Below, piece after piece: positions 1 through 64,000 of a stretch of 64,000 nt of DNA. The translations under genes were made by a program, and so were the position numbers. The DNA lies in the IMG/VR virus record IMGVR_UViG_3300042691_041718, positions 1 to 64,000 of that record; one strand, written 5' to 3'. Source of the stretch: a virus. How positions within the stretch are numbered: the first letter of the stretch is position 1; each line of letters starts with the position of its first letter. The notes beneath the pieces are model-generated. The model was not told where the DNA came from. It saw only the letters and a list, made by a program, of their open reading frames with translations, and did no database searches.

Positions 1-12
1 ATTTCACCTCCC

Positions 13-1236
13 TTAATCTTCTATTTCACCATCTTTAAAGTTTAGAGTTGGATCTATTTGAAATAAAAACGCTCTCGCATTTTGTAATCTAAAAGTTTCC
101 TTAGCTATTTGTTCAGTAACTATATCATAGACATCGTTACCTTTCGCCATAGACATCACAGCTCCAAAATTTTTAGTTTTCTTATACTTCATAGCATAAG
201 ACTTTCTCATTAGTTGATCTTTTAAATCACCAGTCCAATCTTTACCATCAGCCATAGTTTGAAACACTTTCCAATCTTCTAATATAGAATCAACTTTCAT
301 TTTAACTGCCTTAGAGACAGCCGCTATTATTTTTTCTATACGAGCGTGTGCTTCTTTTTCATCTTCTGGGATTTGACCTAAGACATCATCTATTTTATCA
401 TCTAATATGTATTTAACTAGTATGTTTTCACGATACAAGTCTTCTGTTAAAAGACCATGTCTTTCACAATACCAAACAGTTTTTATTTTAACAAATAAAC
501 CATCTAAGTCAACTACCCAACCTTCAACACCTTCAACAGTTTTAGCCAATTCAACCAATTCATCTAATGATAGATCAAAAGACTCAGCAGTTTTTAAATT
601 ACCTATAACATCTGAATAATCGTGGAGGTTTAAGTATTCACCAGTAGAGTTTCTTCTTAATCTTAATAAGATTAATTCTTCTTTATCATATTTTAAAACT
701 ATACGGTTGTGTGGAGCCACATACTCAAATACAGCAACTAAATCGTTATCTAATGACCAATCAACAAATCTTTTTATATCTGCGTTAGAGTTGTATATTT
801 TGTTCATACCATAAGCTTGGTCTGATTCAAAAGACATTTTAGATTTAGCAACAACATTTCCGTTTGGTAATTTTATGAAAGAACCAATAGAACCATCTTC
901 TTTATTGAAAACAGATTTAACAACTCGATCTTTTACTAAAGAGTATTGAGTTTCTTCAACTTGGTTTAAGTTGAAAAATTTATGTAACAATCTATATGAT
1001 TTATACACAGAACCATCTTCATTAAAGACGTAAACTAAACCTCTTAATTCAAAAGCATCGTTGTATTTAAAGTCATTGTAAGTTGCTAAACGATAGTTGA
1101 ATATAGATACATTATACCCATCAACTACAAGTTTAGCCTCGTAGAAAGCAGCGTCTAAATATTGATCTATCTCAGGTACATATCTTTTACCTTGAGTTAG
1201 TTTGACAGCTTCGTTATATGTTGGTATATTGTACAT
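13..1236 (-). CDS. rnlA: T4 Rnl1-like RNA ligase
   Basis: Nucleotidyltransferase motif I KEDGS, EYVAPHNRIV, EGWV, VKIKT; FFNLNQ/E segment typical of Rnl1. Confidence 0.85.
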   Translation of the reverse strand: MYNIPTYNEAVKLTQGKRYVPEIDQYLDAAFYEAKLVVDGYNVSIFNYRLATYNDFKYNDAFELRGLVYVFNEDGSVYKSYRLLHKFFNLNQVEETQYSLVKDRVVKSVFNKEDGSIGSFIKLPNGNVVAKSKMSFESDQAYGMNKIYNSNADIKRFVDWSLDNDLVAVFEYVAPHNRIVLKYDKEELILLRLRRNSTGEYLNLHDYSDVIGNLKTAESFDLSLDELVELAKTVEGVEGWVVDLDGLFVKIKTVWYCERHGLLTEDLYRENILVKYILDDKIDDVLGQIPEDEKEAHARIEKIIAAVSKAVKMKVDSILEDWKVFQTMADGKDWTGDLKDQLMRKSYAMKYKKTKNFGAVMSMAKGNDVYDIVTEQIAKETFRLQNARAFLFQIDPTLNFKDGEIED

Positions 1237-1389
1237 CTTATTAAAATTTTAAGTTAAGTTAAATCATCTATATCTTTCCAATAATAGTAAATGGGAAAGA
1301 ATACCCAAATCCAATCTATTTTTTGTATGATTTTTTTAACACGTTCAAATTTCATTTTACAAAAATACGGAAAAATTAATAAAATAATA

Positions 1390-1806
1390 TTATTTTTTAT
1401 CACTTTTATATCTTTCGATAACTCTACCTCTTAGTTCGGTTGTTGAGAATGAATGTTTTCTAGAGTTGTAATACATTTCTATGTGTGATAGATCTTTACC
1501 TGTGAAGTCTTTATCTTTATATTCTTCTCCAACTATTCTAACATTAATCGGATAAGAATAAAGAATATCTAGTAAGTCTTTTTCAGTTGCGTAAACAACA
1601 ACTTCATCTACATATTTACAAGCCTCTAATTGAATAAATCTTTCAACAACACTTTGTATTGGTTTATTCTTTTCTGGTCTATCTATTGTAGGATCTGTTT
1701 GTAATCCAACAATTAAATAATCGCAAATTGATTTAGCTTCTTTCAACATCATAATATGACCAGCATGAAAAAGGTCAAAGCAAGAACATGTAAATCCTAC
1801 TCTCAT
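1390..1806 (-). CDS. tagD: Glycerol-3-phosphate cytidylyltransferase-like protein
   Basis: FDLFHAGH (HxGH) motif, C-terminal RKHSFSTT, 138 aa. Confidence 0.85.
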   Translation of the reverse strand: MRVGFTCSCFDLFHAGHIMMLKEAKSICDYLIVGLQTDPTIDRPEKNKPIQSVVERFIQLEACKYVDEVVVYATEKDLLDILYSYPINVRIVGEEYKDKDFTGKDLSHIEMYYNSRKHSFSTTELRGRVIERYKSDKK

Positions 1807-2000
1807 TGAAGTTCTATTGATTTTGGTAGATCTGATTGATCTATTTTATAACTACTCACTCTCTGTTTTGTATGTTTAACAACTCTAAATTCAAATGTTG
1901 TTTGTTTACCATCTTTAATTCTTACATGGTAATATTCATCTATTGAACCGTGAGAGTGTACGGTTCCTAATAATTTCATATCTTCAATATAATTTTCCAT
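1803..2000 (-). CDS. Hypothetical protein
   Basis: 65-aa ORF overlapping tagD start by 4 nt, operon-like. Confidence 0.6.
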   Translation of the reverse strand: MENYIEDMKLLGTVHSHGSIDEYYHVRIKDGKQTTFEFRVVKHTKQRVSSYKIDQSDLPKSIELQ

Positions 2001-2030
2001 ATTGATTATATACTGAGTAGAATATAATGT

Positions 2031-2213
2031 TTAGAAATTTATCTTAGCTGCTTCGTATTGTTTATCAGAAAGAATTTTAACATTCTTACCATTATGTTCT
2101 ACTTTTTGAACATAATTACCTTTCAGAGCTTTCTGTAAAGAAATGATAAATTGATTATCACCTTTATAAGATCTAATTTCTTTGTTAAGTTTAATTTTTT
2201 CTTCTATTGTCAT
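2031..2213 (-). CDS. Hypothetical protein
   Basis: 60-aa ORF abutting the RNA ligase stop. Confidence 0.6.
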   Translation of the reverse strand: MTIEEKIKLNKEIRSYKGDNQFIISLQKALKGNYVQKVEHNGKNVKILSDKQYEAAKINF

Positions 2214-2214
2214 A

Positions 2215-2859
2215 TTAATAATTTATATTTGATTTTTTCCAATTCTTGGTCCAATGTTCATCTGTCTGAACATGACCTTTTCTAACCCATTTCATTACAT
2301 TATCCGAGAAATTATCATTATGAAACACACCAGCATTTCTTACGACAATACCTTCTCTTGATCCACCTAATTCAGATTGTTCTGTTACAAAACCCATAAC
2401 TAAGTCTTTTAATTCTTTTTCGGTATTTACAATACCTTTAAATAAAACTGGTACAAGTGGTAAATCCAATAAGTAAGAATATTCTTCAACCACACTCCAA
2501 GGTGTCCAGATGTTATTATCTCTAACACCAAATAAATAAAAGTATGATTTTAAATTTGTATATTCTATTGAATGAATGCCTTCCATATTCTCACCGAATA
2601 AAAAAACATCATCTTCTAAATTACCTTTTACTTTTATTTCGTGTAGTTGTCTAACTTCATTATCCCATGGATTTTTAGAAAAATCTATATGTGATCTAGC
2701 AAAGACACCCTCATTTATCATCGATGAGTTAGATCCATCTAACTTTTCGGTTATGATAATATCAATACCCAAAATAGATTTAACACTCTCAGATATTCTA
2801 TCATCATTGGTAGTACCGGGTGAGAAAGGTAAATGATATGTTCTTGGGTATTTACTCAT
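2215..2859 (-). CDS. RNA ligase family protein (short Rnl2-like adenylation domain)
   Basis: KYPRTYHLP, TEKLDGSN motif I, FGEN, REGIVVR, KWVR motifs. Confidence 0.85.
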   Translation of the reverse strand: MSKYPRTYHLPFSPGTTNDDRISESVKSILGIDIIITEKLDGSNSSMINEGVFARSHIDFSKNPWDNEVRQLHEIKVKGNLEDDVFLFGENMEGIHSIEYTNLKSYFYLFGVRDNNIWTPWSVVEEYSYLLDLPLVPVLFKGIVNTEKELKDLVMGFVTEQSELGGSREGIVVRNAGVFHNDNFSDNVMKWVRKGHVQTDEHWTKNWKKSNINY

Positions 2860-2890
2860 GATAAGATATTCAAAAATATTGTTTATGTTA

Positions 2891-2898
2891 CAAATATA
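2891..2898 (-). promoter_or_regulatory. Bacteroidota-type -7 promoter element TAnnTTTG (representative)
   Basis: Also at 1360, 3947, 7573, 13738, 19464, 44468, 45353, 47002, 49852, 53863 (minus) and 58961, 63897 (plus), each just upstream of a gene start. Confidence 0.75.
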
Positions 2899-2932
2899 AC
2901 TGAAAAAATGGTAAAAAACAACTTTTTCACTT

Positions 2933-2941
2933 TAATATATA
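2933..2941 (+). promoter_or_regulatory. Putative phage late promoter TAATATATA (representative)
   Basis: Also at 7593, 9376, 12101, 13758, 16491, 17617, 19961, 23900, 42466, 49931, 53883, 56699, 59992 (plus) and 16103, 42438, 53542, 63877 (minus), 4-26 nt before ATG. Confidence 0.7.
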
Positions 2942-2945
2942 ATGT

Positions 2946-3899
2946 ATGATTAGAAAGTGTCCCTTTTGTGATGTTGTGGTTTTTAATAACCCACACATAT
3001 ATCATTGTAAATTAAAAACTACAAATGATAAAAGAGAAATAAAATTTATGTTTATTCAAAAAAATTTTCCACATATTTCAAAAAGAGAGGTTATTACATT
3101 AAATTATGTTGAGAATTTAAAAAGTCTAGTTGATATTAAAAATGATTTTAATATCGATTTTAAATCTTTTATATTTCTTTTGGAGTATTATTCAATACCT
3201 AAGAGGAGTATTTCAGAAAGTTCAAAATTAATATCATCTATTAAGTATAAAAAAACTTGTATGGAGAAGTATGGAGTTGATAATGTGTCAAAGGTATTGG
3301 ATATTAAAAATAAAAAATCAGACACATTTATGAAAAATTATGGTGTTGATAACATATTCAAAAATAATGAATTTAAAAAATGGATAATAGATAATAATTT
3401 TGCTTGGAACAATTTAACTGATGATGAAAATGAAATAAGAAAGTGTAAACAAAAAGAATCAATTAAAAAATATTGGAACAATTTAAATGATGAACAAAAA
3501 AATAAAATATTTAATTATAATGGCAAATCTAATTTAGAAACCAAAATATCAGAAGTTCTTAACAATCTATCAATATCATATACAACTCAATTCCCACTAA
3601 AGGGTAAATTATTTGATTTTAGGTTAGTGAATACTAACATTTTAATTGAAGTAAATGGTGATTATTGGCATTGTAATCCAGAGATCTATAATATAGATGA
3701 AAGTATTAAATTCCCAGGTGGTTATAAGAAAGTATCTGATATATGGGATAAAGATAGAGATAAAAGGATAAAAGCGGAAGAAATAGGTTATTTTGTGATA
3801 TACATATGGGAAAGTGAAATAAAAAAAACTAAAGATTTAACTTCTTTAGTTTTAAATAAATTATCATCATTTGTTGATCCTGGTGACCAAGGTAGATGA
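2946..3899 (+). mobile_element. Free-standing homing endonuclease, PD-(D/E)XK / DUF559-Vsr-like C-terminus
   Basis: KYGVDN repeats, FDFRL..ILIEVNGDYWH, D.....K...GY.VIYIWE; opposite strand to neighbours. Confidence 0.8.
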
Positions 3900-3928
3900 T
3901 ATGTCCGATTGTATTTTGTCTGTTCCAT
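3863..3928 (-). pseudogene. Orphaned 5' end of the RNA ligase gene (MEQTKYNRTYHLPWSPGSTNDD)
   Basis: Hand translation matches the N-terminus of 2215..2859 (MSKYPRTYHLPFSPGTTNDD); homology stops at the endonuclease boundary. Confidence 0.85.
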
Positions 3929-3954
3929 TACTTTTTAAATTTTCCACAAATATA

Positions 3955-4131
3955 CTACTTTTCTAATTTTAATTGTGTATTTTCTAAAAAATTTTCTAAC
4001 TTATCAACATTATATGTTATAAATGATTTTGTATCAGGAAAGTAAACTCTAACCATTAAAAACCCCAATTCACTAGCGTATATTTTCTCTAGAGTTCCTA
4101 CTCCGTTTGGTGTTTTGATTTTATGCTTCAT
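3955..4131 (-). CDS. Hypothetical protein (58 aa, MKHKIKTPNGVG...)
   Basis: Hand-translated open frame ATG..TAG. Confidence 0.6.
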   Translation of the reverse strand: MKHKIKTPNGVGTLEKIYASELGFLMVRVYFPDTKSFITYNVDKLENFLENTQLKLEK

Positions 4132-4213
4132 TCTTTAATTTTTTTGTGTTATATATTACATTATAAACTTTATATATGTATGTTTCTATAATAAAGAAAA
4201 ATATTATAATATT

Positions 4214-4702
4214 ATGACTATAAATATATATCCAGAAGATATAGTTAAAAGATGTTTATGGGACACTTACGTTTATTACATTTTAGGTGGTTCCGATAAA
4301 GAAGCTGAGAGAATTTTAAGGGAAAATACTGAAGTTTCTATCTCTGAACAAGATGCTCTTGTTATTGGACTTTTAAAAGTTATTGAAACTGATAACTTAA
4401 TTTTCAAATTTAATAATTACATCATTGAAATCTTAACAAACAAATCTTCTAAAGTGAATGAATATTTACTTATTAGAAAGAAAACATTCGATACAGCTGT
4501 TGATAAATTTTTAGATAAGTTTCCGGATTATTGGGTACCATCAGCATCTTATGCTAAATCTCTTAGAGAATTAGTTGAATATGTTGATAACTTTAAATTA
4601 GAAGTTGAAAAATTAGAAATACACAAAGTAGTTGATAAGAATGTTACTTATGAGTTTTACAACTCCGCAACAATAAAGAAAATGTTAAAATTTAATTATT
4701 AA
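4214..4702 (+). CDS. Hypothetical protein
   Basis: 162-aa ORF heading the grpE-dnaJ run. Confidence 0.7.
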   Translation: MTINIYPEDIVKRCLWDTYVYYILGGSDKEAERILRENTEVSISEQDALVIGLLKVIETDNLIFKFNNYIIEILTNKSSKVNEYLLIRKKTFDTAVDKFLDKFPDYWVPSASYAKSLRELVEYVDNFKLEVEKLEIHKVVDKNVTYEFYNSATIKKMLKFNY

Positions 4703-4706
4703 TAAA

Positions 4707-5234
4707 ATGGAAGATAAAAAGATTGAAGTAGAGAGTATGAAAATTGATGATCAAAAAGTTGGTCTTGACTTAACTGGTAAGAATGAAGAAATTGTATTAG
4801 AAGATAATCCAAGACTACACGTTTCTCATTTAGAAGAACAATTAAAAGAATCAAATAATAATTATTTAAGATTAGCTGCTGAATTTGATAACTATAAAAA
4901 AAGAGTTATCAAAGAAAAAGAAGAATTAAGAAATAATACAAAAGTTTCTATGATTACTTCTATTTTGGATATGGACTCTGATATTTCTTTAGCAATCAAA
5001 AATATTAAAGATGATTCAGCTCGAGAAGGTGTTGAGTTAATCGCTTCTAAAATTGAAAAGTTTTTAAAAGGTCAAGGAATTGAAACTATTCAAACTGAAG
5101 AGTATGATACTGATTTACACGAAGTTATATCAATTTTACCAATTGGTGAAAAGAAAATTGTTGATGTTGTTAGTAAGGGATATACATTAGATGGTAAACC
5201 ATTTAGATATCCTAAAATCATATTAGGTGAATAA
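4707..5234 (+). CDS. grpE: Nucleotide exchange factor GrpE
   Basis: YLRLAAEFDNYKKR, YDTDLHEVI, VVSKGYTL motifs. Confidence 0.92.
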   Translation: MEDKKIEVESMKIDDQKVGLDLTGKNEEIVLEDNPRLHVSHLEEQLKESNNNYLRLAAEFDNYKKRVIKEKEELRNNTKVSMITSILDMDSDISLAIKNIKDDSAREGVELIASKIEKFLKGQGIETIQTEEYDTDLHEVISILPIGEKKIVDVVSKGYTLDGKPFRYPKIILGE

Positions 5235-5770
5235 TGAACTTACCAGTAAACAAAAAAAGCTTTATAGAATTATTACAACAAGACTTATATAAACAAAGTC
5301 TTGTTGATTCTATGCTTACTGGTGTTGATGATGAATTAAAATCAAATCTTAAATCTGATTTAGAATATGTTTTAGATAATAGAATTGAGGTTTTTAGTTT
5401 ATTATCTGGTAAAATTGGTGATGATGAGGATGAACTAGAAGTACTTATCATACCAGCCATTAGAAAAACTTGGTCTATGGTTTTTATAAACAAACCAACT
5501 TTATTTAATTTCTCGGAATATGGTGATAAAAAGCTAGAATTATTTCAACTATATTGGGATGTTGATGATTTTATCAACTATTTAGTTGACTTTCTACCAA
5601 AAATTAAAAATTGTTTAATAGAGTTTAAGTATTTAGATATGGGTATAGAAACTTTAAACTTAGTTTGTCAAAACTATATAAACAAAATGATTTCTAATTG
5701 TAGAAATAAAACATATGATGAAATTAAATTAGAGATAAGAGATTTGAAACTTAAAAAGACATTAAAATGA
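5234..5770 (+). CDS. Hypothetical protein with C-terminal RDxKL tag
   Basis: 178 aa, ends IRDLKLKKTLK. Confidence 0.7.
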   Translation: MNLPVNKKSFIELLQQDLYKQSLVDSMLTGVDDELKSNLKSDLEYVLDNRIEVFSLLSGKIGDDEDELEVLIIPAIRKTWSMVFINKPTLFNFSEYGDKKLELFQLYWDVDDFINYLVDFLPKIKNCLIEFKYLDMGIETLNLVCQNYINKMISNCRNKTYDEIKLEIRDLKLKKTLK

Positions 5771-6093
5771 ATTGGTATATCGAAAGTACTAGAACAGATA
5801 AAAACTATTTAAGAGTAGTTAATGAGACTGTTGGTGAAGTAATGGACTACTTTTGTGATGAGGTTAATAAAATAGATGAGGAAGAGTTTGATGAAGATAA
5901 AATCATTGAACTATGTAGAGATATTATGAATAAACTACCAATTTTAAGATTTCATACAAAAAAAGATTATAATTGGACTACTTATGAAAATGATTCATTT
6001 TGGTTTGATTATAATTCAAATACAAAAATAAGATTTAATGAACCTCTTAAATCTATTAAAAGAGACATATTACTAAATAATATATTAAAATAA
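5767..6093 (+). CDS. Hypothetical protein with C-terminal RDxxL tag
   Basis: 108 aa, ends KRDILLNNILK. Confidence 0.7.
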   Translation: MNWYIESTRTDKNYLRVVNETVGEVMDYFCDEVNKIDEEEFDEDKIIELCRDIMNKLPILRFHTKKDYNWTTYENDSFWFDYNSNTKIRFNEPLKSIKRDILLNNILK

Positions 6094-6105
6094 AAAATCT
6101 AAAAA

Positions 6106-7176
6106 ATGAATAAAGACTATTATACTATTTTAGGAGTTAATAAAGGAGCAACTGATGATGAAATTAAAAAAGCTTATCGTAAGATGGCTATGCAGTTTCA
6201 TCCAGATAAAAATCCTAATAATCCAGAAGCAGAGGCTAAATTTAAAGAGGCGGCTGAAGCTTATGAAACTCTTAGCGATCCTTCTAAACGCCAGAGTTAT
6301 GATAGATTTGGTTCAACTGGTGGTAATCCATTTGGAGGAGGTAATCCATTTGGTGGTGGTCACGGATTTTCAATGGATGATATATTTTCACAGTTTGGTG
6401 ATATCTTTGGTGGTAATCCTTTTGGTGGAAGACAACAACAAAGACAAAGAACTAAAAAAGGTGGTGATTTAAGAATTAAAGTTGTTGTTAATATTGATGA
6501 GATACTTAAAGGAACAACTAAAAAATTAAAATACAGAAGACAAGTAAAATGTAATCCTTGTGATGGAAAAGGAGGTTCTGATGTAAGAGAATGTTTAGTT
6601 TGTAATGGAACAGGACAAAGAGTTGTTGTTCAAAATACACCATTTGGACAAGTAAGAACTCAAACACATTGTCCAGATTGTGGAGGTTCTGGTGAACAAA
6701 TTCACAATAAGTGTAATCATTGCCATGGAGATGGTACTACTTTACAAGAACAAGTAGTTGATATTCAAGTACCAGCAGGTGTTTCAAATGGAATGCAGTT
6801 GAAAATGAATGGTAATGGAAATGATGTTAGAAATGGAATACCAGGTGATCTTTTTATTATTATAGAAGAAGCTCAAGACTTCTCATTCAAAAGAGAAGGT
6901 AATAATATAGTTGTAGAAAAAACAATATCTGTTATAGATGCTCTTTGTGGTAATAATATAACTGTATCAACACCACATGGTGATATACCGGTTTTAGTTG
7001 AAGCTGGAACAGAACACGGGAAAACAATTAGAATTTCAGGTAAAGGTATTCCAGACTTAAATTATGGTTTAGGAGATCTTTATATAAAATTTAATTTGAA
7101 AATACCAAAAGATATTCCACTTGATGAAAGAATGATTTTAGAGAAGTTTAAAAACTCAAATACATTTAAAGTATGA
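6106..7176 (+). CDS. dnaJ: Chaperone DnaJ (type I)
   Basis: J-domain with HPD, G/F-rich linker, four CxxCxGxG repeats. Confidence 0.97.
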
Positions 7177-7346
7177 AAGTAGAAATAGTTGATGGTAAAT
7201 ATATTTTACACGGAGTTTTACAAAAATTTGATCGAATGAATAGGAATAATGGTAGAATATACCCAGATAATTTGTTCATTGAAGAATTGAGACGATGGAT
7301 AATTTCAAATAGACAATCTAAAATTAGAAAAATATATTCAAAATAA
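7173..7346 (+). CDS. 57-aa mini-protein resembling the N-terminus of T4 gp21-type prohead protease, plus C-terminal tag
   Basis: [57 protein letters not shown]; ATGA overlap with dnaJ; followed by terminator. Confidence 0.65.
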
Positions 7347-7374
7347 AAGAGAGAATTAAATTCTCTCTTTTTTT
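7346..7374. terminator. Bidirectional intrinsic terminator
   Basis: AAAAGAGAGAAT-TAA-ATTCTCTCTTTT between convergent genes. Confidence 0.8.
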
Positions 7375-7375
7375 A

Positions 7376-7552
7376 TTATACAAAGCTAACTTTGTGTTTA
7401 TCTTTTCTTGTATAGTTCTTAGCTGATTTATGAACTTTATGTTTAGCAACCCAACCAGTAGAGTTCTCTAATTCCATCTCTCTAGACGCTTTCTTATAAA
7501 CTGTTAAGATTTGCTCTTGTGTAATTTTTCCGATTTTAATTTTCCCTTTCAT
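7376..7552 (-). CDS. Small basic protein (58 aa)
   Basis: MKGKIKIGKITQEQILTVYKKASREMELENSTGWVAKHKVHKSAKNYTRKDKHKVSFV; TATATTTG promoter at 7580..7573. Confidence 0.7.
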   Translation of the reverse strand: MKGKIKIGKITQEQILTVYKKASREMELENSTGWVAKHKVHKSAKNYTRKDKHKVSFV

Positions 7553-7622
7553 AACTCTCCGATTTTGTCTTACAAATATAGTAAAATTATTTTAATATAT
7601 ACACTAAAATAAAATAATTTTT

Positions 7623-8423
7623 ATGGCTGATTTAAACGGTTATGGTGATGAATATGTTCCTTACCAAGGTGGCTACACAATTGAAGAAATGGTTGATTTG
7701 GTTCAAACCGAGTTAACAATTGCGTGTGCTTTACCTAAAACTTTACCAGATGCTAGTGTTAGACAAATAATAGAAAATAGAGCTCTTCCTTATTTTTACA
7801 GATGGTACCAATACGCTGTACAGAAAATGTACTTCTTAATAAGAAAAGAAGCTTTCTTCACCGAAGAATTTACGAGTTATAGATATGTTGAAGTTCCATG
7901 TGAAATTCAGTCAGTTGCTTATCTTTATGAAGTACGAGGAGATAGTTTATTTCAATTAGGTATTAATACACCAAATTTATCAGTTAACTTAGGTGTTACA
8001 AATCAACCATATCTATCATCTTATGTAACAACTATTGGTGAATTAGGTTTATATAAAACTGTATTAGATAACATGAGTGATATGTTAAATCAGTTAAATA
8101 AATATACACTTAAACACCACTTCAATCACTTAAATCACAGAATACACATATTAACTGATGTTAAATATGATGTTGTTATGGAGGCTTATGCTAACATACC
8201 AAGAGAAAATTTATTTAAAGATGATCTTTTTTATAAGTATTGTGTTGGTTGGTCTAAAGTTATGTTGGGTAATATGGTTGGTCGTTATGATTTTCAACTT
8301 CCCGGTTCGATAAAAATAAATAGCGCAGATTTAATATCTCAAGGTAAAGAAGAAGTTAAAGAAGTGGAGGATGAAATCAAGGGTCAATCAAATTCCAGTT
8401 TCTTTTTTATGGTGAAGAAATAA
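7623..8423 (+). CDS. Neck protein, T4 gp13-like
   Basis: C-terminal LG..G.Y.FQLPGSIKIN..DLISQGKEE..EVEDEI pattern; late-type promoter upstream. Confidence 0.7.
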   Translation: MADLNGYGDEYVPYQGGYTIEEMVDLVQTELTIACALPKTLPDASVRQIIENRALPYFYRWYQYAVQKMYFLIRKEAFFTEEFTSYRYVEVPCEIQSVAYLYEVRGDSLFQLGINTPNLSVNLGVTNQPYLSSYVTTIGELGLYKTVLDNMSDMLNQLNKYTLKHHFNHLNHRIHILTDVKYDVVMEAYANIPRENLFKDDLFYKYCVGWSKVMLGNMVGRYDFQLPGSIKINSADLISQGKEEVKEVEDEIKGQSNSSFFFMVKK

Positions 8424-8476
8424 CCAAAACGACACAATTTTAACGGGGGGAGGTTAAAATAAATTATATATAGTAT

Positions 8477-9378
8477 ATGGAAGAAATAAAATATACTATA
8501 TACAAGCTCATAGACCCAATATCTAATGAAATTAGATATATTGGATTAACATTTAATGATTTAAAACAAAGACTTAAATCTCATTATTCGGAAAACTCAA
8601 AATCTCATAAATCAAATTGGGTTAAAAGTTTAAAATTAAATGGTTTAAAACCTATAATTGAGTCAATTGAGGAGAATATATTATCATATAATGAGGTATG
8701 CGAAAGAGAAATATATTGGATTGATAAATTTAAAAGTGAGGGACATCCTCTGACAAATACGGACTCAGGTGGAAATAAGAATAAAAAAATGTCCGATGAA
8801 ACAAAGAAAAAAATGTCTGAATCACAGATTGAAAGGTATAAAAACTATAAACTTATTCTATCAGAGGAAACTAAGAAAGAATTGAGTATTAAAGCTAAAG
8901 AACGTTTTAGTAAAGAAGAAGAACGTGATAAATTAAGAATATCTAATAAAAGATATGAGGATTCTAAAACAGAAGAACAAAAGTTAAATGATATCTTAAT
9001 ACAAGACTGTAAATCGGTTTATCAGTATGATATTGATATGAATTTAATAAATATTTACCCCTCAATAAATAACGCTTCTAAAATAAATAACCTATCACAT
9101 GGCAATATATCAAAATGTTGTAAGAATAAAGTTAAAATGGTTGGTGGATATGTGTGGAGATTTGAAGGTGATCTAACACCGGTTAGTTTTAATAAAGGAG
9201 GTGATAAATTCAAACCGATATATCAATATGATTTAAATGGAAATTTCATAAAAGAGTATGAGAATATAAAGCAGCCTCTGTTGATTTGGGTATATTGACA
9301 CAGGGTATAAGAAGTGTTTGTACTGGTAAATCAAAATCTAGTGGTGGTTATATATGGAAATATAAATCTGATATTTAA
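8477..9378 (+). mobile_element. GIY-YIG homing endonuclease with NUMOD3/NUMOD1 domains; -1 frameshift near 9268
   Basis: TIYKL..IRYIG, EREIYWI, S.ETKKKMS; second NUMOD1 completes only in the shifted frame (AASVDLGILTQGIRSVCTGKSKSSGGYIWKY). Confidence 0.85.
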
Positions 9379-9409
9379 TATATAAAGTAATAAAAAAATA
9401 ATATGAAGT

Positions 9410-10375
9410 ATGAAGTATTTGAAAAATATTGAAAATTTTAAAGAGAGTTTAAGAAATAATGTTAGATTGATAGAAAATGTTAACTATCACAGAACTAATG
9501 TTAAAAATCTAGGTGAAGTTATTTTACCAGATCCAGAGTTTGGAGATTTTAAATTAAGTGTTATGCCATTTGAAAATACAGGAGGTTGGGTTTCTTTACC
9601 CGAAGGATTTAAAATATGGGAGGAAGCTTTTAATGAAGTAATTAAAAATATACCTCTACAAGAAGGCGCGAATACACACTATGTTACAATTGATACTAAA
9701 TTCTTCACAACTGATGAGTTTCTTAGAAGAGAAGGAGTTCATATTGATGGTAATTTTTGTGTTGATCCTAACTTCAAAAAATTAAACGAGACAAAAGTTG
9801 ATGATGTTTTAAGTGATGATTTCTTCGATGATGTTGAAGATTACGAGGATGAATTTAAAGCTTCTTGGGGTGGTGCTGAACCAAAGCCAAGTTGGGGTGG
9901 TGCTGAACCAAAGCCAAGTTGGGGTGGTGCTAGGTACGATGATGATTTTAAAGCTTCTTGGGGTGGTGCTGAACCACAACCAAGTTGGGGAGGTGCTCGT
10001 ATAAAAGAGTATCAATATGAAGCTAAGTCTGATAACTCTCATGTTAAAATGGATTGGGTATTACCGTATAAAGATGTTATTATTCCAATTGCTGATTATG
10101 TGTCTGAAAGTAAAGGAGGTATTCTAACTGTATCAACTGAAGTTGGGTGTCAGGCTTGGAGTGGTGAGTTCTATGGTGAGATTTTAGGAGAAGGTTCATT
10201 TGAAAAAATGCAAGAACAATTGACCGATGATAGAAAAGTTGTATTTGAAAAGAATCAATTGTATTTTATGTCAAGTAATACACCACATGAAACTCTTTTG
10301 ATTAGTAAAGGTAAACGTAGAACATTTATGAGAATTACATTAAACCACAATTATGAAAATAAAAATATAAAGTAA
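9410..10375 (+). CDS. Putative 2OG-Fe(II) dioxygenase with SWGGA repeat insertion and CTS-like leader
   Basis: RREGVHIDG (HxD), distal PHET, RTFMR; leader MKYLKNIENFKE. Confidence 0.6.
   Translation: MKYLKNIENFKESLRNNVRLIENVNYHRTNVKNLGEVILPDPEFGDFKLSVMPFENTGGWVSLPEGFKIWEEAFNEVIKNIPLQEGANTHYVTIDTKFFTTDEFLRREGVHIDGNFCVDPNFKKLNETKVDDVLSDDFFDDVEDYEDEFKASWGGAEPKPSWGGAEPKPSWGGARYDDDFKASWGGAEPQPSWGGARIKEYQYEAKSDNSHVKMDWVLPYKDVIIPIADYVSESKGGILTVSTEVGCQAWSGEFYGEILGEGSFEKMQEQLTDDRKVVFEKNQLYFMSSNTPHETLLISKGKRRTFMRITLNHNYENKNIK
9852..9997 (+). repeat. Coding tandem repeat, 27-bp unit (SWGGAEPKP), five SWGGA copies
   Basis: TTGGGGTGGTGCTGAACCAAAGCCAAG repeated directly; higher-order duplication of FKASWGGAEPxPSWGGAR. 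Confidence 0.95.
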
Positions 10376-11001
10376 TGAAATACATAAAGAGTTATAACGA
10401 AAATAAAGTTCATTCTTATGATTCAATGGATACAGAGGATCTTGAAGAGTTATTACATTGGTCAAGAATTGAATATAACGAATTGGGTGATAAAATTAGA
10501 GATATAAATGCTGTTCTAACAAAAAGAAAAGAAGAGGGTGAAGAATCTCATTCTAAGTCATTACCGGTTAGTATATTTGATTTTAATAAAGAACAATGTG
10601 ATTGGATATTTGAACACGGTCATGGAACAACGAGTAAAAAATATAATATCTCAAATAAGTATTTTGAACAACTTAAAGGTTTTTTTACATCTGGATTTAA
10701 TCCAGATACAAACCAATTTGCTTTTAAATTAAGTAAATTCTATTTCGATAATACTGATTTAGATTTAATCATAAAAAGTATGAAATTTTTAGGTGATAAC
10801 TTAAAAAGAGTTAATTATACAATAAATGGTGAACATAAAGATATTGTTCAGTTTGGTGTTCAATATGAACATTTAGAAGATTATGATCATAAGGTTAATT
10901 ATGTTAGTGAGAATGAATTATATCTCGTTCAATATAGAACTAAAAAGTTTGATAGTATCAAATCTCTAATAGATTATATTATATCAATAGATAATGAATA
11001 A
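10375..11001 (+). CDS. Hypothetical protein with CTS-like leader
   Basis: Starts MKYIKSYNE. Confidence 0.7.
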   Translation: MKYIKSYNENKVHSYDSMDTEDLEELLHWSRIEYNELGDKIRDINAVLTKRKEEGEESHSKSLPVSIFDFNKEQCDWIFEHGHGTTSKKYNISNKYFEQLKGFFTSGFNPDTNQFAFKLSKFYFDNTDLDLIIKSMKFLGDNLKRVNYTINGEHKDIVQFGVQYEHLEDYDHKVNYVSENELYLVQYRTKKFDSIKSLIDYIISIDNE

Positions 11002-11028
11002 AAAAAACCAGTCATTGACTGGTTTTTT
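11002..11028. terminator. Bidirectional intrinsic terminator
   Basis: AAAAAACCAGTCA-T-TGACTGGTTTTTT. Confidence 0.85.
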
Positions 11029-11030
11029 GT

Positions 11031-12050
11031 TTACTTATTAAATCTATTAAAAGCGTTATCACTAATTTGAATCCACTCAACTTCTCCACAGTATTCTTCT
11101 AAAGTTCTACACCCGGTATAAGACATAGCAGACTTTAAATAATCTGTAAAGTTTTCACACCAACCAGATAATTTATATTCTACATTATTATATTTACTAA
11201 TGCCTTCTCCAGTTTTAATTACTTTTCTATTCCAAGACTTTTGAACTTCTTTTGTTGACATACCTCTATAATACTTATAGATAGTAGCACCTTCATCAAA
11301 GTATTTCTCAGCTTCTTCTTTAGATAGTTGTGTAAAGTCTCCTAATTCGTTTTTAGAAAAACTATCACTACAACTTTCTAAACATTTGTTGAAAACACCA
11401 CCCAACATAACAGCATCAGCACCCATCGCTAAAGCTTTAATTATATCTGAAAAGTTTTTAAATCCACCATCAGCGATAATCTTTGTTGGTTTATCAACAC
11501 CATAAGAAAGATCTTTACATTCTCTTATTAAAGAAGCCATTGGATAGTGAATAGCGACGTTAGCTGAAGTTGTACAAGCAGAACCACCACCAATACCAAC
11601 TCTGATCCAATCAACACCAATTTCACAAAATTCTCTATAAGTTTTTGGATTAGCGATATTACCAACCATAAGTTCAATGTTGTCTCCAAATTTTTCCTTT
11701 AATAGTTTAGAAACCTCCCAAAGTCTAAGCATATTTCCGTTTGCTACGTCAATAAGAACCTTCTTTGGTAATTTAGAATCTGAATTGTATAAATTGTAGA
11801 TTTCGTCTAATCCATAAGAGTAAAAATAGTTATCATTTTTTAAAGTATCATACTTAACATTTCTTGGTAAGCAAATGTTTATATAGTTTTTTTCAAATTC
11901 ATTTATGTTTTTCTCATCTATTACTGTATCCATAGGAGCTGTAAATAGTGGTAACTTATCATTTAAATATGGATTTATCTCACTTCTTGAAGAAATTGAA
12001 GAGATCATCGCTGGTACTATACTAATATCATTCCAATCAAGTTTTATCAT
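11031..12050 (-). CDS. IMP dehydrogenase / GMP reductase family protein (no CBS domains)
   Basis: TAPMDTV, IDVANG, VGIGGGSACTT catalytic loop, IADGG, GADAVMLG, YRGMST. Confidence 0.9.
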   Translation of the reverse strand: MIKLDWNDISIVPAMISSISSRSEINPYLNDKLPLFTAPMDTVIDEKNINEFEKNYINICLPRNVKYDTLKNDNYFYSYGLDEIYNLYNSDSKLPKKVLIDVANGNMLRLWEVSKLLKEKFGDNIELMVGNIANPKTYREFCEIGVDWIRVGIGGGSACTTSANVAIHYPMASLIRECKDLSYGVDKPTKIIADGGFKNFSDIIKALAMGADAVMLGGVFNKCLESCSDSFSKNELGDFTQLSKEEAEKYFDEGATIYKYYRGMSTKEVQKSWNRKVIKTGEGISKYNNVEYKLSGWCENFTDYLKSAMSYTGCRTLEEYCGEVEWIQISDNAFNRFNK

Positions 12051-12127
12051 AAGGAAAATTTATTTTTTTATCATATGTCCATTAGCAGACATTCGTAATT
12101 TAATATATATATTAAATTACGAATCTT

Positions 12128-12775
12128 ATGTTATTAACAAAAAAGATAAAAACGACAATAGTTCCTCTAAACTATAACAGACTAAGTGAATTTTATGATG
12201 TTAAGATGTATGATATTATAGAAATTGACATAAATCATTTATCTCATAAAAGTCCAATTATAATAGATTGTTGTTGTGAAATATGTGGATCTCATAAAAA
12301 GCTACAATATAGAGCCTATTTGAGGAATAAAAGTAGATATAATTATTATTCATGTAAAGGTTGTAAAAATAAAAAGACTTCTATTACAAAAGAAAGAATA
12401 TATGGTGACTCAAAATATAATAATTCGAATAAGATGATAAAAACTAAAGAGGAAAAGGGTATTTATATACCATTTGAATCTTCTATTGATTTTAAAAAAT
12501 ATAGAAAATTAGTTAATAGAATAACCAATAGAAATAAACCTTATTTATTTGAGATTTGGGATGGTCTTGATTTTTATGATAAAGAGAACATTTTGGAAAA
12601 TATGAAATTAAACTCCAATGATATGTCATATCCGACGATAGACCATAAAATATCAATTTATCAAGGTTTTAAAGAGTCTATACCACCTTATATCATAGGT
12701 GGTATAGATAATTGTTGTATAACAAAAAGAAGAATAAATTTACTTAAAAGTAATAAATATAATTTTGAATATTAA
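12128..12775 (+). mobile_element. Putative HNH homing endonuclease
   Basis: CEICG..CKGC zinc motif, PTIDHKISI..GF, N..KS. Confidence 0.7.
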
Positions 12776-13086
12776 TAAAAGCTATACTTATCTTCTTCTT
12801 TTACACAATAAATAGATGCTGGATACATTCTCAACTCACCTTCAGTTTCCTCAACGATAAATCTCATTGAACCATCGATAATTTCTTGATTACAGATTTT
12901 AACTGTTGAGTTTTTAACTTCTTTTAAGATTTCAAATGCTTCTGGTTCTATGTCACTAGACATAACTAAGTAATTACTTTTACCAAATAATTTACCATTA
13001 GTTCCTTCCTCAAAGTAGGATTTTTCAATAATAGATTTTAAAACTTCTGAGTTTTGAAACTCAATTTTAACTTCGTGTTTTAACAT
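12772..13086 (-). CDS. Hypothetical protein
   Basis: 104-aa ORF in minus-strand run. Confidence 0.65.
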   Translation of the reverse strand: MLKHEVKIEFQNSEVLKSIIEKSYFEEGTNGKLFGKSNYLVMSSDIEPEAFEILKEVKNSTVKICNQEIIDGSMRFIVEETEGELRMYPASIYCVKEEDKYSFY

Positions 13087-13110
13087 TTTATGTTGTTTTA
13101 TAATTAATTA

Positions 13111-13332
13111 CTAAATATGATATGAGATATTTATTGATGTTATATCATCAACACTTATTACGGGTTCTGTGTTTAAAATTTCCACAAATAATTCCCATGA
13201 ATCATGTGATTGATAATCACTATGATTTTTATTTATCTTCTTAATAATAGGTATTAAGGAGTTTACTTGAGTATGTGTTACCTCAATTTCTTTTCTTAAA
13301 TCTTCTGTGTCTATAATCAAAAAAGCTCTCAT
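13111..13332 (-). CDS. Hypothetical protein
   Basis: 73-aa ORF. Confidence 0.55.
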   Translation of the reverse strand: MRAFLIIDTEDLRKEIEVTHTQVNSLIPIIKKINKNHSDYQSHDSWELFVEILNTEPVISVDDITSINISYHI

Positions 13333-13348
13333 ATAAACATTGTATATC

Positions 13349-13732
13349 TTACACAGCTAAAAGTTTTTTTATTTCATCACTTCCATCCGGATTTGCTGAA
13401 TGAATAATATATTCAGGAAAGTTTAAGTTTCTTTCTTTACAATAGTTAAGTAAAAAAATAACACAATCCAATCCAGTATAAACTCTATTTTCATCTAGAT
13501 TAAACCAATATTCAAATGGAAGTTCTTCTTTTAATTCTTCAACATCAGCTAAATCATAATCAAATGCTACTAAATCTGGTATACCATTTTCAATTATCCA
13601 AGATTTAAATTGACCATACGATCTTACTATATCCCATTCTTCGTGGAATACGGTACAATTCACCTTTCTTTGCCACATATAAGTAGCACAGTCTCTAGGA
13701 ATTCGCCAATCGTCTAAAAATAACCTTTTCAT
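13349..13732 (-). CDS. Cyclic-phosphate-processing Receiver-like domain protein
   Basis: RLFLDDWRIP, AFDYDL, TGLDC, IHSANP.G; start moved to 13732 because the upstream ATG lies in the promoter. Confidence 0.75.
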   Translation of the reverse strand: MKRLFLDDWRIPRDCATYMWQRKVNCTVFHEEWDIVRSYGQFKSWIIENGIPDLVAFDYDLADVEELKEELPFEYWFNLDENRVYTGLDCVIFLLNYCKERNLNFPEYIIHSANPDGSDEIKKLLAV

Positions 13733-13770
13733 AATAGCAAACATACGGATAATTTTTTAATATATAAAAT

Positions 13771-14334
13771 ATGATTTGTAAAAAATGTTCCATTGATAAA
13801 GAGTTGAGTGATTTTCACAAGAAGAAAAATTCTAAAACTGGATATCAAATTTATTGTAAAGATTGCTCAAAAGATATGGTTAAAAAACATTACAAATCAA
13901 ATACTAATAGAGTTTTAGAAAGAAAACGATTATATAGGAATACCGGTGATTATAAAATAAAATCAAAGAATTATGAGAGTAGTTATTCGGAGAGAAGAAA
14001 GGAACTTAGAAAAAATAATCTAAATATTAGAATCGGAAATTCAGCTAGGGATATTCTAAGAAGATGTTTAAAATATTTTGGAGTAAAAAAGAATAAAAAA
14101 ACATTTGAGATTTTAGGGTATAATAGTCTTAAATTGAAACAAAGAATAGAATGTCAATTTAAAGACGGAATGTCTTGGGATAATTATGGTGAATGGCATA
14201 TTGATCATAAAAAACCAATAAGTAAATTTAATAAAAATACAAAATTGAGTACAGTAAATTCTCTATCAAACTTACAACCACTTTGGGCAAAAGATAATTT
14301 GTCAAAAGGTAATAAATTTAAAGAAACGGCTTAG
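13771..14334 (+). mobile_element. HNH homing endonuclease
   Basis: CKKC..CKDC, WHIDHKKP, NLQPLWAKDNLSKG. Confidence 0.88.
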
Positions 14335-14376
14335 GACCCGTTATAGTTAAAGCCCCTCTGGGTGGACTATATTTTT

Positions 14377-14416
14377 GAAAACCACTGAATTCGCTCCTCG
14401 GTGGTTTTCTTTTTTT
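14377..14416 (+). terminator. Intrinsic terminator-like hairpin upstream of nrdB
   Basis: GAAAACCACTGA / TCGGTGGTTTTC stem followed by a T-run. Confidence 0.7.
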
Positions 14417-14469
14417 AAAAACTAAACAAATTTCAAATTGAATATATAAAAAAAACAAAATAAATTATT

Positions 14470-15429
14470 ATGGAAGAACATATTTTAAAAGAAAACAAAA
14501 GTCGTTTTGTGATGTTTCCGTTGAAATATCATGACATTTGGGAAAAGTATAAAACTGCTGAAATGTCATTTTGGACGAGCGAAGAGATTGATTTAGCACA
14601 AGATTTAACTGACTGGAATGAAAAATTAAATGATGATGAAAAACATTATATTAAAAATGTTTTAGCATTCTTCGCTGCATCTGATGGTATCGTAAATGAA
14701 AACTTAGCTGAGAATTTCTTAAAAGAAGTTCAGTATCCAGAGGCTAAAAGTTTTTATGGTTTTCAAATAGCAATGGAGAATGTTCACTCTGAAACTTACT
14801 CTTTATTGATTGATACTTATATCAAAGATTCTAAAGAAAGAGATCATTTATTCAATGCTATTGAAACAGTACCATCTGTTAAAAAGAAAGCTGAGTGGGC
14901 ACTTAAATGGATTGAATCTGATTCATTTGCTGAAAGATTAATTGCCTTTGCTGCTGTTGAAGGTATCTTTTTCTCTGGATCATTCTGTTCTATTTTCTGG
15001 TTAAAGAAAAGAGGTTTAATGCCAGGTTTAGCATTCTCTAATGAGTTAATTTCAAGAGATGAAGGTTTACACTGTGAGTTCGCTTGTTTGTTACATAACA
15101 AATACATCACGAATAAAGTTAGTGCTGAAAGAATTACTGAGATTATTACTGAAGCAGTTGAGATTGAAAAAGAATTCGTTACTGATTCTTTACCAGTTTC
15201 TTTAATTGGTATGAACGCTAAGATGATGCAACAATACATAGAGTTCGTTGCTGACTTCTGGTTAACTGAATTAGGTTGTAAGAAAGTTTATAACTCTGAA
15301 AATCCTTTTGATTTTATGGATATGCTTTCTTTACAAAACAAATCTAACTTCTTCGAGAAAAGAGTTTCTGAATATCAAAAAGCTTCTGATAAGAATATTG
15401 ACTTTGATAGTTTAGATGATGATTTCTAA
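14470..15429 (+). CDS. nrdB: Ribonucleotide reductase class Ia beta subunit
   Basis: [47 protein letters not shown]. Confidence 0.97.
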
Positions 15430-15769
15430 GATTGATTTTTTAAAGGACTTTAAATTCATTGCAAAACCAGATGAATATTATGTTGGTGGAACCGAAGTTA
15501 CAATAGAATCTGATTACACTGAATGGAATCAAAATCTATTAGTTTCAAGTGGTTGGGGATTTTTCAGAGGACTTACAATGGTTTCGTATAGAGGATATGA
15601 TGGTGAATTACCAAGAATGGATGGAGACACTGCTAGTTTTGCTGAGTTTGATATTTATTACAAAGATGAATTATTAAGTGAAGAAATTACATATGGGGAT
15701 TTACTTAATATGATTAAGTCTGAATCGAGAAATGAAATAATAGAAGAAATAATAAAACCACTCAATTGA
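15416..15769 (+). CDS. Hypothetical protein with C-terminal RNxxI tag
   Basis: Ends [14 protein letters not shown]. Confidence 0.65.
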
Positions 15770-15780
15770 GTGGTTTTTTT

Positions 15781-16086
15781 TTATTTTAAGTGTTTTTTGA
15801 TTTCACTTTTAATTTTTCCTAATTGGTCGTATTTGAATTCTTCGGCTTTCTCACCTACTTTCTTAACACCAACATAATCTTTACGGAACATTACTTGAAC
15901 TTTAACATCTTCTAAGTTAACTTCTAAATCTGTACCAACAGTTTTAACTTTAGCGTCTTTCATATTTTTCAAGAAGTTCTCAATAGTTTCTCTGAATTTT
16001 TCAACTTTAACATCAGAATCAGATGATTTAGATGCTTTCATTGTTTTACCTTCGTTGAACATATCCCAAGTTTTGATATTTTTCAT
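15781..16086 (-). CDS. Hypothetical protein with CTS-like leader
   Basis: Starts MKNIKTWDMFNE; TAATATATA upstream. Confidence 0.7.
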   Translation of the reverse strand: MKNIKTWDMFNEGKTMKASKSSDSDVKVEKFRETIENFLKNMKDAKVKTVGTDLEVNLEDVKVQVMFRKDYVGVKKVGEKAEEFKYDQLGKIKSEIKKHLK

Positions 16087-16130
16087 CTTGTCGTTTTATT
16101 TTTATATATTAAAAATTAAATATATAAATA

Positions 16131-16493
16131 ATGAAAAAACTTAAATTATTTGAGAGTTTTAACTTTGAATCCGAATTATCGGACTTAGTAAACTCTATAC
16201 CCGATTCTGATATTCCATCTCAAACAAATATCATAACTAAAATTGGAGATAAAATTATTTATACCGAAGGTTGGTGTGATAGATGTTTTTCAAACTATGA
16301 TGTTTATGATAGAGATGAAATGGTACAAATGGCTAAAGAACTTGGTGAAAAGAGATTAAAAGATATTCCAAGATTACCACAATATAAAATTAGGTTTGAA
16401 GGATATGAATTAGAAGATGTTAAGTTCTATGATTTACCGGATAACTCATATAATTATGCACTGTCGGTTGGTATTTATAGTCGTAAAAATTAA
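16131..16493 (+). CDS. Hypothetical protein with CTS-like leader
   Basis: Starts MKKLKLFESFNFE. Confidence 0.7.
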   Translation: MKKLKLFESFNFESELSDLVNSIPDSDIPSQTNIITKIGDKIIYTEGWCDRCFSNYDVYDRDEMVQMAKELGEKRLKDIPRLPQYKIRFEGYELEDVKFYDLPDNSYNYALSVGIYSRKN

Positions 16494-16503
16494 TATATAG
16501 AAT

Positions 16504-16794
16504 ATGAAGATATTGAAATTTGAAGAGTTTAGTATAAATGAGGCTTTACCTCGTCAACAAACAGTAGATCAGTTAAAAAAAGTTATGAAGATGTCAGCTA
16601 AAACTGATATTGGTAATCGTATTTCTGATATGAATAAACAAGGTGCTAACATTCAATATATTGAAAATCCTATTGATAGTGGTATTGAGTCATATGAAGA
16701 CTATGAAAAACACAACAAGAAGTTTGTCTCTTCTTGGAACTTAAAAGGTATGTTAGGTCCGTTTAAAGGTGAAGATAATAAACAAAATAAATAA
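16504..16794 (+). CDS. Hypothetical protein with CTS-like leader
   Basis: Starts MKILKFEEFSINE. Confidence 0.7.
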   Translation: MKILKFEEFSINEALPRQQTVDQLKKVMKMSAKTDIGNRISDMNKQGANIQYIENPIDSGIESYEDYEKHNKKFVSSWNLKGMLGPFKGEDNKQNK

Positions 16795-16797
16795 ATT

Positions 16798-17265
16798 GTG
16801 AAAAGGATAAAAAGTTTTAAGTTGTTTGAATCAACAGGTAGTAAAATGACGGCAAAAGATAGAGTTGTTGTTCTATCTGAGGTTAGAGAGGATATAGAAG
16901 GTATACTTTATGAGTTAGAAGATCATTTAGTTGATTGTAAAGTAAATATTCAATCTATTTATTTAAAAAATGAGGATAGATTTGGTCGTTCTTGTGATGA
17001 TTTTAGTTCAACCTTTCATGGTGATGATGATGGAAATGGTTTAATGCTTATGGTTACTATGGATGAAGTTGAACAAGATAAAAATAAAGATTTATTAGAA
17101 AGGTTTCTTCGTTTATTAAAAGAACATTTAGATTATGTGTGTATTGGTAATAGAATAGGAATGTCTAGTAATAGAGTTCGTGTTGCGTACACAATTGATT
17201 TGAGAGGTTATATGAATAAATTGATGGACAATCTTGAAGAAAATAAAAAAGTAAATAAAATATGA
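16798..17265 (+). CDS. Hypothetical protein with CTS-like leader (GTG start)
   Basis: Starts MKRIKSFKLFES. Confidence 0.7.
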   Translation: MKRIKSFKLFESTGSKMTAKDRVVVLSEVREDIEGILYELEDHLVDCKVNIQSIYLKNEDRFGRSCDDFSSTFHGDDDGNGLMLMVTMDEVEQDKNKDLLERFLRLLKEHLDYVCIGNRIGMSSNRVRVAYTIDLRGYMNKLMDNLEENKKVNKI

Positions 17266-17606
17266 AAAGGATAAAAAGCTTTAAGTTGTTTGAATCTGTT
17301 TTAGAATTACCTGATAAGGAATATATTGAAGATGTTTTGATGGAACTACCAAGTTATTTTAAATATACTATTAGTTATTTTGATAAACCAGTTGATCAAG
17401 TTACAATCGATATCTCATCAAAGAATAAATTTACTTTAGATGAAATATCAGATGTATTTAACCATTTGGATAATTATCTTAAAGGATTTGGATTCAGATT
17501 GTATAGAAGAGGAGAAGTTGATTCTAAATCAATTAGAAATCCAGCGACATTCTCAATTGATTATATCAATTATAATTTACACATATCATATATAAGAAGA
17601 AATTAA
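17262..17606 (+). CDS. Hypothetical protein with CTS-like leader
   Basis: Starts MKRIKSFKLFES, same leader as previous gene. Confidence 0.7.
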   Translation: MKRIKSFKLFESVLELPDKEYIEDVLMELPSYFKYTISYFDKPVDQVTIDISSKNKFTLDEISDVFNHLDNYLKGFGFRLYRRGEVDSKSIRNPATFSIDYINYNLHISYIRRN

Positions 17607-17629
17607 TAATTAAAATTAATATATACATT

Positions 17630-18274
17630 ATGAAATATTTGAAAAGATTTAATGAGGCTGTAATTCAACCATATGATTTCACGGAAGCTCTTGAAAAAGT
17701 TAGATCAATGAGTAACATAACATTAGATAACTTAAAAGAGATATTCAATGATATGAATGTTGAGTTTGTTGATGTTGAATACTTTAAATCTAAACTACAA
17801 ACAAAAAAGGAAATCGAGTTGGTTCCGGTTGATATGCCTCCATTAATGGGTGGTATTCGATGGGGAGCTCATAATGTTTATACTAATAAAATGTATATCT
17901 GTATAGATGAGAATGAGTTTATAAAGTCTATTAATAGTCCATTAAAGAATAGGTTATTAGACTTTTTGGAAGAAGTATTAAGACACGAATCTGTACATAA
18001 ACAACAAGCTCAAAGAAGACCAGATGTAACTATAAGAAACTTAGAAAGATCACCAGTGGATCATAAGAAATATTTTAGTTCAACCGATGAAGTTATGGCT
18101 TATGCTGACTCATTTATTGTTCAATGTAGAAAAGTGGGAATGAGTGATGATGATATTTTAGATGTTTTGAGAGGTGGTAAAAAAGTATCTTGGATTCAAA
18201 ATGTTTATTCTTCTATGGATTTAGAAACTCAAAAGAGATTTAAAAAATATGTATATGAATACATTAAAAAATAA
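17630..18274 (+). CDS. Hypothetical protein with CTS-like leader, possible zincin-like motif
   Basis: MKYLKRFNE; LRHESVHKQQ (HExxH) and downstream DEVMAYA. Confidence 0.6.
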   Translation: MKYLKRFNEAVIQPYDFTEALEKVRSMSNITLDNLKEIFNDMNVEFVDVEYFKSKLQTKKEIELVPVDMPPLMGGIRWGAHNVYTNKMYICIDENEFIKSINSPLKNRLLDFLEEVLRHESVHKQQAQRRPDVTIRNLERSPVDHKKYFSSTDEVMAYADSFIVQCRKVGMSDDDILDVLRGGKKVSWIQNVYSSMDLETQKRFKKYVYEYIKK

Positions 18275-18284
18275 AAAATACAAT

Positions 18285-18515
18285 ATGAAATACTTAAATA
18301 AATATAATGAAAATAATAGTCAGATGAAACAATTTGTTTTAACGACTACAAGTGAAAGTTCTGATCACTACATCTATTTTATTGAGCACCCACAAATGCC
18401 TACAAGAGAAGAGTTAAATAAGTTTCTAGTTGAACAAGGTAGTGATGTTTCTGATGGTGAATCTTATGAAGATATTGATATGTGTGTTGAGATAAATAAT
18501 TTCAAGAGAATTTAA
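18285..18515 (+). CDS. Hypothetical protein with CTS-like leader
   Basis: Start reassigned to MKYLNKYNE. Confidence 0.65.
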   Translation: MKYLNKYNENNSQMKQFVLTTTSESSDHYIYFIEHPQMPTREELNKFLVEQGSDVSDGESYEDIDMCVEINNFKRI

Positions 18516-18530
18516 AAAATAAAAATAGAT

Positions 18531-18854
18531 ATGAAATATTTAAAAACGTTTGAAGGTTATAATGATAAGAGTTTAGCTGAAGAAATTGCTGAAGATATTC
18601 TACCAAAACTAGAAGAAATTAAAAAGGAAAAAGGTAAGTTCACAGTAGGTATGTTTGATAATTACATGGAAGAAAGAAAAGGTGATATGAAACTAACCGA
18701 TGAAGTTATGTCTGAATTGGTAAATATGGGTTTTGATTTTGATTCGGATGACGATGATGAAGATTATTATGATGAAGATGAAGACGATGATCAAGATGGA
18801 CCACCTCCAGGATTTGAAGGTTATCCTGGCCCAGGTTATTATAGTTTAAACTAA
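18531..18854 (+). CDS. Acidic hypothetical protein with CTS-like leader
   Basis: MKYLKTFEGYN; D/E-rich tail. Confidence 0.7.
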   Translation: MKYLKTFEGYNDKSLAEEIAEDILPKLEEIKKEKGKFTVGMFDNYMEERKGDMKLTDEVMSELVNMGFDFDSDDDDEDYYDEDEDDDQDGPPPGFEGYPGPGYYSLN

Positions 18855-18855
18855 T

Positions 18856-18890
18856 AAAAAAAAAGAGTGATTATAAATCACTCTTTTTTT
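18856..18890. terminator. Bidirectional intrinsic terminator
   Basis: A-run GAGTGAT..ATCACTC T-run. Confidence 0.8.
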
Positions 18891-19272
18891 CTTCATTGAG
18901 ATATTTTATAAAATCAACTACTGTTCTCCAGTAGTTTTCTATTTTACTACCTTTTGAGTTTAGTCCGTTATACTCTACTTTTTTATAGACTTTACCACTA
19001 TATGGACATTTTTCTTCTATTAAACATCTATGACCAGATAAAGTAACCCAATTATAAATATCTTCTTCTAATTTATCAATCACTCTAAAGAGTGAGTCAT
19101 ATGAAATATGATATCTTAGTGTTCCATATTCTTCACTACAAAGACTCGCGGCTACCCATAAGTCTTTAGTTTCAATTCCACCCTCATAAGTATCTGATTT
19201 AAGAAGTTCCCAGTTAGGAACCATAAACTCAGCTATGATTTTATTGCCTTCTATTATTTCTTCACTAGTCAT
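18871..19272 (-). CDS. Hypothetical protein
   Basis: 133 aa, GNKIIAEFM start and YHISYDSL segment. Confidence 0.65.
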   Translation of the reverse strand: MTSEEIIEGNKIIAEFMVPNWELLKSDTYEGGIETKDLWVAASLCSEEYGTLRYHISYDSLFRVIDKLEEDIYNWVTLSGHRCLIEEKCPYSGKVYKKVEYNGLNSKGSKIENYWRTVVDFIKYLNEEKKSDL

Positions 19273-19442
19273 TATTTCAAAACCATATATTTAACACCAT
19301 CTACGATTTTGGTAACATATTTACCAGTTTCTTTTTTCTCAGCATTTTTAGTAGCTCTTTTGGTAGCAACTTTACCACCTTTAGATTTTTCTACTTCTCC
19401 ATACTTTTGTTTTAAAACCTCTTTCATTGAATATCTTTCCAT
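19272..19442 (-). CDS. Small basic hypothetical protein (56 aa)
   Basis: MERYSMKEVLKQKYGEVEKSKGG...; TATATTTG promoter at 19471..19464. Confidence 0.65.
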   Translation of the reverse strand: MERYSMKEVLKQKYGEVEKSKGGKVATKRATKNAEKKETGKYVTKIVDGVKYMVLK

Positions 19443-19508
19443 AACTCGTCTTATTTTGTTTTACAAATATAATAACTTTTTTGGAATGGCGATATAAATA
19501 TATAGAAT

Positions 19509-19679
19509 ATGATAAAAAAATATATTGAGTTTATAAATGAGGGGGTTTATCCATATGGATGTATTTTATTAGAAACACCTATTGAGATGTATAAAAAAAT
19601 AGTTGATTTCTTAAACCAATATAAAAATGTCGATATAATGAAATATCAAGTTGAACGTATTAAAACAATTAGAAAATGA
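19509..19679 (+). CDS. 56-aa protein with CTS-like leader MIKKYIEFINE
   Basis: Hand-translated; AATATATA upstream; ATGA overlap with next ORF. Confidence 0.65.
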   Translation: MIKKYIEFINEGVYPYGCILLETPIEMYKKIVDFLNQYKNVDIMKYQVERIKTIRK

Positions 19680-19918
19680 ACCCATATTATATAAGTGTTG
19701 ATCCATATAGAAATGATGTTGGATATAATTCTTTTTTAAGAGCTCAAAAAATCTTAAAAATTTTTAGGGGTGAAGTAATTGATAATTCACATAATAATTA
19801 TTTTGATAGTAGATGGTATAAGCCAGATTATTCTCAATACACAAAAGAGAGTTTGGGTAGTATTGCTTATACAGAATATTTATCTGAAAAGATTATGGGA
19901 ATTAACCAACAAAATTAA
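19676..19918 (+). CDS. Hypothetical protein with internal RxxKI tag
   Basis: LRAQKILKIF. Confidence 0.55.
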   Translation: MNPYYISVDPYRNDVGYNSFLRAQKILKIFRGEVIDNSHNNYFDSRWYKPDYSQYTKESLGSIAYTEYLSEKIMGINQQN

Positions 19919-19973
19919 GTAGAAAAGGTAGAAAAGGTAGAAAAGGTAGAAGTTATATATTAATATATAACTT

Positions 19974-20561
19974 ATGAAAAAATGCAGTAAATGTGAATTA
20001 GAAAAAGATTTATCTCAATTTAAAAGATGGTCAGTTTGTATAGAATGTAATAAAATTTTAAATAAAAAATATAATGATTCTAGAAAAGAAAAAATGAAAG
20101 AATATTATATTGATAATAGAGATATTCTTATACAGAGATCTAGAGAAAATTACTCTAAAAATAAAGATTATATAATAGAGAGAAATAAAAAATATCAAGA
20201 AGAGAATAGAGAAAATAGAAATATTTATATAAATGAAAGAAAAAAATATGATAATCTATTTAAACTATCGATATCTATAAGAAAGTTGATTTACACATCG
20301 ATTAAGAAAAGAGGATTTTCAAAAAAATCAAAAGTGAATAATATACTAGGCTGTTCATTTGAAGAATTCAAAATTCACATAGAAAGTCAATTCAATGAAG
20401 GAATGACTTGGGAAAATCATGGTAAATGGCACTTAGACCACAAAACGCCGATAAGTTGGGCTAATACAGAAGATGAGATATACGAGTTAAACCATTACAC
20501 TAATTTTCAACCACTATGGGCTAAGGATAATCTATCTAAAGGAAACAAATGGTCTGATTAA
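19974..20561 (+). mobile_element. HNH homing endonuclease
   Basis: CSKC..CIEC, WHLDHKTP, HYTNFQPLWAKDNLSKG. Confidence 0.88.
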
Positions 20562-20576
20562 AATATAAAATAAAAT

Positions 20577-20726
20577 ATGAAAATTAAAACTAAAAGAAAA
20601 TTAAAAATATATTTTTCTATGGATCCAAATTTATATGAAGTTTTTGAAAAGCATATAGATGATAATCTTTTAGATAAATCAAAAGTTATAGAGAAATTAA
20701 TTGAGGAATATATGAAAAAAAATTAA
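20577..20726 (+). CDS. Small ribbon-helix-helix-like protein
   Basis: MKIKTKRKLKIYFSMDPNLYEVFEKHIDDNLLDKSKVIEKLIEEYMKKN. Confidence 0.55.
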   Translation: MKIKTKRKLKIYFSMDPNLYEVFEKHIDDNLLDKSKVIEKLIEEYMKKN

Positions 20727-20799
20727 ACTTTCCAAATTATTTCTAATATAAATATTAACTGACAACAAAGTCAGTATTAAAAATAAATAAAAAGCAATT

Positions 20800-21774
20800 A
20801 TGGCAAATGAAAACATTGATGATCTATTTAATGGAGGCTTAGACAGCAAAATGGACTTCTTAAATGAGCAAAAGACAACAACAAACAACGACGGTATTTA
20901 CCGAGTAGATCTTTCAAAAGTGAAAGACAAAAAAAGAGGATGGAGATCAGTAGTTAGACTTTTACCTAACTTAACAAAAGAAGGTAAAGTAGGTCAAATG
21001 GCTATCGAGAAAATCACACACTTCGTAGATATCAAAAACCCTAGAGAATTAGCTGGATGGTTTGATAGTCCAAAAAACTTCAATGAGAAATGTGCTTTAA
21101 CAGATTTGTATTACACAATGACAAACTCTAAAAACGCAGTTTTAATTGAAAAAGCAAGACAATTAAAATATTCTAAAAAGTATTACTCTTATGTTCTTGT
21201 AGTTGAAGATGAACAACAACCAGAATTAGTTGGTAAAATTATGATTTTCCAATACGGTAAAACTATTAAAGATAAAATCTCTCAAGAGAAAAATGGTGAA
21301 ATTTCTGGAGTACCTTGTAATGTATTTGATTTAGCAGAAGGAAAAGATTTCGTACTTATTGTTAAAGAAATTCAAACAGGTGATGAAACTTACCCAGATT
21401 ATAAAATGTCAACTTTTAAAAGTGAGACAACTTCTTTACCAGTATTCAAAAACGGTGTATTCAAAAATGTACCAACTATCGAAATTGATGGTAAAGTAAG
21501 AGTTAAACCAGAAGCTCAATCTATTGTTAAAGATTTCTTAACAGATAGAGAGCATGATTTAGAGGAATACGCACCAAAAAGATTGACTGATGAGCAAAAT
21601 GGTAAGATTAACGAAATCGTTAACTTCTTAACTGGAAAAGCTTCTTCTTCATTCTCAGCGACTAAAACTGAAACAAAACCATCTTCAGATGATTTTGAGT
21701 TCGAAGAAACGTTTACTCAAAAGACTACTACTACACAAGTAGAATCGGAAGACGATTTCTTTTCAGATTTGTAA
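20800..21774 (+). CDS. Single-stranded DNA-binding protein, T4 gp32-like
   Basis: VRLLPN, FDLAEGKDFVL, YPDY..S, acidic tail EDDFFSDL. Confidence 0.85.
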   Translation: MANENIDDLFNGGLDSKMDFLNEQKTTTNNDGIYRVDLSKVKDKKRGWRSVVRLLPNLTKEGKVGQMAIEKITHFVDIKNPRELAGWFDSPKNFNEKCALTDLYYTMTNSKNAVLIEKARQLKYSKKYYSYVLVVEDEQQPELVGKIMIFQYGKTIKDKISQEKNGEISGVPCNVFDLAEGKDFVLIVKEIQTGDETYPDYKMSTFKSETTSLPVFKNGVFKNVPTIEIDGKVRVKPEAQSIVKDFLTDREHDLEEYAPKRLTDEQNGKINEIVNFLTGKASSSFSATKTETKPSSDDFEFEETFTQKTTTTQVESEDDFFSDL

Positions 21775-21790
21775 GATTTGAAAAATCAAT

Positions 21791-21826
21791 AAAAAAAGTG
21801 TCCTCAAAAAAGAGGACACTTTTTTT
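21791..21826 (+). terminator. Intrinsic terminator
   Basis: AAAAAAAGTGTCCTC..GAGGACACTTTTTTT. Confidence 0.85.
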
Positions 21827-21837
21827 ATATATAACTT

Positions 21838-22518
21838 ATGACTAAAATTTGTATAAAATGTGGAATTGAAAAAGAATTGATCTTATTCGTAAAAACAAAA
21901 AATTCTTGTAAAGAATGTGAGAGTTTATATAAAAAGGAATATGCTCTTAGAAATAAAGAGAAATTAAAAGAGAAATCAAAAGAATACTATTCTAAAAATA
22001 AAGACTCTATAAAAGAAAGAGAGAAAGAAAGATATAATTTAGACAGGGAACGAAAGTTAACTTATCAAAAAGAATATTCTGAAGAAAATAGAGAAAAAAT
22101 AAAGAAATATAAGTCAGAATATTCAAGGATAAATAGAGAAAAAATAAGATCGTATAAAACAAATTATCAGCGAGAGAGGAGAAAAAATGATCCCATTTTT
22201 AAGTTAAAATCTGTTATATCTAGGATAATAAGAAACTCCATTAAATGTAAAGGTTTATCTAAGAATAAAAAGTCGATAGATATTTTGGGTTGTGATATTG
22301 AGTTTTTTAAAAATTATTTAGAGGAAAGATTTGTTGGTGATATGTCTTGGGATAATTATGGAGTAATTTGGGATATAGATCATATAATTCCGTTATCCAG
22401 TGCGATCAACGAGGACGATGTTATAAAGTTGAATCATTATACAAATCTTCAACCATTGGATTCTTATACTAATAGGTTTATTAAAAGGGATAAAATAGAT
22501 TTTGATTTAAACAAATAA
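21838..22518 (+). mobile_element. HNH homing endonuclease
   Basis: CIKC..CKEC, WDIDHIIPL, HYTNLQPL. Confidence 0.88.
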
Positions 22519-22563
22519 GGTTTAGATATATATAATCAGAAGTTAAAAAATATATATATTTTT

Positions 22564-23475
22564 ATGAAAGGTAAAAAATTTAGAGATATTAGAACTGGAG
22601 AGGTTGTTAAGGTAATTGATTCATTTGAAAATATCGCAATTCTAGAAAACAAACAAAAAATTGATGTTCGAAGATTAGGTGATACAAATTACTTTGTAGA
22701 AGAAATTGATCCTCGTTCATTTCTTAATAATAGATCAGCTTTTGAATCATTAACTGAAACAATTAAAAACATACCAACCGATAATATGGTTGATGATGGA
22801 ACTGTAAATATGTCTAATTATAGTGGTCAAGTTAGACCAACTAGTGATGATAGTGCGGTTGTTTATTCATCAATTGAAGATGAAAGAGAGGAATTGGCTA
22901 GAAAGTATGGTGTGATTGATAATAGAGAAGCAACTGTTAGACAACAGGAAGCTTTATCTAGATTAATCGATGATGAAGAATTACCAACACCACCACAACA
23001 AACTTATATACCTCCAGTTGTTGATAATAATGTGCAAAGAGTAGAGGTTCAAAGAAATGAAGAAGGTGATGTTGTTCAAAGACCTCTTGCTAAACCAGAA
23101 GATCCAATTCACATAATGTTCAGAAATGCCAAAAAAGTAGTTGAGTTTAGTTTAGATTTAACTCTAAATAATAAAATTCCTAGATTAGACTTTATTGAAA
23201 TGATGGAGGATTCATATGAAAAAAGTATTATAGATTTCTTAGCATCTGAAATAGCTAATGATTTATTAAAAAATCCAGAAAATTTAAAATTTCAAATTTC
23301 TGAAAAGATAAAAGAAATGGTTTATAACAAATCAGTTAAAAAAACAACAACTAGAAAAAAACCAATAGCTTCAACAAAAAGAAATTTAAAACAAGAAAAA
23401 GAAGAAATTAAAGTTTCTGAAGTAAAAAAAGTCACTCGAAAACCAAGAGCCAAAAAAGAGACTGAGCAACAATGA
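22564..23475 (+). CDS. Hypothetical protein
   Basis: 303 aa, basic C-terminal tail. Confidence 0.7.
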   Translation: MKGKKFRDIRTGEVVKVIDSFENIAILENKQKIDVRRLGDTNYFVEEIDPRSFLNNRSAFESLTETIKNIPTDNMVDDGTVNMSNYSGQVRPTSDDSAVVYSSIEDEREELARKYGVIDNREATVRQQEALSRLIDDEELPTPPQQTYIPPVVDNNVQRVEVQRNEEGDVVQRPLAKPEDPIHIMFRNAKKVVEFSLDLTLNNKIPRLDFIEMMEDSYEKSIIDFLASEIANDLLKNPENLKFQISEKIKEMVYNKSVKKTTTRKKPIASTKRNLKQEKEEIKVSEVKKVTRKPRAKKETEQQ

Positions 23476-23873
23476 TAGACGAAAGATTCTTATTAGCAGC
23501 TGTTAATATTAGAAAAACTTATATCAATATGTTAAGTGATTTAAATAAGTATCAAGAAAAAGCAAAAGAAACGTTACAAATGTTGAATGATGCTTATAAA
23601 AAACTTGATAATTTAGAAAAGGACATGAAAAAAGAGGAAAATAAAAACAACGAAAGTTATTCTTCTTTAAATGAGTTACTAAAAATAATTGATGAAATAG
23701 AAACTGAAGGGAAAAAGTTAGAAAACTTTACTAATCCAATCAATAAAGAAATTGAAAAATTAGCTTTAGAAGAACAAGAATTATATAAACAAATTTGTTT
23801 AAATCATCCAGATTTAACCGAAGAACAAATAGTTGAATGTGTTAAAGAAAGACTATTAAAAGAAAACCTCTGA
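23472..23873 (+). CDS. Coiled-coil hypothetical protein
   Basis: E/K/L-rich heptad pattern. Confidence 0.65.
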   Translation: MIDERFLLAAVNIRKTYINMLSDLNKYQEKAKETLQMLNDAYKKLDNLEKDMKKEENKNNESYSSLNELLKIIDEIETEGKKLENFTNPINKEIEKLALEEQELYKQICLNHPDLTEEQIVECVKERLLKENL

Positions 23874-23929
23874 TTGTATAAATGAGAGGTTTTCTTTTTT
23901 AATATATATCTAAAACATTATAGACTTAA

Positions 23930-26059
23930 ATGGCTAAGATTTCAAAATATTTAAAATTAGATAAAGATATATTATTAGAATATATTTATAATGATGGTAA
24001 TCTTATAGCTGAGAAATATCAAATATTAATTGACTCAAGAGATAGAAGAAGATCATACGTTGGTGATCCAGATGGTGTTTCTGGTAATATACCATCAAAT
24101 CAACTTTTTAGATTAGATGCAATATCAGGTAAGTTTTCAGTAGTTGATACGACTTACTATTCATATTTACAATATAAAGACTATTCAGTTGGTATACCAG
24201 TCAGACATGATACAGTTAAAATTCATATTCCAGTAAACTGGACTTTCGGTGAGCATTTAGGTTTTTATATTAAAGTTTATACATTTGATAGAACAAATAC
24301 AATAAGTTTTGATTTATCAAATTTCTTTTTTGACATGACTAATACTAGTCAATCAAATTTACTAAATTATTCAGCACCACCACTTTATTTTCAAGAAAAA
24401 CTATGGGGTAAAAATATATCAATTGATATACCAGCTGTTAGTGAAGTTGCAGCTCAACTAACTGGAGAATATCCAAAAGAAAATAGTATTAATTTTAATT
24501 TAACGGATGGTATTGGTTTAAGCTCAACATCTCCAATTTTCATAGATTTTTACTTTGTTGATGGTATTGAGACGATTAATGGTAGAACAAATTATATTTT
24601 AGGAACTAAAGTTACGACAACTTTACCACAAACACCAGAATTTGAAAGATTAGGATTAAAAATTCAACACTCATCCGATGGTGATTATTTTGAAATATTT
24701 GGAACATATAATAATAATATTGCTGAGTTTAAAAAGTTTATTGATGATTCTGTAAGAGAAGGACGTAGATACTATGTTCAGTATGATATTATTACTTATG
24801 AGCAAAATATAAGAGGTAAAAAGACAACAGTTACTATAAATGATGGTTTTAACGAAACAGTTGATTATAGACCAATTATTAAATTCTCAACAACAACCGC
24901 AATTATAGATGTTGAAATGAGACTTATAGATTCAGTTGATGATTCGTTTATATTAAGAAGAGCTTCTTATGGTATGTTACAAGATGAAATAACCAAATAT
25001 AGCATACGTTTATCTAAAATAAATTTAGATAACGCATTAAAACCAAAAGTTTATAATATTAAAAATAATATAGATGCTGCTTTATTAGGGAATACTAACT
25101 CTTTAGGTAAATCAAATTCTGTATCTGGTAGAAATTTTGGAAAACAAATAGGTGTTGGATATAAAAATGGAATAGCTATAGGAAAAGCACTATTTTCTGG
25201 ATCAAATGGAACATTTAAAGATCTATTAGCTTTACAAAATCAAGGAAACAATATTAATAATACAAATGGTTTAGGAACCGGTACTGGAAACGGAACAGGC
25301 ACTGGTACAGGTGCTGGTACAGGTGCTGGTACAGGTGTTGGTACAGGTGCTGGTACAGGAACCGGAGCGGGTGGTTCTGGTAATCCAAATGGTGGTTATC
25401 CTAATGTAAACACAGGCGCTGGTGGTGCTGGTGGCGGAAACGGAGCGGGTCTTGGTGGAGGCGGTGGTGCTGGAAATGTACAAGTCCAAGAAGTAAAAGT
25501 ACCTTTTCCAGTTTTTGTTGATAGATTTAATATTATAGCAAAATCAGAAAACTCAATAGTTAATAGCACAACTTTCTATGGTATTGGAAAATTACAAGTA
25601 TTAATATATCCATTTGATAACATAATGAAGTTTGTTATTGCAAGTGGTGTTAGTACACAACCAGACTATTTAGATTTAACATCTTTTACAGAAGTTAAAA
25701 TGGTTATAAAAAATGATACATCATCACATGATTTTAAATTGATGACTGAATCAAAAGAAGTAAACTTAAAGTTAGGACAAGTTGTATTTAAAATACCTGA
25801 ATCTAAATTTTTAAATGTTAAAAAGATTTATGATGCTAAAGTAAATATTTTTTATATTGTTGGTACAACAGGTGCTAATAGTACAGTTATTTATACTGGA
25901 TTATTTAAAATTTACGACAGTCTTGATAATATTCAAATTCTTAATAATGAAGCTCCTAAGGCACCAGATATCATTAAAGATCCTAAGATGCCAAAAGAAA
26001 CTGCTATCGTTACTAGAAAGTTAATTTCAGGTCAAACAACACCTAATAAAAAACCATAA
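23930..26059 (+). CDS. Putative virion structural protein with Gly/Thr-rich linker
   Basis: 709 aa, beta-rich composition, late-type promoter, next to tail-tube-like gene. Confidence 0.55.
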   Translation: MAKISKYLKLDKDILLEYIYNDGNLIAEKYQILIDSRDRRRSYVGDPDGVSGNIPSNQLFRLDAISGKFSVVDTTYYSYLQYKDYSVGIPVRHDTVKIHIPVNWTFGEHLGFYIKVYTFDRTNTISFDLSNFFFDMTNTSQSNLLNYSAPPLYFQEKLWGKNISIDIPAVSEVAAQLTGEYPKENSINFNLTDGIGLSSTSPIFIDFYFVDGIETINGRTNYILGTKVTTTLPQTPEFERLGLKIQHSSDGDYFEIFGTYNNNIAEFKKFIDDSVREGRRYYVQYDIITYEQNIRGKKTTVTINDGFNETVDYRPIIKFSTTTAIIDVEMRLIDSVDDSFILRRASYGMLQDEITKYSIRLSKINLDNALKPKVYNIKNNIDAALLGNTNSLGKSNSVSGRNFGKQIGVGYKNGIAIGKALFSGSNGTFKDLLALQNQGNNINNTNGLGTGTGNGTGTGTGAGTGAGTGVGTGAGTGTGAGGSGNPNGGYPNVNTGAGGAGGGNGAGLGGGGGAGNVQVQEVKVPFPVFVDRFNIIAKSENSIVNSTTFYGIGKLQVLIYPFDNIMKFVIASGVSTQPDYLDLTSFTEVKMVIKNDTSSHDFKLMTESKEVNLKLGQVVFKIPESKFLNVKKIYDAKVNIFYIVGTTGANSTVIYTGLFKIYDSLDNIQILNNEAPKAPDIIKDPKMPKETAIVTRKLISGQTTPNKKP
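25304..25360 (+). repeat. 12-bp coding tandem repeat GGTACAGGTGCT (GTGA)n
   Basis: Four near-perfect units plus a partial unit. Confidence 0.9.
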
Positions 26060-26076
26060 AAATTAATAATAAATAA

Positions 26077-26721
26077 ATGAGGTTAAGTTCACAGTCCAGT
26101 CAGTTTATATTTAATTTACCGAGTAACTTTTTAAAGCCAGAGTTAGTTGAGACATATAAGCCTATTCTTGAAAAGAATTGGGTTCAATACGAAAATATAA
26201 TAGATTATATTAACTCTACTATTAAATCTGTTAACTTTCCAGGTATTTCTATTGATTTACCAAAACAAGTTCTACCAAGAGGTAAAGAAAGACAATTCAA
26301 ACCTGCTAAAAATGTTCAGGATATATCAACAACTCACGAGTTAACAATAACTTTTAGATCTGTTGACTCTGATTTAAATTATTGGCTTTTATTTGATATT
26401 GTAACAAAACACTATTTAGATTTAGATAATCAATTTCTTTATCCATTTACTATTACTTGTGTTGATATACACAGAGATGCTATCTATATAATTCGATTTT
26501 ATGAAATAATATTAAAAGCTTTAAGTGATAATACATTTAATTACTCACAACAAAAAGTAACATCTAAAGAATTTACAATGACATTTCATTTTAACTTCTA
26601 TGATATTGAGTTTCTTTATAATAAAGCAAAAATACTTGAAGACTTTGATACACCAGTTATTATTGATAATAATTTAATAGGTGATAACTACTTAGTTGCT
26701 CATTGGAGAAAAAAAAGGTGA
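26077..26721 (+). CDS. Tail tube / tail completion fold protein (gp19/gp3/gp54-like)
   Basis: SVNFPGISI, ELTITF..DSDLNYW, F..TFHFN.YDI pattern. Confidence 0.55.
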   Translation: MRLSSQSSQFIFNLPSNFLKPELVETYKPILEKNWVQYENIIDYINSTIKSVNFPGISIDLPKQVLPRGKERQFKPAKNVQDISTTHELTITFRSVDSDLNYWLLFDIVTKHYLDLDNQFLYPFTITCVDIHRDAIYIIRFYEIILKALSDNTFNYSQQKVTSKEFTMTFHFNFYDIEFLYNKAKILEDFDTPVIIDNNLIGDNYLVAHWRKKR

Positions 26722-26741
26722 TTAATTTAATCACCTTTTTT
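26710..26741. terminator. Bidirectional intrinsic terminator
   Basis: AAAAAAAGGTGATT..AATCACCTTTTTT. Confidence 0.8.
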
Positions 26742-26888
26742 GTATATTTTATTAATTTTATTTCTTCTACTCATTGTTACTTTTGGAAAAAGTCTAAATA
26801 GTTCATTCATAATTTCTTTATCAATAGACTTAGCTAATTCTTGAGAAAGTAACTTCGATAACTCATCACTGGGATTAAACTGTTTCAT
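26727..26888 (-). CDS. 53-aa mini-protein resembling a gp23-type major capsid segment, plus C-terminal tag
   Basis: MKQFNPSDELSKLLSQELAKSIDKEIMNELFRLFPKVTMSRRNKINKIYKKGD; start overlaps the end of 26875..27558. Confidence 0.6.
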   Translation of the reverse strand: MKQFNPSDELSKLLSQELAKSIDKEIMNELFRLFPKVTMSRRNKINKIYKKGD

Positions 26889-27558
26889 ATAATTCTCCTG
26901 GATATGGATTTTGGTAATGATCAACATCTGATGTATGAGCATTATAGTATTTTGATTCTGGTAATTGACAAACCCACATTTCACACATCATTCTCCATTT
27001 CAGATAATCATTATTAGGCATCCAAGTGATTGGATTACATAAATTTTTAATATGTGAAGATTTACTCCACCAAAAATTACCAGAATAATGTTTAGGGGCT
27101 TTACCATATCCCCAATACATAGGATGAAATTTGATATCTTCTGGATTACCTCTTAAATTAACACCAGTACAATCATTCTCTTTTAACTCTTCTAATCTAT
27201 CTTCCCATTTATTTATACTAAAATAAGATAAGTAATTAGTCCAATCCGTTATAAAAGGATGATTTCTACTTACTCCTTTTGTGTGTAAATAAAGAACATT
27301 GAAATCTTCGTCTTGTGAATGTTTCCAAATTAGATCTAAAGTTGGAAACTCATTATATGAAGTATCTTTATATTTATTCCAAATTTTATATTTAGGATCA
27401 TCTAAATTCACCTTTAATAAGTTTATATCACCATTAATGACTAAATTGATTACATCACAATTTTCGTATAAACTACTATCTTTAATTCTATTTAATAGGT
27501 TTGTCAAAACTTCATTAACAGAACCCATCACAGCAACATTTATATAAACTCTATTCAT
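26875..27558 (-). CDS. Glycosyltransferase-like protein
   Basis: VLYLHTKGVS, HYSGNFWW, E.W motifs; in glycan cluster. Confidence 0.6.
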   Translation of the reverse strand: MNRVYINVAVMGSVNEVLTNLLNRIKDSSLYENCDVINLVINGDINLLKVNLDDPKYKIWNKYKDTSYNEFPTLDLIWKHSQDEDFNVLYLHTKGVSRNHPFITDWTNYLSYFSINKWEDRLEELKENDCTGVNLRGNPEDIKFHPMYWGYGKAPKHYSGNFWWSKSSHIKNLCNPITWMPNNDYLKWRMMCEMWVCQLPESKYYNAHTSDVDHYQNPYPGELYETV

Positions 27559-28312
27559 TTTCTAATATTAAATTTTCAAGTATATAACTTTCAACAGAAT
27601 TGTATCTATCAATATTAGTCATACCATGTACATCTTCATTACTAGACCAGTTTCTTGTATACCACATATGAATTCCTATATCTGGTGAATCTTTATCTAA
27701 TCTAGGATTTGTCGATTTAAATCTCTCATCAAAGTGTGGATATAAATAATCAAATTTACAACCTAACTTTTTCATAGTCCATAAAAATGCGTAGTAAGGC
27801 TCTTGTTCATAATTAAAATTAGAACCACCTTGAATTTCGTGTTGATATTTAAAATCTTTTTTATAATCTTCTTCAAACTTAATTCCATAGTTATTAAGCC
27901 AACCATTAACAGGATGAAACCCAAATTGTATATTTGAGAAATTAACTTTTCTCAAAAATTCAATTTTACCCATAAGTAAAAAAGCATTAATAGCCACTGG
28001 ATTAGCACCTCTAAATTGAGAATATCCATCTGATACACCAAGTATATCAACACTTTCAAGTTTCTGAACAGCTTTTAAAAACTCATCCTTTGATGTTAAA
28101 AAGAAATCTTCATCAATATGAACAAAGTATTTACAATCAGTTTTTTTAACTTCTTCAATCCAATAAAACCAAGAATTGGGCCATTCCTTTCTACCATCAA
28201 CTACTATATGTTGACTTTCAGGAAAATTACTCTTTAAAATTTTTGATTGATAATTCAAAAATTTAGTATATAGTGTTGTTGTTACAAAACAAATATCTTT
28301 TTCGTTAATCAT
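27551..28312 (-). CDS. Glycosyltransferase-like protein (GT-A)
   Basis: FVHIDEDFF (DxD). Confidence 0.55.
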   Translation of the reverse strand: MINEKDICFVTTTLYTKFLNYQSKILKSNFPESQHIVVDGRKEWPNSWFYWIEEVKKTDCKYFVHIDEDFFLTSKDEFLKAVQKLESVDILGVSDGYSQFRGANPVAINAFLLMGKIEFLRKVNFSNIQFGFHPVNGWLNNYGIKFEEDYKKDFKYQHEIQGGSNFNYEQEPYYAFLWTMKKLGCKFDYLYPHFDERFKSTNPRLDKDSPDIGIHMWYTRNWSSNEDVHGMTNIDRYNSVESYILENLILENE

Positions 28313-28920
28313 AATTTTAATTTATATTTTTCGTTAAATACATAGAACCAAATTCTCTCCATTATCCACGGCATTTTATTAACACCACCACCTTTATGTG
28401 GTGGAATCACTGTATCATTTATATCATCTCTATCAAACTCACTTAGTAGGTTAATATAAAATTGCTTAGGTCTCATTTTTATAAAATTTCTACTAACTAA
28501 AAATTGAGCTCCTACTATAAAATATAATTCATTTGGACTATTTTCAAAATATTTATCAAATATAATTTCTTTTATATTCAAACCAGGGTGTACAGGTCCG
28601 CCATCCAAGTTACATTTTAAAAGATGTGATAAACAAAGAAAGTCTGATCCGTTATAAGAGTCAATAGTCTCAATATTTTGACTTAAATTACCCTTTACTC
28701 CATCATATGGATTACCTTGTAGGAAACAAACATAATCAGATAAATTATCATAATTATTAACTATATGATATAGATAGGTATGAGCTTCTCTACCAAAATT
28801 TGGTAAATTTATATAACCATTATCATCACCACTTTTGTCATAAATAAAAAGTTTAGATCTCTTAAATAGTTTTGTCCAACTTATATCTTCTTTATATTTA
28901 GCTATTACAACTTCGACCAT
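28309..28920 (-). CDS. DUF3431-like protein
   Basis: VVIAKYKED..W, LPNFGREAHTYLYHI, FLQG.P, GAQF.VSR..I, MERIW. Confidence 0.75.
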   Translation of the reverse strand: MVEVVIAKYKEDISWTKLFKRSKLFIYDKSGDDNGYINLPNFGREAHTYLYHIVNNYDNLSDYVCFLQGNPYDGVKGNLSQNIETIDSYNGSDFLCLSHLLKCNLDGGPVHPGLNIKEIIFDKYFENSPNELYFIVGAQFLVSRNFIKMRPKQFYINLLSEFDRDDINDTVIPPHKGGGVNKMPWIMERIWFYVFNEKYKLKL

Positions 28921-30011
28921 ATCTCATCTTTTGATTTTTTTAAAGCTTCTGCTATTACTTGGTGCATGTCATAATATTTATAATTTGCTAATCTACCACC
29001 AAAGATATATTTATCTAAAGCTTTACTTCTTTCTTTATAGAGATTATATATAGAATTGTTTAAATAATCATTAACAGGGTAGTAAGCTTCATTTTCACCA
29101 TTATACTTTTGTGGATACTCCTTGGTTATTATAGTGTATTTAGTATCATCTAATAAGTCAAAGTGTTTATGTTCTATTATACGGGTATATGATACATTCT
29201 CGCTAGTGTAATTAACACCAGCAACACCTTGATAATTTGAGATAGGTAATATTTCTTCATCAAATCTTAAACTTCTATATTCTAATTTACCAAATTCATA
29301 ATCAAAAAACTCATCAATCTTTCCAGTGTAAACAATTTTATTTGATATAGATTCATAATATTCACGTTTAGATAAAAAATCTTCACCATAAATTACTTCT
29401 ATATCACCAACTATATTTTCTATCATCTTAGTATATCCACCAATTGGTATACCTTGATATTTATCTCTATAATAGTTATTATCATATTTAAATCGAATTG
29501 GTATTCTTTTAATTATAGAAGTTGGTAATTCAGAAGGATCTTTACCCCATTGTTTTTTTGTATATTCTTTGATTAGTTTTTCATAAATATCTTTACCAAC
29601 CATAGAAAGAGCAAACTCTTCTAAATTTCTTGGATTATCAATATTTATTCTCTGAGAATCTATTTTAGATTTAACCTCTTCAGGTGTAAAAATATTCCAC
29701 ATTTTACCAAATGTATTCATGTTGAATGGTAGATTATAAATCTCACCATTATAGTTTGCTAAAGGTTCATATCTAAAATGATTAAACTTAGCATACTTAT
29801 TAACATATTCCCAAACTTTATCATCCGAAGTATGAAATATATGAGGTCCATATTTATGAACATTGATACCATGTATATTCTCAGTATAAAGGTTACCGGC
29901 AATATGTTTTCTCTTTTCAATAATTAAACAACTTTTACCAGAGTTTTTCATTTCTCTAGCAAAAACTGAGCCAAATAATCCCGATCCAACTATTAAATAA
30001 TCATACTTCAT
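28905..30011 (-). CDS. glf: UDP-galactopyranose mutase
   Basis: GSGLFG FAD motif, HKYGPHIFHT, YYPVN, GRLANYKYYDM. Confidence 0.96.
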   Translation of the reverse strand: MKYDYLIVGSGLFGSVFAREMKNSGKSCLIIEKRKHIAGNLYTENIHGINVHKYGPHIFHTSDDKVWEYVNKYAKFNHFRYEPLANYNGEIYNLPFNMNTFGKMWNIFTPEEVKSKIDSQRINIDNPRNLEEFALSMVGKDIYEKLIKEYTKKQWGKDPSELPTSIIKRIPIRFKYDNNYYRDKYQGIPIGGYTKMIENIVGDIEVIYGEDFLSKREYYESISNKIVYTGKIDEFFDYEFGKLEYRSLRFDEEILPISNYQGVAGVNYTSENVSYTRIIEHKHFDLLDDTKYTIITKEYPQKYNGENEAYYPVNDYLNNSIYNLYKERSKALDKYIFGGRLANYKYYDMHQVIAEALKKSKDEIWSKL

Positions 30012-30793
30012 ATCTTTATCCAACTTTCTGGTATAATATCAGTTGTGTTAATATTAGCCATATCACCAAACCATTTCTCAGGAGCAACTACTTTTTTATT
30101 CATATTATTATTTAACCAAGCCCCCCACCAACTGAATGAACTATTAGCAATAATATTATTCTTACAAAAAGACATCAAATATAAATCTTGAATGTCAGTA
30201 AAACCTTCCATAAATATCATATTATCAAAATGTAAATTTTCTTTACACCATTTTATATCATCAGAAAAAACAAAGATGTAATCATATTCACCAATTGTCT
30301 CAACTGCTTTATTATAATACTCAATAGATTGTACTGGATGATAACCATTTGAGGTAACATAATCAGTTCTTCTTATATGAAGTGAAATATTATTTTTATC
30401 AATCAATGGAGTTTTTAATAGTTTACTCAACATCTCATCACTTGGTTTAAAATCTTCTCTAATCAAAGATTCTATTTCTTTAAAATATTTTTCACTTTGC
30501 CAATATCCATCTAGATAATAATTTACATTCACTGGCTTTGGCACCTCTTTAAAAATAAAATTATCTTCTATTTTATAGATAGGACCAACTAATGATACTC
30601 TTAAATCTGTATTTGTTGAAATGTTTGTAAATCTATTTAATAAAAACTCTCTTTGAGTTGTACCGGGTAATCTATAATTATAGAAATTAGTATCTAATCT
30701 CAACTCGGTATCATGTTTATGAGATAAATATCTACCATAAGCCCATTGAAACATTTGATTTCCTAAACCACCTTGTATTTTACTTATAATCAT
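30008..30793 (-). CDS. Alpha-1,2-fucosyltransferase family (GT11)
   Basis: GGLGNQMFQ, GYWQSEKYF, HIRRTDY, FSDD, NSSFSWW. Confidence 0.92.
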   Translation of the reverse strand: MIISKIQGGLGNQMFQWAYGRYLSHKHDTELRLDTNFYNYRLPGTTQREFLLNRFTNISTNTDLRVSLVGPIYKIEDNFIFKEVPKPVNVNYYLDGYWQSEKYFKEIESLIREDFKPSDEMLSKLLKTPLIDKNNISLHIRRTDYVTSNGYHPVQSIEYYNKAVETIGEYDYIFVFSDDIKWCKENLHFDNMIFMEGFTDIQDLYLMSFCKNNIIANSSFSWWGAWLNNNMNKKVVAPEKWFGDMANINTTDIIPESWIKI

Positions 30794-30800
30794 AATCTTT

Positions 30801-31613
30801 TTATTTTTTATCAATGTATGTGAATTTATCACTTTTAATTTTAGGAGGATCAAATTCACCACCAACATTATAATTAAACCATCTTTCAGGAGCAACAGTA
30901 ATTATATTATCATCATTTAACCAACTAGCCCACCAAGAAAAAGAAGAATTTGGTATAACCGTATATTTAGATTGATAAAGTAAGCAAAAATCAATTTCCA
31001 TCTCATTACTAATAACATCAAAATCTGGGAAAAATTTCTTAGCCTCCTCAACATCATCCGTTATTACTAAAAACTTTAAATCATTTTTTACTTCTCTAAC
31101 TTTATCAATAGCATCTTGATAGTAAGTAATAGGTAAGTACCAATGATGAATATCTTTATAATCAGCTCCTCTGAAGTGTATATAACAATATTCATCAATT
31201 GGATATTTTTGAATCAAATCAATTGTTTTATCTATATTTTCTTTTCTAATAGGAATCCAAGATTTTACTAAATCTTTTTTATCTATAAAATAGTTTTCGG
31301 ATTGAAAAAAACCATTTAAAAAAGTATTATCTGATACATTATCAAGAGATCCTTCTTCTTGTTTGTGTAGTAAATCACCATCGATTTCACCAAAGTCTAT
31401 ATCAAATAGTTTATCACCAATCCAATAATGTGGATTTGATGGATTTGACATCTCATAGTATCCAAACTTTCTACAATAATTTGCTAAATTATTACCTTCT
31501 TCTTTACTTTTTGGTACAAAAAATTTAATACCACTGTTATATGATGCTAATCTAGTAGCTAAATATTGAAATATTTGATTACCTAATCTACCATTAAAAT
31601 AAACTGAAATCAT
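30801..31613 (-). CDS. Alpha-1,2-fucosyltransferase family (GT11), second copy
   Basis: GRLGNQIFQ, GFFQSENYF, HFRGADY, NSSFSWW. Confidence 0.9.
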   Translation of the reverse strand: MISVYFNGRLGNQIFQYLATRLASYNSGIKFFVPKSKEEGNNLANYCRKFGYYEMSNPSNPHYWIGDKLFDIDFGEIDGDLLHKQEEGSLDNVSDNTFLNGFFQSENYFIDKKDLVKSWIPIRKENIDKTIDLIQKYPIDEYCYIHFRGADYKDIHHWYLPITYYQDAIDKVREVKNDLKFLVITDDVEEAKKFFPDFDVISNEMEIDFCLLYQSKYTVIPNSSFSWWASWLNDDNIITVAPERWFNYNVGGEFDPPKIKSDKFTYIDKK

Positions 31614-31616
31614 CTT

Positions 31617-32459
31617 TTAATTATTTTTTTGTAATATTTCTATAATAGAGTTAAAACATCCATCATAGTCAAAATATTTTTTATAAATCTCTCTACCTCT
31701 CTCAACATATCTATTTATATCCTCAGGTGTTTTAGAAGATAATATTTCATCTAATTTTGAAATATCATTAACATGAATTTGTACTCCAATCTCATCAAAA
31801 TTAAATTCAGTATTAAAAGGAACTAGTGGGTTATCATAAATATAGACTGGTATAGATTCGTTTTGAAGAGCTTCACATATTCTAAAGGATGTTTCACCAT
31901 ATCCTCTTGGACAAAGAGAAAAAATACTTCTCGACATAACATCTCTAAATTGTTCATAACCAATTGGTTGTGAAATAAAGTACTTAGAATCACCTCCTAA
32001 TGAATTTCTCATTGCGACTCTAACTGGGTGTGTATCACTACCAATAAAAGAAGCAAATATATCTTTATCAGGATTTATAAAAATATTTGGTGGTGGTAAA
32101 CAATTCAACGGAATTGGATAACATTTATCGGAATATTTACCATGACCACCCATAGCAAATATTTTAATATCTAAATCACCAAAGTTATTTAAAATATTAT
32201 CATCGTATTGAACAATTGTATAATATTTTTTATCTTTATCTAGATTATCAATAAAATTTTGAATATCGGATAAATCTCCATTACCATAGTTTCTATTAAC
32301 ATACAAACTTGTCCAAAAAATTGGAAGGTATATTCTCTCAGTTTCTATCTGGTTTTGTAAATATTTACTATAAAAAAACTCTTCAAATATTTGTGAGTTA
32401 AAAGGTGGATAGTGAACATTTATAACAACTCTTAATGAGTCAGGTGTTTGTATCATCAT
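31617..32459 (-). CDS. Exostosin-family glycosyltransferase (GT47)
   Basis: ASFIGS, S.FSLCPRGYG.TSFR..EAL...IPV. Confidence 0.85.
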   Translation of the reverse strand: MMIQTPDSLRVVINVHYPPFNSQIFEEFFYSKYLQNQIETERIYLPIFWTSLYVNRNYGNGDLSDIQNFIDNLDKDKKYYTIVQYDDNILNNFGDLDIKIFAMGGHGKYSDKCYPIPLNCLPPPNIFINPDKDIFASFIGSDTHPVRVAMRNSLGGDSKYFISQPIGYEQFRDVMSRSIFSLCPRGYGETSFRICEALQNESIPVYIYDNPLVPFNTEFNFDEIGVQIHVNDISKLDEILSSKTPEDINRYVERGREIYKKYFDYDGCFNSIIEILQKNN

Positions 32460-33196
32460 TGTGTAAAAATATTTTTTAGTATATTAATTTGATTACCACT
32501 TTTAGAAGAATTATTCATATAGTAACTACCTTGGTGTACTCTATGTGTATATTCTAAATCAGGACAAACTTCTATATAATTGGTTTCATTTGAACTTAAA
32601 AATAAATAATTAAAAAATCCAACATCACAAATATCAACATCTCTATTAAATGTGTTTATATCAAATGATTTTATATATGATTCTTTATTAACAAAAAAAT
32701 TACCAGTATTTAATAAGACATCTAATAAGTCACCACCATCTAAAAAGTGTTTTTTACAAAATGCCTTATCAATCCTAACCCCATTAAATTTAGTATATTT
32801 TATAAAAATACCTTTTTCATTCCACATGTTATGTTCATGATGAATTAATCTTTCTGGTGATATTAGTTTATTCTTAGACCAATCAGTTTGATATATTTTA
32901 TCAATGTATGTTACATCAATAATATTATCAGAGTCTAATAAAATTATATATTCATTCTCCGCTTTTTTAACACACTCAAGTTTATTAAAAAATGTTCCTA
33001 AATTTATATCTTGTTTATATAGTTTGATTTTGTTATTAGATAATCCATCTAATGCTAATTTTATATTAGCATAATTTGATGAGTTATCATCCATTATAAC
33101 AATTTCTGATATTCTATCATCATTTAAAACTTTGATAAAAGAATCAATTAATATTTCAATTCTTTCATAATTTGGTATACATAAAGATATATTCAT
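32456..33196 (-). CDS. Glycosyltransferase family 2
   Basis: ISLCIPNY, DDNS, LLDSDN. Confidence 0.88.
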   Translation of the reverse strand: MNISLCIPNYERIEILIDSFIKVLNDDRISEIVIMDDNSSNYANIKLALDGLSNNKIKLYKQDINLGTFFNKLECVKKAENEYIILLDSDNIIDVTYIDKIYQTDWSKNKLISPERLIHHEHNMWNEKGIFIKYTKFNGVRIDKAFCKKHFLDGGDLLDVLLNTGNFFVNKESYIKSFDINTFNRDVDICDVGFFNYLFLSSNETNYIEVCPDLEYTHRVHQGSYYMNNSSKSGNQINILKNIFTQ

Positions 33197-33197
33197 T

Positions 33198-33941
33198 TTA
33201 GCTCATAATTTTTTGATATAACTGTCTAGTCCACTCACCTTCATTAATCTTATTCATATGTTTTAAATAGGAAGAGTTACTATGTATTCTATGTTTATAT
33301 CCCATATCTTTTATTAAAAACAGTTTATTATCGGATGTTAGCCAATCAGATAACAATGTAATTGAATCTAAAGAAGATATTAACCTAGTGTCATAGTTTG
33401 GACTGTTTTTTTCGGAACATTTTATATAATTTTCTTTGTTGACAAAATAGTTACAAGTATTCATCATAGTTTGAAATAAACTATTAAAGTGATCTAAATT
33501 TCTGAAGTTCTCTTTAGTTATTAATCCTGAATAAATTCTATAATCAAAATAACTATCGTGATGACCATTCTCGTTTATTTTCTCGATGAAAGCTGGTGCG
33601 TATATCGTATCACTATTCCAATCATCTATTTCATATAGGTGATTGATATAATTTTCACCAATAACATTATCAGAATCAAATAAAATAACCCAATCATTAC
33701 TACAATTTTTTATAGCTCTTATCTTGTTAAGATAAACACCTAAGTTCTCACTATTTTCAATAAGTTTAACTTTATCTGAGTTTAATTCAGATATAATAAC
33801 TTTTAACTCATCTAAATCAGATGAGTTATCATCACAAATTATTATTTCAGAAACTCTATCATCCGTAATTGGATAAGATAGAGTTTCTTTCATAAATTTG
33901 CTATTATTGTAATAAGGTATAGCAATTGAAATTTTTCTCAT
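33198..33941 (-). CDS. Glycosyltransferase family 2 (paralog of neighbour)
   Basis: ISIAIPYYN, DDNSSD, LFDSDN. Confidence 0.88.
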   Translation of the reverse strand: MRKISIAIPYYNNSKFMKETLSYPITDDRVSEIIICDDNSSDLDELKVIISELNSDKVKLIENSENLGVYLNKIRAIKNCSNDWVILFDSDNVIGENYINHLYEIDDWNSDTIYAPAFIEKINENGHHDSYFDYRIYSGLITKENFRNLDHFNSLFQTMMNTCNYFVNKENYIKCSEKNSPNYDTRLISSLDSITLLSDWLTSDNKLFLIKDMGYKHRIHSNSSYLKHMNKINEGEWTRQLYQKIMS

Positions 33942-34564
33942 TATAATTTATTTTTTTTAACAAAAAGACCATCTCCCCAAGTACCACCTACCCAGTTTTG
34001 TTCTACAAATACAAAACCAAATTGACCCAAGAATTGACACAACTCATCTATTTTAGCACAGTTTTTATAAACCTCATCTCTGTTAATTTCAGCAATGATG
34101 TAATCTACATTTTTTAATGTTTCGGTAGCTCCTTTAAAAACTTCTAACTCATATCCTTGAACATCAATATTAATAAAGTTGTATTCTTTATTTGAGTTAT
34201 CAATAACATCATCTAATCTTTTCATCTGTACCATTTCCCTATCGTGAAAAACAATACCAGGATATTGTACTAAGTGTAAAGCTGGTTCTAATATAGAAGA
34301 AGATTGACCATTATTTGCTGTTTCAACAAACATTTCAATTTCTTTTTCTTCTGCTCCTAAAGCAATGTTATATAAAGTTGCATCTGAACCAACTTTTGAT
34401 TCCAATACTTGGAAGTTATTTTTCAAAGGTTCAAAATAAACAATCTTATTTATATTATTCATTTTATATAATGAATGTTCTTCACCATAGTGAGCTCCAA
34501 TATGTAGAACACCATTAATCTCCATGTTGTATTTTCTTAAAATACCGTTAAAATCTAAAAGCAT
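33941..34564 (-). CDS. FkbM-family methyltransferase
   Basis: HIGAHYGEE, FEP, IDVQGYELEVFKG. Confidence 0.9.
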   Translation of the reverse strand: MLLDFNGILRKYNMEINGVLHIGAHYGEEHSLYKMNNINKIVYFEPLKNNFQVLESKVGSDATLYNIALGAEEKEIEMFVETANNGQSSSILEPALHLVQYPGIVFHDREMVQMKRLDDVIDNSNKEYNFINIDVQGYELEVFKGATETLKNVDYIIAEINRDEVYKNCAKIDELCQFLGQFGFVFVEQNWVGGTWGDGLFVKKNKL

Positions 34565-34605
34565 ATTATTTTTTATTTTTTATATTTGTTTTTATAACAA
34601 AGTTT

Positions 34606-35331
34606 TTATTTCATTTCTTGAAAACTATTTTTAGCAAAAAGTTCATCAGCAACGTCTTTCTGTAATTTAGAGTCAACAAAATGATCATTTTGTTGGTGTA
34701 TTCTGTAATAATAGATAGGATTAGGATTGAATTTTATTCTATCAAACCCAGCAATTTCCATAAGTGGTGTCATTGTAGCAACATCACAACTCATAGTATA
34801 AAAATCGCCATTTTTATCTTTGAAACAATTTAATTCAGGATCTTGATTCATTAACTCCTTATATAACTTATATTTATAAGTTCTCATGTGAGAAGCCCAA
34901 TATCCGCCATTTCTAAGTTGTTTAAACTCTTCTCTTGTATATGGTTTACAATGACCAATTTGACCATTTGGCCAAACATACTGACCATAGGTAAGTAAAG
35001 TATTGTCTTGATATAAAGAATTTAAAATATCTAAAGCATCTGGTGTCACTAAAAAATCATCACCATCTAAAATACAAATGATATCCTCATCATCTAAATT
35101 AGATTCAACTATACCATAGTGTATGTTAGGTAAGGCAGTAATTCTTTCTTTATTTTTTCTTAAAGTAAATCTTTCATCTTTTGGTAAATTGAAAGAAGTA
35201 CCATCATTTGAAGCATCATCACAAAAAATAGCTATCCAATTTTGGTATTTCTGACCAATAATTGACTTAGCACAATCTTGAATATAGTTAATGACGTTTC
35301 TATATGGGATTATAAAAACAAATCTATTCAT
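34606..35331 (-). CDS. Glycosyltransferase family 2
   Basis: IIPYRN, DDASNDGT, LDGDD, YYYR.H. Confidence 0.88.
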   Translation of the reverse strand: MNRFVFIIPYRNVINYIQDCAKSIIGQKYQNWIAIFCDDASNDGTSFNLPKDERFTLRKNKERITALPNIHYGIVESNLDDEDIICILDGDDFLVTPDALDILNSLYQDNTLLTYGQYVWPNGQIGHCKPYTREEFKQLRNGGYWASHMRTYKYKLYKELMNQDPELNCFKDKNGDFYTMSCDVATMTPLMEIAGFDRIKFNPNPIYYYRIHQQNDHFVDSKLQKDVADELFAKNSFQEMK

Positions 35332-35360
35332 TATTTAATTATTTTTTATTTATATAAAAT

Positions 35361-35393
35361 AAAAAAGAGAGAGTTTAATCTCTCTCTCTTTTT
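35361..35393 (-). terminator. Intrinsic terminator after clpC
   Basis: AAAAAAGAGAGAG..CTCTCTCTCTTTTT. Confidence 0.75.
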
Positions 35394-35398
35394 AAAGA

Positions 35399-37588
35399 TT
35401 ATTCATCTTTCTTTTTTCTTGTTCGTTTTGGTTTCTCAACCTTAACATCATCATTCTTTACTTCTGGTAGTAAATGTTCTTGTAACTCTTTAATTTCACT
35501 TGGTGTGTGGATAGGTTTAATAAAAGATTGTTCATCCTCTTTATTATAATCACATAAGAATTTTGTTCCTTCTTCTGGATTATTTTCAATAATATAATCA
35601 GTAATTATATCATCAACCCATCTTTGAATAGCTCTCTTTAAAGGTCTAGCACCAAATTTAGGATCATAACCAACTTCAACAAGATGATCTTTTAATTCAT
35701 CTGTGATTTCAATTGGGAAACCAATGTCAGATGCTCTCTTAATTGTTTTATTTAATTCTAAATCAACAATTTTCAAGATTTCATTTTTACCTAAATCTCT
35801 AAAGTAGATAATGTCATCTAATCTATTGATAAACTCAGGAGCAAATTTATTTTTCAACTCTTTATCTAAAATCGCCTTAATGTGTTCTTCATTTTGACTT
35901 TCTCTTGTTTTAGTAGAGAAACCAACTCCAGTACCAAAATCTTTAACTTGTCTTGTACCTACGTTAGAAGTCATTAAAATAATACAATTTTTAAAACTTA
36001 CTTTTCTACCGTGTGAATCAGTCATGTGACCATCATCTAACATTTGTAAGAATAAGTTAAATACCTCAGGATTTGCTTTTTCAATCTCATCAAAAAGAAT
36101 AACAGAATAAGGTTTTCTTCTAATTCTATCAAGAACGTTACTATCTTCATAACCAACATATCCTGGAGCTGAACCTTGAATTTTAGAAATTGAAATTTTA
36201 TCCATATATTCAGACATATCCAATCTAATTAAAGAGTCCTCAGAGTCAAATAGATATTTAGCGATTTGTTTAGCCAACTCAGTTTTACCAACACCAGAGT
36301 TACCAATCAACATACCACTGAATACAGGTCTGTTAGCATCTTTCATACCAACTCTACCTCTTTGAATAGCTCTAACTACTTTCTTAACAGCTTCATCTTG
36401 ACCAACTACTTTACCAGCAATTTCTTGACCCATTTTAGCAAGTCTATTGTTTTCCTTTTCACTTACTTTTTGTAAAGGAATACCTGTAATCATTGATACA
36501 ACCTCTGCTACATTATCCTCAGTTACAATTTGACGATTTTTAGATGATTCTTCTTCCCAGTTTTTTCTAGCCTTTTCCAAAGCATCGTTCAACTTTCTCT
36601 CAGTATCTCTTAATTTAGCAGCCTCTTCGTATTTTTGAGATCTGATAACATCATGTTTTTGATCCTTAATCTCCAATATTTTGTTTTCAATATCTGTAAT
36701 TTCTTTTGGAACAACAATATTTGAAATATGAACTCTTGATCCAGCTTCATCCATAGCATCAATAGCCTTATCTGGTAAAAATCTATCAGTCATATAACGA
36801 GAAGTTAAATCAACACAAGCCTTAATTGCTTCCGGTGTGTAAGTAACATTGTGATGTGACTCATATTTATCTTTAATATTACCAATGATAATCATTGTCT
36901 CTTCTGGAGTAGCAGGTTCAACTTGAACTTTTTGAAAACGTCTTTCTAACGCTCCATCTTTTTCAATGTGTTTTCTATACTCGTCTAAAGTAGTAGCACC
37001 AATGATTTGAATTTCACCTCTTGCTAAAGCTGGTTTAAACATATTGGAAGCATCCATTGATCCAGAAGCTCCACCAGCACCAATCATAGTATGAATTTCA
37101 TCAATGAAAAGGATGACATCAGGATTTTTTTCCATTTCAGCCATTAAAGCCTTAATTCTTTCCTCAAATTGTCCACGGTATTTAGTACCAGCGACCATAG
37201 ATGCTAAGTCAAGCATAACAACTCTTTTATTAAAAAGAAGTCTAGATACTTTTCTTTGAACAATTCTAAGTGCTAATCCTTCAGCAATTGAAGATTTACC
37301 AACACCTGGTTCACCAATTAAAATTGGATTGTTTTTCTTTCTACGAGAAAGAATTTGTGAAACTCTTTCAATTTCTTTTTCACGACCTACGATAGGGTCT
37401 AATCTACCCTCTTCAGCCATTTTAGTCAAATCACGACTATATGTATCTAAAACTGGAGTTTTAGATTTAGTATCAGATTTCTTAGAAGATGAAGAGAATG
37501 TCTTATCATCATCATCATCATCTTCAATAGCCATTCTCACATCAGGTAAGTTTTTGTAATACTGATTGTCTTTATTAGTTTTTCCCAT
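35399..37588 (-). CDS. clpC: ClpC-like AAA+ unfoldase lacking the N-terminal domain
   Basis: Two Walker A (GEPGVGKS, GNSGVGKT), FIDEIH, UVR middle domain, GVGF loop, FGARPLKR. Confidence 0.92.
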   Translation of the reverse strand: MGKTNKDNQYYKNLPDVRMAIEDDDDDDKTFSSSSKKSDTKSKTPVLDTYSRDLTKMAEEGRLDPIVGREKEIERVSQILSRRKKNNPILIGEPGVGKSSIAEGLALRIVQRKVSRLLFNKRVVMLDLASMVAGTKYRGQFEERIKALMAEMEKNPDVILFIDEIHTMIGAGGASGSMDASNMFKPALARGEIQIIGATTLDEYRKHIEKDGALERRFQKVQVEPATPEETMIIIGNIKDKYESHHNVTYTPEAIKACVDLTSRYMTDRFLPDKAIDAMDEAGSRVHISNIVVPKEITDIENKILEIKDQKHDVIRSQKYEEAAKLRDTERKLNDALEKARKNWEEESSKNRQIVTEDNVAEVVSMITGIPLQKVSEKENNRLAKMGQEIAGKVVGQDEAVKKVVRAIQRGRVGMKDANRPVFSGMLIGNSGVGKTELAKQIAKYLFDSEDSLIRLDMSEYMDKISISKIQGSAPGYVGYEDSNVLDRIRRKPYSVILFDEIEKANPEVFNLFLQMLDDGHMTDSHGRKVSFKNCIILMTSNVGTRQVKDFGTGVGFSTKTRESQNEEHIKAILDKELKNKFAPEFINRLDDIIYFRDLGKNEILKIVDLELNKTIKRASDIGFPIEITDELKDHLVEVGYDPKFGARPLKRAIQRWVDDIITDYIIENNPEEGTKFLCDYNKEDEQSFIKPIHTPSEIKELQEHLLPEVKNDDVKVEKPKRTRKKKDE

Positions 37589-37628
37589 ATTATTAAAAAA
37601 TTTTGGTTACAAAGTAATTTATTATATT

Positions 37629-37976
37629 TTATTTTTCATCAGAAGTTTTTTCTTCTGGTAGTATTTGTTCTAATCTTTCGTTTCTTTCATAAGCTTTATC
37701 CTTGATACCCCACTCTTTACTCTTTATTGTAAAAGATAAAATATTATCAAAAATATCCATCGTTTTTATACTAGCTGAAAACCCCTTTGATTTATTATCT
37801 TCCCAATCAAAAACTTTTTTACTCGAATAGTAATTAAGTATTATATCAAAATAAGTTGGATTAGATTTAGTATCTATTGAAAAAAAACTAGAAGTCCAAC
37901 TATTATCAATAGTGAATTGATGTTCAGATTTAATAATCTCGAAAATATTATCTTCTATTTTTAACCAAGTTGTCAT
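37629..37976 (-). CDS. Hypothetical protein with C-terminal RNxRL tag
   Basis: ERNERLEQIL. Confidence 0.65.
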   Translation of the reverse strand: MTTWLKIEDNIFEIIKSEHQFTIDNSWTSSFFSIDTKSNPTYFDIILNYYSSKKVFDWEDNKSKGFSASIKTMDIFDNILSFTIKSKEWGIKDKAYERNERLEQILPEEKTSDEK

Positions 37977-38566
37977 GCTAATCTAAATTTTGATAAGTAG
38001 TCTCTAAGAAATACATTCTTTTCACCACCAATGTACTCAACCCATTTTTGATAGATTTTTTGTTCTTTTGGTATCTCGGAATACTTTATTTGTTTTTCTA
38101 ATCTTGAAACATTGAATCCAAAACCATGATTATCCATAATCATATCACCATAGTTTTCAACAATCCAATCTCCAAGACCTAAGTATTTCTTATTAAAAAC
38201 TCTTTCATCCACAATAAAACAAATACCAGATAACATATCATTTAAATCTGGTTCGTAGAAAGTAGCAATCTTAACATCATTTTCTTCTAAAGTGGTTTTA
38301 ATTGTTTCCATTGATCCAACATAAGTTTCATCTTCTCTCCAACCTTTATTGAAAGCTTCTTCTCTATATCTATCAACAGAGTGGTTTGAGGTACCACCAT
38401 TAAGAATAATAAATGTTTTATTATACTTAGCCCAATTTAAGTAATCATTATCTAAATGATTTACTAATCCATATTCAACTACGGTGTGTCCAAATTGTAT
38501 TCCTTTTTGTATTTCACTAATGTTATATGGCACGAATCCATACATCCTTAATTCTAATTTTTCCAT
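37973..38566 (-). CDS. Possible peptidyl-tRNA hydrolase 2-like protein
   Basis: RMY..V, KGIQFGH, KTFIIL.GG, FYEPDL pattern. Confidence 0.45.
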   Translation of the reverse strand: MEKLELRMYGFVPYNISEIQKGIQFGHTVVEYGLVNHLDNDYLNWAKYNKTFIILNGGTSNHSVDRYREEAFNKGWREDETYVGSMETIKTTLEENDVKIATFYEPDLNDMLSGICFIVDERVFNKKYLGLGDWIVENYGDMIMDNHGFGFNVSRLEKQIKYSEIPKEQKIYQKWVEYIGGEKNVFLRDYLSKFRLA

Positions 38567-38585
38567 AGAGTTTATATTAGAAAAA

Positions 38586-39074
38586 TTATTTTAGTTTAAT
38601 AGAAAGACTACGATTACTAAATTGTTTTAATCCGGTGACTTCCAATAAACTCTTTTTATTTATAAATTCGGGAATATTTAATTCATAATCTTCTGATGGT
38701 ATTTCAATCTCAGCAATAATTAAGTGATAATTATCTTTAAATAAATCAACTTCCCATTTTAAGTCACCATCTGGATAAACCCATCTTTCTTTTCTTATAT
38801 GACGAGCGTTTAATTTATTTGTATAACACTTAGTTTTAAACTTATCAAACTCTTTTTTAGATATTTCTTTTTCTACTTCTTCGTTTGACATATCATTAAT
38901 TCTATATTTTATGGTATGAATCCATTTCTTACCATTTACATTAGAATCGTATTGTCTAACTCTTTCCCAAATACCTTCTTTATTTTTAAAATAAAATTGG
39001 TCTATTTTTATAATCTCACTTGGAAGAATATCAGGCATTGCCTTTAAAAGGAATTTTCTTTCAATTTCTATCAT
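38586..39074 (-). CDS. CYTH domain protein
   Basis: EIERKFL (ExExK), KERW, WEVD.F, AEIE. Confidence 0.88.
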   Translation of the reverse strand: MIEIERKFLLKAMPDILPSEIIKIDQFYFKNKEGIWERVRQYDSNVNGKKWIHTIKYRINDMSNEEVEKEISKKEFDKFKTKCYTNKLNARHIRKERWVYPDGDLKWEVDLFKDNYHLIIAEIEIPSEDYELNIPEFINKKSLLEVTGLKQFSNRSLSIKLK

Positions 39075-39504
39075 TTCTTATATATCTTTCTACTTTTTCA
39101 AAATATCTAGTGACTATTAAAAGTCCTATTGTTAAAATTATAGGTATAAGAACTAAACCCATTCCAGCTAATATTCCAATTCCAGATATTACCCAGATAA
39201 AAGCCGCGGTTGTTATACCAATCATTTTATCATTATCTCTCATAATAACACCACCACCTAAAAATCCCATACCAGTAACTATTGTTGATAGGATACGAGT
39301 TGGGTCAACATTGTACAAAGTTCCTGCATAAAAGGAACCAATAGTAAAAATTGCTGATCCAACACAAATTAGAAGGTTTGTTCTAAGACCAGCAAATTTA
39401 TTTTTCTTTTCTCTTTCCCAACCAACTAGTGATCCACATATTGTTGCTACTAGTATTTTTATTGTTATAGGAAGTAGTAGTGATAGTTCATTATAAATAT
39501 TCAT
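39061..39504 (-). CDS. MgtC/SapB family membrane protein
   Basis: GWERE..KFAGLRT, RI...IVTG.GFLGGG.I, G.TTAA.IW. Confidence 0.93.
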   Translation of the reverse strand: MNIYNELSLLLPITIKILVATICGSLVGWEREKKNKFAGLRTNLLICVGSAIFTIGSFYAGTLYNVDPTRILSTIVTGMGFLGGGVIMRDNDKMIGITTAAFIWVISGIGILAGMGLVLIPIILTIGLLIVTRYFEKVERYIRNDRN

Positions 39505-39688
39505 TACTTATTTATAAAAATAATGTTTTTTCATTTACAAAAAAAAGAGGTCTTAAAAATAAATCTTTAAGCCTCTTTTTAATCACTATTCAAAAACTAA
39601 TTATTATAGTTTAAAAAATAAATTAAGTTTATTTTAAACTTTTATATTTTAGTTTATATATGTCATGTAACTTTTAAAATTGAATATT

Positions 39689-39775
39689 ATGGAAAATAAT
39701 TGCGACAACAGATTGGAAATTTCGGGAGATCCTGAAAATTTAAAAAGACTATCAAGAGGAAGAAGATTAATATAA
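39689..39775 (+). pseudogene. 28-aa remnant resembling the DUF1281/Api92-like N-terminus
   Basis: MENNCDNRLEISGDPENLKRL then stop. Confidence 0.4.
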
Positions 39776-39804
39776 AAAACCACTGAATTTCAGTGGTTTT
39801 TTTT
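39774..39804 (+). terminator. Intrinsic terminator
   Basis: AAAAAACCACTGA-AT-TTCAGTGGTTTTTT. Confidence 0.8.
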
Positions 39805-39819
39805 ATTTATATATACAAT

Positions 39820-40032
39820 ATGTATAGTTACATTGAATTTTTAGCATATGTTGGGTCAGTTATAATTTTTATATCTTTTGTTGTAAAAAATGTAAAGTGG
39901 CTTAGAATATTAAATAATATAGGATGTGTCATCTTTTTATTTTACGCCTTTTATCATGGAAGAACACCACTAATTCTTTTGAATAGTGGTGTTATATTAG
40001 TAAATACTTGGCATTTAATTAAGAAGTCTTAG
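39820..40032 (+). CDS. Small membrane protein (YgjV-like)
   Basis: Hydrophobic; LRILNNIGC..F..Y, LN..VI..N. Confidence 0.65.
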   Translation: MYSYIEFLAYVGSVIIFISFVVKNVKWLRILNNIGCVIFLFYAFYHGRTPLILLNSGVILVNTWHLIKKS

Positions 40033-40517
40033 TTTCTCATTATAGAGAATTTATCTTCTGGTTTAACTATATTAAGTTTTTCACAAGCCATCATAAAAGA
40101 GTCCATTATAGAATAAACATCTTCCATTTCTGTTACTTCATAATCTCTAATCTCCCAATTATCTTGATCGTCATCTTCAACATCTTTCAATATTAAAGTA
40201 ATAACATAAGTATCTTCTATAAAAGCTAATCCAGCTTGAGCATAAAAAGTCATACCTTGTACTGGTTTATATGAAGTTGCATAAAAAGCTACAAATCTAT
40301 CTCCATCATGATCGACTAACTGTGACTGAAACTTAGTTAGTATTGGATATTGAATTAAAACATTCTCAACTAATTTATCTGTATTCTCATCACCAGAACT
40401 TAAAGGTATTTTTGTAAAATTTTTAGAAATCTCTTTATCCATTTCTCCCTTTAAATAAGGTATTTCAAATCTTGATTTTAAATCTTCATCATCAAAAAAC
40501 TCAAAAAACTTTTTCAT
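40029..40517 (-). CDS. Hypothetical protein with CTS-like leader
   Basis: Starts MKKFFEFF. Confidence 0.65.
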   Translation of the reverse strand: MKKFFEFFDDEDLKSRFEIPYLKGEMDKEISKNFTKIPLSSGDENTDKLVENVLIQYPILTKFQSQLVDHDGDRFVAFYATSYKPVQGMTFYAQAGLAFIEDTYVITLILKDVEDDDQDNWEIRDYEVTEMEDVYSIMDSFMMACEKLNIVKPEDKFSIMRN

Positions 40518-42433
40518 TATATTTCTTTATTTTTTTCATCTAAATAATCTAAAAGATTATTGATTAAATTATCGGCTCTATCATAAAGTTCTTTATTCTT
40601 TAACTTATTAGCTACATAATAATTAATATTTTTATTTGTATAAAACGTTTCTATTAAATTATCAGGAACCCAAACTCCAGAATATTTAAGTTGCATTACG
40701 AATGGCATTACGACATTTTTGGCATTATTTGAAAAACCATCATCAAATACATCGGAATATGATTCTGGTAATTCTTTACCCTCATAATCATCAGCACCGT
40801 CATCACCATGTGCGTAAAATCCACCAACTTTACCTTCTAAATGATTTCTTAGAAGATTGTCATATTTACCAGACTTAGCGAACTTACCAGTAACTTCTGA
40901 TCTTTTAATATTATCAGAACCCATTAGTTTCTTGGCATCATCAATTGTAAGAGTTTGATTAACACTGACCAATCTATCAAAAAGAGTTTTAACTTGTGAT
41001 GATAAGGAGTGCCAGTGTATTGGAGAAAATACTAAAAAAGCATCAGCCTCTTGTAGTAATTCATAAACATTTAACTCTGAAAGTAAATCAGGTTCTTTCA
41101 TCCCTTTGAAATAACAACTACAAGGAAAGTGACAATTGTGAACTTCTATACCTTCACATATAAATTTATGTGATTTTGAAACAGATATATCATAAACATT
41201 TGATCTACCAATTTCTTCTATTTTTTCGACTTTACCATAATAGTCATAATTTTTAGATTTTCTATAAGAAATTTTTTTAAATTTATAATCCTTATTAAAT
41301 ATTCCTATTTTTTCCATAAAAATATTAGCATTAAGGCCACTTATAACTAACATAGATGCTCTTTTTATAAATTTATTAAACCTAAAAGTTTCTATATGAT
41401 CCAAATAGGTTATAGATGATTTTATACCAAATTTAGAAAGTAGCAATTGACAATCTCTTAAAGAATCTTTACTAACACTTGTTAGATTTATTTCATAATA
41501 ATCGTTTCCTCTATTATTTCTTTTAATAATTGATCCATCACTAGCAAACCAACCATTTAAAAAATTAGAAACTTGACTTTTTGATGAATTCATTATGGAT
41601 TCTGGAATTCTTCGATCATATATATTCTTGTTTTTTTCTTCAAATATAAGATTGTTGATAAATAAATTGGTTTCATTGTCATTAAATTTTATCCATTTAA
41701 CTTCGGTATTTTTTGATATAACTCCCTTCTCAGAAATTGAGATATTAAAATTATTAGATAGTTTTTCAATTAGAATTTCATCTCTTACATCATAACATAA
41801 TTTAAGTCTTTTATGATGAACCGCTCCATCTCCCCATAATAAGCCACATAAAAGATATTTATCTAAATTTGATTCATCTTCTTTAAATTCACCAGTAAAT
41901 TTAAATGGTATTCTATCACCGGTTTTTAGATTCTTAACATCGATCCATTCTTCAGTATATCCTTTTAGTTTTTTTTTATTATTATTTTTGTAAATAGGAT
42001 TTATTACTTTTATAGGATGATTATCAGTTAATTTTATTTTTCTTCCGTCGCTTGTTGTAACCTCATATATAATAGAATTATCACCGGTTTTCATAAAATT
42101 ATAAACGGTTCCGGTTGATAATTCATCTCCTATTAAGATATCTTCAATTTTTTTATATCCATATTTAGTCTCAACTCTCTCACCTTCTGCGATACAATGA
42201 AATCCGCCAGCAGTTGAAACACAACCCTTACAAGGTTGTATATTTGGTTTTTTAGATTTATTTACAGATAAATCAATAACTTTTATTTCTAAAAATGGAG
42301 ACCATTTTTCTATAACATACTCAATTACTTTGTGAGTTTTTGATTCCATATTAGGACAAGTATCAGGATCTCTAGGTGATCCTTGAAAAATCAATACTTT
42401 CCATTTTTTATCTCCGAGTTTTCTTATCTTCAT
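40517..42433 (-). CDS. NAD(P)H-dependent FMN reductase / iron-sulfur flavoprotein family, intein-containing
   Basis: FQGSPR, CKGC..C..C.C, ADAFLVFSPIHW..S...K.LFDRL. Confidence 0.85.
   Translation of the reverse strand: MKIRKLGDKKWKVLIFQGSPRDPDTCPNMESKTHKVIEYVIEKWSPFLEIKVIDLSVNKSKKPNIQPCKGCVSTAGGFHCIAEGERVETKYGYKKIEDILIGDELSTGTVYNFMKTGDNSIIYEVTTSDGRKIKLTDNHPIKVINPIYKNNNKKKLKGYTEEWIDVKNLKTGDRIPFKFTGEFKEDESNLDKYLLCGLLWGDGAVHHKRLKLCYDVRDEILIEKLSNNFNISISEKGVISKNTEVKWIKFNDNETNLFINNLIFEEKNKNIYDRRIPESIMNSSKSQVSNFLNGWFASDGSIIKRNNRGNDYYEINLTSVSKDSLRDCQLLLSKFGIKSSITYLDHIETFRFNKFIKRASMLVISGLNANIFMEKIGIFNKDYKFKKISYRKSKNYDYYGKVEKIEEIGRSNVYDISVSKSHKFICEGIEVHNCHFPCSCYFKGMKEPDLLSELNVYELLQEADAFLVFSPIHWHSLSSQVKTLFDRLVSVNQTLTIDDAKKLMGSDNIKRSEVTGKFAKSGKYDNLLRNHLEGKVGGFYAHGDDGADDYEGKELPESYSDVFDDGFSNNAKNVVMPFVMQLKYSGVWVPDNLIETFYTNKNINYYVANKLKNKELYDRADNLINNLLDYLDEKNKEI
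41135..42196 (-). mobile_element. Intein (354 aa) with LAGLIDADG homing endonuclease
   Basis: N-terminus CIAEGERV, block B TDNHP, LCGLLWGDG and FLNGWFASDG, block F VYDISV, C-terminus VHN then +1 Cys. Confidence 0.95.
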
Positions 42434-42478
42434 ATTTTATATATTAAAATTAAGAATTCTATTTTTAATATATAATCT

Positions 42479-43816
42479 ATGGACTATATAAGAGACTATA
42501 AATCATTTGTAAAATCTGTTAGAAAACAGGTTCCAATTATTGAAAAGCAGATATTTAATGACTTCTCAAATTCGATATGGGAAATGAGTTTAAGATCATC
42601 TATATTCACTAACGAAGAAAAATTATTCATTAAAGAGAATTTAATAAGTCATAAAATTGATTTATTGAAAGAAGAATTTGGAATTAAAGATTTCTTTAAA
42701 ACAGTTTATGATAATGGTAAAAAGGTTGGTGGTAAAATGTTTTCTACTATAAAAGAAAAACTTTTAAAGATTAAAGAAGGTATGAAGTCTTTAATATCAG
42801 GTGTTGTAAAGTTTTTTGAAGCAATTATAAAAGTTCTTTTAAATATTAGTCAAAACAATGTTAAGAACATAACAACTCAATTCAAACAACCAATTGACAA
42901 GAAAATAGTTGAGTTGATAACTCAGAAGAAAATAGACAAAGAAGAATTAAAAAGTGATTTATCAAACATTAAACAAACAACTGACTTTTTAAAAACAAAG
43001 TTTGTTTCATCATTCAATAAAAAAATTGAAACGGTAGATGATAAAGTTATCTCAGATGCTGAAGCTGAAGTTTCAAATATAGAAGATGAATTAAAATTAG
43101 AATCATTTGATATTCTTAAAAGTTTTTACTCAATAAATGAGGATTTTAAAGTAGGTGATAAAGTTTCTTATACAAGGGATAATGGTGAAACTGCTGAGAA
43201 AGAAATTTTTAAAATTGATGGTGATACTATAACTTTCAAAGATAAAGACGGAAATGAGTTTACTAAAAATGTTGGTGATGTTAAGGCTGTTAAAAGTGTT
43301 TCTGATAAAGTTTTAGATGCTAAAGATTGGTTTATGAAATGGTTTTTAGATATGAAACAAACCTCACCACCAGAGGAAGGAAAAACTAAATGGTGGATGA
43401 AATTAGTATTGAAAGTTATTCTTTTGTTATTAGCGCCTATGAAAGCTTTAATCTCAACTTCTATAAATTTAATATCTAAAAATGCAGCAAAAGGTCTTTC
43501 AAATTTTGTAAAAGCATTAGGTGGTCCGGGTGTGTTTGAATTCGCAGCATTAAACGCTGTTATATTAGGTATTCCTAATTTAATTGATTCACCAAGTAAA
43601 GTTATATTTACTCAGTTTGGAGTTTCTCAATTAGAGGAACCTTGGAATTTGGTATTTAAGTTATTCTCTAAGTTAATAGTAGATATTTCTGGAATGGATT
43701 CTGTTATTAAGATATTTGGTTTGATTTGTTTACTATTAGTTTTAGAAGGATTGATTTCATCTTACTTCAAAAAAGAAGGTGTTGAAATTAATTTAGAGAA
43801 GAAACCACAGAGTTAG
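42479..43816 (+). CDS. Putative virion/membrane protein
   Basis: Late-type promoter, coiled-coil middle, hydrophobic C-terminal helices. Confidence 0.6.
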   Translation: MDYIRDYKSFVKSVRKQVPIIEKQIFNDFSNSIWEMSLRSSIFTNEEKLFIKENLISHKIDLLKEEFGIKDFFKTVYDNGKKVGGKMFSTIKEKLLKIKEGMKSLISGVVKFFEAIIKVLLNISQNNVKNITTQFKQPIDKKIVELITQKKIDKEELKSDLSNIKQTTDFLKTKFVSSFNKKIETVDDKVISDAEAEVSNIEDELKLESFDILKSFYSINEDFKVGDKVSYTRDNGETAEKEIFKIDGDTITFKDKDGNEFTKNVGDVKAVKSVSDKVLDAKDWFMKWFLDMKQTSPPEEGKTKWWMKLVLKVILLLLAPMKALISTSINLISKNAAKGLSNFVKALGGPGVFEFAALNAVILGIPNLIDSPSKVIFTQFGVSQLEEPWNLVFKLFSKLIVDISGMDSVIKIFGLICLLLVLEGLISSYFKKEGVEINLEKKPQS

Positions 43817-44085
43817 TCTATGGATTTCAATAAATCTTCTAGTCTTTTATCTCTCAAGTAAGGTATAAAATCTTTTTTTGTGAATTTATGATGTCCTTTT
43901 ATTTCCATTTTTATATTAGGATCTTTTCGACTTGTTAAGTTAAAATAGTAAACAGTCTCAACAACATCATTTAAAATAGCAATTTTATTTATTTTAAGAT
44001 CCTTGACATCTAAATATGGATTTTCAGATGATGATTTTTTATAACATAATTCGTGTATATACTGTTCAATAATTTCCTTGTTCAT
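43813..44085 (-). CDS. Hypothetical protein with C-terminal RDxRL tag
   Basis: LRDKRLEDLL. Confidence 0.65.
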   Translation of the reverse strand: MNKEIIEQYIHELCYKKSSSENPYLDVKDLKINKIAILNDVVETVYYFNLTSRKDPNIKMEIKGHHKFTKKDFIPYLRDKRLEDLLKSID

Positions 44086-44447
44086 TATTTAACTCCATAA
44101 ATTTTCTCTCTAACAATAGAGTTTAAAATCTCTTCGATTTCTTTAGTAAGTTCAACTTCTTCACCATCAATTTCTAAAGATAAGATATCAAAACTATCAT
44201 CTTCAATAACAGCTGAATAAGAAGCTGGTGTCCAGTAGTCTCCAGGACAACCTGTAATATAACCGGAAATATTTTGTTCGAATTTAATATCAACACAGAT
44301 ATCATCTTCATTATCTAAGTAGATATAACCCTCTTCAGAAACATACGTTGTATCTTCATCAATATAATCAGAAAAATCTTTAGATGGAATAAATTGTCCT
44401 TCTACGTATTTTAATTTTGAAATGTCGATGTTGTTGATAGTTGTCAT
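44085..44447 (-). CDS. Acidic hypothetical protein
   Basis: 120 aa; TATATTTG promoter at 44475..44468. Confidence 0.65.
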   Translation of the reverse strand: MTTINNIDISKLKYVEGQFIPSKDFSDYIDEDTTYVSEEGYIYLDNEDDICVDIKFEQNISGYITGCPGDYWTPASYSAVIEDDSFDILSLEIDGEEVELTKEIEEILNSIVREKIYGVK

Positions 44448-44530
44448 ATGTCTTATTATTTATATAACAAATATAAGGCATAAGTTTAACTCCACCAAAT
44501 AATGATGGAGTTATTTTTAGTATTTTTTTA

Positions 44531-44878
44531 CTACCCGGCTATTTTCTTAATCTCACCAAAGACTGATTTCCTCGGAACTCTTTGTTTTTCTTGAGGTACT
44601 GGATTATTTTGAATTACACCTACTGGTCCTGATGTACCCATATTACCAGATTTTCCTGAAATTCCGGTACCCCAATCAACTTTCGACCCAACCGCAGTAA
44701 CAATTGGTTTGGTATGTAATTCAACCAACTTATTCCAAATATCATTGAAACTATCCTGGTTTATACCAGCCTGCCTCAAATATTCAAATACCGGGACTTT
44801 TCCAATTTGTTCTAATGATTTACCAGATGCTGTAACAGCATCTGATAATTCTTGTATTGCTTTTTTAACAGTTATCAT
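44531..44878 (-). CDS. Hypothetical protein
   Basis: 115-aa ORF. Confidence 0.6.
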   Translation of the reverse strand: MITVKKAIQELSDAVTASGKSLEQIGKVPVFEYLRQAGINQDSFNDIWNKLVELHTKPIVTAVGSKVDWGTGISGKSGNMGTSGPVGVIQNNPVPQEKQRVPRKSVFGEIKKIAG

Positions 44879-44880
44879 AA

Positions 44881-45348
44881 TTATTTTAATACAGTTATTT
44901 TATCAAATCCTTCTTCTTTGGTTGGTGATTGATAAGAGTTAAGCATAGTTCTTAAAACTGCTAATGGTATTGATTTGTTTTCGTTAACAGTTCTTATTTT
45001 ATTTCTTCTATCATATTCTTCGTTTGATAAAACGGGGAATACAACTGCTTCTTTGTAGAAGTCAGTGAAATATTTAAGAGTTGATCTTCTTCTTTTAGAA
45101 GTCATGTTAGTCATATCTATGATAACATCTTCGTTTGATTTAGAAGCATCTAATAAGCGTTCGTCTAATATTCGATTAACTTCTTTTTGATTAACTTCAT
45201 TAAAAGCTTTATTATAATCGTTAGATCCATGTACTTCTAAAACTATATCATCTCTAGATATAACTTTAGTGTTTGGGTAGTTTTCTCTTACCCAAGTTGA
45301 TTTACCTGACATTGGTACTCCAATCAATATAAATATTTTAGCTTTCAT
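44881..45348 (-). CDS. Polynucleotide kinase-like P-loop protein (AAA_33)
   Basis: GVPMSGKST, SRDD, IIDMTN....RR. Confidence 0.85.
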   Translation of the reverse strand: MKAKIFILIGVPMSGKSTWVRENYPNTKVISRDDIVLEVHGSNDYNKAFNEVNQKEVNRILDERLLDASKSNEDVIIDMTNMTSKRRRSTLKYFTDFYKEAVVFPVLSNEEYDRRNKIRTVNENKSIPLAVLRTMLNSYQSPTKEEGFDKITVLK

Positions 45349-45364
45349 AATACAAATATAATAA

Positions 45365-46135
45365 TTATTTTTTAGCAATCAAAAGTTTAACTCTGTTATT
45401 TCCGGTTGATAAACAACGATGGTATCCATCAATCAATCTATAATTATCTCCTTTTTTAATGGCAACACCTCTTATTAACTTAGTTAATACCGTGTTATAA
45501 TTTTTATCATCATAGAAATATCCTCTGTATTTTACAGATCCTTTCTCAATCTCTTTTTTACATTTTTTTACATGATGTTCACTACCAAAAATAATTTTAT
45601 CCAAATCAACAATTTCTAATGACCATTCACTTTCTTTTAATTCAGGTAGAATTTTATTATATTCTAATTTTAAGAGATACTCAACTCGTTCACCTAAAGG
45701 TTCAATTGAAAGAGCTTTAATTATCTCTGAGTTTAATTCATCACAGATATTTTGTTTAAGTAAAATATCTTCGATTTCTTGACCATAATATCCACCACAA
45801 ATATCAACATCCCAAGAATTCGGATCATATACTTTCCATTTTCTAAGAATACGATCTATCATATAAAGATCCATATCTTTTCCATAACCATTTAGCAAAA
45901 GATCTAACTTAACATTTCTCTTTATTGATAAATCATTATCACCATCATTGATAGTATCATAAATAATATTTGATATACGAGTAATATCAACATCTGTGAT
46001 ATAAACATCTGTTATCATACCACAACGACATATACCTTCATCATGGCATCCATTATTCTCACAATCATATGTGACATTGTGATCTTCACTAACACCATTA
46101 TAATAGAAGTTAATATCTCTTAAATTAAATATCAT
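45365..46135 (-). CDS. Hypothetical protein with ParB/Srx-like C-terminus
   Basis: YRLIDGYHR; N-terminal Cys cluster CENNGCHDEGICRC. Confidence 0.55.
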   Translation of the reverse strand: MIFNLRDINFYYNGVSEDHNVTYDCENNGCHDEGICRCGMITDVYITDVDITRISNIIYDTINDGDNDLSIKRNVKLDLLLNGYGKDMDLYMIDRILRKWKVYDPNSWDVDICGGYYGQEIEDILLKQNICDELNSEIIKALSIEPLGERVEYLLKLEYNKILPELKESEWSLEIVDLDKIIFGSEHHVKKCKKEIEKGSVKYRGYFYDDKNYNTVLTKLIRGVAIKKGDNYRLIDGYHRCLSTGNNRVKLLIAKK

Positions 46136-46436
46136 CTTTTTTTCTCACTTTATAGAATTTACCACCAATGTTTTTTACAACATAGACTTTATTACTTTTA
46201 ATTTTTTGCCAAATCTCTTTTATCTCACCACCTTTTAAATCATGCCAACCACTATTTACAACTTCATCTAAAGCATATGGGTACCAAGCATTAATTCTAT
46301 TAATTTTTTTCTTAGTGGTTAATACTGGTTCATCAAGATATAAAAATTTAACACTAGGATCTAATCCTAATTTAGTTTCATAATCTTTATAAAGTCTTTT
46401 AATGTTTGCTACTAAGTGAGCCTTTAAAAAATTCAT
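46125..46436 (-). CDS. Hypothetical protein
   Basis: 103-aa ORF. Confidence 0.6.
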   Translation of the reverse strand: MNFLKAHLVANIKRLYKDYETKLGLDPSVKFLYLDEPVLTTKKKINRINAWYPYALDEVVNSGWHDLKGGEIKEIWQKIKSNKVYVVKNIGGKFYKVRKKDDI

Positions 46437-46810
46437 AGTAAATGTTTTTTAGCGTTATTTAAATAACTTTCAATATTTACTTTACCAACAGTATTAGCCG
46501 AATGTACAACAAAATCTGGTAATGATTTTTTGTTATCAAAACACCAATCAACTAACCATTTTGCTGCCTCATATCCAGTTTTTTCTTTATAATCATTATA
46601 GTTAACGTCACTAACATAGTGTTCGTCAGCTAAATCATGATCGAAAGAAATAAAGTCTGGTAATCCAAACTTTTGGATATAATTACAGAACTCCCAAAAG
46701 TTTCTAACGATAGTCCAGTCGTTAGCCCAATAAAATTGGTTTAAATTATCTGGAACAAATCCGATAGAGTCTTTTGGTATTCTTAAATCGTCTAAGTATA
46801 ATTTTTTCAT
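46433..46810 (-). CDS. Cyclic-phosphate-processing Receiver-like domain protein (second copy)
   Basis: KLYLDDLRIP, SFDHDL, TGYEAAKWL, VHSAN.VG. Confidence 0.8.
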   Translation of the reverse strand: MKKLYLDDLRIPKDSIGFVPDNLNQFYWANDWTIVRNFWEFCNYIQKFGLPDFISFDHDLADEHYVSDVNYNDYKEKTGYEAAKWLVDWCFDNKKSLPDFVVHSANTVGKVNIESYLNNAKKHLL

Positions 46811-47011
46811 TAGTCTAAATAAATATCATAGTATTCAGTTGCACAGAAATCTAATAAAACAGCTTGTGACATATAATGTTCATATAAGTCTAAATTATCA
46901 GTTTCTAATTGTGTGATTAAGAAGTTAGCGTAAATTTGAAGAACAGGTCTTAATGCTTTAATAAAAAGTGATTTCATAATATTTTTTTTTAGAGTTATTT
47001 ACAAATATACA

Positions 47012-47464
47012 TTAAACTTTATAATTATCCAAAAACTTTATTTCTAATTTAGTTAGATTTTCAATACCAATTTGATTTATTCTATCTAAAATAGTATCTA
47101 TGTCTAAATTTTGATTTATCCATTCTTCTAACTTCATTTTAAAGGTATTGAATCGATGTCTATTTAAAGGATTTATATAATCTTTTAAATGTTCTTGAAT
47201 GTCTAGTCCATTTAAAAGATCCTTAGTTATATTTTTTAATTTAAAACGAATAAAATTTTCATCAAGTATTTTAGCATATCTATCTAAATCTTCTTTAGTT
47301 ATTATCAAAAATAAATTAAATTGTTCTAATTTATCATTAAATTCAAAATAACCATCTGGTAAAATATTTGCAATTGTTTCTTTTTCGTGCTCAGATAATT
47401 TTGAGTACTCATTGTTCAATTCATATGAATTTTGTGTAAATATCATTTTAAATACTTGATACAT
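47012..47464 (-). CDS. Hypothetical protein
   Basis: C-terminal IDTILDRINQIGIENLT..E..FL helical motif. Confidence 0.65.
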   Translation of the reverse strand: MYQVFKMIFTQNSYELNNEYSKLSEHEKETIANILPDGYFEFNDKLEQFNLFLIITKEDLDRYAKILDENFIRFKLKNITKDLLNGLDIQEHLKDYINPLNRHRFNTFKMKLEEWINQNLDIDTILDRINQIGIENLTKLEIKFLDNYKV

Positions 47465-47501
47465 AAGCTATATATAAAAACATGTAACATCATGATATAA
47501 A

Positions 47502-47753
47502 TTAATCTAATAATTTATTAATTTTATCATCTCTTTCTTGTCTTTTTTCGTATAATTCTATTTCTTTTATGTTAAGTCTATACCACATTTTAAAATCTGA
47601 TATGTAATAAACAAATTCATCCTCACCAGAGGAATCGTCTTTGTAACAAGTTGATCCAAACATGAATTCTTGAAAGCTTTTGTAAAACTCTCTAGGAATT
47701 TCTGATTCTCTTACATCGTATTTGTTATTGTATATTTCAGTTAGTGTTCTCAT
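47502..47753 (-). CDS. Hypothetical protein with C-terminal RDxKI tag
   Basis: ERDDKINKLLD. Confidence 0.7.
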   Translation of the reverse strand: MRTLTEIYNNKYDVRESEIPREFYKSFQEFMFGSTCYKDDSSGEDEFVYYISDFKMWYRLNIKEIELYEKRQERDDKINKLLD

Positions 47754-48081
47754 TGTCTAAAATTTCGTTTAGTTTTCTATCTCTATCTTCTTGTGTTGTT
47801 ACATTTAATCCACTTTCCCATTTAGATTTATAATCTAAAATGAATTTTTTACCAACTTCAATTTCATTTACTTTTAACCCATATCTTTTAATATCATCAA
47901 AAGTTGGTTTTGTATTTCCATAGGTACATATTTCAGCCGTTAATGATATTTCATTGTTTTTAGAAATATAAGATATAACAAAATATTCCCAAGTTACTTT
48001 TTTGGTATCAAAAATACCATAAACTCCTAATTTATTATGATCTTTTATATCAGAATCATAAAGAACTCTACCTTTTATCAT
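47737..48081 (-). CDS. Hypothetical protein with C-terminal RDxKL tag
   Basis: DRDRKLNEIL. Confidence 0.7.
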   Translation of the reverse strand: MIKGRVLYDSDIKDHNKLGVYGIFDTKKVTWEYFVISYISKNNEISLTAEICTYGNTKPTFDDIKRYGLKVNEIEVGKKFILDYKSKWESGLNVTTQEDRDRKLNEILDNENTN

Positions 48082-48356
48082 TTTAATAAATCGTTTAGTT
48101 TGTTGTCTCTAATAATTGATTTTAAAAAATCATCTGGATCACCTTTGTACTCTACTCTATATTGAATAGTTGAATTTATGTTTATTGTAATTATAGGGTT
48201 AATATCTTTAAACTTCAAAGTATCGATTGAATCGTAACTTTCTATAATAACACTATCAACAAATTCAACGTATCTAGGAAATTCATCTTGTTGACTTTTT
48301 ATATTTTCTCTTGAAATTGAAACTATATTATCTTTGTTTGTTTTTAGATAAATCAT
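48078..48356 (-). CDS. Hypothetical protein with C-terminal RDxKL tag
   Basis: IRDNKLNDLLK. Confidence 0.7.
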   Translation of the reverse strand: MIYLKTNKDNIVSISRENIKSQQDEFPRYVEFVDSVIIESYDSIDTLKFKDINPIITININSTIQYRVEYKGDPDDFLKSIIRDNKLNDLLK

Positions 48357-48501
48357 CTTCCAAAATTTTCTTTTTTTTATCGTAAAAAATAGTTAATTCA
48401 TCAATCCATCTTTTTACGATAGCAGCTCTTTCGTAATCCTCCTTCTCTAATAATTCTTGAAGCCTTCTTTCAAGAAAAATTATATCCCCATTCTTAGCCA
48501 T
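48328..48501 (-). CDS. Small UVR (UvrB/UvrC motif) domain protein, 57 aa
   Basis: LQELLEKEDYERAAIVKRWIDEL, hand-translated. Confidence 0.7.
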   Translation of the reverse strand: MAKNGDIIFLERRLQELLEKEDYERAAIVKRWIDELTIFYDKKKKILEDDLSKNKQR

Positions 48502-48541
48502 ATAAAAACTTTTGTTTATATATATTATAGTATTAAAAAGT

Positions 48542-48573
48542 GAAAAAGACTGATTTTTAGATCAGTCTTTTTC
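48542..48573 (-). terminator. Intrinsic terminator
   Basis: GAAAAAGACTGAT..ATCAGTCTTTTTC. Confidence 0.8.
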
Positions 48574-48584
48574 ATTAGTTATTA

Positions 48585-49820
48585 TTAGAAAGAGTCACAG
48601 TAACCACCCCAAGCTCCCCAATCATATTCATCATCAGTTTTACTTGGTAAGTTTCCACCAGGAGTAACTGTTGCTTCACCTAAATCATCACCATTTGAGT
48701 AGTCTAATTCAGGTAAGTACTCTAACAAGTCGTTACGTGTACAATCTGTTTTGTGGTTCAATTTGTAGTAAACTGTTAATTTGAAACCATCCCATTCAGT
48801 ATCAATATACTCAATATCCAATGATACAAGTAAATCTTCAATTAAGTTTTGCTCATAAGAGATACGCTCTTTACATAAATCAACTGACACAACTTTCTTA
48901 GATAAAGATTCAATCTCTACTTTAGACAAGTAGTTGTATTTTCTATCGTGGAACCAAACATTTTCTGTTTTAACTTTACTCACACTTGTAGAATTCCAAG
49001 AAGATGTGTAACTTCTACCATATCCATAACCGTAATCATCATCCCAGTAAGATCCGTAGCTTTTGTATGATTTATATTCTGTAACAGAAGGGTCACGTTT
49101 AACTGGAAGTTCAGCCCAATTTACTTTTAAACAAGCTTCAGCTAATTTTGTTAAGTGATCAATATCTTGTCTTTCGGAAAAAGTGTGTTCACTATAATAA
49201 CCAACTGAAATGTTTGTACACTCTGGATAGATTGAGATAAATTGTACAGAGTCAGTTAAAACACCAGTATCGTCATTTTTATAATCAAATGTTGATTCAA
49301 CTTCATTGAATTGTTTAGAAAGAGCTTCACCGAATTCTTCTGAACAACAACGTCTAGAAGTTTGGTGTGTGATAATTGAAGAAGTACCACGTCTATCAAA
49401 AGAAACAACTTTGTTAATACCTTCAATTTTTTCTTTCTTTTGAACTTCAGCAACTTTCTTAGAACCGATACAACCAACTTCTTCACCTAAGAAAAAGTAG
49501 TAAAGACCTGGGATGTTGTTTTTAATCATATACAACATAATAGTCACACCAGCTTTATCATCAGCACCTAAGATAGAAGTACCATCTGTTTTGATTATGT
49601 TTTCTTCAATAACGTGTTTTACTGGAGATAAAGCGGAAGTAGCAGTATCTAAGTGTGATGTAAACATCACGTCACTCTCACCTATCTTAATAAAGAGGTT
49701 ACCGAATTCATCAGTTTGTAAACCATCAACAGTAGAATGTAGAATTGGAAACAATTGTTCTTCTGTACCATTTGGATATGTTCTTGATGTTAATTCTAAA
49801 AATTTCTCTTTGATATTCAT
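48585..49820 (-). CDS. M28/M20-family zinc peptidase
   Basis: SHLDT, LGADDKAG, GEEVGC, SFDRRG, NISVGY..EHT. Confidence 0.88.
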   Translation of the reverse strand: MNIKEKFLELTSRTYPNGTEEQLFPILHSTVDGLQTDEFGNLFIKIGESDVMFTSHLDTATSALSPVKHVIEENIIKTDGTSILGADDKAGVTIMLYMIKNNIPGLYYFFLGEEVGCIGSKKVAEVQKKEKIEGINKVVSFDRRGTSSIITHQTSRRCCSEEFGEALSKQFNEVESTFDYKNDDTGVLTDSVQFISIYPECTNISVGYYSEHTFSERQDIDHLTKLAEACLKVNWAELPVKRDPSVTEYKSYKSYGSYWDDDYGYGYGRSYTSSWNSTSVSKVKTENVWFHDRKYNYLSKVEIESLSKKVVSVDLCKERISYEQNLIEDLLVSLDIEYIDTEWDGFKLTVYYKLNHKTDCTRNDLLEYLPELDYSNGDDLGEATVTPGGNLPSKTDDEYDWGAWGGYCDSF

Positions 49821-49943
49821 CGCTCTTTTTTTTAGTTTCTTATTTATAATACAAATATAGATATTATTTATTTATCCACAAAATTATTTAGAATTATTTT
49901 AAATAAAAAATTTAAGTAAGTTTTATAATTTAATATATATGTT

Positions 49944-52181
49944 ATGCAAATAAAATATGACGAGTTAGCTGGTAAAATATTAATATCAAATAAATTTGAT
50001 ATAACAGCTTCTGCTACAGCATCAAATGCTACTCCTATATTTACAAGTATAGATAGTGAATATATTTTATCTTTTCCAAATTTACAAAATGTTAAGAGAT
50101 TTACAAAATTTAGTTATGATACTTTAGGATTAACACCAACTAGATATTTAAAACATTATTATAGAATATCTAGAAATGGTTATGATTGGTCTGCTTGGTT
50201 AGATTTAACAAAATATTTTGAAAACTTTCCTGATTGGTCGGCTGCATTTCCGATGTATTTAGAGATTAAATGGGTTAGAACTGGTACTTCTGATATTGGA
50301 AATGTTAAGCTTTTGGAATATTCATTAGAGGGTGAATTAGAAAGAGAAGAAGTAACCGATGGTTCGACAATAAGTATTGCATCTGGTAAAACAATTATAA
50401 TGAAAGCTCCTTTTATTTATAAAGTTTTTAGAATAACTGATATAGAAATAATATCTGGTAGTAACTTAACTAATGTTGATATTAAATATAGATTTTCACA
50501 AGATAATAGTAAAACATGGTCTAACTGGGAGTTTTTAACAACACAAAACATTTCAACATTGAGAATAAATCCAATTAGATTTTTTCAAATAGAATATAGT
50601 ATAACAAATAACTCAAATTCAACAGTAACTATACAAGATATTAACTTAATTGGTGACTTTCAAAATGTTAGTAAAGATTATTTTAAAACAAATTTATTTG
50701 GAATTAGAGAATGTTGTCAGTCTAATATGTTGGGTTACACAGACGCTAACGGGAATTTTGTACCAGCTTCAAATACAACAGGTATTAATGGTCAGAATTG
50801 TGCTACGGATGGTAGTAATTTACCTCAGTTATCAACTGATGATAAAGCAAATCTATATAATCCATATCAACAAAATTCAGCAATGAATTTACTACAAAAG
50901 TTAAGTAATGATGCTCAACAAGTATTTGGTCATAAAGTAATTTATTTTGCTACAGATCCAGATAAAAAAGGTGAAGATAAAATATTTAATGAATATCAAT
51001 TATATAATGTTGTTTGTCAAGGAGATTTAAAAGTTTCTGTCGATCAAAACAACTTTCCTGACTCTCAAATAGTGATGAATCAATTTGATTTAAATCTATT
51101 TGAAACTATGCAGGTTCATATAACTAAGCAACAGTTTAAAGAAATATTTGGTCCACAAAGAAGACCAGCTAAAGAAGATTTTCTTTATTTCTGTGACATA
51201 AATAGATTATTTACAGTAGATCATGCACAGCAATTTAGAAATTTTAACAACTCTGCTGTTTATTACAAATTAATATTGAAAAAATTCAACAAATCAGCAA
51301 ATATCAATTACTCTAATAATGATGTTAAACAAACTGTTGATAAGTTAACTAAGAATAGTACAATTGATGAATTATTCGGGAATGATATTAATGAAGCTAA
51401 AAACGCTATTGCAAATAAAGAACAATTAGCACCTCTTACTAAAGATCCTATAAGACTATCTTATACAGCTGCAATAGATAAAGAGTTAATTGAAAATTCA
51501 TCAACTATTGTATCACGTTCTAATTATGACTTAGCTTCAATTACTTTTGGTGAAGTAGGTGTTCAATATTTGAATATGAGAAATTATTTAAGAGAATCCG
51601 ACAATCTATCATATTATATATGGTTTAATATACATAATTATGTAATAGATGATAATTATAATTTATTTACAAATTATAATGATGCTACAAATCAAGGTTA
51701 TAAATTTGATTTAAAGAATGATAAAATTACAGTTACTTTAAACTCTGATACTTATACTTTTGATTTAATGGGTTATGAGACAAATGATACTGTGGCTTTA
51801 GAAGAAGGAGTTTGGTATTGTTATACTATTAATATTGACCAAAGACAAAGAAAGATTGATCAATGGATTTATAAGAGAAATGTTGATGATGAATCAAGAG
51901 CAGGATCTTTAATTAGTACAATATTAAGAAAAGTGTATTATAACACAACTGATATAACACCATTTGAATATCTAATCGAAAGTGATACAATCAATACTTG
52001 TAAATTGATTGGATCAGATATGAAAGTAACTAATATTAGATTATTTAATGATATTATACCAGAAAGTTATCACAATAAGATACTTAATATGTATATAATA
52101 GGAGATGATTCTAAACACTTAATATTCGCAGATAATGCGAATTCTCGAATTTTTTTACCTAAATTCCCATCTTATGAATAA
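49944..52181 (+). CDS. Extended neck protein with central T4 gp14-like domain
   Basis: FGHKVIYF, QFDL...T..V.I.K..F, RPAKEDFLYF..NRLF.V; late-type promoter. Confidence 0.6.
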   Translation: MQIKYDELAGKILISNKFDITASATASNATPIFTSIDSEYILSFPNLQNVKRFTKFSYDTLGLTPTRYLKHYYRISRNGYDWSAWLDLTKYFENFPDWSAAFPMYLEIKWVRTGTSDIGNVKLLEYSLEGELEREEVTDGSTISIASGKTIIMKAPFIYKVFRITDIEIISGSNLTNVDIKYRFSQDNSKTWSNWEFLTTQNISTLRINPIRFFQIEYSITNNSNSTVTIQDINLIGDFQNVSKDYFKTNLFGIRECCQSNMLGYTDANGNFVPASNTTGINGQNCATDGSNLPQLSTDDKANLYNPYQQNSAMNLLQKLSNDAQQVFGHKVIYFATDPDKKGEDKIFNEYQLYNVVCQGDLKVSVDQNNFPDSQIVMNQFDLNLFETMQVHITKQQFKEIFGPQRRPAKEDFLYFCDINRLFTVDHAQQFRNFNNSAVYYKLILKKFNKSANINYSNNDVKQTVDKLTKNSTIDELFGNDINEAKNAIANKEQLAPLTKDPIRLSYTAAIDKELIENSSTIVSRSNYDLASITFGEVGVQYLNMRNYLRESDNLSYYIWFNIHNYVIDDNYNLFTNYNDATNQGYKFDLKNDKITVTLNSDTYTFDLMGYETNDTVALEEGVWYCYTINIDQRQRKIDQWIYKRNVDDESRAGSLISTILRKVYYNTTDITPFEYLIESDTINTCKLIGSDMKVTNIRLFNDIIPESYHNKILNMYIIGDDSKHLIFADNANSRIFLPKFPSYE

Positions 52182-52228
52182 AGTTTTGGATAATACAAGT
52201 AGGTAGTTATACTTTTTATATATAGTAT

Positions 52229-52975
52229 ATGAAATATGTTACATACTTAGTCACTTATAGTGGATATAAATTGCCTAAATTTTATATAGGATCTACATCG
52301 GAAGAGAAAATAAAATCTGGAAAATATTTTGGTAGTATAAGATCAATTAAATATAGAAAAATATTCTATGATGAAATAGATAATAATATACATTTATTTA
52401 AAATACAAATATTATCATATCATGATACAAGATTAGATGCACTATCAGAAGAATTGAAACTACATATAGAGTTTGATGTAGTTAATTCAAAAGATTATAT
52501 AAATGAGTCTCTTGCAATGGTAAATGGTTTTTTTGGTAGAGATGTCTCTGGTGAAAACCATCCTATGTGGGGAAAGAAACACACGGAAGAAACTAAAAAG
52601 AAATTAAGATTGGCTAGAAAGGATAGAGTAACATCAGATGAGACTAAGAAAAAGATGTCCGAATCACAAAGAGGTAAAGTATTATCAGAAGATACCAAAG
52701 CTAAATTGAGGGATATAAATCTTGGTAAGAAATTATCAAATGAAACTAAGAATAAAATTTCGGATTCGAAAAAAGGTAAAAAATCTTGGAATTATGGAAA
52801 ATCTAAAGATATAATACTACAATTAGATATGGATAATAACCTTATTTGTGAATGGGTAAGTTTAGTTGATATTGAAAAAGCTGGATATCAAAAATCTAAT
52901 GTTATAAATGTTTGTAATGGTAAGAGAAAAACCCATTGTGGTTACAAATGGGTTTATAAATCTGATTATTTTTAA
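52229..52975 (+). mobile_element. Seg-like GIY-YIG homing endonuclease with NUMOD3 repeats and NUMOD1
   Basis: YLVT..FYIGS, YFGS, HTEETKKKL/SEDTKAKL repeats, CNGKRKTHCGYKW. Confidence 0.85.
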
Positions 52976-53151
52976 TTACTATTTTTGTTATTCATTTGTT
53001 GTTTTCTAATTCTCCAAGCTTCTAAGTCCTTCTCCATGAATTTTCTAATCCTTTTAGAGATGTTTATAGAATGTTCATCACAAAATTCTTTATATTCTTC
53101 TAAAAATTTTGCTGGAAGTCTTAATGAAAACATTTTATCTTTTGCTGGCAT
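52972..53151 (-). CDS. Small ribbon-helix-helix-like protein
   Basis: MPAKDKMFSLRLPAKFLEEYKEFCDEHSINISKRIRKFM. Confidence 0.65.
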   Translation of the reverse strand: MPAKDKMFSLRLPAKFLEEYKEFCDEHSINISKRIRKFMEKDLEAWRIRKQQMNNKNSN

Positions 53152-53192
53152 AGTATATACTTTTATTTATTAGTATATATTTAAAAGATATT

Positions 53193-53537
53193 TTAGTTTA
53201 TAAATTTTTCTACATAAGTAACTATTTCACCTGGTTCGAAACCTTTCTCTAATAGAAGAGGAAGAGAAGTATCTTTACACCAAGCATAAACAAGATATCC
53301 TTTGTAATTTTGATTTACAAAGTCCCATCTGGTGTCCCACAGAGATCTGAATATTCCTTTTCTTCGGTGATCCTCATCAACCCAAGCATCTAAGAATTTT
53401 ATCTTTTGATTATTTTCAATAGTCATGAAAATGTGTCCAATAGCCATTTTACTTTCAATGTCATATGCTATCCACATTTCTAAATTTTGTGCGTTTGGTT
53501 TTAAATGCACAACTTCAAATCCCTTTATTTCCTTCAT
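53193..53537 (-). CDS. GNAT-family acetyltransferase
   Basis: WVDEDHRRKGI, LEKGF. Confidence 0.8.
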   Translation of the reverse strand: MKEIKGFEVVHLKPNAQNLEMWIAYDIESKMAIGHIFMTIENNQKIKFLDAWVDEDHRRKGIFRSLWDTRWDFVNQNYKGYLVYAWCKDTSLPLLLEKGFEPGEIVTYVEKFIN

Positions 53538-53558
53538 ATTCTATATATTAAAGAAAAT

Positions 53559-53587
53559 AAAAAAAAGTCTCTGTTTTAGAGACTTTT
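53559..53587 (-). terminator. Intrinsic terminator
   Basis: AAAAAAAAGTCTCT..AGAGACTTTT. Confidence 0.7.
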
Positions 53588-53609
53588 ATAAGAAAATATG
53601 AAAGTTTTT

Positions 53610-53837
53610 TTACTTATTTTTTGATTTTACTTTGTCACAAAATAAAGGTTCGTATGTTACTTTAGTTGCAAAATTCAAAGTATCTCTATCAACACTCGAT
53701 AATGGTAATGGTTTAACTTCTACTTCTTGAGCTCTCTTTGCTAAATATTCATCCATATTGAAATCTTCTGGTAAGAATTCCATATTATAACCAAACTCAT
53801 TTTGTAACTCAATTACTAAATCTTTAATTCTTCCCAT
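53610..53837 (-). CDS. Hypothetical protein
   Basis: Start reassigned to MGRIKDL, downstream of TATATTTG at 53870..53863. Confidence 0.6.
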   Translation of the reverse strand: MGRIKDLVIELQNEFGYNMEFLPEDFNMDEYLAKRAQEVEVKPLPLSSVDRDTLNFATKVTYEPLFCDKVKSKNK

Positions 53838-53891
53838 GACCTTTATTTTTTTGTTTGTTTTACAAATATAATAATTATATTTTAATATATA

Positions 53892-54377
53892 ATGTATAAT
53901 CAAAAATTATTTATGGGAAAGATAGAAAAATATAAAGACTTCGCAAGAAAGTTTCAACACAAGTGGAACCAAGACACTCCAACTGAAATAAATCTACCTA
54001 GTTATTTAGATGAAGAGGAAGAGAAAAAGAAGATTGAGATGGAACAAGAGTTAGAAAATGGAGAAGATGAAATAAGTGAAAGCTATTTAAACTCTAAAGA
54101 ACTAATTTTTACAGGAAAAAGAAATAGAAATTTACAAATAACAGTTGTATTAGATAGTTCAATGAGAATAGAATCAATTGACAATAAAGCTAATATTAGA
54201 TTTCCTTTCCATGTTGGTCAAAGAATAAATAGAAATATTGAGGTTTGGGCTTGTAATAACAACTTCTTATTAAACGGAGAAGATACTTGTCCAGAGAAAA
54301 AGATATTTGGTGTTAGAGCATCTGATGTACCACAAGGTCACGAGTGGAGAAAAATATACCCAGGTAAATTTAAATAA
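53892..54377 (+). CDS. Hypothetical protein
   Basis: Late-type promoter; probable start MGKIEKYKDF. Confidence 0.65.
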   Translation: MYNQKLFMGKIEKYKDFARKFQHKWNQDTPTEINLPSYLDEEEEKKKIEMEQELENGEDEISESYLNSKELIFTGKRNRNLQITVVLDSSMRIESIDNKANIRFPFHVGQRINRNIEVWACNNNFLLNGEDTCPEKKIFGVRASDVPQGHEWRKIYPGKFK

Positions 54378-54769
54378 TGAAACACCTAAGAAAGTTTAAC
54401 GAAAGTATAAATGAGCATCTTGATATAGAATATATCAAACATTGTTTTAATGACTTATCAGATGATCCAGAATGTGATGTAGAATATGATACACATGAAG
54501 ATTATCTACGTGATAATCCAAACGATGAAATCACACTTAATGACGAATATGTTGATTTAACCATAGATATCCCTAGAATAACTAAGGGTGGAACTTTTGA
54601 AAGAATGATTGGTAATTCTGAAAGAATATCACATATTATTAAATCAATTGATATCTCAATCAAAAGATTAAAAGATGAATATCCTAATTATAATATTGAA
54701 ATAAATTACGAAGAGGATGATGATAGACCAAATGACTACTTCCAGATAAATATAAATAATAAAAAATGA
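54377..54769 (+). CDS. Hypothetical protein with CTS-like leader
   Basis: MKHLRKFNE; paralog of 55149. Confidence 0.75.
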   Translation: MKHLRKFNESINEHLDIEYIKHCFNDLSDDPECDVEYDTHEDYLRDNPNDEITLNDEYVDLTIDIPRITKGGTFERMIGNSERISHIIKSIDISIKRLKDEYPNYNIEINYEEDDDRPNDYFQININNKK

Positions 54770-55152
54770 AACACCTAAGAAAATTTAATGAAAGTTTTGA
54801 AGATGAAACTAAATCATATCTAGAAACACTTTTTGCTGATATCTCAGAGAGTGGTTACTATAATGTTAATATTTTGATAGCAAAACCAATAAGAGTGGAA
54901 GGTGTTCAATGTGTTTATGTTGAAGTTAAATTGGAACCTGTTGAAGGTAAATTATGGAATAGATCACCATATGGAAATGCTGGTTTTTTAAAAGCGTCAA
55001 TTGAAAATGAGATGGAAATATTAAGAATTAAACAAGAAACACTTAATAGTATAAACGCCATAATTAAAGATATAGAAAGTGAAGGAAATGAAGTTAACTT
55101 CATTGTAAATAGAATTGGTGAGTTAAAAATAAATATTGAATATAAAGTATGA
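54766..55152 (+). CDS. Hypothetical protein with CTS-like leader
   Basis: MKHLRKFNE. Confidence 0.75.
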   Translation: MKHLRKFNESFEDETKSYLETLFADISESGYYNVNILIAKPIRVEGVQCVYVEVKLEPVEGKLWNRSPYGNAGFLKASIENEMEILRIKQETLNSINAIIKDIESEGNEVNFIVNRIGELKINIEYKV

Positions 55153-55571
55153 AACACCTAAGAAAATTTAACGAAAATACCGATAATTCAATTGATGTTG
55201 AGTATATCAAACATTGTTTCACTGATTTAGTGGAATATTCATATAATGAAGATAATGAATGTGGTGAATTCCGTTGGGGCAATTCAGAAACACTTGAAGA
55301 AGTAACCGAAAGTGGAAACCCAACAGATTGTAGAGTATTTATAAATTGTCCTGAGTTAGAAGTGAAATTCACAGCAGATGGATATAAAGGAGAAATATCC
55401 GACTTTATTGAATTTAATAAAATAACAAATGAATTCCTTCTTAAATTGGAAGGTGCTATAAATAACCTAAAAGACGAATATCCTAATTATAAAGTGGAAG
55501 TTTTGTATGAACAACCTTTATTAAGAGGTCATCAAGGATATGATTACTATTGTGTATGTATTAGTTTATAA
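55149..55571 (+). CDS. Hypothetical protein with CTS-like leader
   Basis: MKHLRKFNE; shares EYIKHCF.DL and LKDEYPNY with 54377. Confidence 0.75.
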   Translation: MKHLRKFNENTDNSIDVEYIKHCFTDLVEYSYNEDNECGEFRWGNSETLEEVTESGNPTDCRVFINCPELEVKFTADGYKGEISDFIEFNKITNEFLLKLEGAINNLKDEYPNYKVEVLYEQPLLRGHQGYDYYCVCISL

Positions 55572-56615
55572 TCTTAAACTCTCATTTAATATATAATAAA
55601 TACGATCAATCTGATCATATCTAATTCTTATTATATTAATATAATTATCCTCACAATAATCATTCTTAATCTTATCATTCACCTTTAAACGCTCATAAGC
55701 CTCTAAACCACCAAAATGTTCAATCGGCTCATAATGTTGTTTACCATCAAACTCTATTATAGTTCTGTATTTCGGTAAATAAAAATCAAATGGTAATTGA
55801 AATATATTCTTACAATCAGGAAACTTATGCTGTCTATAATATGAAATATCATTCTTATCCAAATATTTAGAAATTAACTTTTCACCACGAGATTCACTAC
55901 AACTAGGGCAACCATTACCCTGTAAATGTGAAAGTGGAGTTTGATTAAAATCACCATGTATAGGACAAGTAATTATAACCTTAATCTGATTCTTAACATA
56001 ATCAGTTTTATCATAACTAAACTTAAAATCATGAACTAAATTAGCCTCTTGTATAAACTTTTTAGTTGTCTTTCTTACTGATAATTCAATATTCTCTGGT
56101 TTAGAACCACCTATGTGATTATATGGTTTTTGTAAATAATACACACCTTTATATCCTATTAAAACAGGAATATCACCTGATATATATTTAACCATAGAAT
56201 AATCGTATTTATCACCATGTTTATTTATTGATTTTCTTATAAAATTATCTTTGGTTAAATTTTTTTCACAACATTGTCCCTGTAAATGAGAAATAGCGAC
56301 CTGTTCAAATATAAGACCATCATATATTATCTTAACCTTTTTAAGAGCTCCCTTATATTTTACTAATGAATAATCATATTTATCACCCCAAACTTCTTTA
56401 GCTTCTTTAATAAATTGCTCGGTGGTTTTTGTTGGTGTATTTTTCTCTGGACAACGACCCAATGTTATGTGCTTAACAACTTTTTGTCTATATAGTTCAC
56501 CGTTATAGATTATATCTATATCATCAGTTGATAATACTTTATCTTTCAAATTTGGATATTCATATTTATATCCATGCTTATCACGTGCTCTTTCTAAAAA
56601 TTCTTCCCTAGTCAT
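55566..56615 (-). mobile_element. Homing endonuclease with DUF723-like repeats and PD-(D/E)XK C-terminus
   Basis: FI..A..VHG.KYDYS repeats, CPIHG, HL.G.GCP.C, LPFDFYLP..IEFDG.QH. Confidence 0.85.
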
Positions 56616-56732
56616 ATTGTATATATAAATAAATTATTCCCTCCTTGATAATTTATTTTGGAGTTTTTAAAAAAATTTATAAAGGGGGAATTATTTTTTA
56701 ATATATAAAGTATAAAAAAGAATTTAATTAAA

Positions 56733-57956
56733 ATGGCAAAACAAGGAAAAGAAACGAAGAAATTTGAGTTTAGTAAAGTTGGATCAATATTAGATAATAT
56801 TGCAAAATCAGTTCCAATTTTAGTAGAAAAAGAAATTAAAGAAAAACAATTTATAACAACTGGTGTTTATTTATTAGATGCTGCTTTATCTGGTAGATTA
56901 TTAGGGGGTGGTATTGCTACAAATAGAATAACTGCGTTTGCTGGTGAATCAGGTGCTGGTAAGAGCTTTCTTTGTTACTCATGTGCTAAACAAGCTCAGA
57001 AATTAGGATATTCAGTAATATACATTGATACTGAACAGGCTATTGATTTAGAAGACTTACCAAAATTTGGAATTGATAACTCTTTAGATAAATTTAGATT
57101 AGTTAGATCTAATAAAGTAGAAGACGTGAACATAACTTTAACAAAATTGATAGATGAGTTAAAAGAACAAAAACTAGCTGGTTATGAGATGCCTAAATTG
57201 ATGATTGTTTTAGATTCTTTGGGACAAATGGCTTCAAATAAAGAAAAAGAAGATTTATTAAAAGGTGATATTAAACAAGATATGACTAAAGCTAAAGCAC
57301 TTGGTTCTATGTTTAGAAGTATAAATACAGACTTGGGTTACTTAGAAATTCCACTTTTGGTGGCAAACCATACATATCTAACAATGGATCTTTTTCCACA
57401 AGAGCGACTCCGCGGAGGTAATGGTCTACTTTATTCAGCATCTGTAATTGGATTTATGTCAAAAAGTAAATTAAAAACTTCTGAAGAGGATGAAATGGAT
57501 TTAGGTGCTTCCGGTATTACAGTACTTTTCAAAACTCAAAAAAATAGATTGGCAAAACCTAAGAAAATTAGATTTGATATATCTTTTATTCATGGTATGA
57601 ATCCTTACACTGGCTTAGACGCATTTTGTCGTCCAGAATTCTTTGAACAAATTGGTATCGCAAAAGGTAAAGAAGAAGTTGATAAATCAACTGGTGAGAT
57701 TAAGTTTGTTCCTGGTGGAAACCGTTGGTATATTTCTCACTTAGGGAAATCAGTTACAACAAAACAATTATTTACTCAAGAGGTGTTTACACAAGATGTT
57801 TTAGAAAAAATGGCACCAATTGTTAATGATTATTTCAGATTCAAATCATTGGATGAAATTGAAGAGGTTGAAAAACAGTTCAATGAAGTAATGGGTGGAG
57901 ATGATGATGATAATGATGGATATGTTGATAGTGATGCAGCAGATCTATTTGAATAA
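56733..57956 (+). CDS. uvsX: UvsX/RecA-like recombinase
   Basis: GESGAGKS, YIDTE, VLDSLG, NHTY, GG.G..YSAS. Confidence 0.92.
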   Translation: MAKQGKETKKFEFSKVGSILDNIAKSVPILVEKEIKEKQFITTGVYLLDAALSGRLLGGGIATNRITAFAGESGAGKSFLCYSCAKQAQKLGYSVIYIDTEQAIDLEDLPKFGIDNSLDKFRLVRSNKVEDVNITLTKLIDELKEQKLAGYEMPKLMIVLDSLGQMASNKEKEDLLKGDIKQDMTKAKALGSMFRSINTDLGYLEIPLLVANHTYLTMDLFPQERLRGGNGLLYSASVIGFMSKSKLKTSEEDEMDLGASGITVLFKTQKNRLAKPKKIRFDISFIHGMNPYTGLDAFCRPEFFEQIGIAKGKEEVDKSTGEIKFVPGGNRWYISHLGKSVTTKQLFTQEVFTQDVLEKMAPIVNDYFRFKSLDEIEEVEKQFNEVMGGDDDDNDGYVDSDAADLFE

Positions 57957-58000
57957 GAAAGTCGAAGGGTACTTAACCCTAAAAAATAAAATAAAATAAT

Positions 58001-58177
58001 ATGTCAAAACAAGAAGTTTATGAACAATTAAAAGATTTATGGGAAAAATTTGACGCAGCTCATAATGGTAAATTTAAGAAAAACGCTGGTGAAGCAAGAA
58101 AATTCATTGGTGAAATTAAGAAGTTAGCTACTCCTTATAGAGCGGCTTCAGTTGAAGAAGAAAAAGGTGATAAATAA
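58001..58177 (+). CDS. Histone H1-like (Hc1-type) small nucleoid protein
   Basis: KNAGEARKFIGEIKKLATPYRAASVEE resembles Bacteroidota Hc1 helical pattern. Confidence 0.6.
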   Translation: MSKQEVYEQLKDLWEKFDAAHNGKFKKNAGEARKFIGEIKKLATPYRAASVEEEKGDK

Positions 58178-58304
58178 TAAAACTTTTCTACAAAAAGAAT
58201 TTATAATTAATATCTTCTTTCATATTTTCCTTATTTAGAAAAATAAGGTGGTGGAGTCAAATCCAATATTGGATGGCCCAAACACAGAATAGTGTTTTTA
58301 AAAT

Positions 58305-58336
58305 AAAAAAGACCTCAATTTTGAGGTCTTTTTTTT
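58305..58336. terminator. Bidirectional intrinsic terminator
   Basis: AAAAAAGACCTCAA-TT-TTGAGGTCTTTTTT. Confidence 0.85.
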
Positions 58337-58655
58337 ATTTCTTCAACTTCTTAATTTGGTCACGAAGTTCAGCAGCTTTTTCATATTCTTCTTTTTCAAC
58401 TGCTATTTTTAAAGCGGATTCAAGCTCTTTGACATCAATACTCTTTTTGTTTTCAGTGTATGTTTTAACATACGTTGATGTTCCATCCAGGCTAACCCAA
58501 GTTTCTTTTTTAATAGTCATTCCATTAGATTCAAATTCTTCTGTTGTTTTGGTCCAATTTTTATCACCATCTTTTGGATAATTCATTTTATTTTCAAAAA
58601 TATTTTCATTTGAAAATAAATCAACTAAATCAAATAAATAATAAATTTTTCTCAT
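58335..58655 (-). CDS. UVR-domain protein
   Basis: LESALKIAVEKEEYEKAAELRDQIKKL. Confidence 0.8.
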   Translation of the reverse strand: MRKIYYLFDLVDLFSNENIFENKMNYPKDGDKNWTKTTEEFESNGMTIKKETWVSLDGTSTYVKTYTENKKSIDVKELESALKIAVEKEEYEKAAELRDQIKKLKK

Positions 58656-58764
58656 AACTTTTTTTTCTTTTTTTATATAAGTATCTTCAAATTATATGCC
58701 ATTAGACTAATTATGACATTTTGACATAAATATATACATATAATAGATTAAAAATAAGAAAGAT

Positions 58765-58950
58765 ATGACAATTTTTAGGTACTCAAAAGATGGAAAACTT
58801 TACTCAATCATTCAAACTGATAAGGATGGTGTTAAGAGATATACTGCGGTTCCATATGGTCATTCATCTAATCCAATTACTGATTGTGACATAAAAGATT
58901 TCTCTATACAATCAATTAAGAATAATAATAGAAATAGTAGTTTTTTATAA
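58765..58950 (+). CDS. Hypothetical protein
   Basis: 61-aa ORF. Confidence 0.55.
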   Translation: MTIFRYSKDGKLYSIIQTDKDGVKRYTAVPYGHSSNPITDCDIKDFSIQSIKNNNRNSSFL

Positions 58951-58972
58951 TTAATTTTCATATATTTGTAAA

Positions 58973-59470
58973 ATGAAGGTAATATTTTTAGATCATGACG
59001 GAGTGGTTTGTTTAAGTCGTGAATGGAGTAGTCGTTTTCAGAAAAAGAAACGATTTATTCTTGAGGGTGGAGACGAAGATGATATTCCTGCTTACATTCG
59101 TTTAGACAATTTCAATAAGATGGCAGTTGATGTTTTAAATGATATAATATTAACATCTGGTGCTGAGATAGTTTGTTCTAGTGATTGGCGTTTACATGCT
59201 ACGTTAGATGAAATGAAAGATTTATTTCACCGATATGGTGTTATAAAAGGTCCTATTGATTTCACACCAGAACTTCAAACAATCACTAAGAAAGCTGATA
59301 TACGAGTAGATGAAATTAACTTATGGTTAAGTAATCATCCAGAGGTAACACATTGGGTTGCTATTGATGATATGGATTTAAGTGAATTAGATAATTTCGT
59401 TAAAACTCGTGAGCGAGAAGGTTTAAAACAATGTAACATATCAAGTAAGATTTTAAAGTTTTTAGAATGA
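58973..59470 (+). CDS. HAD-family phosphatase (Swiss Army Knife RNA-repair type)
   Basis: IFLDHDGV, IVCSSDWR, R..EI..WL, WVAIDD. Confidence 0.85.
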   Translation: MKVIFLDHDGVVCLSREWSSRFQKKKRFILEGGDEDDIPAYIRLDNFNKMAVDVLNDIILTSGAEIVCSSDWRLHATLDEMKDLFHRYGVIKGPIDFTPELQTITKKADIRVDEINLWLSNHPEVTHWVAIDDMDLSELDNFVKTREREGLKQCNISSKILKFLE

Positions 59471-59994
59471 CATTAGAAGAATATAACTCATTATATGATA
59501 GTTTAATCAAGACTAAAATAACCGAAGATAATTTAGTCGATTTTCATAAGTTTACTAGATTTAGTCCTGAGAAGTTTGCTAAACGATTAGGTATTGATGA
59601 ATTAGAGTTCATCAAAAAGTGTAATAATGATAAAAAAGAAATACACAATAAAATACTTGGTTGGAAAAGAGTTAAAAAATTAAAGGGATATAACCCGAAA
59701 TCAAAACAAGAAATAAAGCGACATTGGGATAGAAAAAGTGGAGAAAATATAAAAGTAACTTATAACTTTCTTGTTTGTATTTGTACAAAATATTGTAAGT
59801 TAGACTATAATTATGGTAGTCGAAAATATAGATTTTACGAAGATATTAAGTATCTTTATTGTTGGGATCCTATTTATCATGGAATGATAATAATTTTAAA
59901 TGATAGGAATGAAGAATTCCGAGTAGGTGTTGAAGAATTCAATAAATATTTTAATGATTATAGAGATCATATAATTAACGATTTGTTAAATTAA
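59467..59994 (+). CDS. Hypothetical protein with C-terminal RDxxI tag
   Basis: YRDHIINDLLN. Confidence 0.65.
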   Translation: MTLEEYNSLYDSLIKTKITEDNLVDFHKFTRFSPEKFAKRLGIDELEFIKKCNNDKKEIHNKILGWKRVKKLKGYNPKSKQEIKRHWDRKSGENIKVTYNFLVCICTKYCKLDYNYGSRKYRFYEDIKYLYCWDPIYHGMIIILNDRNEEFRVGVEEFNKYFNDYRDHIINDLLN

Positions 59995-60005
59995 TATATA
60001 CATTT

Positions 60006-60335
60006 ATGGAGTATATATTTGTTTATGGTATGTTTAGAGACTCTGCTAGAGATCTTTTAGGTAAGACTACATTTTGTGGTAAATCTACAATTAAGGGGAA
60101 ATTATATAGAGTTGATAACTTTTATCCAGGCTTTGTTAGTGGTGAAGGTAAAGTTGTTGGTGATGTTTATTTAATAGATCCTGTTGTATTTGATAAATTA
60201 GATGAATTTGAAGGTGATGAATATATTAGAAAAAAGGTTAGAACATCTTCTGATTTAGATTGTTGGGTTTATGAATATAAACATGATGTTTCAAACTTCA
60301 AAGAAATAAAGTCTGGTGACTGGATGTTAAGATAA
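60006..60335 (+). CDS. Gamma-glutamylcyclotransferase (AIG2-like)
   Basis: IFVYG, YPG, V.G.VY, LDEFEG..Y.R, I.SGDW. Confidence 0.88.
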   Translation: MEYIFVYGMFRDSARDLLGKTTFCGKSTIKGKLYRVDNFYPGFVSGEGKVVGDVYLIDPVVFDKLDEFEGDEYIRKKVRTSSDLDCWVYEYKHDVSNFKEIKSGDWMLR

Positions 60336-60336
60336 T

Positions 60337-60678
60337 TTAACCAGTTGAATCTATAAATTTCATTTCTTTAGCTGTGATACCACTAGGTTTATCATGACTT
60401 TTGCTACGCGCTCTATGAGTATGAATAAAATACCCATCTTTATCAATACCCATATCATATCCATTTGGATATCCACCTTCTTTAATTTTCCTTTTTAATT
60501 CTGGGTGTAATTCTAGTCCAAAAACTTTACCTTTTTTAACACTTGTCACATATTTAACGAGTTCATAAGCAACTTCTTTTAATTCTTTTGGTAAACCGTG
60601 TAGGTTTTTAATAGATTTAATCTTATCTTCTTTATTAAAAGAAAATTGGAATTCCTCAAACAACTTTATTCTTTTCAT
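60337..60678 (-). CDS. Hypothetical protein with CTS-like leader
   Basis: MKRIKLFEEF. Confidence 0.7.
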   Translation of the reverse strand: MKRIKLFEEFQFSFNKEDKIKSIKNLHGLPKELKEVAYELVKYVTSVKKGKVFGLELHPELKRKIKEGGYPNGYDMGIDKDGYFIHTHRARSKSHDKPSGITAKEMKFIDSTG

Positions 60679-60706
60679 AGAGTATATATAAAAATAATAA
60701 ATTAGA

Positions 60707-60898
60707 ATGATAGATATATTTTTTATAGAATTTTACATACAGAAAAGATATAATCAAAAATTAGAAGAGTATTTCGAAGTTACTAAATCCGTATCATCTA
60801 AATGGAGAAATTCTAATTTCCCTGAAAGAAGGTTAAAGGAGTTTTCATATAGAGAGGGTACTTTAGATGTATTAGAATTAATAAAAAAAGTATACTAG
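60707..60898 (+). CDS. Hypothetical protein
   Basis: 63-aa ORF just upstream of HNH gene. Confidence 0.5.
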   Translation: MIDIFFIEFYIQKRYNQKLEEYFEVTKSVSSKWRNSNFPERRLKEFSYREGTLDVLELIKKVY

Positions 60899-60942
60899 GA
60901 AAGAGAAACTTTTTTATATATAAAATAAAAAAGTTTCATAAA

Positions 60943-61677
60943 ATGAAAATTTGTAGTATTTGTAATATTGAAAAGGATGAGATAAATTTCTATAAAAGAA
61001 AATCCTCTAAGGATGGATTGCGTAAAGATTGTAAAGATTGTTGTTATAGTAGAAATAAAAAATGGATTAGTAATAATATTGAAGTGGTTAAATCTATCAA
61101 GGATAAATATTATCAAAATAATAAACAAGATGTTATAGACCGTTCATATGAATGGGTAAAAAATAACAAAGATAAACGTTCGAAAATATTAAAAAAATAT
61201 AACTCAAAAGAGGAGGTTATTGAAAGAATTAAAAATAGATATTTGGAGAATAAACATACTATAAAAATTAAGAGTAGGAAATATAAGTTCGAAAATAGAG
61301 AAAAATTAAATGAGAAACTTAGATATAAGTATAACAATGATTTTCAATATAAATTTAAAGTTTTGGTGAAAAACTTAATTACTAAATCCTTTAAAAGATG
61401 TGGTTATACTAAAATTAGTAAAACATATGACATATTAGGATGTTCATTTGAGGAGTTTAAAACCTATTTAGAATCTAAATTTGAAGATTGGATGTCTTGG
61501 GATAATAGAGGTTTATATAATGGTGAATTAAATTATGGATGGGATATAGATCATATAGTACCATTATCATCTGCAATTAATATTGATGAAGTTTTAAAAC
61601 TAAATCATTATACCAATTTACAACCTCTATGTAGTAAAGTGAATAGAGATATTAAAAAAGATAAATTAAATTATTAA
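60943..61677 (+). mobile_element. HNH homing endonuclease
   Basis: CSIC..CKDC, WDIDHIVPL, HYTNLQPL. Confidence 0.88.
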
Positions 61678-61679
61678 CT

Positions 61680-62339
61680 ATGGAGTTATTCTATTTTGAC
61701 ATAGAGTGTGTTGGATCATATAAAGATTATGAAACCTTTTGTTTAGAAGATGAGAGAGGTTCTAAACTATTTAGTGAGAAATATAAAAGAATGAGTTGGG
61801 ATCAAAAATACGACTCTGTTGATGATGCTTATATAAAGCAAAGTGGTATTATAACCACTTATGGTAAGATATGTTGTATATCATTTGGTTATGTTAGTGA
61901 ATCAGGTGAGAAACAAATAAGAAGTTTTTATGGCGAAAATGAGAAGGAAATTGTAAATAACTTTAATGAATTACTTAAAAAAGTAGAATTAAAAAATTTA
62001 AAATTATGTGGATATAGAATTTTATATTATGATTTAATTTTCATTTTACATAAACTTCATAAGTATGGTATTAAACCTGCTAATATTATTTACTTATATG
62101 ATAAAAAACCTTGGGATGCTAGAATAGTCGATATAGCAGATGATTGGAAACAAAAATTTGCCTGGGCTTTTTCTTTTGATGAAGTTTGTTATGAATTAGG
62201 TGTTAAGTCACCTAAAGAGAATATGAATGGTTCTGAAGTACATAAATACTATCATAAAGGTAAATTAGAAGATATAAAAAGATATTGTGAAATGGATGTT
62301 AGTTCATCTATTGATGTTGGTAACATTCTTTATAATTAA
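61680..62339 (+). CDS. PolB-like 3'-5' exonuclease (DEDD)
   Basis: YFDIE, GKICCIS.G, GYRILYYDL, SPK..M.GS.V, YCEMDV. Confidence 0.85.
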   Translation: MELFYFDIECVGSYKDYETFCLEDERGSKLFSEKYKRMSWDQKYDSVDDAYIKQSGIITTYGKICCISFGYVSESGEKQIRSFYGENEKEIVNNFNELLKKVELKNLKLCGYRILYYDLIFILHKLHKYGIKPANIIYLYDKKPWDARIVDIADDWKQKFAWAFSFDEVCYELGVKSPKENMNGSEVHKYYHKGKLEDIKRYCEMDVSSSIDVGNILYN

Positions 62340-63871
62340 ATCTTATTTATAATTCTAATTGTTTTATCTATATTCTCGTTGAAAAATTTTAATTCATCAT
62401 CATTTGATGGTGTTGAATCAGTTAATATATCTTTTAATGTTTTTATTTGATCTAGATAACCAACTTCTTTAACAACATCTAAAATCATATTCATTCTTTT
62501 TCTTATAACAAAAAGATCATCTAAATCTTCTATTATATTAGGTTTTATCTTCTTTGTAACTAGTTCACCTAATTGGAATATTTTATTTAGGACTTCTTTT
62601 CCTAATTCACTATTCATTCCCTTAGTTAAACTATCGAATTTTGATTTTTTAGTATGTAGTCTCTGAATTATTTCAAAAATCAACTTAACTTTTAAATCAG
62701 TATCTAAATTTGTACTAATTTGATTAAAATTTATTAAAGTTAATTTAGCAGCCAAATCTCTAACGTTATCACTAGATTTATGATCTCCTATTTCATTTGA
62801 AATTCTATCTGTTTGTGATGAAAAATATTTAGTTACTTCAGTTTTAGAATCACCATTTAAAGTTGAGTACCATTTACGTAATTTATCCATATAAAAGTTA
62901 GGTCTTTCTTCTTCTTCTTCTATATTTTTATCTTCTTTAATTTTAATTAGTTTATCTAAATCTAAAGCTGAGTTTGATATATCAAACATAATCCATTTAT
63001 TGAAAAGTACCTTATCAAATAATGAGTTGAAATTATCAGTATTAGCCATTTTCAATATTCTATTATTAAAATTAGTCTTTCTAATTTCTTCATTTGAAAG
63101 TAATGCTGTTGCACCACTTCTCATTTCTTCTCTACTTGATTTAATATTCTTTCTATTTTTAGAAGTGTCTAATTTAGAAGTATTAAAAACGATAGCAAAT
63201 TGTGATTCACTTAAACTCTTTTTAGTAAATGCGTCATTTGAATCTATTTTTTTATTCCATAACTCTTCTCCATTATTTTCGGGTTTTAATGACCATATAG
63301 TCCAATCACTATCAACTAAACTCCAAGATCTATTACCCCAATCTGTCCAATCTTCATTATCTGGTTCTGAGCCTTCTAAATAACAATCTTCATCACTATA
63401 AATGGCATACATCCTTACTCGATCACCATTAGGTTCAATATAAAGTGTGGCACGTGTTTTAACATCATCATCAAATTCGTCAAAATTAATGAATATCTTA
63501 TCTAAGTGGTTTATCAATCCACTCCTAAAATCATCTCTTAATTCACTAAAATAGCTATATTCTTTGTCTTCTGTGTAACCAGTTCTGGATTTCAACGCTA
63601 CTCCATCAGTTAAAGATATATTTATCAAATTAGCATTGGTATCTAACCAAAACTTATAGATTTTATCATTACCTTCTACTTTATCAAAAGCTTTATTGAA
63701 TGTTAAATACTCAAAATATTCATCTTTTAGTTCTGAATATGGAAAATCAATTTCATCACAAATACTCTTAACTTTATTTAAGAAAAGTATTTTAGATTCC
63801 TTTGATAAATATCTTAATGTTTTAGATAATAATTGTGATTTAAATGCCTCGAATAACTTTATGTGTTTCAT
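62336..63871 (-). CDS. Large hypothetical protein with CTS-like leader
   Basis: MKHIKLFEAF; late-type promoter upstream. Confidence 0.7.
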   Translation of the reverse strand: MKHIKLFEAFKSQLLSKTLRYLSKESKILFLNKVKSICDEIDFPYSELKDEYFEYLTFNKAFDKVEGNDKIYKFWLDTNANLINISLTDGVALKSRTGYTEDKEYSYFSELRDDFRSGLINHLDKIFINFDEFDDDVKTRATLYIEPNGDRVRMYAIYSDEDCYLEGSEPDNEDWTDWGNRSWSLVDSDWTIWSLKPENNGEELWNKKIDSNDAFTKKSLSESQFAIVFNTSKLDTSKNRKNIKSSREEMRSGATALLSNEEIRKTNFNNRILKMANTDNFNSLFDKVLFNKWIMFDISNSALDLDKLIKIKEDKNIEEEEERPNFYMDKLRKWYSTLNGDSKTEVTKYFSSQTDRISNEIGDHKSSDNVRDLAAKLTLINFNQISTNLDTDLKVKLIFEIIQRLHTKKSKFDSLTKGMNSELGKEVLNKIFQLGELVTKKIKPNIIEDLDDLFVIRKRMNMILDVVKEVGYLDQIKTLKDILTDSTPSNDDELKFFNENIDKTIRIINKI

Positions 63872-63919
63872 ATTTGTATATATTAAATAATTTTTTTATT
63901 TTTGTGAAAAAGACTGATT

Positions 63920-64000
63920 ATGTTCTTACAAACTGAAATGACAATGAAAGCTTTTGATATAGTTTCAAAAGAATTTGATGGTAAAACCGATAAAGCTGGA
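63920..64000 (+). CDS. Probable HD-domain (SpoT/Mesh1-like) protein, truncated by window end
   Basis: MFLQTEMTMKAFDIVSKEFDGKTDKAG resembles the A..AH.GQ.DKAG.PY start; TATTTTTG promoter at 63897. Confidence 0.45.
   Translation, partial: MFLQTEMTMKAFDIVSKEFDGKTDKAG

Follow-up and report, generated by a model that had tools for sequence, protein, structure and literature searches.

A shared C-terminal tail, a short helix with the core R-D-x-K-L-x-x-L-L, ends small, otherwise unrelated proteins encoded by roughly one gene in seven in an uncultured giant phage and the phages closest to it. The tail looks like an undescribed address label, and our best explanation, to which we assign a probability of roughly 35%, is that it serves as a portable docking handle for one partner, whose existence we infer. 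We found no family or publication matching the tail itself.

Enrichment and distribution of the tail

The tail was originally predicted from the window, that is the whole stretch of 64,000 nucleotides analysed (positions 1 to 64,000 of IMG/VR record IMGVR_UViG_3300042691_041718), as the pattern R-[DN]-x-[KR]-[IL]-x-x-[IL]-L at or near the end of 11 dissimilar ORFs. All 11 peptides were confirmed as C-terminal in their respective ORFs, each ORF being denoted by its low coordinate (Table 1). The pattern as worded is matched exactly by five of them (37629, 43813, 47502, 47737 and 48078), whereas 5234, 5767, 15416 and 59467 show only a relaxed form, and 7173 and 26727 a K-I-Y variant. Two internal copies had also been proposed: the one in 45365 is real and conserved in orthologues, but the one in 19676 (R-A-Q-K-I-L-K-I-F) is loose and could be due to chance. 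The consensus spans approximately 13 residues, [K]-[S/Q/A]-[E/I]-[I/L/Y]-R-[D/N/E]-x-[K/R/I]-[I/L]-[D/N/E/K]-x-[I/L]-[L/G]; the x positions of the motif vary freely, and an extension of 0-23 residues follows it among carriers.

Table 1. Tail-bearing ORFs and chaperone or unfoldase genes in the window.
Feature	Coordinates	Strand	Length (aa)	Tail	Tail nt	Context
GrpE	4707..5234	+				Pfam PF01025, E 3e-24; first gene of the grpE-tag-tag-dnaJ-tag run
Tail-variant ORFan	5234..5770	+	178	R-D-L-K-L-K-K-T-L-K	5738-5764	No Pfam/PHROG family; between grpE and dnaJ, start and stop overlap neighbours; W01 counterpart at identical operon position
Tailed ORFan	5767..6093	+	108	R-D-I-L-L-N-N-I-L-K	6061-6087	Directly upstream of dnaJ; LR745206.1 orthologue (461910-462242) still tailed
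DnaJ	6106..7176	+				Full-length: J domain, zinc-finger region, C-terminal domain
Variant-tail ORF	7173..7346	+	57	R-Q-S-K-I-R-K-I-Y	7311-7337	Overlaps dnaJ stop
Tailed ORFan	15416..15769	+	117	R-N-E-I-I-E-E-I-I + 4 residues	15728-15754	No co-directional gene downstream
Variant-tail ORF	26727..26888	-	~53	R-R-N-K-I-N-K-I-Y + 4 residues	26742-26768	
ClpC-like double-ring AAA+ unfoldase	35399..37588	-				Candidate reader
Carrier	37629..37976	-	115	R-N-E-R-L-E-Q-I-L + 9 residues	37659-37685	Directly upstream of ClpC-like gene; in the family A1 alignment tail invariant, extension variable
Carrier	43813..44085	-	90	R-D-K-R-L-E-D-L-L + 4 residues	43828-43854	Closes its own gene run; convergent gene next
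Two-part protein, internal tail	45365..46135	-	256	R-N-V-K-L-D-L-L-L-N-G (residues 73-81)	45893-45919	Same fused layout in IMG/VR contig and LR745206.1 orthologues
Carrier	47502..47753	-	83	R-D-D-K-I-N-K-L-L-D	47508-47534	Tailed orthologues in L001 and LR745206.1
Carrier	47737..48081	-	114	R-D-R-K-L-N-E-I-L + 6 residues	47758-47784	Post-motif extension made up by next-gene overlap
Carrier	48078..48356	-	92	R-D-N-K-L-N-D-L-L-K	48084-48110	
Carrier	59467..59994	+	175	R-D-H-I-I-N-D-L-L-N	59962-59988	I-I tail form, dominant in LR756504.1

Whole-genome statistics were computed on the 186-kb genome (244 ORFs, 59,720 aa) with shuffled proteins as control. The strict pattern occurs 15 times against 0.14 expected, with 11 copies within 12 aa of the C-terminus against 0.01 expected; for the relaxed pattern, the corresponding figures are 29 against 1.98 in total and 21 against 0.14 at the C-terminus. 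No copies were found in reversed sequences or at N-termini of the same 244 ORFs. When only the last 25 residues are shuffled, 0.02 to 0.25 copies are expected, and the K/I/L/N-rich composition of the tails is therefore no explanation for the enrichment. The initial observation is real and stronger than first stated.

As had also been noted, the codons differ: position 5 is encoded by CTT, CTA, CTC, TTA or TTG (Leu) or by ATT or ATA (Ile), and identical residues use identical codons at a rate of 0.66 compared to 0.59 expected in this genome, and 0.576 compared to 0.53 in LR745206.1. Because synonymous codons in the tails are nearly random, selection acts on the peptide, and it is at this level that the tail is maintained.

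The 634-kb relative LR745206.1 has the tail on 135 of its 962 ORFs (2.2 expected), and 59 of 317 ORFs in IMG/VR loci carry it. All seven orthologue pairs between the 186-kb genome and LR745206.1 retain the tail. Distinct versions occur in two more distant phages, LR756504.1 (R-K-x-I-I-[ED]-[ED]-L-L) and LR756501.1 (R-T-K-L-M-D-x-M-L), and scans of Lak-A1, LR756500.1 and LR756508.1 revealed no excess. The consensus thus varies between lineages while being uniform inside each genome across many unrelated carriers, as is expected if one reader co-evolves with the tail. Founder effects in tandem expansions are another possible source of a lineage-specific consensus; in the LR756501.1 array, codon identity is raised (0.76 versus 0.54).

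Carrier genes are clustered, forming 39 adjacent pairs where 22.9 are expected, and the grpE-tag-tag-dnaJ-tag run is conserved in LR745206.1. In the latter genome, carriers account for 26% in units behind host-type TAnnTTTG boxes compared to 5.9% behind the late-type promoter that precedes head genes, a bias not seen in the 186-kb genome.

Carrier bodies and predicted structure

BLAST clustering of 218 carriers gave 196 clusters, of which 178 are singletons, and in phmmer comparisons carriers were no more related to each other than small control proteins were. None of the carriers could be assigned to a Pfam or PHROG family, and body lengths range from 46 to 731 aa. A few bodies are fragments of the major head (capsid) protein, of the head protease extension or of the ClpC-like middle domain: two carriers in LR745206.1 are capsid-protein fragments and one is a head-protease fragment, and a ClpC-like middle-domain motif is copied in two carriers. 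Within the window, the body of 26727 matches Pfam Gp23 (major capsid protein) at E 0.0055, under the curated cut-off, and 7173 has only a weak likeness to a head-protease homologue (E 0.02-0.03), the gene at the equivalent position in LR745206.1 being a tailed head-protease fragment. The carrier bodies are of independent origin. In LR756504.1, genes of 70-100 aa are arrayed in tandem; paralogy can be detected for some of them, and they have the longer common ending F-W-T-L-A-E-Y-R-K-L-I-I-E-D-L-I. Enrichment, clusters and codons agree with the original prediction of a portable protein-level element located at or very near the C-terminus of dissimilar small proteins.

AlphaFold2 (AF2) predicts a C-terminal helix, with confidence in the tail below that of the body. 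For the 37629 carrier, the tail forms helix 94-105 with a mean pLDDT of 61; for the 48078 carrier, a compact beta body of seven strands (pLDDT ~90) is followed by a C-terminal helix at 74-91, the tail part of which has a pLDDT of 68. Both models combine a beta-rich body with a C-terminal helix cap, and the order of secondary-structure elements differs between them. The 48078 model gives weak matches to the PH domain, a fold with a C-terminal capping helix. The helix had been described as amphipathic; while the helical prediction agrees, the mean hydrophobic moment (0.22 versus 0.25 in body segments) is not raised, because the invariant Arg sits on the hydrophobic face.

A proposed docking handle and competing explanations

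We propose that the tail acts as a short linear motif, portable between proteins, at the end of a C-terminal helix projecting from small, unrelated accessory proteins. The invariant Arg and three aliphatic residues at +4, +7 and +8 would share one helical face and enter the groove of one common reader; the more than 100 different small proteins of each genome could then be handled as a single class, whether for recognition, recruitment or disposal. With less confidence, we suggest that this reader is part of the proteostasis machinery of the phage itself, composed of GrpE, DnaJ, DnaK, an N-domain-less ClpC-like unfoldase and a phage ClpP. Of 28 neighbours of chaperone and protease genes, 4 are carriers, compared to 15.5% genome-wide, which is no overall enrichment, and DnaJ and DnaK are also present in the tail-less Lak-A1. 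For ClpC, clamp, UVR and membrane readings of the partner, evidence is absent or negative. Since the extensions of 0-23 residues and the conserved internal copies indicate that a free C-terminus is not needed, a docking helix fits better than a classical C-terminal degron.

One particular form of docking, suggested in the original prediction, is that the tail is a degron or timer marking mostly early accessory proteins for unfolding and degradation by the phage ClpC-like protein with ClpP, or by a host protease, so that carriers are cleared as infection proceeds. The ClpC-like protein of the window has no Clp_N domain and would thus need another means of substrate recognition; its N-terminal stretch is acidic, its middle domain is of the UVR type and a V-G-F ClpP-docking loop lies at 555-557, and ClpP paralogues are encoded by LR745206.1 and LR756504.1. 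Its gene lies directly downstream of a carrier in this genome, LR745206.1 and one IMG/VR contig, and occurs in the three lineages with tails but in neither Lak-A1 nor LR756500.1; the copied middle-domain motif and the host-type promoter bias of LR745206.1 carriers also speak for this reading. The link is nevertheless weak: the N-terminal architecture differs across the three lineages, synteny is lost in the distant ones, where no carrier lies upstream of the gene, and LR756508.1 has the gene without tails. Together with LR756501.1, which has tails and no ClpP, the lack of promoter bias in the 186-kb genome, and extensions and internal positions unlike those of tags read via a free C-terminus, this makes a degron distinctly unlikely. 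Even less probable is head targeting. Here the tail would act at the C-terminus as the T4 capsid-targeting leader does at the N-terminus, or in the manner of scaffold and encapsulin cargo peptides, and attach carriers to the prohead core, the scaffold or the inside of the capsid so that they are packaged. In its favour, docking of cargo to HK97-fold shells by C-terminal helices is known from the P22 scaffolding protein and from encapsulins. Most of the few recognisable bodies derive from head proteins, the weak Gp23 and protease likenesses in the window point the same way, and a T4-type protease site, [LIV]-x-E, precedes 14 of 29 tails in LR756504.1. However, this site accompanies 9% of tails in LR745206.1, 8% here and none in LR756501.1, carriers of LR745206.1 are depleted behind the late-type promoter of head genes, and a cargo of more than 130 different proteins in one genome would have no precedent. 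Moreover, a T4-like family of N-terminal leaders, M-K-x-I-K-L-F-E-A-F, is already encoded in the 186-kb genome. That no ORF combines leader and tail, as had been pointed out, is true and uninformative, since with 7 leader proteins and 25 carriers in a total of 244 ORFs, an overlap of only 0.7 is expected.

Other explanations dispense with a reader. If carriers descended from a single small ancestor and had diverged until only the C-terminal helix is recognisable, this helix would be structural and address nothing. The partly paralogous arrays of LR756504.1 with their longer ending, the helix-capped beta-rich models and the PH-like matches of the 48078 model favour such a family; the range of body lengths, the preponderance of singletons and bodies made of pieces of capsid protein, protease extension or the all-helical ClpC middle domain argue against it, as do the unlike secondary-structure order in the two AF2 models and the lower confidence of the tail part of the 48078 helix relative to the body. 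We consider it rather unlikely. Self-association through a short coiled-coil-like helix, giving homo- or mixed oligomers of carriers, is unlikely: clustering of carrier genes and predicted helicity would agree with it, and the 0/+4/+7/+8 spacing with a polar, core-like Arg may resemble the register-setting residues of short coiled coils, but the hydrophobic moment is not raised, approximately nine constrained residues are few for a coiled coil to be stable, and an invariant Arg-Asp is not normally common to oligomerisation helices of unrelated proteins. Finally, the peptide could be the by-product of a nucleic-acid signal at gene ends, such as a recombination joint for cassette shuffling, a promoter or translational coupling. 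In 25 of 37 co-directional cases the motif ends -2 to +5 nt from the next start codon, L-G-I variants place GGT 4 nt ahead of the next ATG, and CTN codons for Leu at position 5 exceed the genome average. This extremely improbable reading is already largely refuted by nearly randomised synonymous sites, the freely variable x positions, the conserved internal copies and a backwards-read DNA control (9 versus 78 matches); also, 11 of 53 carriers lack a co-directional gene downstream, which excludes a translational-coupling signal.

Comparison with known systems

The N-terminal capsid-targeting sequence of T4 internal proteins (~10 residues) is likewise a short portable terminal peptide on unrelated small proteins in a T4-related phage. 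The tail differs in being C-terminal, unrelated in sequence and about ten times commoner (14% of ORFs); a protease site adjoins it in one lineage only. Encapsulin cargo-loading peptides, the coat-binding C-terminal helices of P22 scaffolding protein and microcompartment encapsulation peptides are similarly short, terminal and portable, but dock to a shell; they share no sequence likeness with the tail, and LR745206.1 carriers are biased in promoter class in a way that speaks against late, head-associated expression.

Clamp-binding tails (T4 gp43, gp33 and gp55 on gp45, the PIP-box and the bacterial beta-clamp motif) are also short, occur at the extreme C-terminus of many proteins and have aliphatics at i, i+3 and i+4 with flanking basic residues, and as with the tail such peptides would dock on one hub. 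However, the tail has no aromatic pair, its carriers are ORFans rather than replication or transcription proteins, and the C-terminus of the LR745206.1 polymerase is a T4-like M-D-I-F-G-G-F-K rather than the tail. Peptides read by Clp unfoldases or their adaptors (the ssrA tag, the MuA C-terminus and the SspB XB tail) share the C-terminal position on unrelated proteins and are read by one AAA+ machine; the phage unfoldase without its usual recognition domain and the ClpP of relatives extend the parallel, whereas sequence likeness is lacking, a free C-terminus is not required and the association with the unfoldase is inconsistent across genomes. Poxvirus ankyrin proteins offer a further likeness, a large viral repertoire of variable proteins with one C-terminal docking element, the PRANC/F-box-like domain; with ~60 residues, PRANC is a domain with a fold of its own, sits on ankyrin proteins that are paralogous and docks to host Skp1, whereas the tail is a 13-residue helix on non-homologous bodies.

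The C-terminal tail and the level of its conservation

The original prediction had listed eleven peptides of similar pattern at the ends of otherwise dissimilar ORFs, and all eleven were found at the C-termini of the ORFs named. We confirm and extend this observation: the tail, with the consensus R-D-x-K-L-x-x-L-L, is a portable helical motif at the C-terminus, maintained by selection and carried by unrelated accessory proteins in a sub-clade of the largest known phages. For statistics, 244 non-overlapping ORFs (59,720 aa) were taken from the whole 186-kb record, hereafter the genome. Within this set we counted 15 copies of the strict pattern R-[DN]-x-[KR]-[IL]-x-x-[IL]-L, of which 11 lie at most 12 residues from the C-terminus, compared to 0.14 and 0.01 in shuffled sequences. 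Relaxed to R-[DNE]-x-x-[IL]-x-x-[IL]-[LG], the pattern is present 29 times, with 21 copies C-terminal (0–12 residues), for an expectation of 1.98 and 0.14, and the N-terminal windows of the same ORFs contain none. Reversed sequences yielded 0–1 copies and shuffling of the last 25 residues 0.02–0.25. A K/I/L/N-rich composition had been put forward as a possible source of the C-terminal frequency; because the shuffled and reversed controls are far below the observed counts, composition is not the cause and the tail stands.

The sequence logo extends slightly upstream of the invariant arginine (R0), with K at -4, S/Q/A at -3, E/I at -2 and I/L/Y at -1, and nothing beyond. At +7 it is I/L, at +8 L/G, and aromatics are rare. 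Between tail and stop codon there are 0–9 residues, most often one.

A nucleic-acid signal behind the tail is nearly excluded. Codons differ at each constrained position, and the same-codon rate at residues identical between tails is 0.66 versus 0.59 expected in the genome and 0.576 versus 0.53 in the near relative LR745206.1; codon identity is thus near expectation, and recent DNA copying is not how the tails spread. Only a small array in LR756501.1 has raised codon identity (0.76 versus 0.54). The tail often ends 2 nt before the overlapping start codon of the next gene, and residues following it, when present, usually overlap with that gene. A translational-coupling or junction signal is not the cause, because 11 of 53 carriers, as we call the ORFs with the tail, have no co-directional gene downstream and because internal tail copies are conserved among orthologues. 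At tail position 5, leucine is encoded by CTN codons in 10 of 18 cases across all carriers of the genome, compared to 27% genome-wide; this bias possibly comes from frequent Ile/Leu exchange by first-base changes.

Distribution among huge phages and nature of the carriers

The window, the first 64 kb of a single-contig virus record of 186,465 bp (27% G+C; record classed linear, CheckV completeness estimate 69%), encodes a T4-type RNA ligase, a UvsX/RecA-like recombinase, full-length DnaJ, GrpE, a ClpC-like double-ring AAA+ protein and an intein-bearing flavodoxin-like gene. By UvsX similarity, the phages closest to it are LR745206.1 (634 kb, 85% identity) and LR756502.1 (642 kb), both huge and uncultured; LR756504.1 (636 kb, 59%), LR756501.1 (735 kb, 50%) and, at 34%, the Lak phages follow at greater distance. 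Passages of the huge-phage paper (PMC7162821) give these four accessions as the largest complete genomes of the 'Mahaphage' clade (634–735 kb) and Bacteroidetes as the predicted hosts of the clade; the tail is not mentioned in those passages.

In the complete genome of LR745206.1 the tail ends 135 of 962 ORFs, compared to 2.2 in shuffles. No function is known for the majority of huge-phage genes, and in the largest complete phage genomes that have been described one 13-residue signature would bring about 14% of the ORFs together as a single functional class; the share is 21% among ORFs of 200 aa or less and 4% among longer ones. An unbiased screen for gapped triplets over-represented in the final 16 residues picked up the tail and uncovered lineage-specific versions of it. 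The LR756504.1 version, [FW]-T-[LI]-x-E-[YH]-R-K-x-I-I-[ED]-[ED]-L-[LI], is the exact end of 28 of the 150 ORFs in the first 50 kb, and the LR756501.1 version, E-W-K-N-x-K-R-T-K-[LM]-[MI]-D-x-M-L-N, is found in 11 tandem genes. A DNA-pattern scan gave 78 hits versus 9 in the backwards control for LR745206.1 and 31 versus 15 for LR756504.1, with no excess in LR756501.1, Lak-A1, LR756500.1 or LR756508.1. One exact-codon pattern retrieved 26 loci from IMG/VR, where 59 of 317 ORFs (19 of 42 at one locus) have the tail. Among 1.84 billion representative proteins, none matched a tail profile at E <= 0.001; because so short a profile cannot reach significance, this search is uninformative on distribution. 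A language-model look-up of the tail segment returned unnamed clusters only, all under a useful score.

No family, structure or paper describing the tail was found in Pfam, PHROGs, the PDB or the literature: about 40 carriers scanned contained no Pfam-A or PHROG family and no profile match on the tail, the tail profile gave only a chance match, to a ribosomal protein, among PDB sequences, and the motif is not described in the literature searches made.

The carriers could be read as one hyper-diverged single family. After removal of the tail, BLAST groups the 218 carriers of five genomes into 196 clusters, of which 178 have a single member, and their phmmer relatedness is no greater than that among control small proteins. 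Furthermore, some bodies are pieces of other proteins, which shows that sequences with separate origins bear the tail: in LR745206.1 the major head protein is the source of two such fragments and the head-protease extension of one, and two orthologous carriers contain a copy of the ClpC-like protein's UVR-type middle domain. The 53-aa ORF 26727 (carriers are named by their low coordinate) has a sub-threshold Gp23 match, and no full-length capsid or head-protease gene lies within the 186-kb fragment. We rejected the idea that carriers are by definition 'mini-mimics of essential proteins', with significant fragment matches for only 4–5 of 218 carriers and weak matches for 12% of carriers versus 14% of controls. 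The share with a homologue in LR745206.1 is 28% for carriers, versus 42% for the remaining small ORFs and 59% for large ones; carrier turnover is faster than that of other genes. The tail is kept in all seven carrier orthologue pairs between the two genomes, and in the family of 37629, the carrier directly upstream of the ClpC-like gene, it is invariant while the extension beyond it varies in length and sequence.

AlphaFold2 models of the 48078 family (14 sequences) have a seven-strand beta body (pLDDT about 90) and a helix at residues 74–91, the tail part of which scores 68; the 37629 family has another order of elements, with the tail as a low-confidence helix at 94–105. Foldseek with the model of 48078-48356 returned weak PH-domain-like rows only. 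If the tail is helical, R0, +4, +7 and +8 lie on one face, and we consider it reasonable to infer a groove-docking helix with a salt bridge at the rim. A membrane-targeting amphipathic helix of the MinD/FtsA type is unlikely, because the hydrophobic moment is not raised (mean 0.22 versus 0.25 in body segments) and the segment is hydrophilic (mean hydrophobicity -0.25) with a net charge of +1.3.

Candidate readers and competing explanations

We give a probability of about 0.35 to the tail being a docking handle, a putative role in which one partner would read it. The ClpC-like protein is a candidate reader: it has no Clp_N domain and possesses a V-G-F loop, relatives encode ClpP, its gene is present in the three tail-bearing lineages and absent from the tail-less Lak-A1 and LR756500.1, and in three genomes a carrier directly precedes it. 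However, in LR756504.1 and LR756501.1 its N-terminal architecture is different and the preceding carrier is missing, the tail-bearing LR756501.1 has no ClpP, and LR756508.1 has the ClpC-like gene without tails. Known Clp degrons of the ssrA/MuA type are read via free C-terminal residues, whereas the tail tolerates extensions of 0–23 residues and has conserved internal copies. The Hsp70 system (DnaK/DnaJ/GrpE) is likewise a candidate, since the genome and LR745206.1 share the conserved run grpE-tag-tag-dnaJ-tag, in which starts and stops overlap; against it, the tail-less Lak-A1 has DnaJ and DnaK as well, and the neighbours of chaperone genes are not significantly enriched for carriers (4 of 28). 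The docking handle further competes with readings in which the tail sets a degradation timer or lets carriers associate with one another. Head targeting would agree with the recognisable carrier bodies, which are mostly head-derived, and with an [LIV]-x-E site, the type cut by the prohead protease, ahead of half of the LR756504.1 tails (14 of 29 at -4 to -2, compared to 13 of 149 in LR745206.1, 2 of 25 in the genome and none of 13 in LR756501.1; background 1.7% per position). The T4 capsid-targeting sequence is N-terminal, whereas 21 of 29 tail copies are 0–12 residues from the C-terminus and none is N-terminal. Against head targeting, LR745206.1 carriers are depleted, at 5.9%, behind T[AT]ATATATA, which precedes head genes, versus 26% behind the host-type TAnnTTTG (p = 2e-9). 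This promoter-class bias is significant in LR745206.1 but not seen in the genome, and the expression class deduced from promoter motifs is therefore only suggestive.

Two known motifs were tried and rejected. The spacing of [DN]-x-[KR]-[IL]-x-x-[IL]-L is PIP-box-like, but the tail is without an aromatic pair or an S-L-D-F-L-F-type consensus; a clamp-binding motif (T4 type or PIP-box) fails because the C-terminal half of the LR745206.1 polymerase PolB ends in a T4-like clamp-binding sequence, M-D-I-F-G-G-F-K, and not in the tail. No gp45-type clamp family turned up in the genomes examined. The likeness by eye of E-[YL]-R-D-x-I-x-x-L to UVR (PF02151) fails because profile comparison gives no support, hhalign against the ClpC-like alignment yielding a probability of 0.9%, outside the middle domain. 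Pfam had no UVR match on any tail, its sole match being the body of 103671-103979.

As a long shot, the largest phages known may possess an adaptor system of the F-box kind, in which more than 100 tailed small proteins per genome would serve one phage-encoded machine. Carriers would then be interchangeable target-recognition modules plugged in by their common C-terminal helix, and the machine, either the N-domain-less ClpC-like unfoldase with ClpP or the DnaK/DnaJ/GrpE set, would act on chosen host and phage proteins by unfolding, degrading or remodelling them. The fragments of the capsid protein, the head protease and the ClpC middle domain that bear a tail would serve, through mimicry, to recognise the corresponding assemblies.

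Should one partner read the tail as an address, discovery of that partner would assign hundreds of orphan proteins to a shared pathway at once and would provide a portable engineering tag. With its lineage-specific versions, the tail offers a natural experiment in co-variation by which the reader could be located.

Associated loci and further observations

Coordinates of further loci in the genome and its relatives
Feature	Location	Strand	Remark
grpE, tagged ORF, tagged ORF, dnaJ, tagged mini-ORF	window 4707-7346	+	overlapping stops/starts
Same grpE/dnaJ operon order	LR745206.1 463475 down to 460435		last gene is a tailed head-protease fragment
ClpC-like protein	window 35399-37588	-	N-terminal run of six Asp, V-G-F ClpP-docking loop, basic C-terminal end
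CYTH-domain protein	window 38586-39074	-	two genes upstream of ClpC-like gene
Flavodoxin/FMN-reductase-like gene	window 40517-42433	-	interrupted by an intein with a LAGLIDADG endonuclease domain
Leader M-K-x-I-K-L-F-E-A-F, seven proteins	window 16131-16493, 60337-60678, 62336-63871; genome 64905-68305, 81052-82650, 152939-153403		resembles T4 capsid-targeting sequence
ORF of 130 aa	genome 121616-122008	-	residues 7-47 55% identical to LR745206.1 major head protein N-terminus
Family B DNA polymerase, two genes ~100 kb apart	LR745206.1 130568-131992; 232803-234344	-; +
Head genes	LR745206.1 197781-204292		T[AT]ATATATA 25-35 nt upstream of each, candidate late promoter
Six adjacent proteins, 198-369 aa	LR756500.1 11601-17016 (locus L006)		common ending N-A-D-D-F-G-[FML]-[FL]-D-N

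The statement that no ORF carries both the N-terminal leader and the tail proved true (none of the seven leader proteins), for an expected overlap of only 0.7. Units of LR745206.1 other than the head genes have Bacteroidetes-type TAnnTTTG boxes. The common ending at L006, in a tail-less relative, differs from the tail and possibly marks a paralogue family. DnaK and two ClpP paralogues of the relatives, together with the ClpC-like unfoldase, make up a near-complete phage proteostasis set. The CYTH/ClpC-like neighbourhood recurs in LR745206.1 and at one IMG/VR locus (L001), and metagenomes contain hundreds of ClpC-like copies that are 83–91% identical.

Follow-up and report, generated by a model that had tools for sequence, protein, structure and literature searches.

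The window, by which we mean the whole stretch of DNA analysed, comprises the first 64 kb of an IMG/VR virus record of 186,465 bp that is estimated to be 69% complete and comes from a huge uncultured T4-like phage. Its plus strand carries, in this order, grpE (4707..5234; Pfam GrpE), two conserved ORFs of 178 and 108 aa (5234..5770 and 5767..6093), dnaJ (6106..7176) and the gene of a 57-aa mini-protein (7173..7346, stop codon included), followed by a convergent 58-aa ORF on the minus strand (7376..7552) and a plus-strand gene for a T4 gp13-type neck protein (7623..8423). The dnaJ gene is complete, with the Pfam domains DnaJ, DnaJ_CXXCXGXG and DnaJ_C. The neck protein, assigned through PF26809 (Phage_T4_gp13) on an orthologue and through phrog_211, forms the downstream border of a variable slot between dnaJ and gp13. 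Both ORFs between grpE and dnaJ have tag-like ends, and their orthologues in the related locus L016 end in IRDLKLKRTIKQ and YRDSKIKQILA.

The mini-protein gene is an intact ORF according to both the ORF list and the sequence, and identical or related proteins of 57-61 aa are found on other contigs. Its start codon shares the four nucleotides ATGA (7173..7176, +) with the stop codon of dnaJ, as read from the sequence, an arrangement that implies translational coupling; L001-L004, L011 and L012 retain this 4-nt overlap. A terminator scan places a bidirectional terminator-like hairpin, with a 12-bp stem and T-runs, on both strands at 7345..7371, where it overlaps the TAA stop of the mini-protein gene and separates it from the convergent ORF. 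The first-pass annotation had described an intact 57-aa ORF that is coupled to dnaJ by an ATGA overlap, closed by a terminator and ends in RQSKIRKIY; all of this holds, the tail reading R47-Q-S-K50-I51-R-K-I54-Y55 with S-K after it. The convergent 58-aa ORF contains GWVAKHKVHKSAKNYTRKDKHK and has no family match in Pfam or PHROG. It is present in the window, L001-L004, L011 and L028 and absent from L016, and in several lineages it co-occurs with tagged mini-proteins in the dnaJ-gp13 slot and is missing where the slot is empty.

Directly after gp13 lies a 273-aa ORF (8477..9298, +) whose N-terminus resembles, by eye, a GIY-YIG homing endonuclease (IRYIGLT), and a 637-aa ORF (40517..42433, -) contains an intein (Intein_splicing and LAGLIDADG_3) that interrupts a flavodoxin/FMN-reductase-like protein. 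The window also encodes a ClpB/ClpC-type double AAA+ unfoldase (35399..37588, -; Pfam AAA_2, AAA_lid_9, ClpB_D2-small and UVR) of 728 aa, with a UVR motif and apparently without the usual N-domain, which by its context is a candidate reader of the C-terminal tag described below. Together with an HSP70 gene just upstream in the relative L011, grpE, dnaJ and this unfoldase give the lineage a near-complete chaperone set.

Relationship to prohead proteases

The first-pass annotation had pointed to a motif at the start of T4 gp21-type proteases, and this resemblance proved to be real. In BLASTP, mini-protein residues 7-42 (7191..7298, +), which cover the second strand of a hairpin, the NRNNGRIYP loop and the start of a helix, align with a 204-aa full-length protease from the IMG/VR scan (L007:2923-3534, which has GELDHP and SSRG) at 38 bits, E 8e-10 and 44% identity. 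A profile of 24 mini-family members compared by hhalign with a profile of five proteases, T4 gp21 included, gave a probability of 97.1% and an E of 5.5e-11 over 42 columns that fall on positions 12-55 of the protease profile, so that a profile match to gp21, on whose presence the earlier reading had depended, was found. T4 gp21 (PDB 5JBL) was also the top match of the mini-family profile among 177,635 PDB sequences (E 0.07), and 13 of the 24 members matched phrog_207, the head maturation protease family (best E 1e-4).

Single comparisons were weaker. The window mini-protein alone matched phrog_207 at E 0.09 and, in a seven-sequence comparison, T4 gp21 at E 0.11, and it had no Pfam match, the gathering score of PF03420 not being reached; 4/24 family members matched PF03420 weakly (best E 0.021). 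When it was searched by tblastn against 50,697 phage records, the matches were individually weak, and almost all of those listed were annotated prohead protease genes. No longer relatives turned up in a word-index search; full-length proteases were connected to the mini-protein through IMG/VR and the genomes of relatives.

The copied part corresponds to about residues 40-70 of T4 gp21, where a short first strand precedes strand LYIEGIFMQAEV, loop NRNKRLYP and helix KRILEKAVKDYI. Similarity stops at mini-protein residue 42, about 15 residues short of the equivalent of the catalytic His, and the remaining 15 residues make up the tag. Both the catalytic His (T4 His85, in GELNHP) and the catalytic Ser (Ser140, in SSRG) lie beyond the copied part and have no counterpart in the mini-protein, in agreement with the first-pass annotation, which had noted that both were lacking. 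An AF2 model built from the family alignment has strands at residues 2-6 and 9-13 and a helix at 32-56, with a mean pLDDT of 85 overall and of 89, 95 and 92 for residues 31-40, 41-50 and 51-57; when this model was used for a fold search, nothing meaningful came up in the PDB, as one would expect of a fold that consists of a hairpin and a helix. What the gene encodes is the first structural module of an S77 protease (hairpin, NRNxGRxYP loop and helix 1), standing alone and non-catalytic, and the mini-protein cannot cleave anything. It is homologous to part of an S77 protease but, lacking the catalytic His and Ser, does not belong to the enzyme family.

With gp13 as bait, 25 related IMG/VR loci were collected, on records of up to 476 kb. 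PF03420 matched an ORF of 699-720 aa in three near-complete relatives, and the mini-family profile found the N-terminus of a long protease ORF in a fourth. The protease of this lineage is thus a protease-scaffold fusion of 690-720 aa with an intact N-terminus (KDYILGGTFTEFGVKNRNERIYT, GEFDHP, SSRAAG), followed by long coiled-coil repeats. We also observed that the fusions at L054-L057 (G001 to G004) contain many YSEY[LI]AENLDKNI repeats and an acidic His-rich stretch, and that IQEDKL in their C-terminal region bears a faint likeness to the core of the tag. Since the lineage protease keeps its own N-terminal module, the mini-protein is an extra copy and not a missing or split-off part. A split protease, with the mini-protein supplying the absent N-terminus, was rejected, as the fusions of all four relatives keep the module together with the catalytic His and Ser.

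The phage's own protease was not found in the 186-kb, 69%-complete record with PF03420, phrog_207 or the T4 gp20 to gp24 proteins; the sole Pfam Gp23 match in the record is a sibling mini-protein (26793-26885). The 709-aa ORF at 23930..26059 is not the protease either. The window mini-protein scored 27-37 bits against canonical T4-like proteases of about 200 aa and 24-28 bits against the four lineage fusions, with no alignment to T4 gp21 itself in the same comparison. These scores give a weak hint that foreign proteases may be the target of the mini-protein.

Conservation and distribution of the mini-protein family

An exhaustive HMMER search at E<=1e-3 yielded 26 cluster representatives, all but one of them 48-72 aa long, and nearly all keep the protease motif, a short linker and a tail of the form RxxKIxxI[FYW]. 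Both halves are retained down to about 40% identity, and a word-index search found four relatives of 57-61 aa at 75-98% identity. The exception, the 742-aa protein P0013, was left out, since all six of its matches fall on GR[SI]YPD repeats and we judge this repeat protein to be unrelated. Across the family R28 is invariant, and G14, F19, G27, I29, Y30, R47, K50 and I51 are at least 90% conserved; the residues that are invariant in proteases (G, N-x-N, R-x-Y-P) are the nearly invariant positions of the mini-proteins as well. Inspection of the alignment showed no conservation across the family of a gp21 cleavage site (L/I-x-E). The nearest neighbours in the ESM Atlas were many viral clusters of 58-81 aa, of which some bear the label Peptidase_S77 in between a third and a half of the members, and others YonD_N (PF27290) in a similar share.

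All indels among the homologues are in frame and the homologous loci are intact. The view that the gene is a deliberate fragment rather than debris is therefore supported by a family of 48-72 aa proteins in which motif and tail persist at about 40% identity and no indel breaks the frame, and the frameshifts and neutral decay that would have spoken against it were not seen. The dN/dS comparison proposed along with that view agreed in part: among the three closest lineages, pairwise values were below 1, but weakly so (0.35-0.75, Fisher p 0.016 to 0.5), and the 0.75 between the two closest lineages is not significantly below 1. The neighbouring genes (dnaJ and the two upstream ORFs) gave 0.07-0.18, with 0.11-0.18 for the two ORFs, so that the mini-protein gene is either under weak recent constraint or fast-evolving, and it is from the deep conservation of its family that selection is argued. 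In the comparison of the window with L001, the mini-protein gene had a dS of 0.16 compared with 0.48-0.79 in three upstream genes (about 30 synonymous sites, a small sample), which could reflect a recent exchange between lineages or constraint at the nucleotide level.

True mini-proteins of this kind occur in the window, in the close L001 and L011 lineages, where they occupy the same place after dnaJ, and in G001 (385 kb) and G013. Only one of six near-complete relatives has one, and G002 to G005 and G010 have none. None of the 14 related loci with dnaJ upstream of gp13 carries this mini-protein between the two genes (in L016, dnaJ is directly followed by gp13), and distant family members are located among unrelated small genes. 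A constant partnership of mini-protein and dnaJ as a general rule was accordingly rejected. The mini-protein gene is a conserved accessory gene that is mobile within genomes, and, as most near-complete relatives do without it, head assembly does not require it.

The C-terminal tag and mini-proteins copying other core proteins

The tag covers residues 46-57 (7308..7343, +), is continuous with the helix and is supported by family conservation and by its enrichment at C-termini. In our own gene calls on the record (233 genes), the pattern R-x-x-[KR]-[IL]-x-x-[ILM]-[LYWFIG], which the mini-protein tail matches, lies no more than 8 residues from the C-terminus in 19 genes (about 8%) and occurs six times elsewhere in the proteins. 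The number expected at C-termini is 0.2 from the internal density and 0.17 +/- 0.43 after shuffling the last 30 residues, an enrichment of about 80-fold. The tail of the mini-protein is a 10-residue basic amphipathic sequence, R-x-x-K-I-x-K-I-Y, and a variant of a tag borne by about 8% of the phage's proteins. In the AF2 model R47, K50, I51, I54 and Y55, at positions i, i+3, i+4, i+7 and i+8, lie on one face of a helix, and the tag is predicted to be helical as an unbroken continuation of protease helix 1. Most other carriers have an acidic residue in the tag.

Inspection of the tagged genes of the record revealed no consistent protease cleavage site before the tags, and Pfam and PHROG gave no structural annotation for the tagged proteins. 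One of them, an 82-aa protein (47502..47753, -), weakly matches RegA over residues 45-82 (PF01818 E 0.007; phrog_242 E 0.012) and may be another tagged fragment copy.

A narrower form of the tail, K[IL]x[KRNE]I[YWF], is common to five mini-ORFs of the record, the protease mini-protein among them. Another, with the tail SRRNKINKIY (26727..26942, -), copies a helix piece of the major capsid protein (Pfam Gp23 positions 166-197, E 0.006-0.008). The remaining three sit beyond the window in the same record, and two of these we take, by eye, to copy polymerase motif B and the terminase Walker A. The protease mini-protein has the make-up by which we define the whole class, namely a piece of a core protein followed by a KIxKI[YWF] tail in about 45-70 aa, and the capsid, portal and tail-fibre pieces among its siblings are backed by Pfam or PHROG matches.

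Similar arrangements were observed in relatives. In G001 (L043:1347-1861, -), three mini-proteins overlap in tandem with the protease piece in the middle; the first matches Pfam Gp23 positions 222-259 (E 0.012), the third matches Portal_T4 388-427 (E 0.009), and each ends in IRKxKIK[KR]xF. In G013 (L058:1326-1659, +), the protease piece follows a mini-protein that has the same tail and, as judged by eye, the same capsid motif. These tandem clusters adjoin NusG-like and dCMP-deaminase genes, and in G001 an HNH-like gene as well; the arrangement in L013, near a NusG-like and an HNH-like gene, is related. In the 476-kb relative G003, a different 59-aa mini-protein (L028:2577-2756, +) is ATGA-coupled after dnaJ; it combines a tail-fibre-like motif (Pfam DUF2793 E 3.6e-4, with a weak PHROG tail-fibre match) with the tail KRKKKIKRLFK, which suggests that the head group in this slot has been swapped while tail and position were kept.

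Possible functions of the mini-protein

Several known systems share features with the mini-protein. T4 gp21 (MEROPS S77, PF03420, 5JBL) and the lineage fusions have the same N-terminal module with the same invariant residues, whereas the mini-protein is without the equivalents of His85 and Ser140, the propeptide and the rest of the fold, and carries a tag that the proteases lack. T4 Inh (226 aa, annotated in AF158101 as a gp21 inhibitor) is likewise phage-encoded and is annotated as acting on the head protease, but it has no sequence relation to the mini-protein and differs in size and architecture; in the tblastn search, run with an E limit of 10, the matches listed in T4-type records were protease genes and none came under inh.

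Parallels outside phage heads are offered by microProteins, or dominant-negative truncated paralogues. Among these, LITTLE ZIPPER proteins of plants and Id proteins of animals are examples. Like the mini-protein they are a small single module taken from a larger protein with its active part missing, and competitive binding would be expected from them; unlike them, the mini-protein is a phage protein with a proteome-wide C-terminal tag and belongs to a set that copies several core proteins, and its binding to the parent is putative. Short C-terminal address peptides are known from the tail by which SspB is tethered to ClpX, from the cargo-loading peptides of encapsulins and from the coat-binding C-terminal helix of the P22 scaffold. 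Like them, the tag is about 10 residues long, sits at the very end of proteins that are unrelated to one another and is predicted to be a helix with one conserved face, but it shares no sequence similarity with them.

The module itself is already registered in databases through the small Peptidase_S77 and YonD_N clusters of the ESM Atlas, for which we found no functional description. Our literature search returned no paper on free-standing mini-proteins from a protease N-terminus or on the tag, and only unrelated papers on YonD. No published description of this type of gene was found, and the C-terminally tagged small proteins of this phage group form an undescribed class.

The first-pass annotation had suggested an assembly modulator, an inhibitor of competing phage heads or a decoy for host sensors, candidates among which the sequence data do not discriminate. 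The reading that we favour, with a probability of about 35%, is that the mini-protein is a tag-addressed competitive mimic that may act on head maturation, be it that of its own phage or that of a co-infecting T4-like phage. It would act by binding: the protease-derived part would occupy the normal contacts of the module, with the rest of the protease subunit or with partners in the prohead core, and the tag would dock the mini-protein on a reader common to the other tagged proteins. As a whole it would behave as a 'microprotein' of the phage that holds up or prevents head maturation, its target being either the phage's own heads, as a matter of timing, or those of co-infecting T4-like phages. 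We consider this reading the most likely because the residues that define the module are kept and the tandem siblings are all derived from head-assembly proteins. The protease pieces of G001 and G013 lie beside capsid pieces, and in G001 also beside a portal piece, all with the same tail, so that the common theme is head assembly. Conservation of the protease-invariant residues is also what would be expected if the mini-protein must still be recognised as the module.

Some observations weigh against a mimic. The copied segment is part of the core fold of the protease and is not known to be an interface. Judged by eye, siblings copy the Walker A of the terminase and motif B of the polymerase, neither of which is an obvious interaction surface; the principle shared by the set may therefore differ from competition for an interface. 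Moreover, purifying selection among close relatives is weak, and the mini-protein is missing from most near-complete relatives.

These last properties, an accessory and patchy distribution in a hypervariable slot and a dN/dS above that of the neighbours, would suit an anti-defence decoy, which we consider unlikely. In this role the mini-protein would show an immune sensor of the host, or one that responds to protease activity, a conserved part of the head protease, and would either block the sensor directly or hand it over to the reader of the tag. Capsid, portal and terminase proteins are sensed by known defences, and it is pieces of capsid, portal and (by eye) terminase that the siblings copy; on the other hand, we know of no defence system that recognises the copied segment of the protease. 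A 36-residue piece of a core fold is also unlikely to reproduce a three-dimensional epitope. Prohead proteases themselves have been reported to trigger CBASS by cleaving loops of CD-NTases (PMC12991175), but what CBASS senses in that report is proteolytic activity, and the mini-protein has none.

Two lineages have a mini-protein coupled to dnaJ with different head groups (a protease piece here, the tail-fibre/DUF2793 piece in L028), and this is the main argument for a chaperone or unfoldase client mimic or adaptor, a function that we likewise consider unlikely. The tag would dock on the phage Hsp70 system (DnaK/DnaJ/GrpE) or on a ClpB/ClpC-type unfoldase, and the fragment would imitate the exposed core of an unfolded client, thereby regulating, titrating or redirecting the machine; the CIII protein of lambda, a competitive substrate of FtsH, offers a parallel. 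The two conserved ORFs with tag-like ends between grpE and dnaJ, the HSP70 gene of L011 and the unfoldase in the window would all fit, as would the fact that the copied segments are the most conserved and largely buried motifs of their parent proteins. However, neither the distant family members nor those of G001 and G013 lie beside dnaJ. Classical DnaK-binding peptides are extended, unlike the tag with its predicted helix and, in most other carriers, its acidic residue.

By analogy with encapsulin cargo-loading peptides or with the C-terminal helix by which scaffolding proteins bind the coat, the tag might instead be a capsid-targeting cargo label and the mini-protein simply be packed into the prohead. 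A short basic amphipathic helix at the C-terminus of many unrelated small proteins would be compatible with such a label, and so would the head-assembly theme of the tandem mini-proteins; with no consistent protease cleavage site before the tags and no structural annotation among the tagged proteins, we rate this as quite improbable. That the gene is what is left of a duplicated protease gene in decay, or an ORF that arose by chance, is very improbable, for although its absence from most relatives and the dN/dS of 0.75 between the two closest lineages would allow it, this is contradicted by the conservation of the family, with intact ORFs of 48-72 aa in 26 cluster representatives, motif and tail kept to about 40% identity and in-frame indels throughout, as well as by the gene's own start, coupling and terminator and by the recurrence of the same architecture for other parent proteins.

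Taking the mini-protein together with its siblings, we tentatively propose that huge T4-like phages possess an undescribed system of mini-proteins, in which short, strongly conserved segments of core proteins, from the head protease, capsid and portal to terminase, polymerase and tail fibre, would each be made as a mini-protein, joined to a common helical address tag and served by one reader machine, which may be an unfoldase, a chaperone or the prohead. Within such a system the protease mini-protein might poison or retime head maturation, for example that of co-infecting T4-like phages, or blind a host sensor.

Even taken as annotation alone, these results name a widespread family of 'hypothetical' phage proteins of 50-70 aa and say where it comes from. 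The mini-protein is small enough to be synthesised and tested directly. If it is indeed a tag-addressed mimic, it would represent the viral regulation or sabotage of capsid maturation by a 36-residue piece of a protease, and would open one way into the whole set of tagged fragment genes and to the C-terminal address tag used across the proteome.

Follow-up and report, generated by a model that had tools for sequence, protein, structure and literature searches.

Does the 64,000-nt window of viral DNA studied here (positions 1 to 64,000 of IMG/VR record IMGVR_UViG_3300042691_041718) encode a family of proteins addressed to the phage head by a shared N-terminal leader, as the internal proteins of phage T4 are? 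The source record is 186 kb long with 236 genes and is a fragment of a ~640-kb megaphage; a T4-sized phage was considered as the source and rejected. None of the megaphages has been cultured (PMC9723777), and no published description of their leader was found in the literature.

A recurrent leader in the window and its relatives

The original prediction named 17 N-termini as a T4-like leader family; all are ORF starts at the coordinates given, and the family is a real observation. Of the 236 genes in the 186-kb record, 18 open with the strict motif MK-x-[IL]-[KRN]-x-[FYW] (^MK.[IL][KRN].[FYW]), whereas 0.17 would be expected from shuffling residues 2-16 within each protein; the motif occurs at none of 788 internal Met positions in that record. 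Genes picked on positions 2, 4, and 5 alone carry F or Y at position 7 in 85% of cases, and genes picked on positions 7-9 alone carry L or I at position 4 in 96%. Carriers make up about one in ten genes of the fragment (7-10% of genes), and complete relatives have 62-71 leader genes each, including 62 of 924 genes in LR745206.1; a DNA pattern finds 71 matches in LR756502.1 and 34 in LR756504.1 (reversed control, 2-3). Two forms are found: type A, MK[YH][LI]KxF(N)E or MK[YH][LI]KxYK[IL]FE, and a sister form, type B, MIKK[FY]xxF[IL]xE, which opens 40 of 1011 genes in LR756501.1 (735 kb; 1.9 expected).

Four of the 17 starts lie on the minus strand, one is a GTG, and one is an internal ATG; for the minus-strand ORFs, the coordinates 15781, 40029, 60337, and 62336 mark the lower (3′) end, the starts being at 16086, 40517, 60678, and 63871. 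In the following, a slash marks a junction behind the leader, and genes are on the plus strand unless noted. The ORF at 9410-10375 encodes a 321-aa protein beginning MKYLKNIENFKE/S, laid out as leader, variable spacer, LIE/NVNYH, and an HxD...H dioxygenase-like core. Its family of 304 homologues keeps the leader throughout, with spacers of varying length. In the AlphaFold (AF2) model, residues 1-20 have low pLDDT (51-59) and the fold begins near residue 22; Foldseek matches to Fe/2OG dioxygenases are weak but consistent. The candidate role of a variable effector was rejected for this conserved, core enzyme-like protein. The ORF at 10375-11001 encodes 208 aa beginning MKYIKSYNE/N, and its orthologue in the relative W01 is 44% identical and retains the leader.

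Tandem arrays of leader genes are frequent, with runs of 8-11 genes in LR756502.1 and two arrays in the window, at 15781-19679 and 54377-55571. The first comprises proteins of 101 aa (15781-16086, minus strand; MKNIKTWDMFNE/G, with the phage promoter motif TAATATATA 16 nt upstream), 120 aa (16131-16493; MKKLKLFE/S), 96 aa (16504-16794; MKILKFEEFSINE/A, with TAATATATA 4 nt from the ATG), 155 aa (16798-17265; GTG start, (V)KRIKSFKLFE/S), 114 aa (17262-17606; MKRIKSFKLFE/S), 214 aa (17630-18274; MKYLKRFNE/A), 76 aa (18285-18515; MKYLNKYNE/N, at an internal ATG of an ORF called from 18249), and 107 aa (18531-18854; MKYLKTFE/G, with a W01 orthologue 73% identical). At its end, comparison with W01 reveals a 56-aa deletion remnant (19509-19679) in which a type B leader, MIKKYIEFINE/G, is joined to the last ~30 residues of a 438-aa W01 protein with 2H-phosphoesterase (Acb1-like) and RNase T-type exonuclease domains. 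The second array consists of three genes (54377-54769, 54766-55152, and 55149-55571) beginning MKHLRKFNE/S or /N.

The remaining three genes are on the minus strand. A weak leader variant, MKKFFEFFDDE, opens a 162-aa protein (40029-40517) whose W01 orthologue begins MSIKRLYEFFDDE, and a 113-aa protein (60337-60678) begins MKRIKLFEE/F, with TTTATATATA 4 nt from the ATG. The third (62336-63871; 511 aa, MKHIKLFE/AFK/S) is one of five members of a 511-590-aa family in the 186-kb record; the remaining four lie at 64905, 66662, 81052, and 175989 of the record. Across 42 homologues E8, F10, and S12 never vary; residues 1-12 of the AF2 model are unstructured (pLDDT 41), and structure comparison of this protein gave no fold match.

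Modularity and peptide-level selection

The frequency of tandem arrays, and the fact that small proteins can drift past BLAST detection, would suit a reading in which the shared N-terminus is simply what members of a single, greatly expanded and rapidly diverging family have inherited and has no addressing function. That reading is improbable, however, in view of how the leader is distributed. Its carriers range from 56 to 590 aa and differ in predicted fold, and BLAST after trimming of 14 residues links only the five-member large family and the pair 54377/55149 (29% identity), with no match of 54766 to either. In the two proteins modelled with AlphaFold the leader lacks confident structure ahead of the fold, yet its residues are among the best conserved. 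A variable-length spacer parts conserved leader from conserved fold in the 9410 family, and the leader has been recombined onto different domains: the body of the 16504 protein, directly behind the leader here, forms in W01 the C-terminal domain of a longer protein that also carries a leader. The two leader forms also swap between lineages while the cargo differs. The W01 homologue of the 17630 protein begins MKHIKKYKTFE/AVIIP, so the leader subtype is swapped and the junction retained.

Conservation might instead reside in the mRNA, as an element for translation initiation or regulation within the first 30 nt, perhaps tied to near-leaderless transcripts, which come into consideration because in many cases only 4-5 nt separate TAATATATA from the ATG. 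Besides this promoter placement in many leader genes, the near-identity of tandem genes over their first 27-33 nt (54377/54766/55149, and 16798/17262, where the first 33 nt are near-identical and divergence sets in directly after FES) fits such an element. The codons, however, make it very improbable. Synonymous codons in the leader match genome-wide use (AAA/AAG 74/26, GAA/GAG 59/41), position 4 uses six different Leu/Ile codons, third-position identity between leaders (0.55-0.63) is at the level that codon bias alone yields, and replacements are physicochemically conservative (L/I, F/Y, K/R); half of the leader genes, moreover, are inside operons and have no promoter. No signal of gene conversion among leaders was found. 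Selection thus acts on the leader peptide, not on the mRNA, and these sequence comparisons support a real, modular, peptide-level signal.

Promoters and expression class

The original prediction also placed most of the leader genes behind TAATATATA. This holds at the operon level; directly upstream, the motif or a one-base variant precedes only ~8 of the 17, judged by eye, and the remaining genes follow a gene with the motif. In the 186-kb record, 39% of strict-leader genes and 17% of others have the exact TAATATATA in the 60 nt before their start. It was rejected as a leader-specific promoter: it is a general phage promoter found upstream of many other genes, including UvsX, PhoH, homing endonucleases, large structural-type genes, and the portal gene. 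The host-type element TATATTTG is upstream of 0 of 62 and 0 of 18 leader genes compared with 8% of other genes, and the phage promoter precedes 42% of leader genes compared with 14% of others.

Resemblance to the T4 capsid-targeting sequence

In the T4 capsid-targeting sequence (CTS), targeting depends on residues 4 and 7 and processing on residues 8 and 10 (PMC9026906); gp21, the prohead protease, removes the CTS (Mullaney and Black 1996, reviewed in PMC9026906, PMC3012670, and PMC5694885). In NC_000866, IPII and IPIII begin MKTYQEFIAE/A and IPI begins MKTFKEF...ITE/A. A T4 start pattern built from the two targeting positions and the conserved Lys (K2, F/Y4, F7) has 10 matches (reversed control, 2), of which the four with MKT[FY].EF are ipI, ipII, ipIII, and gene 61.1. 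The megaphage leader agrees with the CTS at the positions relevant in T4, with hydrophobic or aromatic residues 4 and 7 and a terminal Glu. Both are N-terminal peptides of 10-20 residues on otherwise unrelated proteins; each has Lys as its second or third residue and closes with hydrophobic-x-Glu, directly before a small residue. T4 K-T-Y-Q-E-F-I-A-E lines up residue for residue with type B (K-x-[YF]-x-x-F-[IL]-x-E), which is nearer to it than the dominant type A (MK[YH]LKxFNE); type A differs in having L/I instead of Y/F at position 4 and F instead of L/I at P3. Within residues 5-15, 56-78% of leader proteins versus 6-10% of others have a hydrophobic-x-E with S/A/G/N/T directly after it, the Glu being absent from the regex that defines the leader set; the strict T4 P3 residue (L/I) is present in only 29-53% of leaders, F being commonest. 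Homology testing needs a longer match than the ~10 residues over which the two are similar.

The head module of the clade strengthens the comparison. Protease, scaffold, and capsid genes were not found in the 186-kb record itself, so the link rests on relatives, which have a portal (PF07230, E 4e-58), a gp21-type protease-scaffold (707 aa), and a gp23-type capsid protein (PF07068, E 7e-26) in T4 gene order. Their protease aligns to T4 gp21 and retains the catalytic His and Ser in its GEFDHP and VSSRAAG motifs. Unlike in T4, it is fused to a poly-Glu, scaffold-like region of 11-14 tandem 14-residue repeats containing YSEYIAE, which is the core of the T4 tag. The pattern [FY]..[FY][ILV].E, taken from this repeat, is enriched at protein N-termini 24-fold in W04 and 10-fold in W01. 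[LI][AF]E sites also abound in the T4 scaffold gp22, and its N-terminus (QLIAE/A) and the megaphage repeats have a motif in common with the CTS; gp22 differs in being neither fused to a protease nor built of regular 14-residue repeats.

A second system with processed head proteins is that of the phiKZ-like giant phages (phiKZ, 201phi2-1, and SPN3US), in which the gp175/gp245 protease cleaves N-terminal propeptides off head and ejection proteins at S/A/G-x-E sites (PMC5694885, PMC10052503). Many head-internal proteins, cleavage after Glu, propeptides proposed to target the prohead, and paralogues such as SPN3US gp53/gp54 with conserved N-termini and diverged remainders are points of likeness. 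The propeptides, however, are mostly >100 residues long and have no common short motif, in contrast to a near-uniform leader of ~10 residues, and the 201phi2-1 genome, used as a control, had no match to either leader pattern.

The leader is therefore best read as a short, linear, cleavable head-targeting peptide of the T4 CTS kind, a reading given a probability of about 0.55. The original claim of capsid targeting is thus partly supported, by the modular signal, the match at T4 positions, and the gp21-type protease of the clade. During prohead assembly, the precursor would dock through hydrophobic or aromatic residues 4 and 7 onto the scaffolding core, itself built of tandem YSEYIAE-containing repeats that resemble the leader. 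Once the shell had closed, the gp21-type protease would cut after the Glu of the terminal hydrophobic-x-Glu, in some families with a second cut behind a variable spacer. The mature protein would remain in the head and could be released together with the DNA when the particle next infects a cell.

A recognition tag for a machine other than the prohead, whether a ClpC-like/ClpP degron or adaptor site or a DnaJ-type chaperone handle, is unlikely; such a tag would control the timing of turnover or folding in a middle/late protein class. A double-AAA+ Clp ATPase of 729 aa, with a GVGF loop of the ClpP-docking type, is encoded in the window (35399-37588), relatives have 2-3 ClpP genes (E down to 4e-78), and the leader is conserved, unstructured, and modular, as any short motif recognized in trans would be. 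That these ClpC-like and ClpP proteins could read an N-terminal tag counts against head targeting. Nevertheless, a tag of this kind offers no specific explanation for the hydrophobic-x-Glu plus small-residue ending, the likeness to the scaffold repeat and the CTS, or the positional match to T4 targeting residues, and we know of no degron of the leader's form.

Cargo of the leader proteins

Under the head-targeting reading, the resemblance of the leader to the T4 head-loading tag in sequence and placement suggests that the head of this phage probably holds an uncommonly large load of proteins; packaging, cleavage, ejection, and anti-defence roles of the leader proteins are predictions. The size of the set is itself a difference from T4 and counts against head targeting, with 60-100 carriers per megaphage genome (7-10% of genes) versus three or four in T4. 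Also weighing against it are the acidic cargo, the scarcity of strict P3 L/I, and 201phi2-1 gp185, which resembles the C-terminal domain of the 9410 protein, is the sole homologue (in that domain only) of a leader protein in a virion-analysed phage, and is not annotated as a virion protein.

The leader proteins are unrelated to each other and 78-90% are net acidic, whereas T4 internal proteins are basic and DNA-binding. Acidity recalls the phage's own scaffold and T4 gp22, gp67, and gp68; these T4 proteins, also acidic, have many [LI]-x-E sites and are processed by gp21 into small peptides, after which they leave the head (PMC5694885). The leader proteins might accordingly be prohead-targeted but mostly assembly-phase core or scaffold accessories, degraded or expelled at DNA entry and not an injected payload, and the small size of many (median 135-161 aa) would fit. 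This is distinctly unlikely, as the enzyme-like domains of some (Fe/2OG dioxygenase-like, Acb1-like plus exonuclease, M15 peptidase) are ill-suited to a scaffold, and the T4 head retains and delivers acidic foreign proteins fused to the CTS (PMC9026906).

A Pfam search with the 26 leader proteins of the 186-kb record gave no matches, and domains suggestive of anti-defence roles were seen in only a few leader proteins of a relative (Acb1-like 2H phosphoesterase plus exonuclease, M15 peptidase, and MazE-like). A C-terminal tag, R[DNE]x[KR][LI]xx[LI][LG], is carried by 0 of 80 leader proteins versus 91 of 1080 others; since leader and tag never co-occur, this suggests two distinct address labels.

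A shared N-terminal leader

A subset of the proteins encoded in the window begins with a short shared leader that takes two forms, type A (MK[YH][LI]KxF(N)E or MK[YH][LI]KxYK[IL]FE) and type B (MIKK[FY]xxF[IL]xE). [quoted passage not shown] The original prediction listed 17 N-termini and read them as belonging to packaged, ejected, candidate anti-defence proteins. All of the listed N-termini are indeed ORF starts, although four coordinates mark the 3′ ends of ORFs on the minus strand, 16798 is a GTG start, 18285 is an internal ATG, and 40029 is a weak variant. Ejection or anti-defence action of these proteins would follow by analogy with T4 IPI* (PMC3012670).

The strict motif, ^MK.[IL][KRN].[FYW], opens 18 of the 236 genes of the record, against 0.17 expected when residues 2-16 are shuffled within each protein, and is found at 0 of 788 internal Met positions; with variants counted, the record has 26 leader genes. 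Motif positions are correlated with each other: genes chosen on positions 2, 4, and 5 only have F/Y at position 7 in 85% of cases and Y/H at position 3 in 83%, and genes chosen on positions 7-9 only have L/I at position 4 in 96%.

The record itself comprises 186,465 bp at 27% G+C, of which the window is the first 64 kb. Its UvsX-like recombinase (56733-57956) shares 85% identity with that of LR745206.1 (634,780 bp), 81% with LR756502.1 (642,428 bp), 59% with LR756504.1, 50% with the 735-kb LR756501.1, and 34% with Lak phages. Because of these identities to huge phages, the record is a piece of a ~640-kb megaphage, and its estimated completeness, 69%, is an overestimate. LR756502 originates from a French lake and LR745206 from the Japanese subsurface, both from uncultured huge phages; no megaphage is in culture (PMC9723777).

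The leader is abundant in these relatives. In LR745206.1, a complete genome analyzed by tiling, the strict motif begins 62 of 924 genes, and nine more genes carry the MIKK[FY]... form. The leader lies at residue 1 in all 17 window cases and in these 62, and the T4 CTS is likewise extreme N-terminal. A DNA version of the type A motif had 71 matches in LR756502.1 and 34 in LR756504.1, versus 2-3 for a reversed control, and none in LR756501.1, Lak-A2, or 201phi2-1. The 735-kb genome LR756501.1 has type B instead: 40 of its 1011 genes start with M[IVLT][KR]x[FYW]xx[FYWIL] (shuffle null 1.9), typical starts are MIKKFKLFE|S and MIKKYKQFINE|G (the bar marks the putative cut), and a strict type B DNA pattern matched 21 times versus 0 in the control. 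Because Lak-A2 and 201phi2-1 show no enrichment of either form and LR756501.1 has no type A, a leader universal among huge phages is rejected. In IMG/VR, a pattern scan placed the type A leader on 35 stretches from low-GC contigs 4-640 kb long. No published account of the leader was found in the literature on the capsid targeting sequence, the megaphage prohead protease, or the accessions of the relatives.

LR756502.1 has tandem runs of 8-11 consecutive small leader genes at ~450-550 bp spacing (10312-15638 and 21672-25135). In LR756501.1, many type B proteins have a second motif, DPYGEE[ID]W, 3-8 residues after the leader (e.g., 5130-5426 on the minus strand, and 297634-297945 and 474929-476339 on the plus strand).

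Selection and modularity

Synonymous codons of the leader match genome-wide usage, with several Leu and Ile codons alternating at position 4, which led us to reject a constraint at the mRNA level. Third-position identity among leaders (0.55-0.63) is explained by codon bias alone. Gene conversion between neighboring leaders was likewise rejected, because neighbors in LR745206.1 are no closer than distant pairs (nucleotide identity 0.71 for adjacent versus 0.68 for distant pairs); a local exception is the first 27-33 nt, near-identical within 54377/54766/55149 and within 16798/17262. From codon usage, third-position identity, and the neighbor comparison, it follows that selection acts on the leader peptide.

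Like the T4 CTS, the leader is carried on unrelated mature parts. When the first 14 residues were trimmed, the only links found by BLAST were a five-member family of 511-590 aa (62336, 64905, 66662, 81052, and 175989) and the pair 54377/55149; the remaining small leader proteins, including 54766, were unrelated by this comparison. The body of 16504-16794 corresponds to the domain that ends a longer leader protein of LR745206.1 at its C-terminus, and 19509-19679 is a deletion remnant in which the leader is joined to the last 30 residues of a 438-aa protein of that genome. In the family of 9410-10375 (304 homologs), the N-terminus is a conserved MKYLKNxxKFKES, and ~5-20 spacer residues separate it from LIENVNYH, where the conserved fold begins.

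For the 511-aa protein, AlphaFold2 with a 42-sequence alignment left residues 1-12 without structure (pLDDT 41) and placed the first helix from residue 13, yet E8, F10, and S12 are invariant in the family despite the unstructured prediction. For the 321-aa leader protein (9410-10375), residues 1-20 scored 51-59 and the fold starts at about residue 22; the two models have different folds. As modeled, a conserved segment lacking intramolecular contacts has the look of a linear motif recognized in trans. Foldseek found no credible match to the 511-aa model in the PDB, and its matches of the 321-aa model, which has an HxD...H core, to Fe(II)/2-oxoglutarate dioxygenases were weak but consistent. 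The 511-590-aa family also contains a CPxCxGTG zinc-finger-like motif.

Comparison with T4 capsid targeting sequences

The leader tends to end in a possible cleavage site. Within residues 5-15, 56-78% of leader proteins have a hydrophobic-x-Glu with S, A, G, N, or T directly behind it, versus 6-10% of others, and this Glu is not part of the regular expression that defines the leader. In 74% of leaders, the first Glu precedes S, A, G, or N. T4 gp21-type sites read (L/I)-x-E before a small residue; a strict L or I at P3 of the putative cut is present in only 29-53% of leaders, F being the commonest residue.

Amber suppression of the T4 CTS assigned targeting to residues 4 and 7 (Y4 and F7 in IPIII) and processing to residues 8 and 10 (PMC9026906). 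These residues correspond to conserved leader positions. In type B leaders, [FY] occupies position 5 and F position 8, spaced like the T4 targeting residues, and their Y-x-x-F-I-x-E is in the same register as the T4 CTS; the T4 record gives MKTYQEFIAE|A as the N-terminus of both IPII and IPIII, and MKTFKEF...ITE|A as that of IPI. A control search of T4 for starts with K2, F/Y4, and F7 had 10 hits versus 2 for the reversed control, and four of the ten read MKT[FY].EF, namely ipI, ipII, ipIII, and gene 61.1. The last of these (NC_000866, 18966-19130, minus strand) encodes a 54-aa hypothetical protein starting MKTFKEF, the first seven residues of the IPI CTS.

Head propeptides of phiKZ-like phages are mostly >100 aa and are cut at S/A/G-x-E, whereas the leader spans ~10-20 residues with a hydrophobic P3, and the AlphaFold2 folds already start at residue 13 or ~22. 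A Sec, Tat, or lipoprotein signal peptide was rejected because the leader lacks the hydrophobic h-region that follows a basic n-region in such signals; it is instead charged and amphipathic, with acidic residues behind it. A transmembrane-like 19-residue window occurs in only 1 of 62 leader proteins, compared with 10% of other proteins.

Head genes and the scaffold repeat

Pfam searches of the 186-kb record for an S77 protease and gp23 found nothing, and relatives were therefore used for the comparison of head genes. LR745206.1, LR756502.1, and LR756501.1 each have a gp21-type protease that keeps the catalytic His and Ser motifs, a scaffold-like region, and a gp23-type capsid protein. LR745206.1 has its head genes in T4 order: portal (PF07230, E 4e-58), protease-scaffold, and gp23-type capsid protein (PF07068, E 7e-26). 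Its 707-aa protease-scaffold (198546-200669) aligns with T4 gp21 over the first ~150 residues, with GEFDHP opposite GELNHP and VSSRAAG opposite VSSRGLG at the catalytic His and Ser; the Pfam S77 score of the relatives' protease is 20-23 bits, under the curated cut-off of 27. The remainder is scaffold-like, comprising 11-14 tandem 14-residue repeats, NLDKNIAYSEYIAE, and then a long poly-Glu/Asp stretch. The same protease-repeat-acidic arrangement is found in W02 (presumably LR756502.1) and in LR756501.1 (73913-76336).

Probable cut sites of the clade share the form hydrophobic-x-E|N. Candidates are IIE|N at the protease N-terminus, whose T4 equivalent is LIE-9 (PMC9026906), IAE|N in the repeats, INE|N in the N-terminal region of the capsid protein, and LIE|N in the 9410 family. 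T4 gp22 is likewise rich in [LI][AF]E sites, and its N-terminus reads MLKEQLIAE|A.

The core of the scaffold repeat reads Y-S-E-Y-I-A-E. A pattern derived from this repeat and not from the leaders, [FY]..[FY][ILV].E, is 24-fold commoner at protein N-termini than inside proteins in LR756501.1 and 10-fold commoner in LR745206.1. A tentative extension of prohead targeting, which we think could hold but would not favor, is that the leader mimics the 14-residue repeat, so that any protein bearing the ten leader residues would join the scaffolding core through repeat mimicry and 60-100 proteins per genome would be loaded, trimmed, and injected. If so, 7-10% of coding capacity would be injected, an amount comparable in size to the effector repertoire of a secretion system and readable from sequence, and another 8% of proteins would bear a second address label, at the C-terminus and mutually exclusive with the leader.

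Expression of leader genes

Two promoter-like elements were found, TAnnTTTG (typically TATATTTGTAA), which we take to be of the Bacteroidota -7 type, and TAATATATA. TAnnTTTG precedes many small genes and enzymes, lying 4-30 nt upstream of 7376-7552, 19272-19442, 44085-44447, 46810-46977, 48585-49820, and 53610-53837 (all minus strand) and 58973-59470 (plus strand) in the window. Its resemblance to the Bacteroidota -7 box argues for a host in the Bacteroidota and for an early class of genes. TAATATATA precedes the portal gene and large structural-type genes. It is also present ahead of UvsX, PhoH, and homing endonucleases, which led us to reject it as a leader-specific or strictly late signal.

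TAnnTTTG is upstream of none of the leader genes (0/62 and 0/18), versus 8% of other genes, and TAATATATA is upstream of 42% and 39% of leader genes versus 14% and 17% of others. Given the absence of the one element and the presence of the other, leader genes thus fall outside the host-polymerase class, which fits proteins made together with the particle, though TAATATATA is not leader-specific. Many of the 35 leader-bearing IMG/VR stretches have the same promoter as here.

TAATATATA often ends exactly 4-5 nt before the ATG, as at 16490-16506, 17616-17632, 40518-40531, 42465-42481, and 49930-49946, and other copies form a second class, 16-25 nt upstream of the start. Were transcription to begin a few bases past TAATATATA, as it does at T4 late promoters, many mRNAs would have little or no 5′ untranslated region.

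Cargo proteins and alternative destinations

The 26 leader proteins of the record had no Pfam matches, and PHROGs returned only families without known function. Among the 71 leader proteins of LR745206.1, Pfam identified the 438-aa protein as matching 2H-phosphoesterase/Acb1 and RNase T, a 164-aa protein as Peptidase_M15_4 with an HxxGxAxD motif, one NFACT-R protein encoded just downstream of the capsid gene, and one MazE-like protein. Leader proteins have a median length of 135-161 aa and a median net charge of -3 to -5 per 100 residues. With 78-90% of them net negative, they differ from the mature T4 CTS proteins, which are basic and DNA-associated.

This acidic cargo counts against prohead targeting, as do the size of the set, the F instead of L/I at P3 in the commonest form, a head module known from relatives only, and 201phi2-1 gp185, a homolog of one cargo domain that is not annotated as a virion protein. 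The leader might instead tag proteins for a machine other than the prohead, for example as a degron-type signal for a ClpC-like ATPase and ClpP. The clade has both a ClpC-like ATPase of its own (35399-37588, with a GVGF loop) and ClpP genes, but we consider this destination improbable. A leader addressed to another machine would still be a proteome-wide sorting signal, a kind not found described for phages in the searched literature.

The Clp ATPase is a 729-aa double-AAA+ protein (35399-37588, minus strand) with AAA_2, AAA_lid_9, and ClpB_D2-small domains and a UVR motif. Its GVGF loop is of the ClpP-docking type, and the acidic, Ser-rich N-terminus has no Clp_N domain. Because relatives encode 2-3 ClpP genes, the clade appears to possess its own Clp protease.

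A C-terminal tag, R[DNE]x[KR][LI]xx[LI][LG], was present in 0 of 80 leader proteins versus 91 of 1080 others across the whole record and LR745206.1. This suggests that leader and tag are two separate address labels, each on ~8% of proteins.

Should the leader serve for loading and trimming, sequence alone would suffice to list what is packaged across the whole clade of 630-735-kb phages. This would offer hundreds of candidate first-minute host-takeover and counter-defence proteins, as well as a short, portable tag with which foreign proteins could be loaded into large capsids. Three features would each take the T4 model further: the scale (~1 gene in 10), the acidic cargo, and what looks like mimicry of the scaffold repeat.

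Other genes of the window

A 638-aa protein (40517-42433, minus strand) has flavodoxin/FMN-reductase-like ends with an intein between them that carries a LAGLIDADG endonuclease domain. Two genes are DnaJ-like, judging by J-domain-type N-termini, one in the window (6106-7176, plus strand) and one farther along the record (114964-115677, minus strand).

Follow-up and report, generated by a model that had tools for sequence, protein, structure and literature searches.

From sequence comparisons, the last gene of a phage glycan operon, here called mini-gene B, appears to encode a real, selected accessory mini-protein composed of two modules: a helix of roughly 30 residues that descends from the spine helix of a T4-type (Gp23/gp24) capsid protein and, behind it, a short amphipathic C-terminal module, the tag, that is found on about one protein in twelve of this phage lineage. 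New for the lineage are the size of the family to which B belongs, its syntenic anchoring, the basic F/Y subtype of the tag on fragment genes, a PCNA-like clamp, and a tag-like polymerase tail.

The window analyzed here covers the opening 64 kb of a viral record of 186,465 bp (27.8% G+C; 69% complete according to CheckV). At the B locus it contains the following features.

26727–26888, minus strand: mini-gene B, an intact open reading frame (ORF) of 53 amino acids, given with its stop codon, which closes the minus-strand glycan operon
26888–26886, minus strand: ATG start codon of B
26729–26727, minus strand: stop codon of B
26790–26879, minus strand: spine-helix segment of Gp23/gp24 type, B residues 4–33, from profile matches and an AF2 model
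26742–26768, minus strand: C-terminal tag 9-mer R-R-N-K-I-N-K-I-Y, B residues 41–49, of the basic F/Y subtype of the phage-wide tag
26875–27558, minus strand: upstream gene of 227 amino acids without a Pfam match
26895–26898, minus strand: GGAG, 6 nt 5' of the B ATG and within the final codons of the 227-aa gene
26711–26741, both directions: predicted bidirectional intrinsic-terminator hairpin with a 14-pair stem and a U tract (RNA fold z = -4.8)

The original prediction had placed B at 26727–26888 as the final gene of a glycan operon, and both points hold: the frame has 53 codons on the minus strand, and the assignment to a glycan operon is correct because the upstream genes include a UDP-galactopyranose mutase and two GT11 glycosyltransferases, together with a DUF3431 protein. 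The end of the 227-aa gene overlaps the start of B by 14 nt, and the GGAG ahead of the start codon is not kept among relatives. The 5' arm of the terminator hairpin contains the final codons of B, and a convergent gene of 214 amino acids terminates at the same hairpin. Elsewhere in the window (23930–26059, plus strand) lies a gene for a conserved 709-aa protein with a long glycine-rich low-complexity stretch and no Pfam match, whose DNA is about 70% identical to genes in 634- to 642-kb phages.

The resemblance to a conserved gp23 segment, which had been noticed by eye, is weak in this copy and clear across the family. B residues 4 to 33 match positions 168 to 197 of the 376 positions of PF07068 (Gp23) with an E value of 0.0055 and 16.6 bits, which lies under the Pfam gathering cut-off of 24.4 bits, and B matches PHROG 138 ("major head protein") with an E value of 0.0089; these are its best matches in Pfam and PHROGs, respectively, and both are marginal. 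Each of the seven aligned family members, by comparison, matches PF07068 individually (best E value, 6.2e-7), and the homologue in the 385-kb relative G003 reaches 25.7 bits in a genome search. Among solved chains, the B-family profile finds T4 gp24 residues 189 to 224 best (E value, 0.038) and also T4 gp23 residues 269 to 309, and in the capsid protein of the clade itself it aligns with residues 330 to 366 (24% identity). The profile scores about 12 bits against the clade capsid proteins, 17.6 bits against T4 gp24, and 13.8 bits against T4 gp23; since the clade capsid thus scores no better than T4 gp24, the fragment is old and not a fresh copy, and a recent copy of the resident capsid gene was rejected on these scores. 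An exon or split piece of a real capsid gene was rejected as well, given that B has its own start within the glycan operon and that relatives hold an intact capsid gene of 560 to 590 amino acids elsewhere.

The AF2 model of B consists of two helices, residues 6 to 33 (pLDDT above 90) and residues 35 to 50, with a mean pLDDT of 82 and a pTM of only 0.46, and a helix of 30 residues may, on its own, neither fold nor bind. The spine-helix segment is what B has in common with T4 gp23 and the vertex protein gp24 (PF07068; PDB 6uzc, 1yue, 5vf3, and 7vs5), with which its family relatives align over a longer stretch than residues 4 to 33 of B. Unlike these proteins, B has no A-domain, P-domain sheet, or E-loop and therefore cannot be a shell subunit; its 53 residues cover about 30 of the 376 PF07068 positions, far from a complete HK97 fold, and the helix is followed by an unrelated tag.

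Homologues of B were gathered from loci related through the neighboring 214-aa gene, and they occupy the corresponding site in 13 of the 28 related IMG/VR loci and in LR745206 (634 kb) and LR756502 (642 kb). They invariably face the 214-aa gene in convergent orientation; their upstream neighbor varies by locus. Long forms of about 75 amino acids extend the match upstream into an H-Y-G-[IL]-D turn on the N-terminal side of the spine helix, and short forms, B included, begin just ahead of the helix. Conservation and dN/dS, proposed earlier as checks on B, both speak for a selected gene: in the eight members compared, the reading frame is intact, and pairwise dN/dS (Nei-Gojobori) ranges from 0.13 to 0.74 and is below 1 in all 28 pairs, with dS reaching values above 1.

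A word-based search for B returned only three proteins, whereas HMMER, run in full against 1.8 billion cluster representatives, reached 171 clusters (50% identity) that match the family profile at an E value of 0.001 or less. Among the best 149 of these 171 cluster representatives, 144 are no longer than 110 amino acids (range, 30 to 762; median, 63). A 9-mer of the form [RK]-x3-hydrophobic-x2-hydrophobic-hydrophobic stands behind the helix in 107 of the 130 representatives that have the core helix, and it ends a median of 4 residues before the C terminus. In the ESM Atlas, "Gp23 domain" fragment proteins of 74 to 90 amino acids make up at least 30 clusters, and the GenBank phage records with the family are those of two uncultured huge phages only. 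Our literature searches on such tagged capsid-helix mini-genes found no description of them. In other lineages, the metagenomic spine-helix mini-proteins P0237, P0258, and P0270 end in W-[IL]-x-x-G-G-x-N-R-A, not in the K/I-rich tag, and therefore one bait may pair with different handles.

The tag follows the pattern R-x-x-K-[IL]-x-x-[IL]-[FYL] and is present on about 8% of the phage's proteins. In its strict form it occurs three times in the six frames of the 186-kb record, every time at the C terminus of an ORF. With a broader pattern, R-[DNE...]-x-[KR]-[LI]-x-x-[LI]-[LFGIYW], 19 of 236 crude gene calls in this record end in the tag versus 4 internal matches, and 36 of 463 in G003 versus 8, and a relaxed form is found in 7.6 to 8.2% of C-terminal tails compared with about 0.25% of shuffled proteins. 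The copies differ in their codons, the DNA 3' of the stop is unrelated, and a hairpin stands behind only some of them; a DNA element, such as a mobile terminator, a promoter, or an intron end, was rejected on these grounds, and the tag is a peptide-level feature.

Two subtypes can be told apart. The one on the fragment mini-genes has F or Y as its last residue and is strongly basic, the 9-mer having a net charge of +4 or more; on other tagged proteins, the 9-mer is near neutral (about 0 to +1) and ends in L, I, or G. A Pfam scan of ten larger tagged proteins found no domain. The original prediction had paired B with a second ORF that has almost the same ending, here called mini-gene A.

7173–7346, plus strand: mini-gene A, an ORF of 57 amino acids with a prohead-protease N-terminal motif and the same tag
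7311–7337, plus strand: tag 9-mer of mini-gene A, R-Q-S-K-I-R-K-I-Y

The two endings are indeed 9-mers of the same kind, so that the idea of a common handle stands for these two mini-genes, but the handle is not special to head fragments, being found on about 8% of proteins.

Mini-gene A matches PHROG 207 (head-maturation protease) with an E value of 0.091, and its G003 homologue does so with an E value of 4.9e-4. Its start codon overlaps the stop codon of a gene for a full-length phage DnaJ (6106–7176, plus strand), an arrangement described as translationally coupled, and a terminator-like hairpin lies 3' of it. The DnaJ has a J domain, a zinc-finger center, and C-terminal domains; a second J-domain protein is encoded at positions 114964–115677 of the record, and both are conserved in G003. 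The adjacency of mini-gene A and DnaJ is not kept in G003, and DnaJ was set aside as a reader of the tag.

Beyond these two mini-genes, the wider system of tagged fragments that had been suspected finds marginal but repeated HMM matches in capsid, portal, and protease pieces, both in related phages and in the rest of the record: each match taken singly is marginal, and the top families are always T4-type head proteins. Each of five relatives holds one full capsid gene and several small ORFs that match different parts of the Gp23 profile. In G003, which was tiled completely for tagged mini-genes, three of them form a chain at 342282–342811 and correspond to pieces of the capsid protein (Gp23 positions 222 to 259; E value, 0.01), the head-maturation protease (PHROG 207; E value, 4.9e-4), and the T4-type portal (E value, 0.0087). 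Outside the window, this record encodes an 87-aa ORF that matches Portal_T4 (E value, 0.0025), a 46-aa tagged ORF with a terminase Walker-A-like string, and a 64-aa ORF with a PolB motif, and further tagged ORFs in G003 contain PolB motif-B-like and DnaB Walker-B-like strings. The genome-wide search for tag-bearing fragments therefore divides in two: portal and protease pieces are supported by HMM matches, while the terminase, PolB, and helicase pieces are short motifs recognized by eye, with no HMM support in Pfam or PHROGs. A different kind of fragment is encoded at record positions 121616–122002 (minus strand, outside the window), where the first 50 residues of a 128-aa gene product copy the N-terminal, propeptide-like segment of the capsid protein (alignment score of 139 against the clade capsid versus 31.5 +/- 4.7 for shuffles); this protein has an acidic, lysine-rich tail, and its gene is flanked by the portal-fragment ORF and a tagged ORF.

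What might read the tag is suggested by the replication genes of the relatives. A 257-aa core gene with 738 close homologues, which occupies L080:1804-2577 in G002 and is present in LR745206 and LR756502 too, has no match in Pfam or PHROGs. The AF2 model of its product (pLDDT of 84.5, pTM of 0.80) has a two-domain PCNA-like fold, and all of the top Foldseek matches of this model are PCNA or beta clamps with a probability of 1.0; by its predicted structure, this protein is a PCNA-like sliding clamp that Pfam and PHROGs miss and that is newly recognized here. It was located first by its proximity to the C-part (the C-terminal portion) of PolB and then by its fold, the Pfam gp45 families PF09116 and PF02916 having found no clamp. 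In G002, the clamp gene lies just upstream of the PolB C-part, with an IF3-like gene (by eye) nearby. Neither the clamp nor the PolB C-part was found in this record, G001, or G003, all of which presumably lack that region, and tag and clamp can therefore be paired only in G002 and LR745206.

PolB is split in this clade, and its C-terminal part ends in R-L-S-[VI]-V-x-D-I-F plus a few variable residues in 120 of 120 homologues. This tail shares the skeleton of the tag, namely R, three residues, a hydrophobic residue, two residues, a hydrophobic residue, and F; the version R-L-S-V-V-M-D-I-F fits the relaxed skeleton but is without the K at position 4. The invariant tag-like polymerase tail of this lineage is, like the clamp, newly recognized here. 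The genes for the N- and C-parts of PolB, a family B DNA polymerase, are far apart in the relatives (L072-L078) and were not found in this record; the end of the N-part and the start of the C-part are long charged helices that resemble a coiled-coil joint.

A tagged ORF is also found at a gene of late transcription. The relatives encode a gp55-like late sigma factor of 121 amino acids (L067-L071; 94 to 99% identical between phages), and in four of five relatives an ORF of 54 to 62 amino acids in another frame shares about 47 nt with the end of its gene and carries the tag at its C terminus. The ORF product may arise by frameshifting or be a coactivator in its own right; a gp33 homologue was rejected, as the product matches no solved chain and the ORF is absent in G002. 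In T4, the polymerase, the ligase, gp33, and gp55 have one common C-terminal clamp-binding tail (PMC2988020, PMC7892883). Because of this precedent, the tag-like end of PolB, the PCNA-like fold, and the tagged ORF after gp55, the clamp is the best candidate for the reader of the tag, and nothing more than a candidate. The T4-type tail and the tag are alike in being a short, interchangeable peptide with a hydrophobic-x-x-hydrophobic-hydrophobic core at the extreme C terminus of otherwise unrelated proteins. They differ in that the T4 tails are hydrophobic and acidic (PMC2988020) and belong to a few replication and transcription proteins, whereas the charge of the tag ranges from neutral to strongly basic and its carriers, about 8% of proteins, are for the most part orphans. 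The basic character of the tag on the fragment genes thus counts against the clamp as its reader, and so do the large number of clients, the ten larger tagged proteins that match no domain, and the absence of the gp55-overlapping ORF from G002.

With regard to function, we infer binding, target, and biological effect alike, and we tentatively favor a reading in which B is a molecular mimic that would occupy a partner surface of HK97-type capsid proteins, docked through its tag to a common reader, for which the clamp is the best candidate. The B helix would engage whatever normally packs on the spine helix of HK97-fold capsid proteins, be it in the phage's own capsid protein or in that of a co-infecting T4-like phage, and the tag would dock B on a reader common to all tagged proteins, possibly the PCNA-like sliding clamp of the lineage. 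The helix is constant across the 171 clusters and follows the conservation pattern of real capsid proteins; it therefore most simply retains capsid-type contacts, which is why this reading is favored. SaPI1 CpmB, the C terminus of the 80alpha scaffold, and eukaryotic microProteins occupy the binding partner of the element that they copy. Like them, B is a small helical copy of one interaction element of a larger protein, which is what characterizes microProteins, and it might, as the original prediction had it, act as a dominant-negative inhibitor. CpmB copies a scaffold tail and B a capsid helix, and a genome-wide common tag is found only in the case of B. It is also imaginable, if unlikely, that the tagged mini-genes form a "bait library", in which short, highly conserved pieces of T4-like core proteins (capsid, portal, and head protease, and possibly terminase, polymerase, and helicase) with a clamp-docking tail would be displayed on DNA-loaded clamps and capture or neutralize proteins of rival phages or host sensors.

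Capsid proteins are also objects of host immunity, and B might be a decoy or sponge, its helix imitating a short motif by which a defense system detects capsid protein and thereby occupying or mis-triggering the sensor, a role that we regard as rather unlikely. B would then be made before or alongside the capsid protein, and the other tagged fragments would mislead sensors of portal, terminase, polymerase, and helicase. In keeping with such a role, short motifs are what Lit and CapRel recognize in capsid protein, the set of fragments (capsid, portal, terminase, DNA polymerase, and helicase) overlaps the proteins sensed by Avs/STAND systems (bioRxiv 10.64898/2026.01.04.697583), and the helix is strongly conserved over 171 clusters. 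The position of the helix speaks against it. Lit, which the original prediction had cited as an example of a capsid-triggered defense, does not serve for B: the Gol peptide of T4 gp23 (Lit, EF-Tu), itself a ligand and, as a short conserved capsid segment, comparable to B, belongs to the initial quarter of gp23 (PMC3014915). The counterpart of B, residues 269 to 309, is found midway along that protein, and a Gol/Lit mimic was rejected on this basis. Avs sensors envelop the whole HK97 fold, mainly through the A-domain interface, and not one helix such as the spine helix (bioRxiv 10.64898/2026.01.04.697583). No sensor that reads the spine helix is known, the terminase, PolB, and helicase pieces are recognized by eye only, and a decoy role leaves the tag unexplained.

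B could alternatively serve the phage's own head assembly as a scaffold- or core-like accessory that attaches to the inside of the resident capsid protein and tunes the assembly or size of a very large head, with the tag as an attachment peptide comparable to the C termini of SaPI CpmB and scaffold proteins on the capsid protein. T4 itself uses small prohead core proteins, G003 has its capsid, protease, and portal mini-genes in one chain, and in this record the portal piece adjoins the gene that copies the capsid N terminus. We nevertheless consider an assembly role quite unlikely, as B lies in a glycan operon and not in a head module, occurs in no more than about half of the related loci, and has a helix that is no closer to the resident capsid than to T4 gp24. 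Moreover, the same tag is found on many small proteins that do not look structural, and polymerase-, helicase-, and terminase-like fragments do not suit a scaffold.

A different account concerns the tag, which might be a MinD-type amphipathic helix with weak membrane-targeting ability that would bring the fragments to the inner membrane, the site at which T4-type proheads begin to assemble. Its extreme C-terminal position and predicted helix would agree with this, and we presume the basic F/Y subtype (R-K-E-K-I-K-R-L-F in G003) to resemble the C-terminal membrane-targeting sequence of MinD. The proposal is a decidedly doubtful one, however, given that the tag has only three hydrophobic positions and shares its skeleton with the polymerase tail, and that the conserved R, D/N, and K of the commoner near-neutral subtype fit a specific reader better than they fit lipid. 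Last, it is highly improbable that B is a nonfunctional relic, a chance ORF in a decaying scrap of capsid gene left by recombination or mobile-element traffic, as its small size, its patchy distribution, and homing endonuclease genes nearby in the genome (e.g., 8477–9298, with a GIY-YIG motif by eye) might suggest: such a reading is disfavored by signs of selection and conservation, namely an intact frame with dN/dS below 1 in every pair, a conserved position, codon variation that preserves the peptide, and 171 clusters of small proteins with the conserved helix and a terminal tag.

If B does act as a docked capsid mimic, large phages would make small interfering or decoy proteins in a modular fashion, by joining a conserved element of an essential protein to a standard docking tail, and such mini-genes would form a new class of phage accessory gene. 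The class is abundant, a single capsid helix accounting for 171 clusters, and would bear on competition between phages, on the evasion of defenses that sense core proteins, and on the uses of sliding clamps. The clamp and the tag-like polymerase tail make the question of the tag reader testable with peptides and one purified protein.

Apart from the tagged mini-genes, many genes in the window (9410–19700, 54377–55571, and elsewhere) begin with a common N-terminal peptide, M-K-[YH]-[IL]-K-x-F-[NE]-E. Genes that resemble GIY-YIG-type homing endonucleases, by eye from the motif, are present at 8477–9298 (plus strand) in the window and at 73497–74483 and 172293–173009 of the record, and several Cys-rich putative endonuclease genes are scattered among the small genes.
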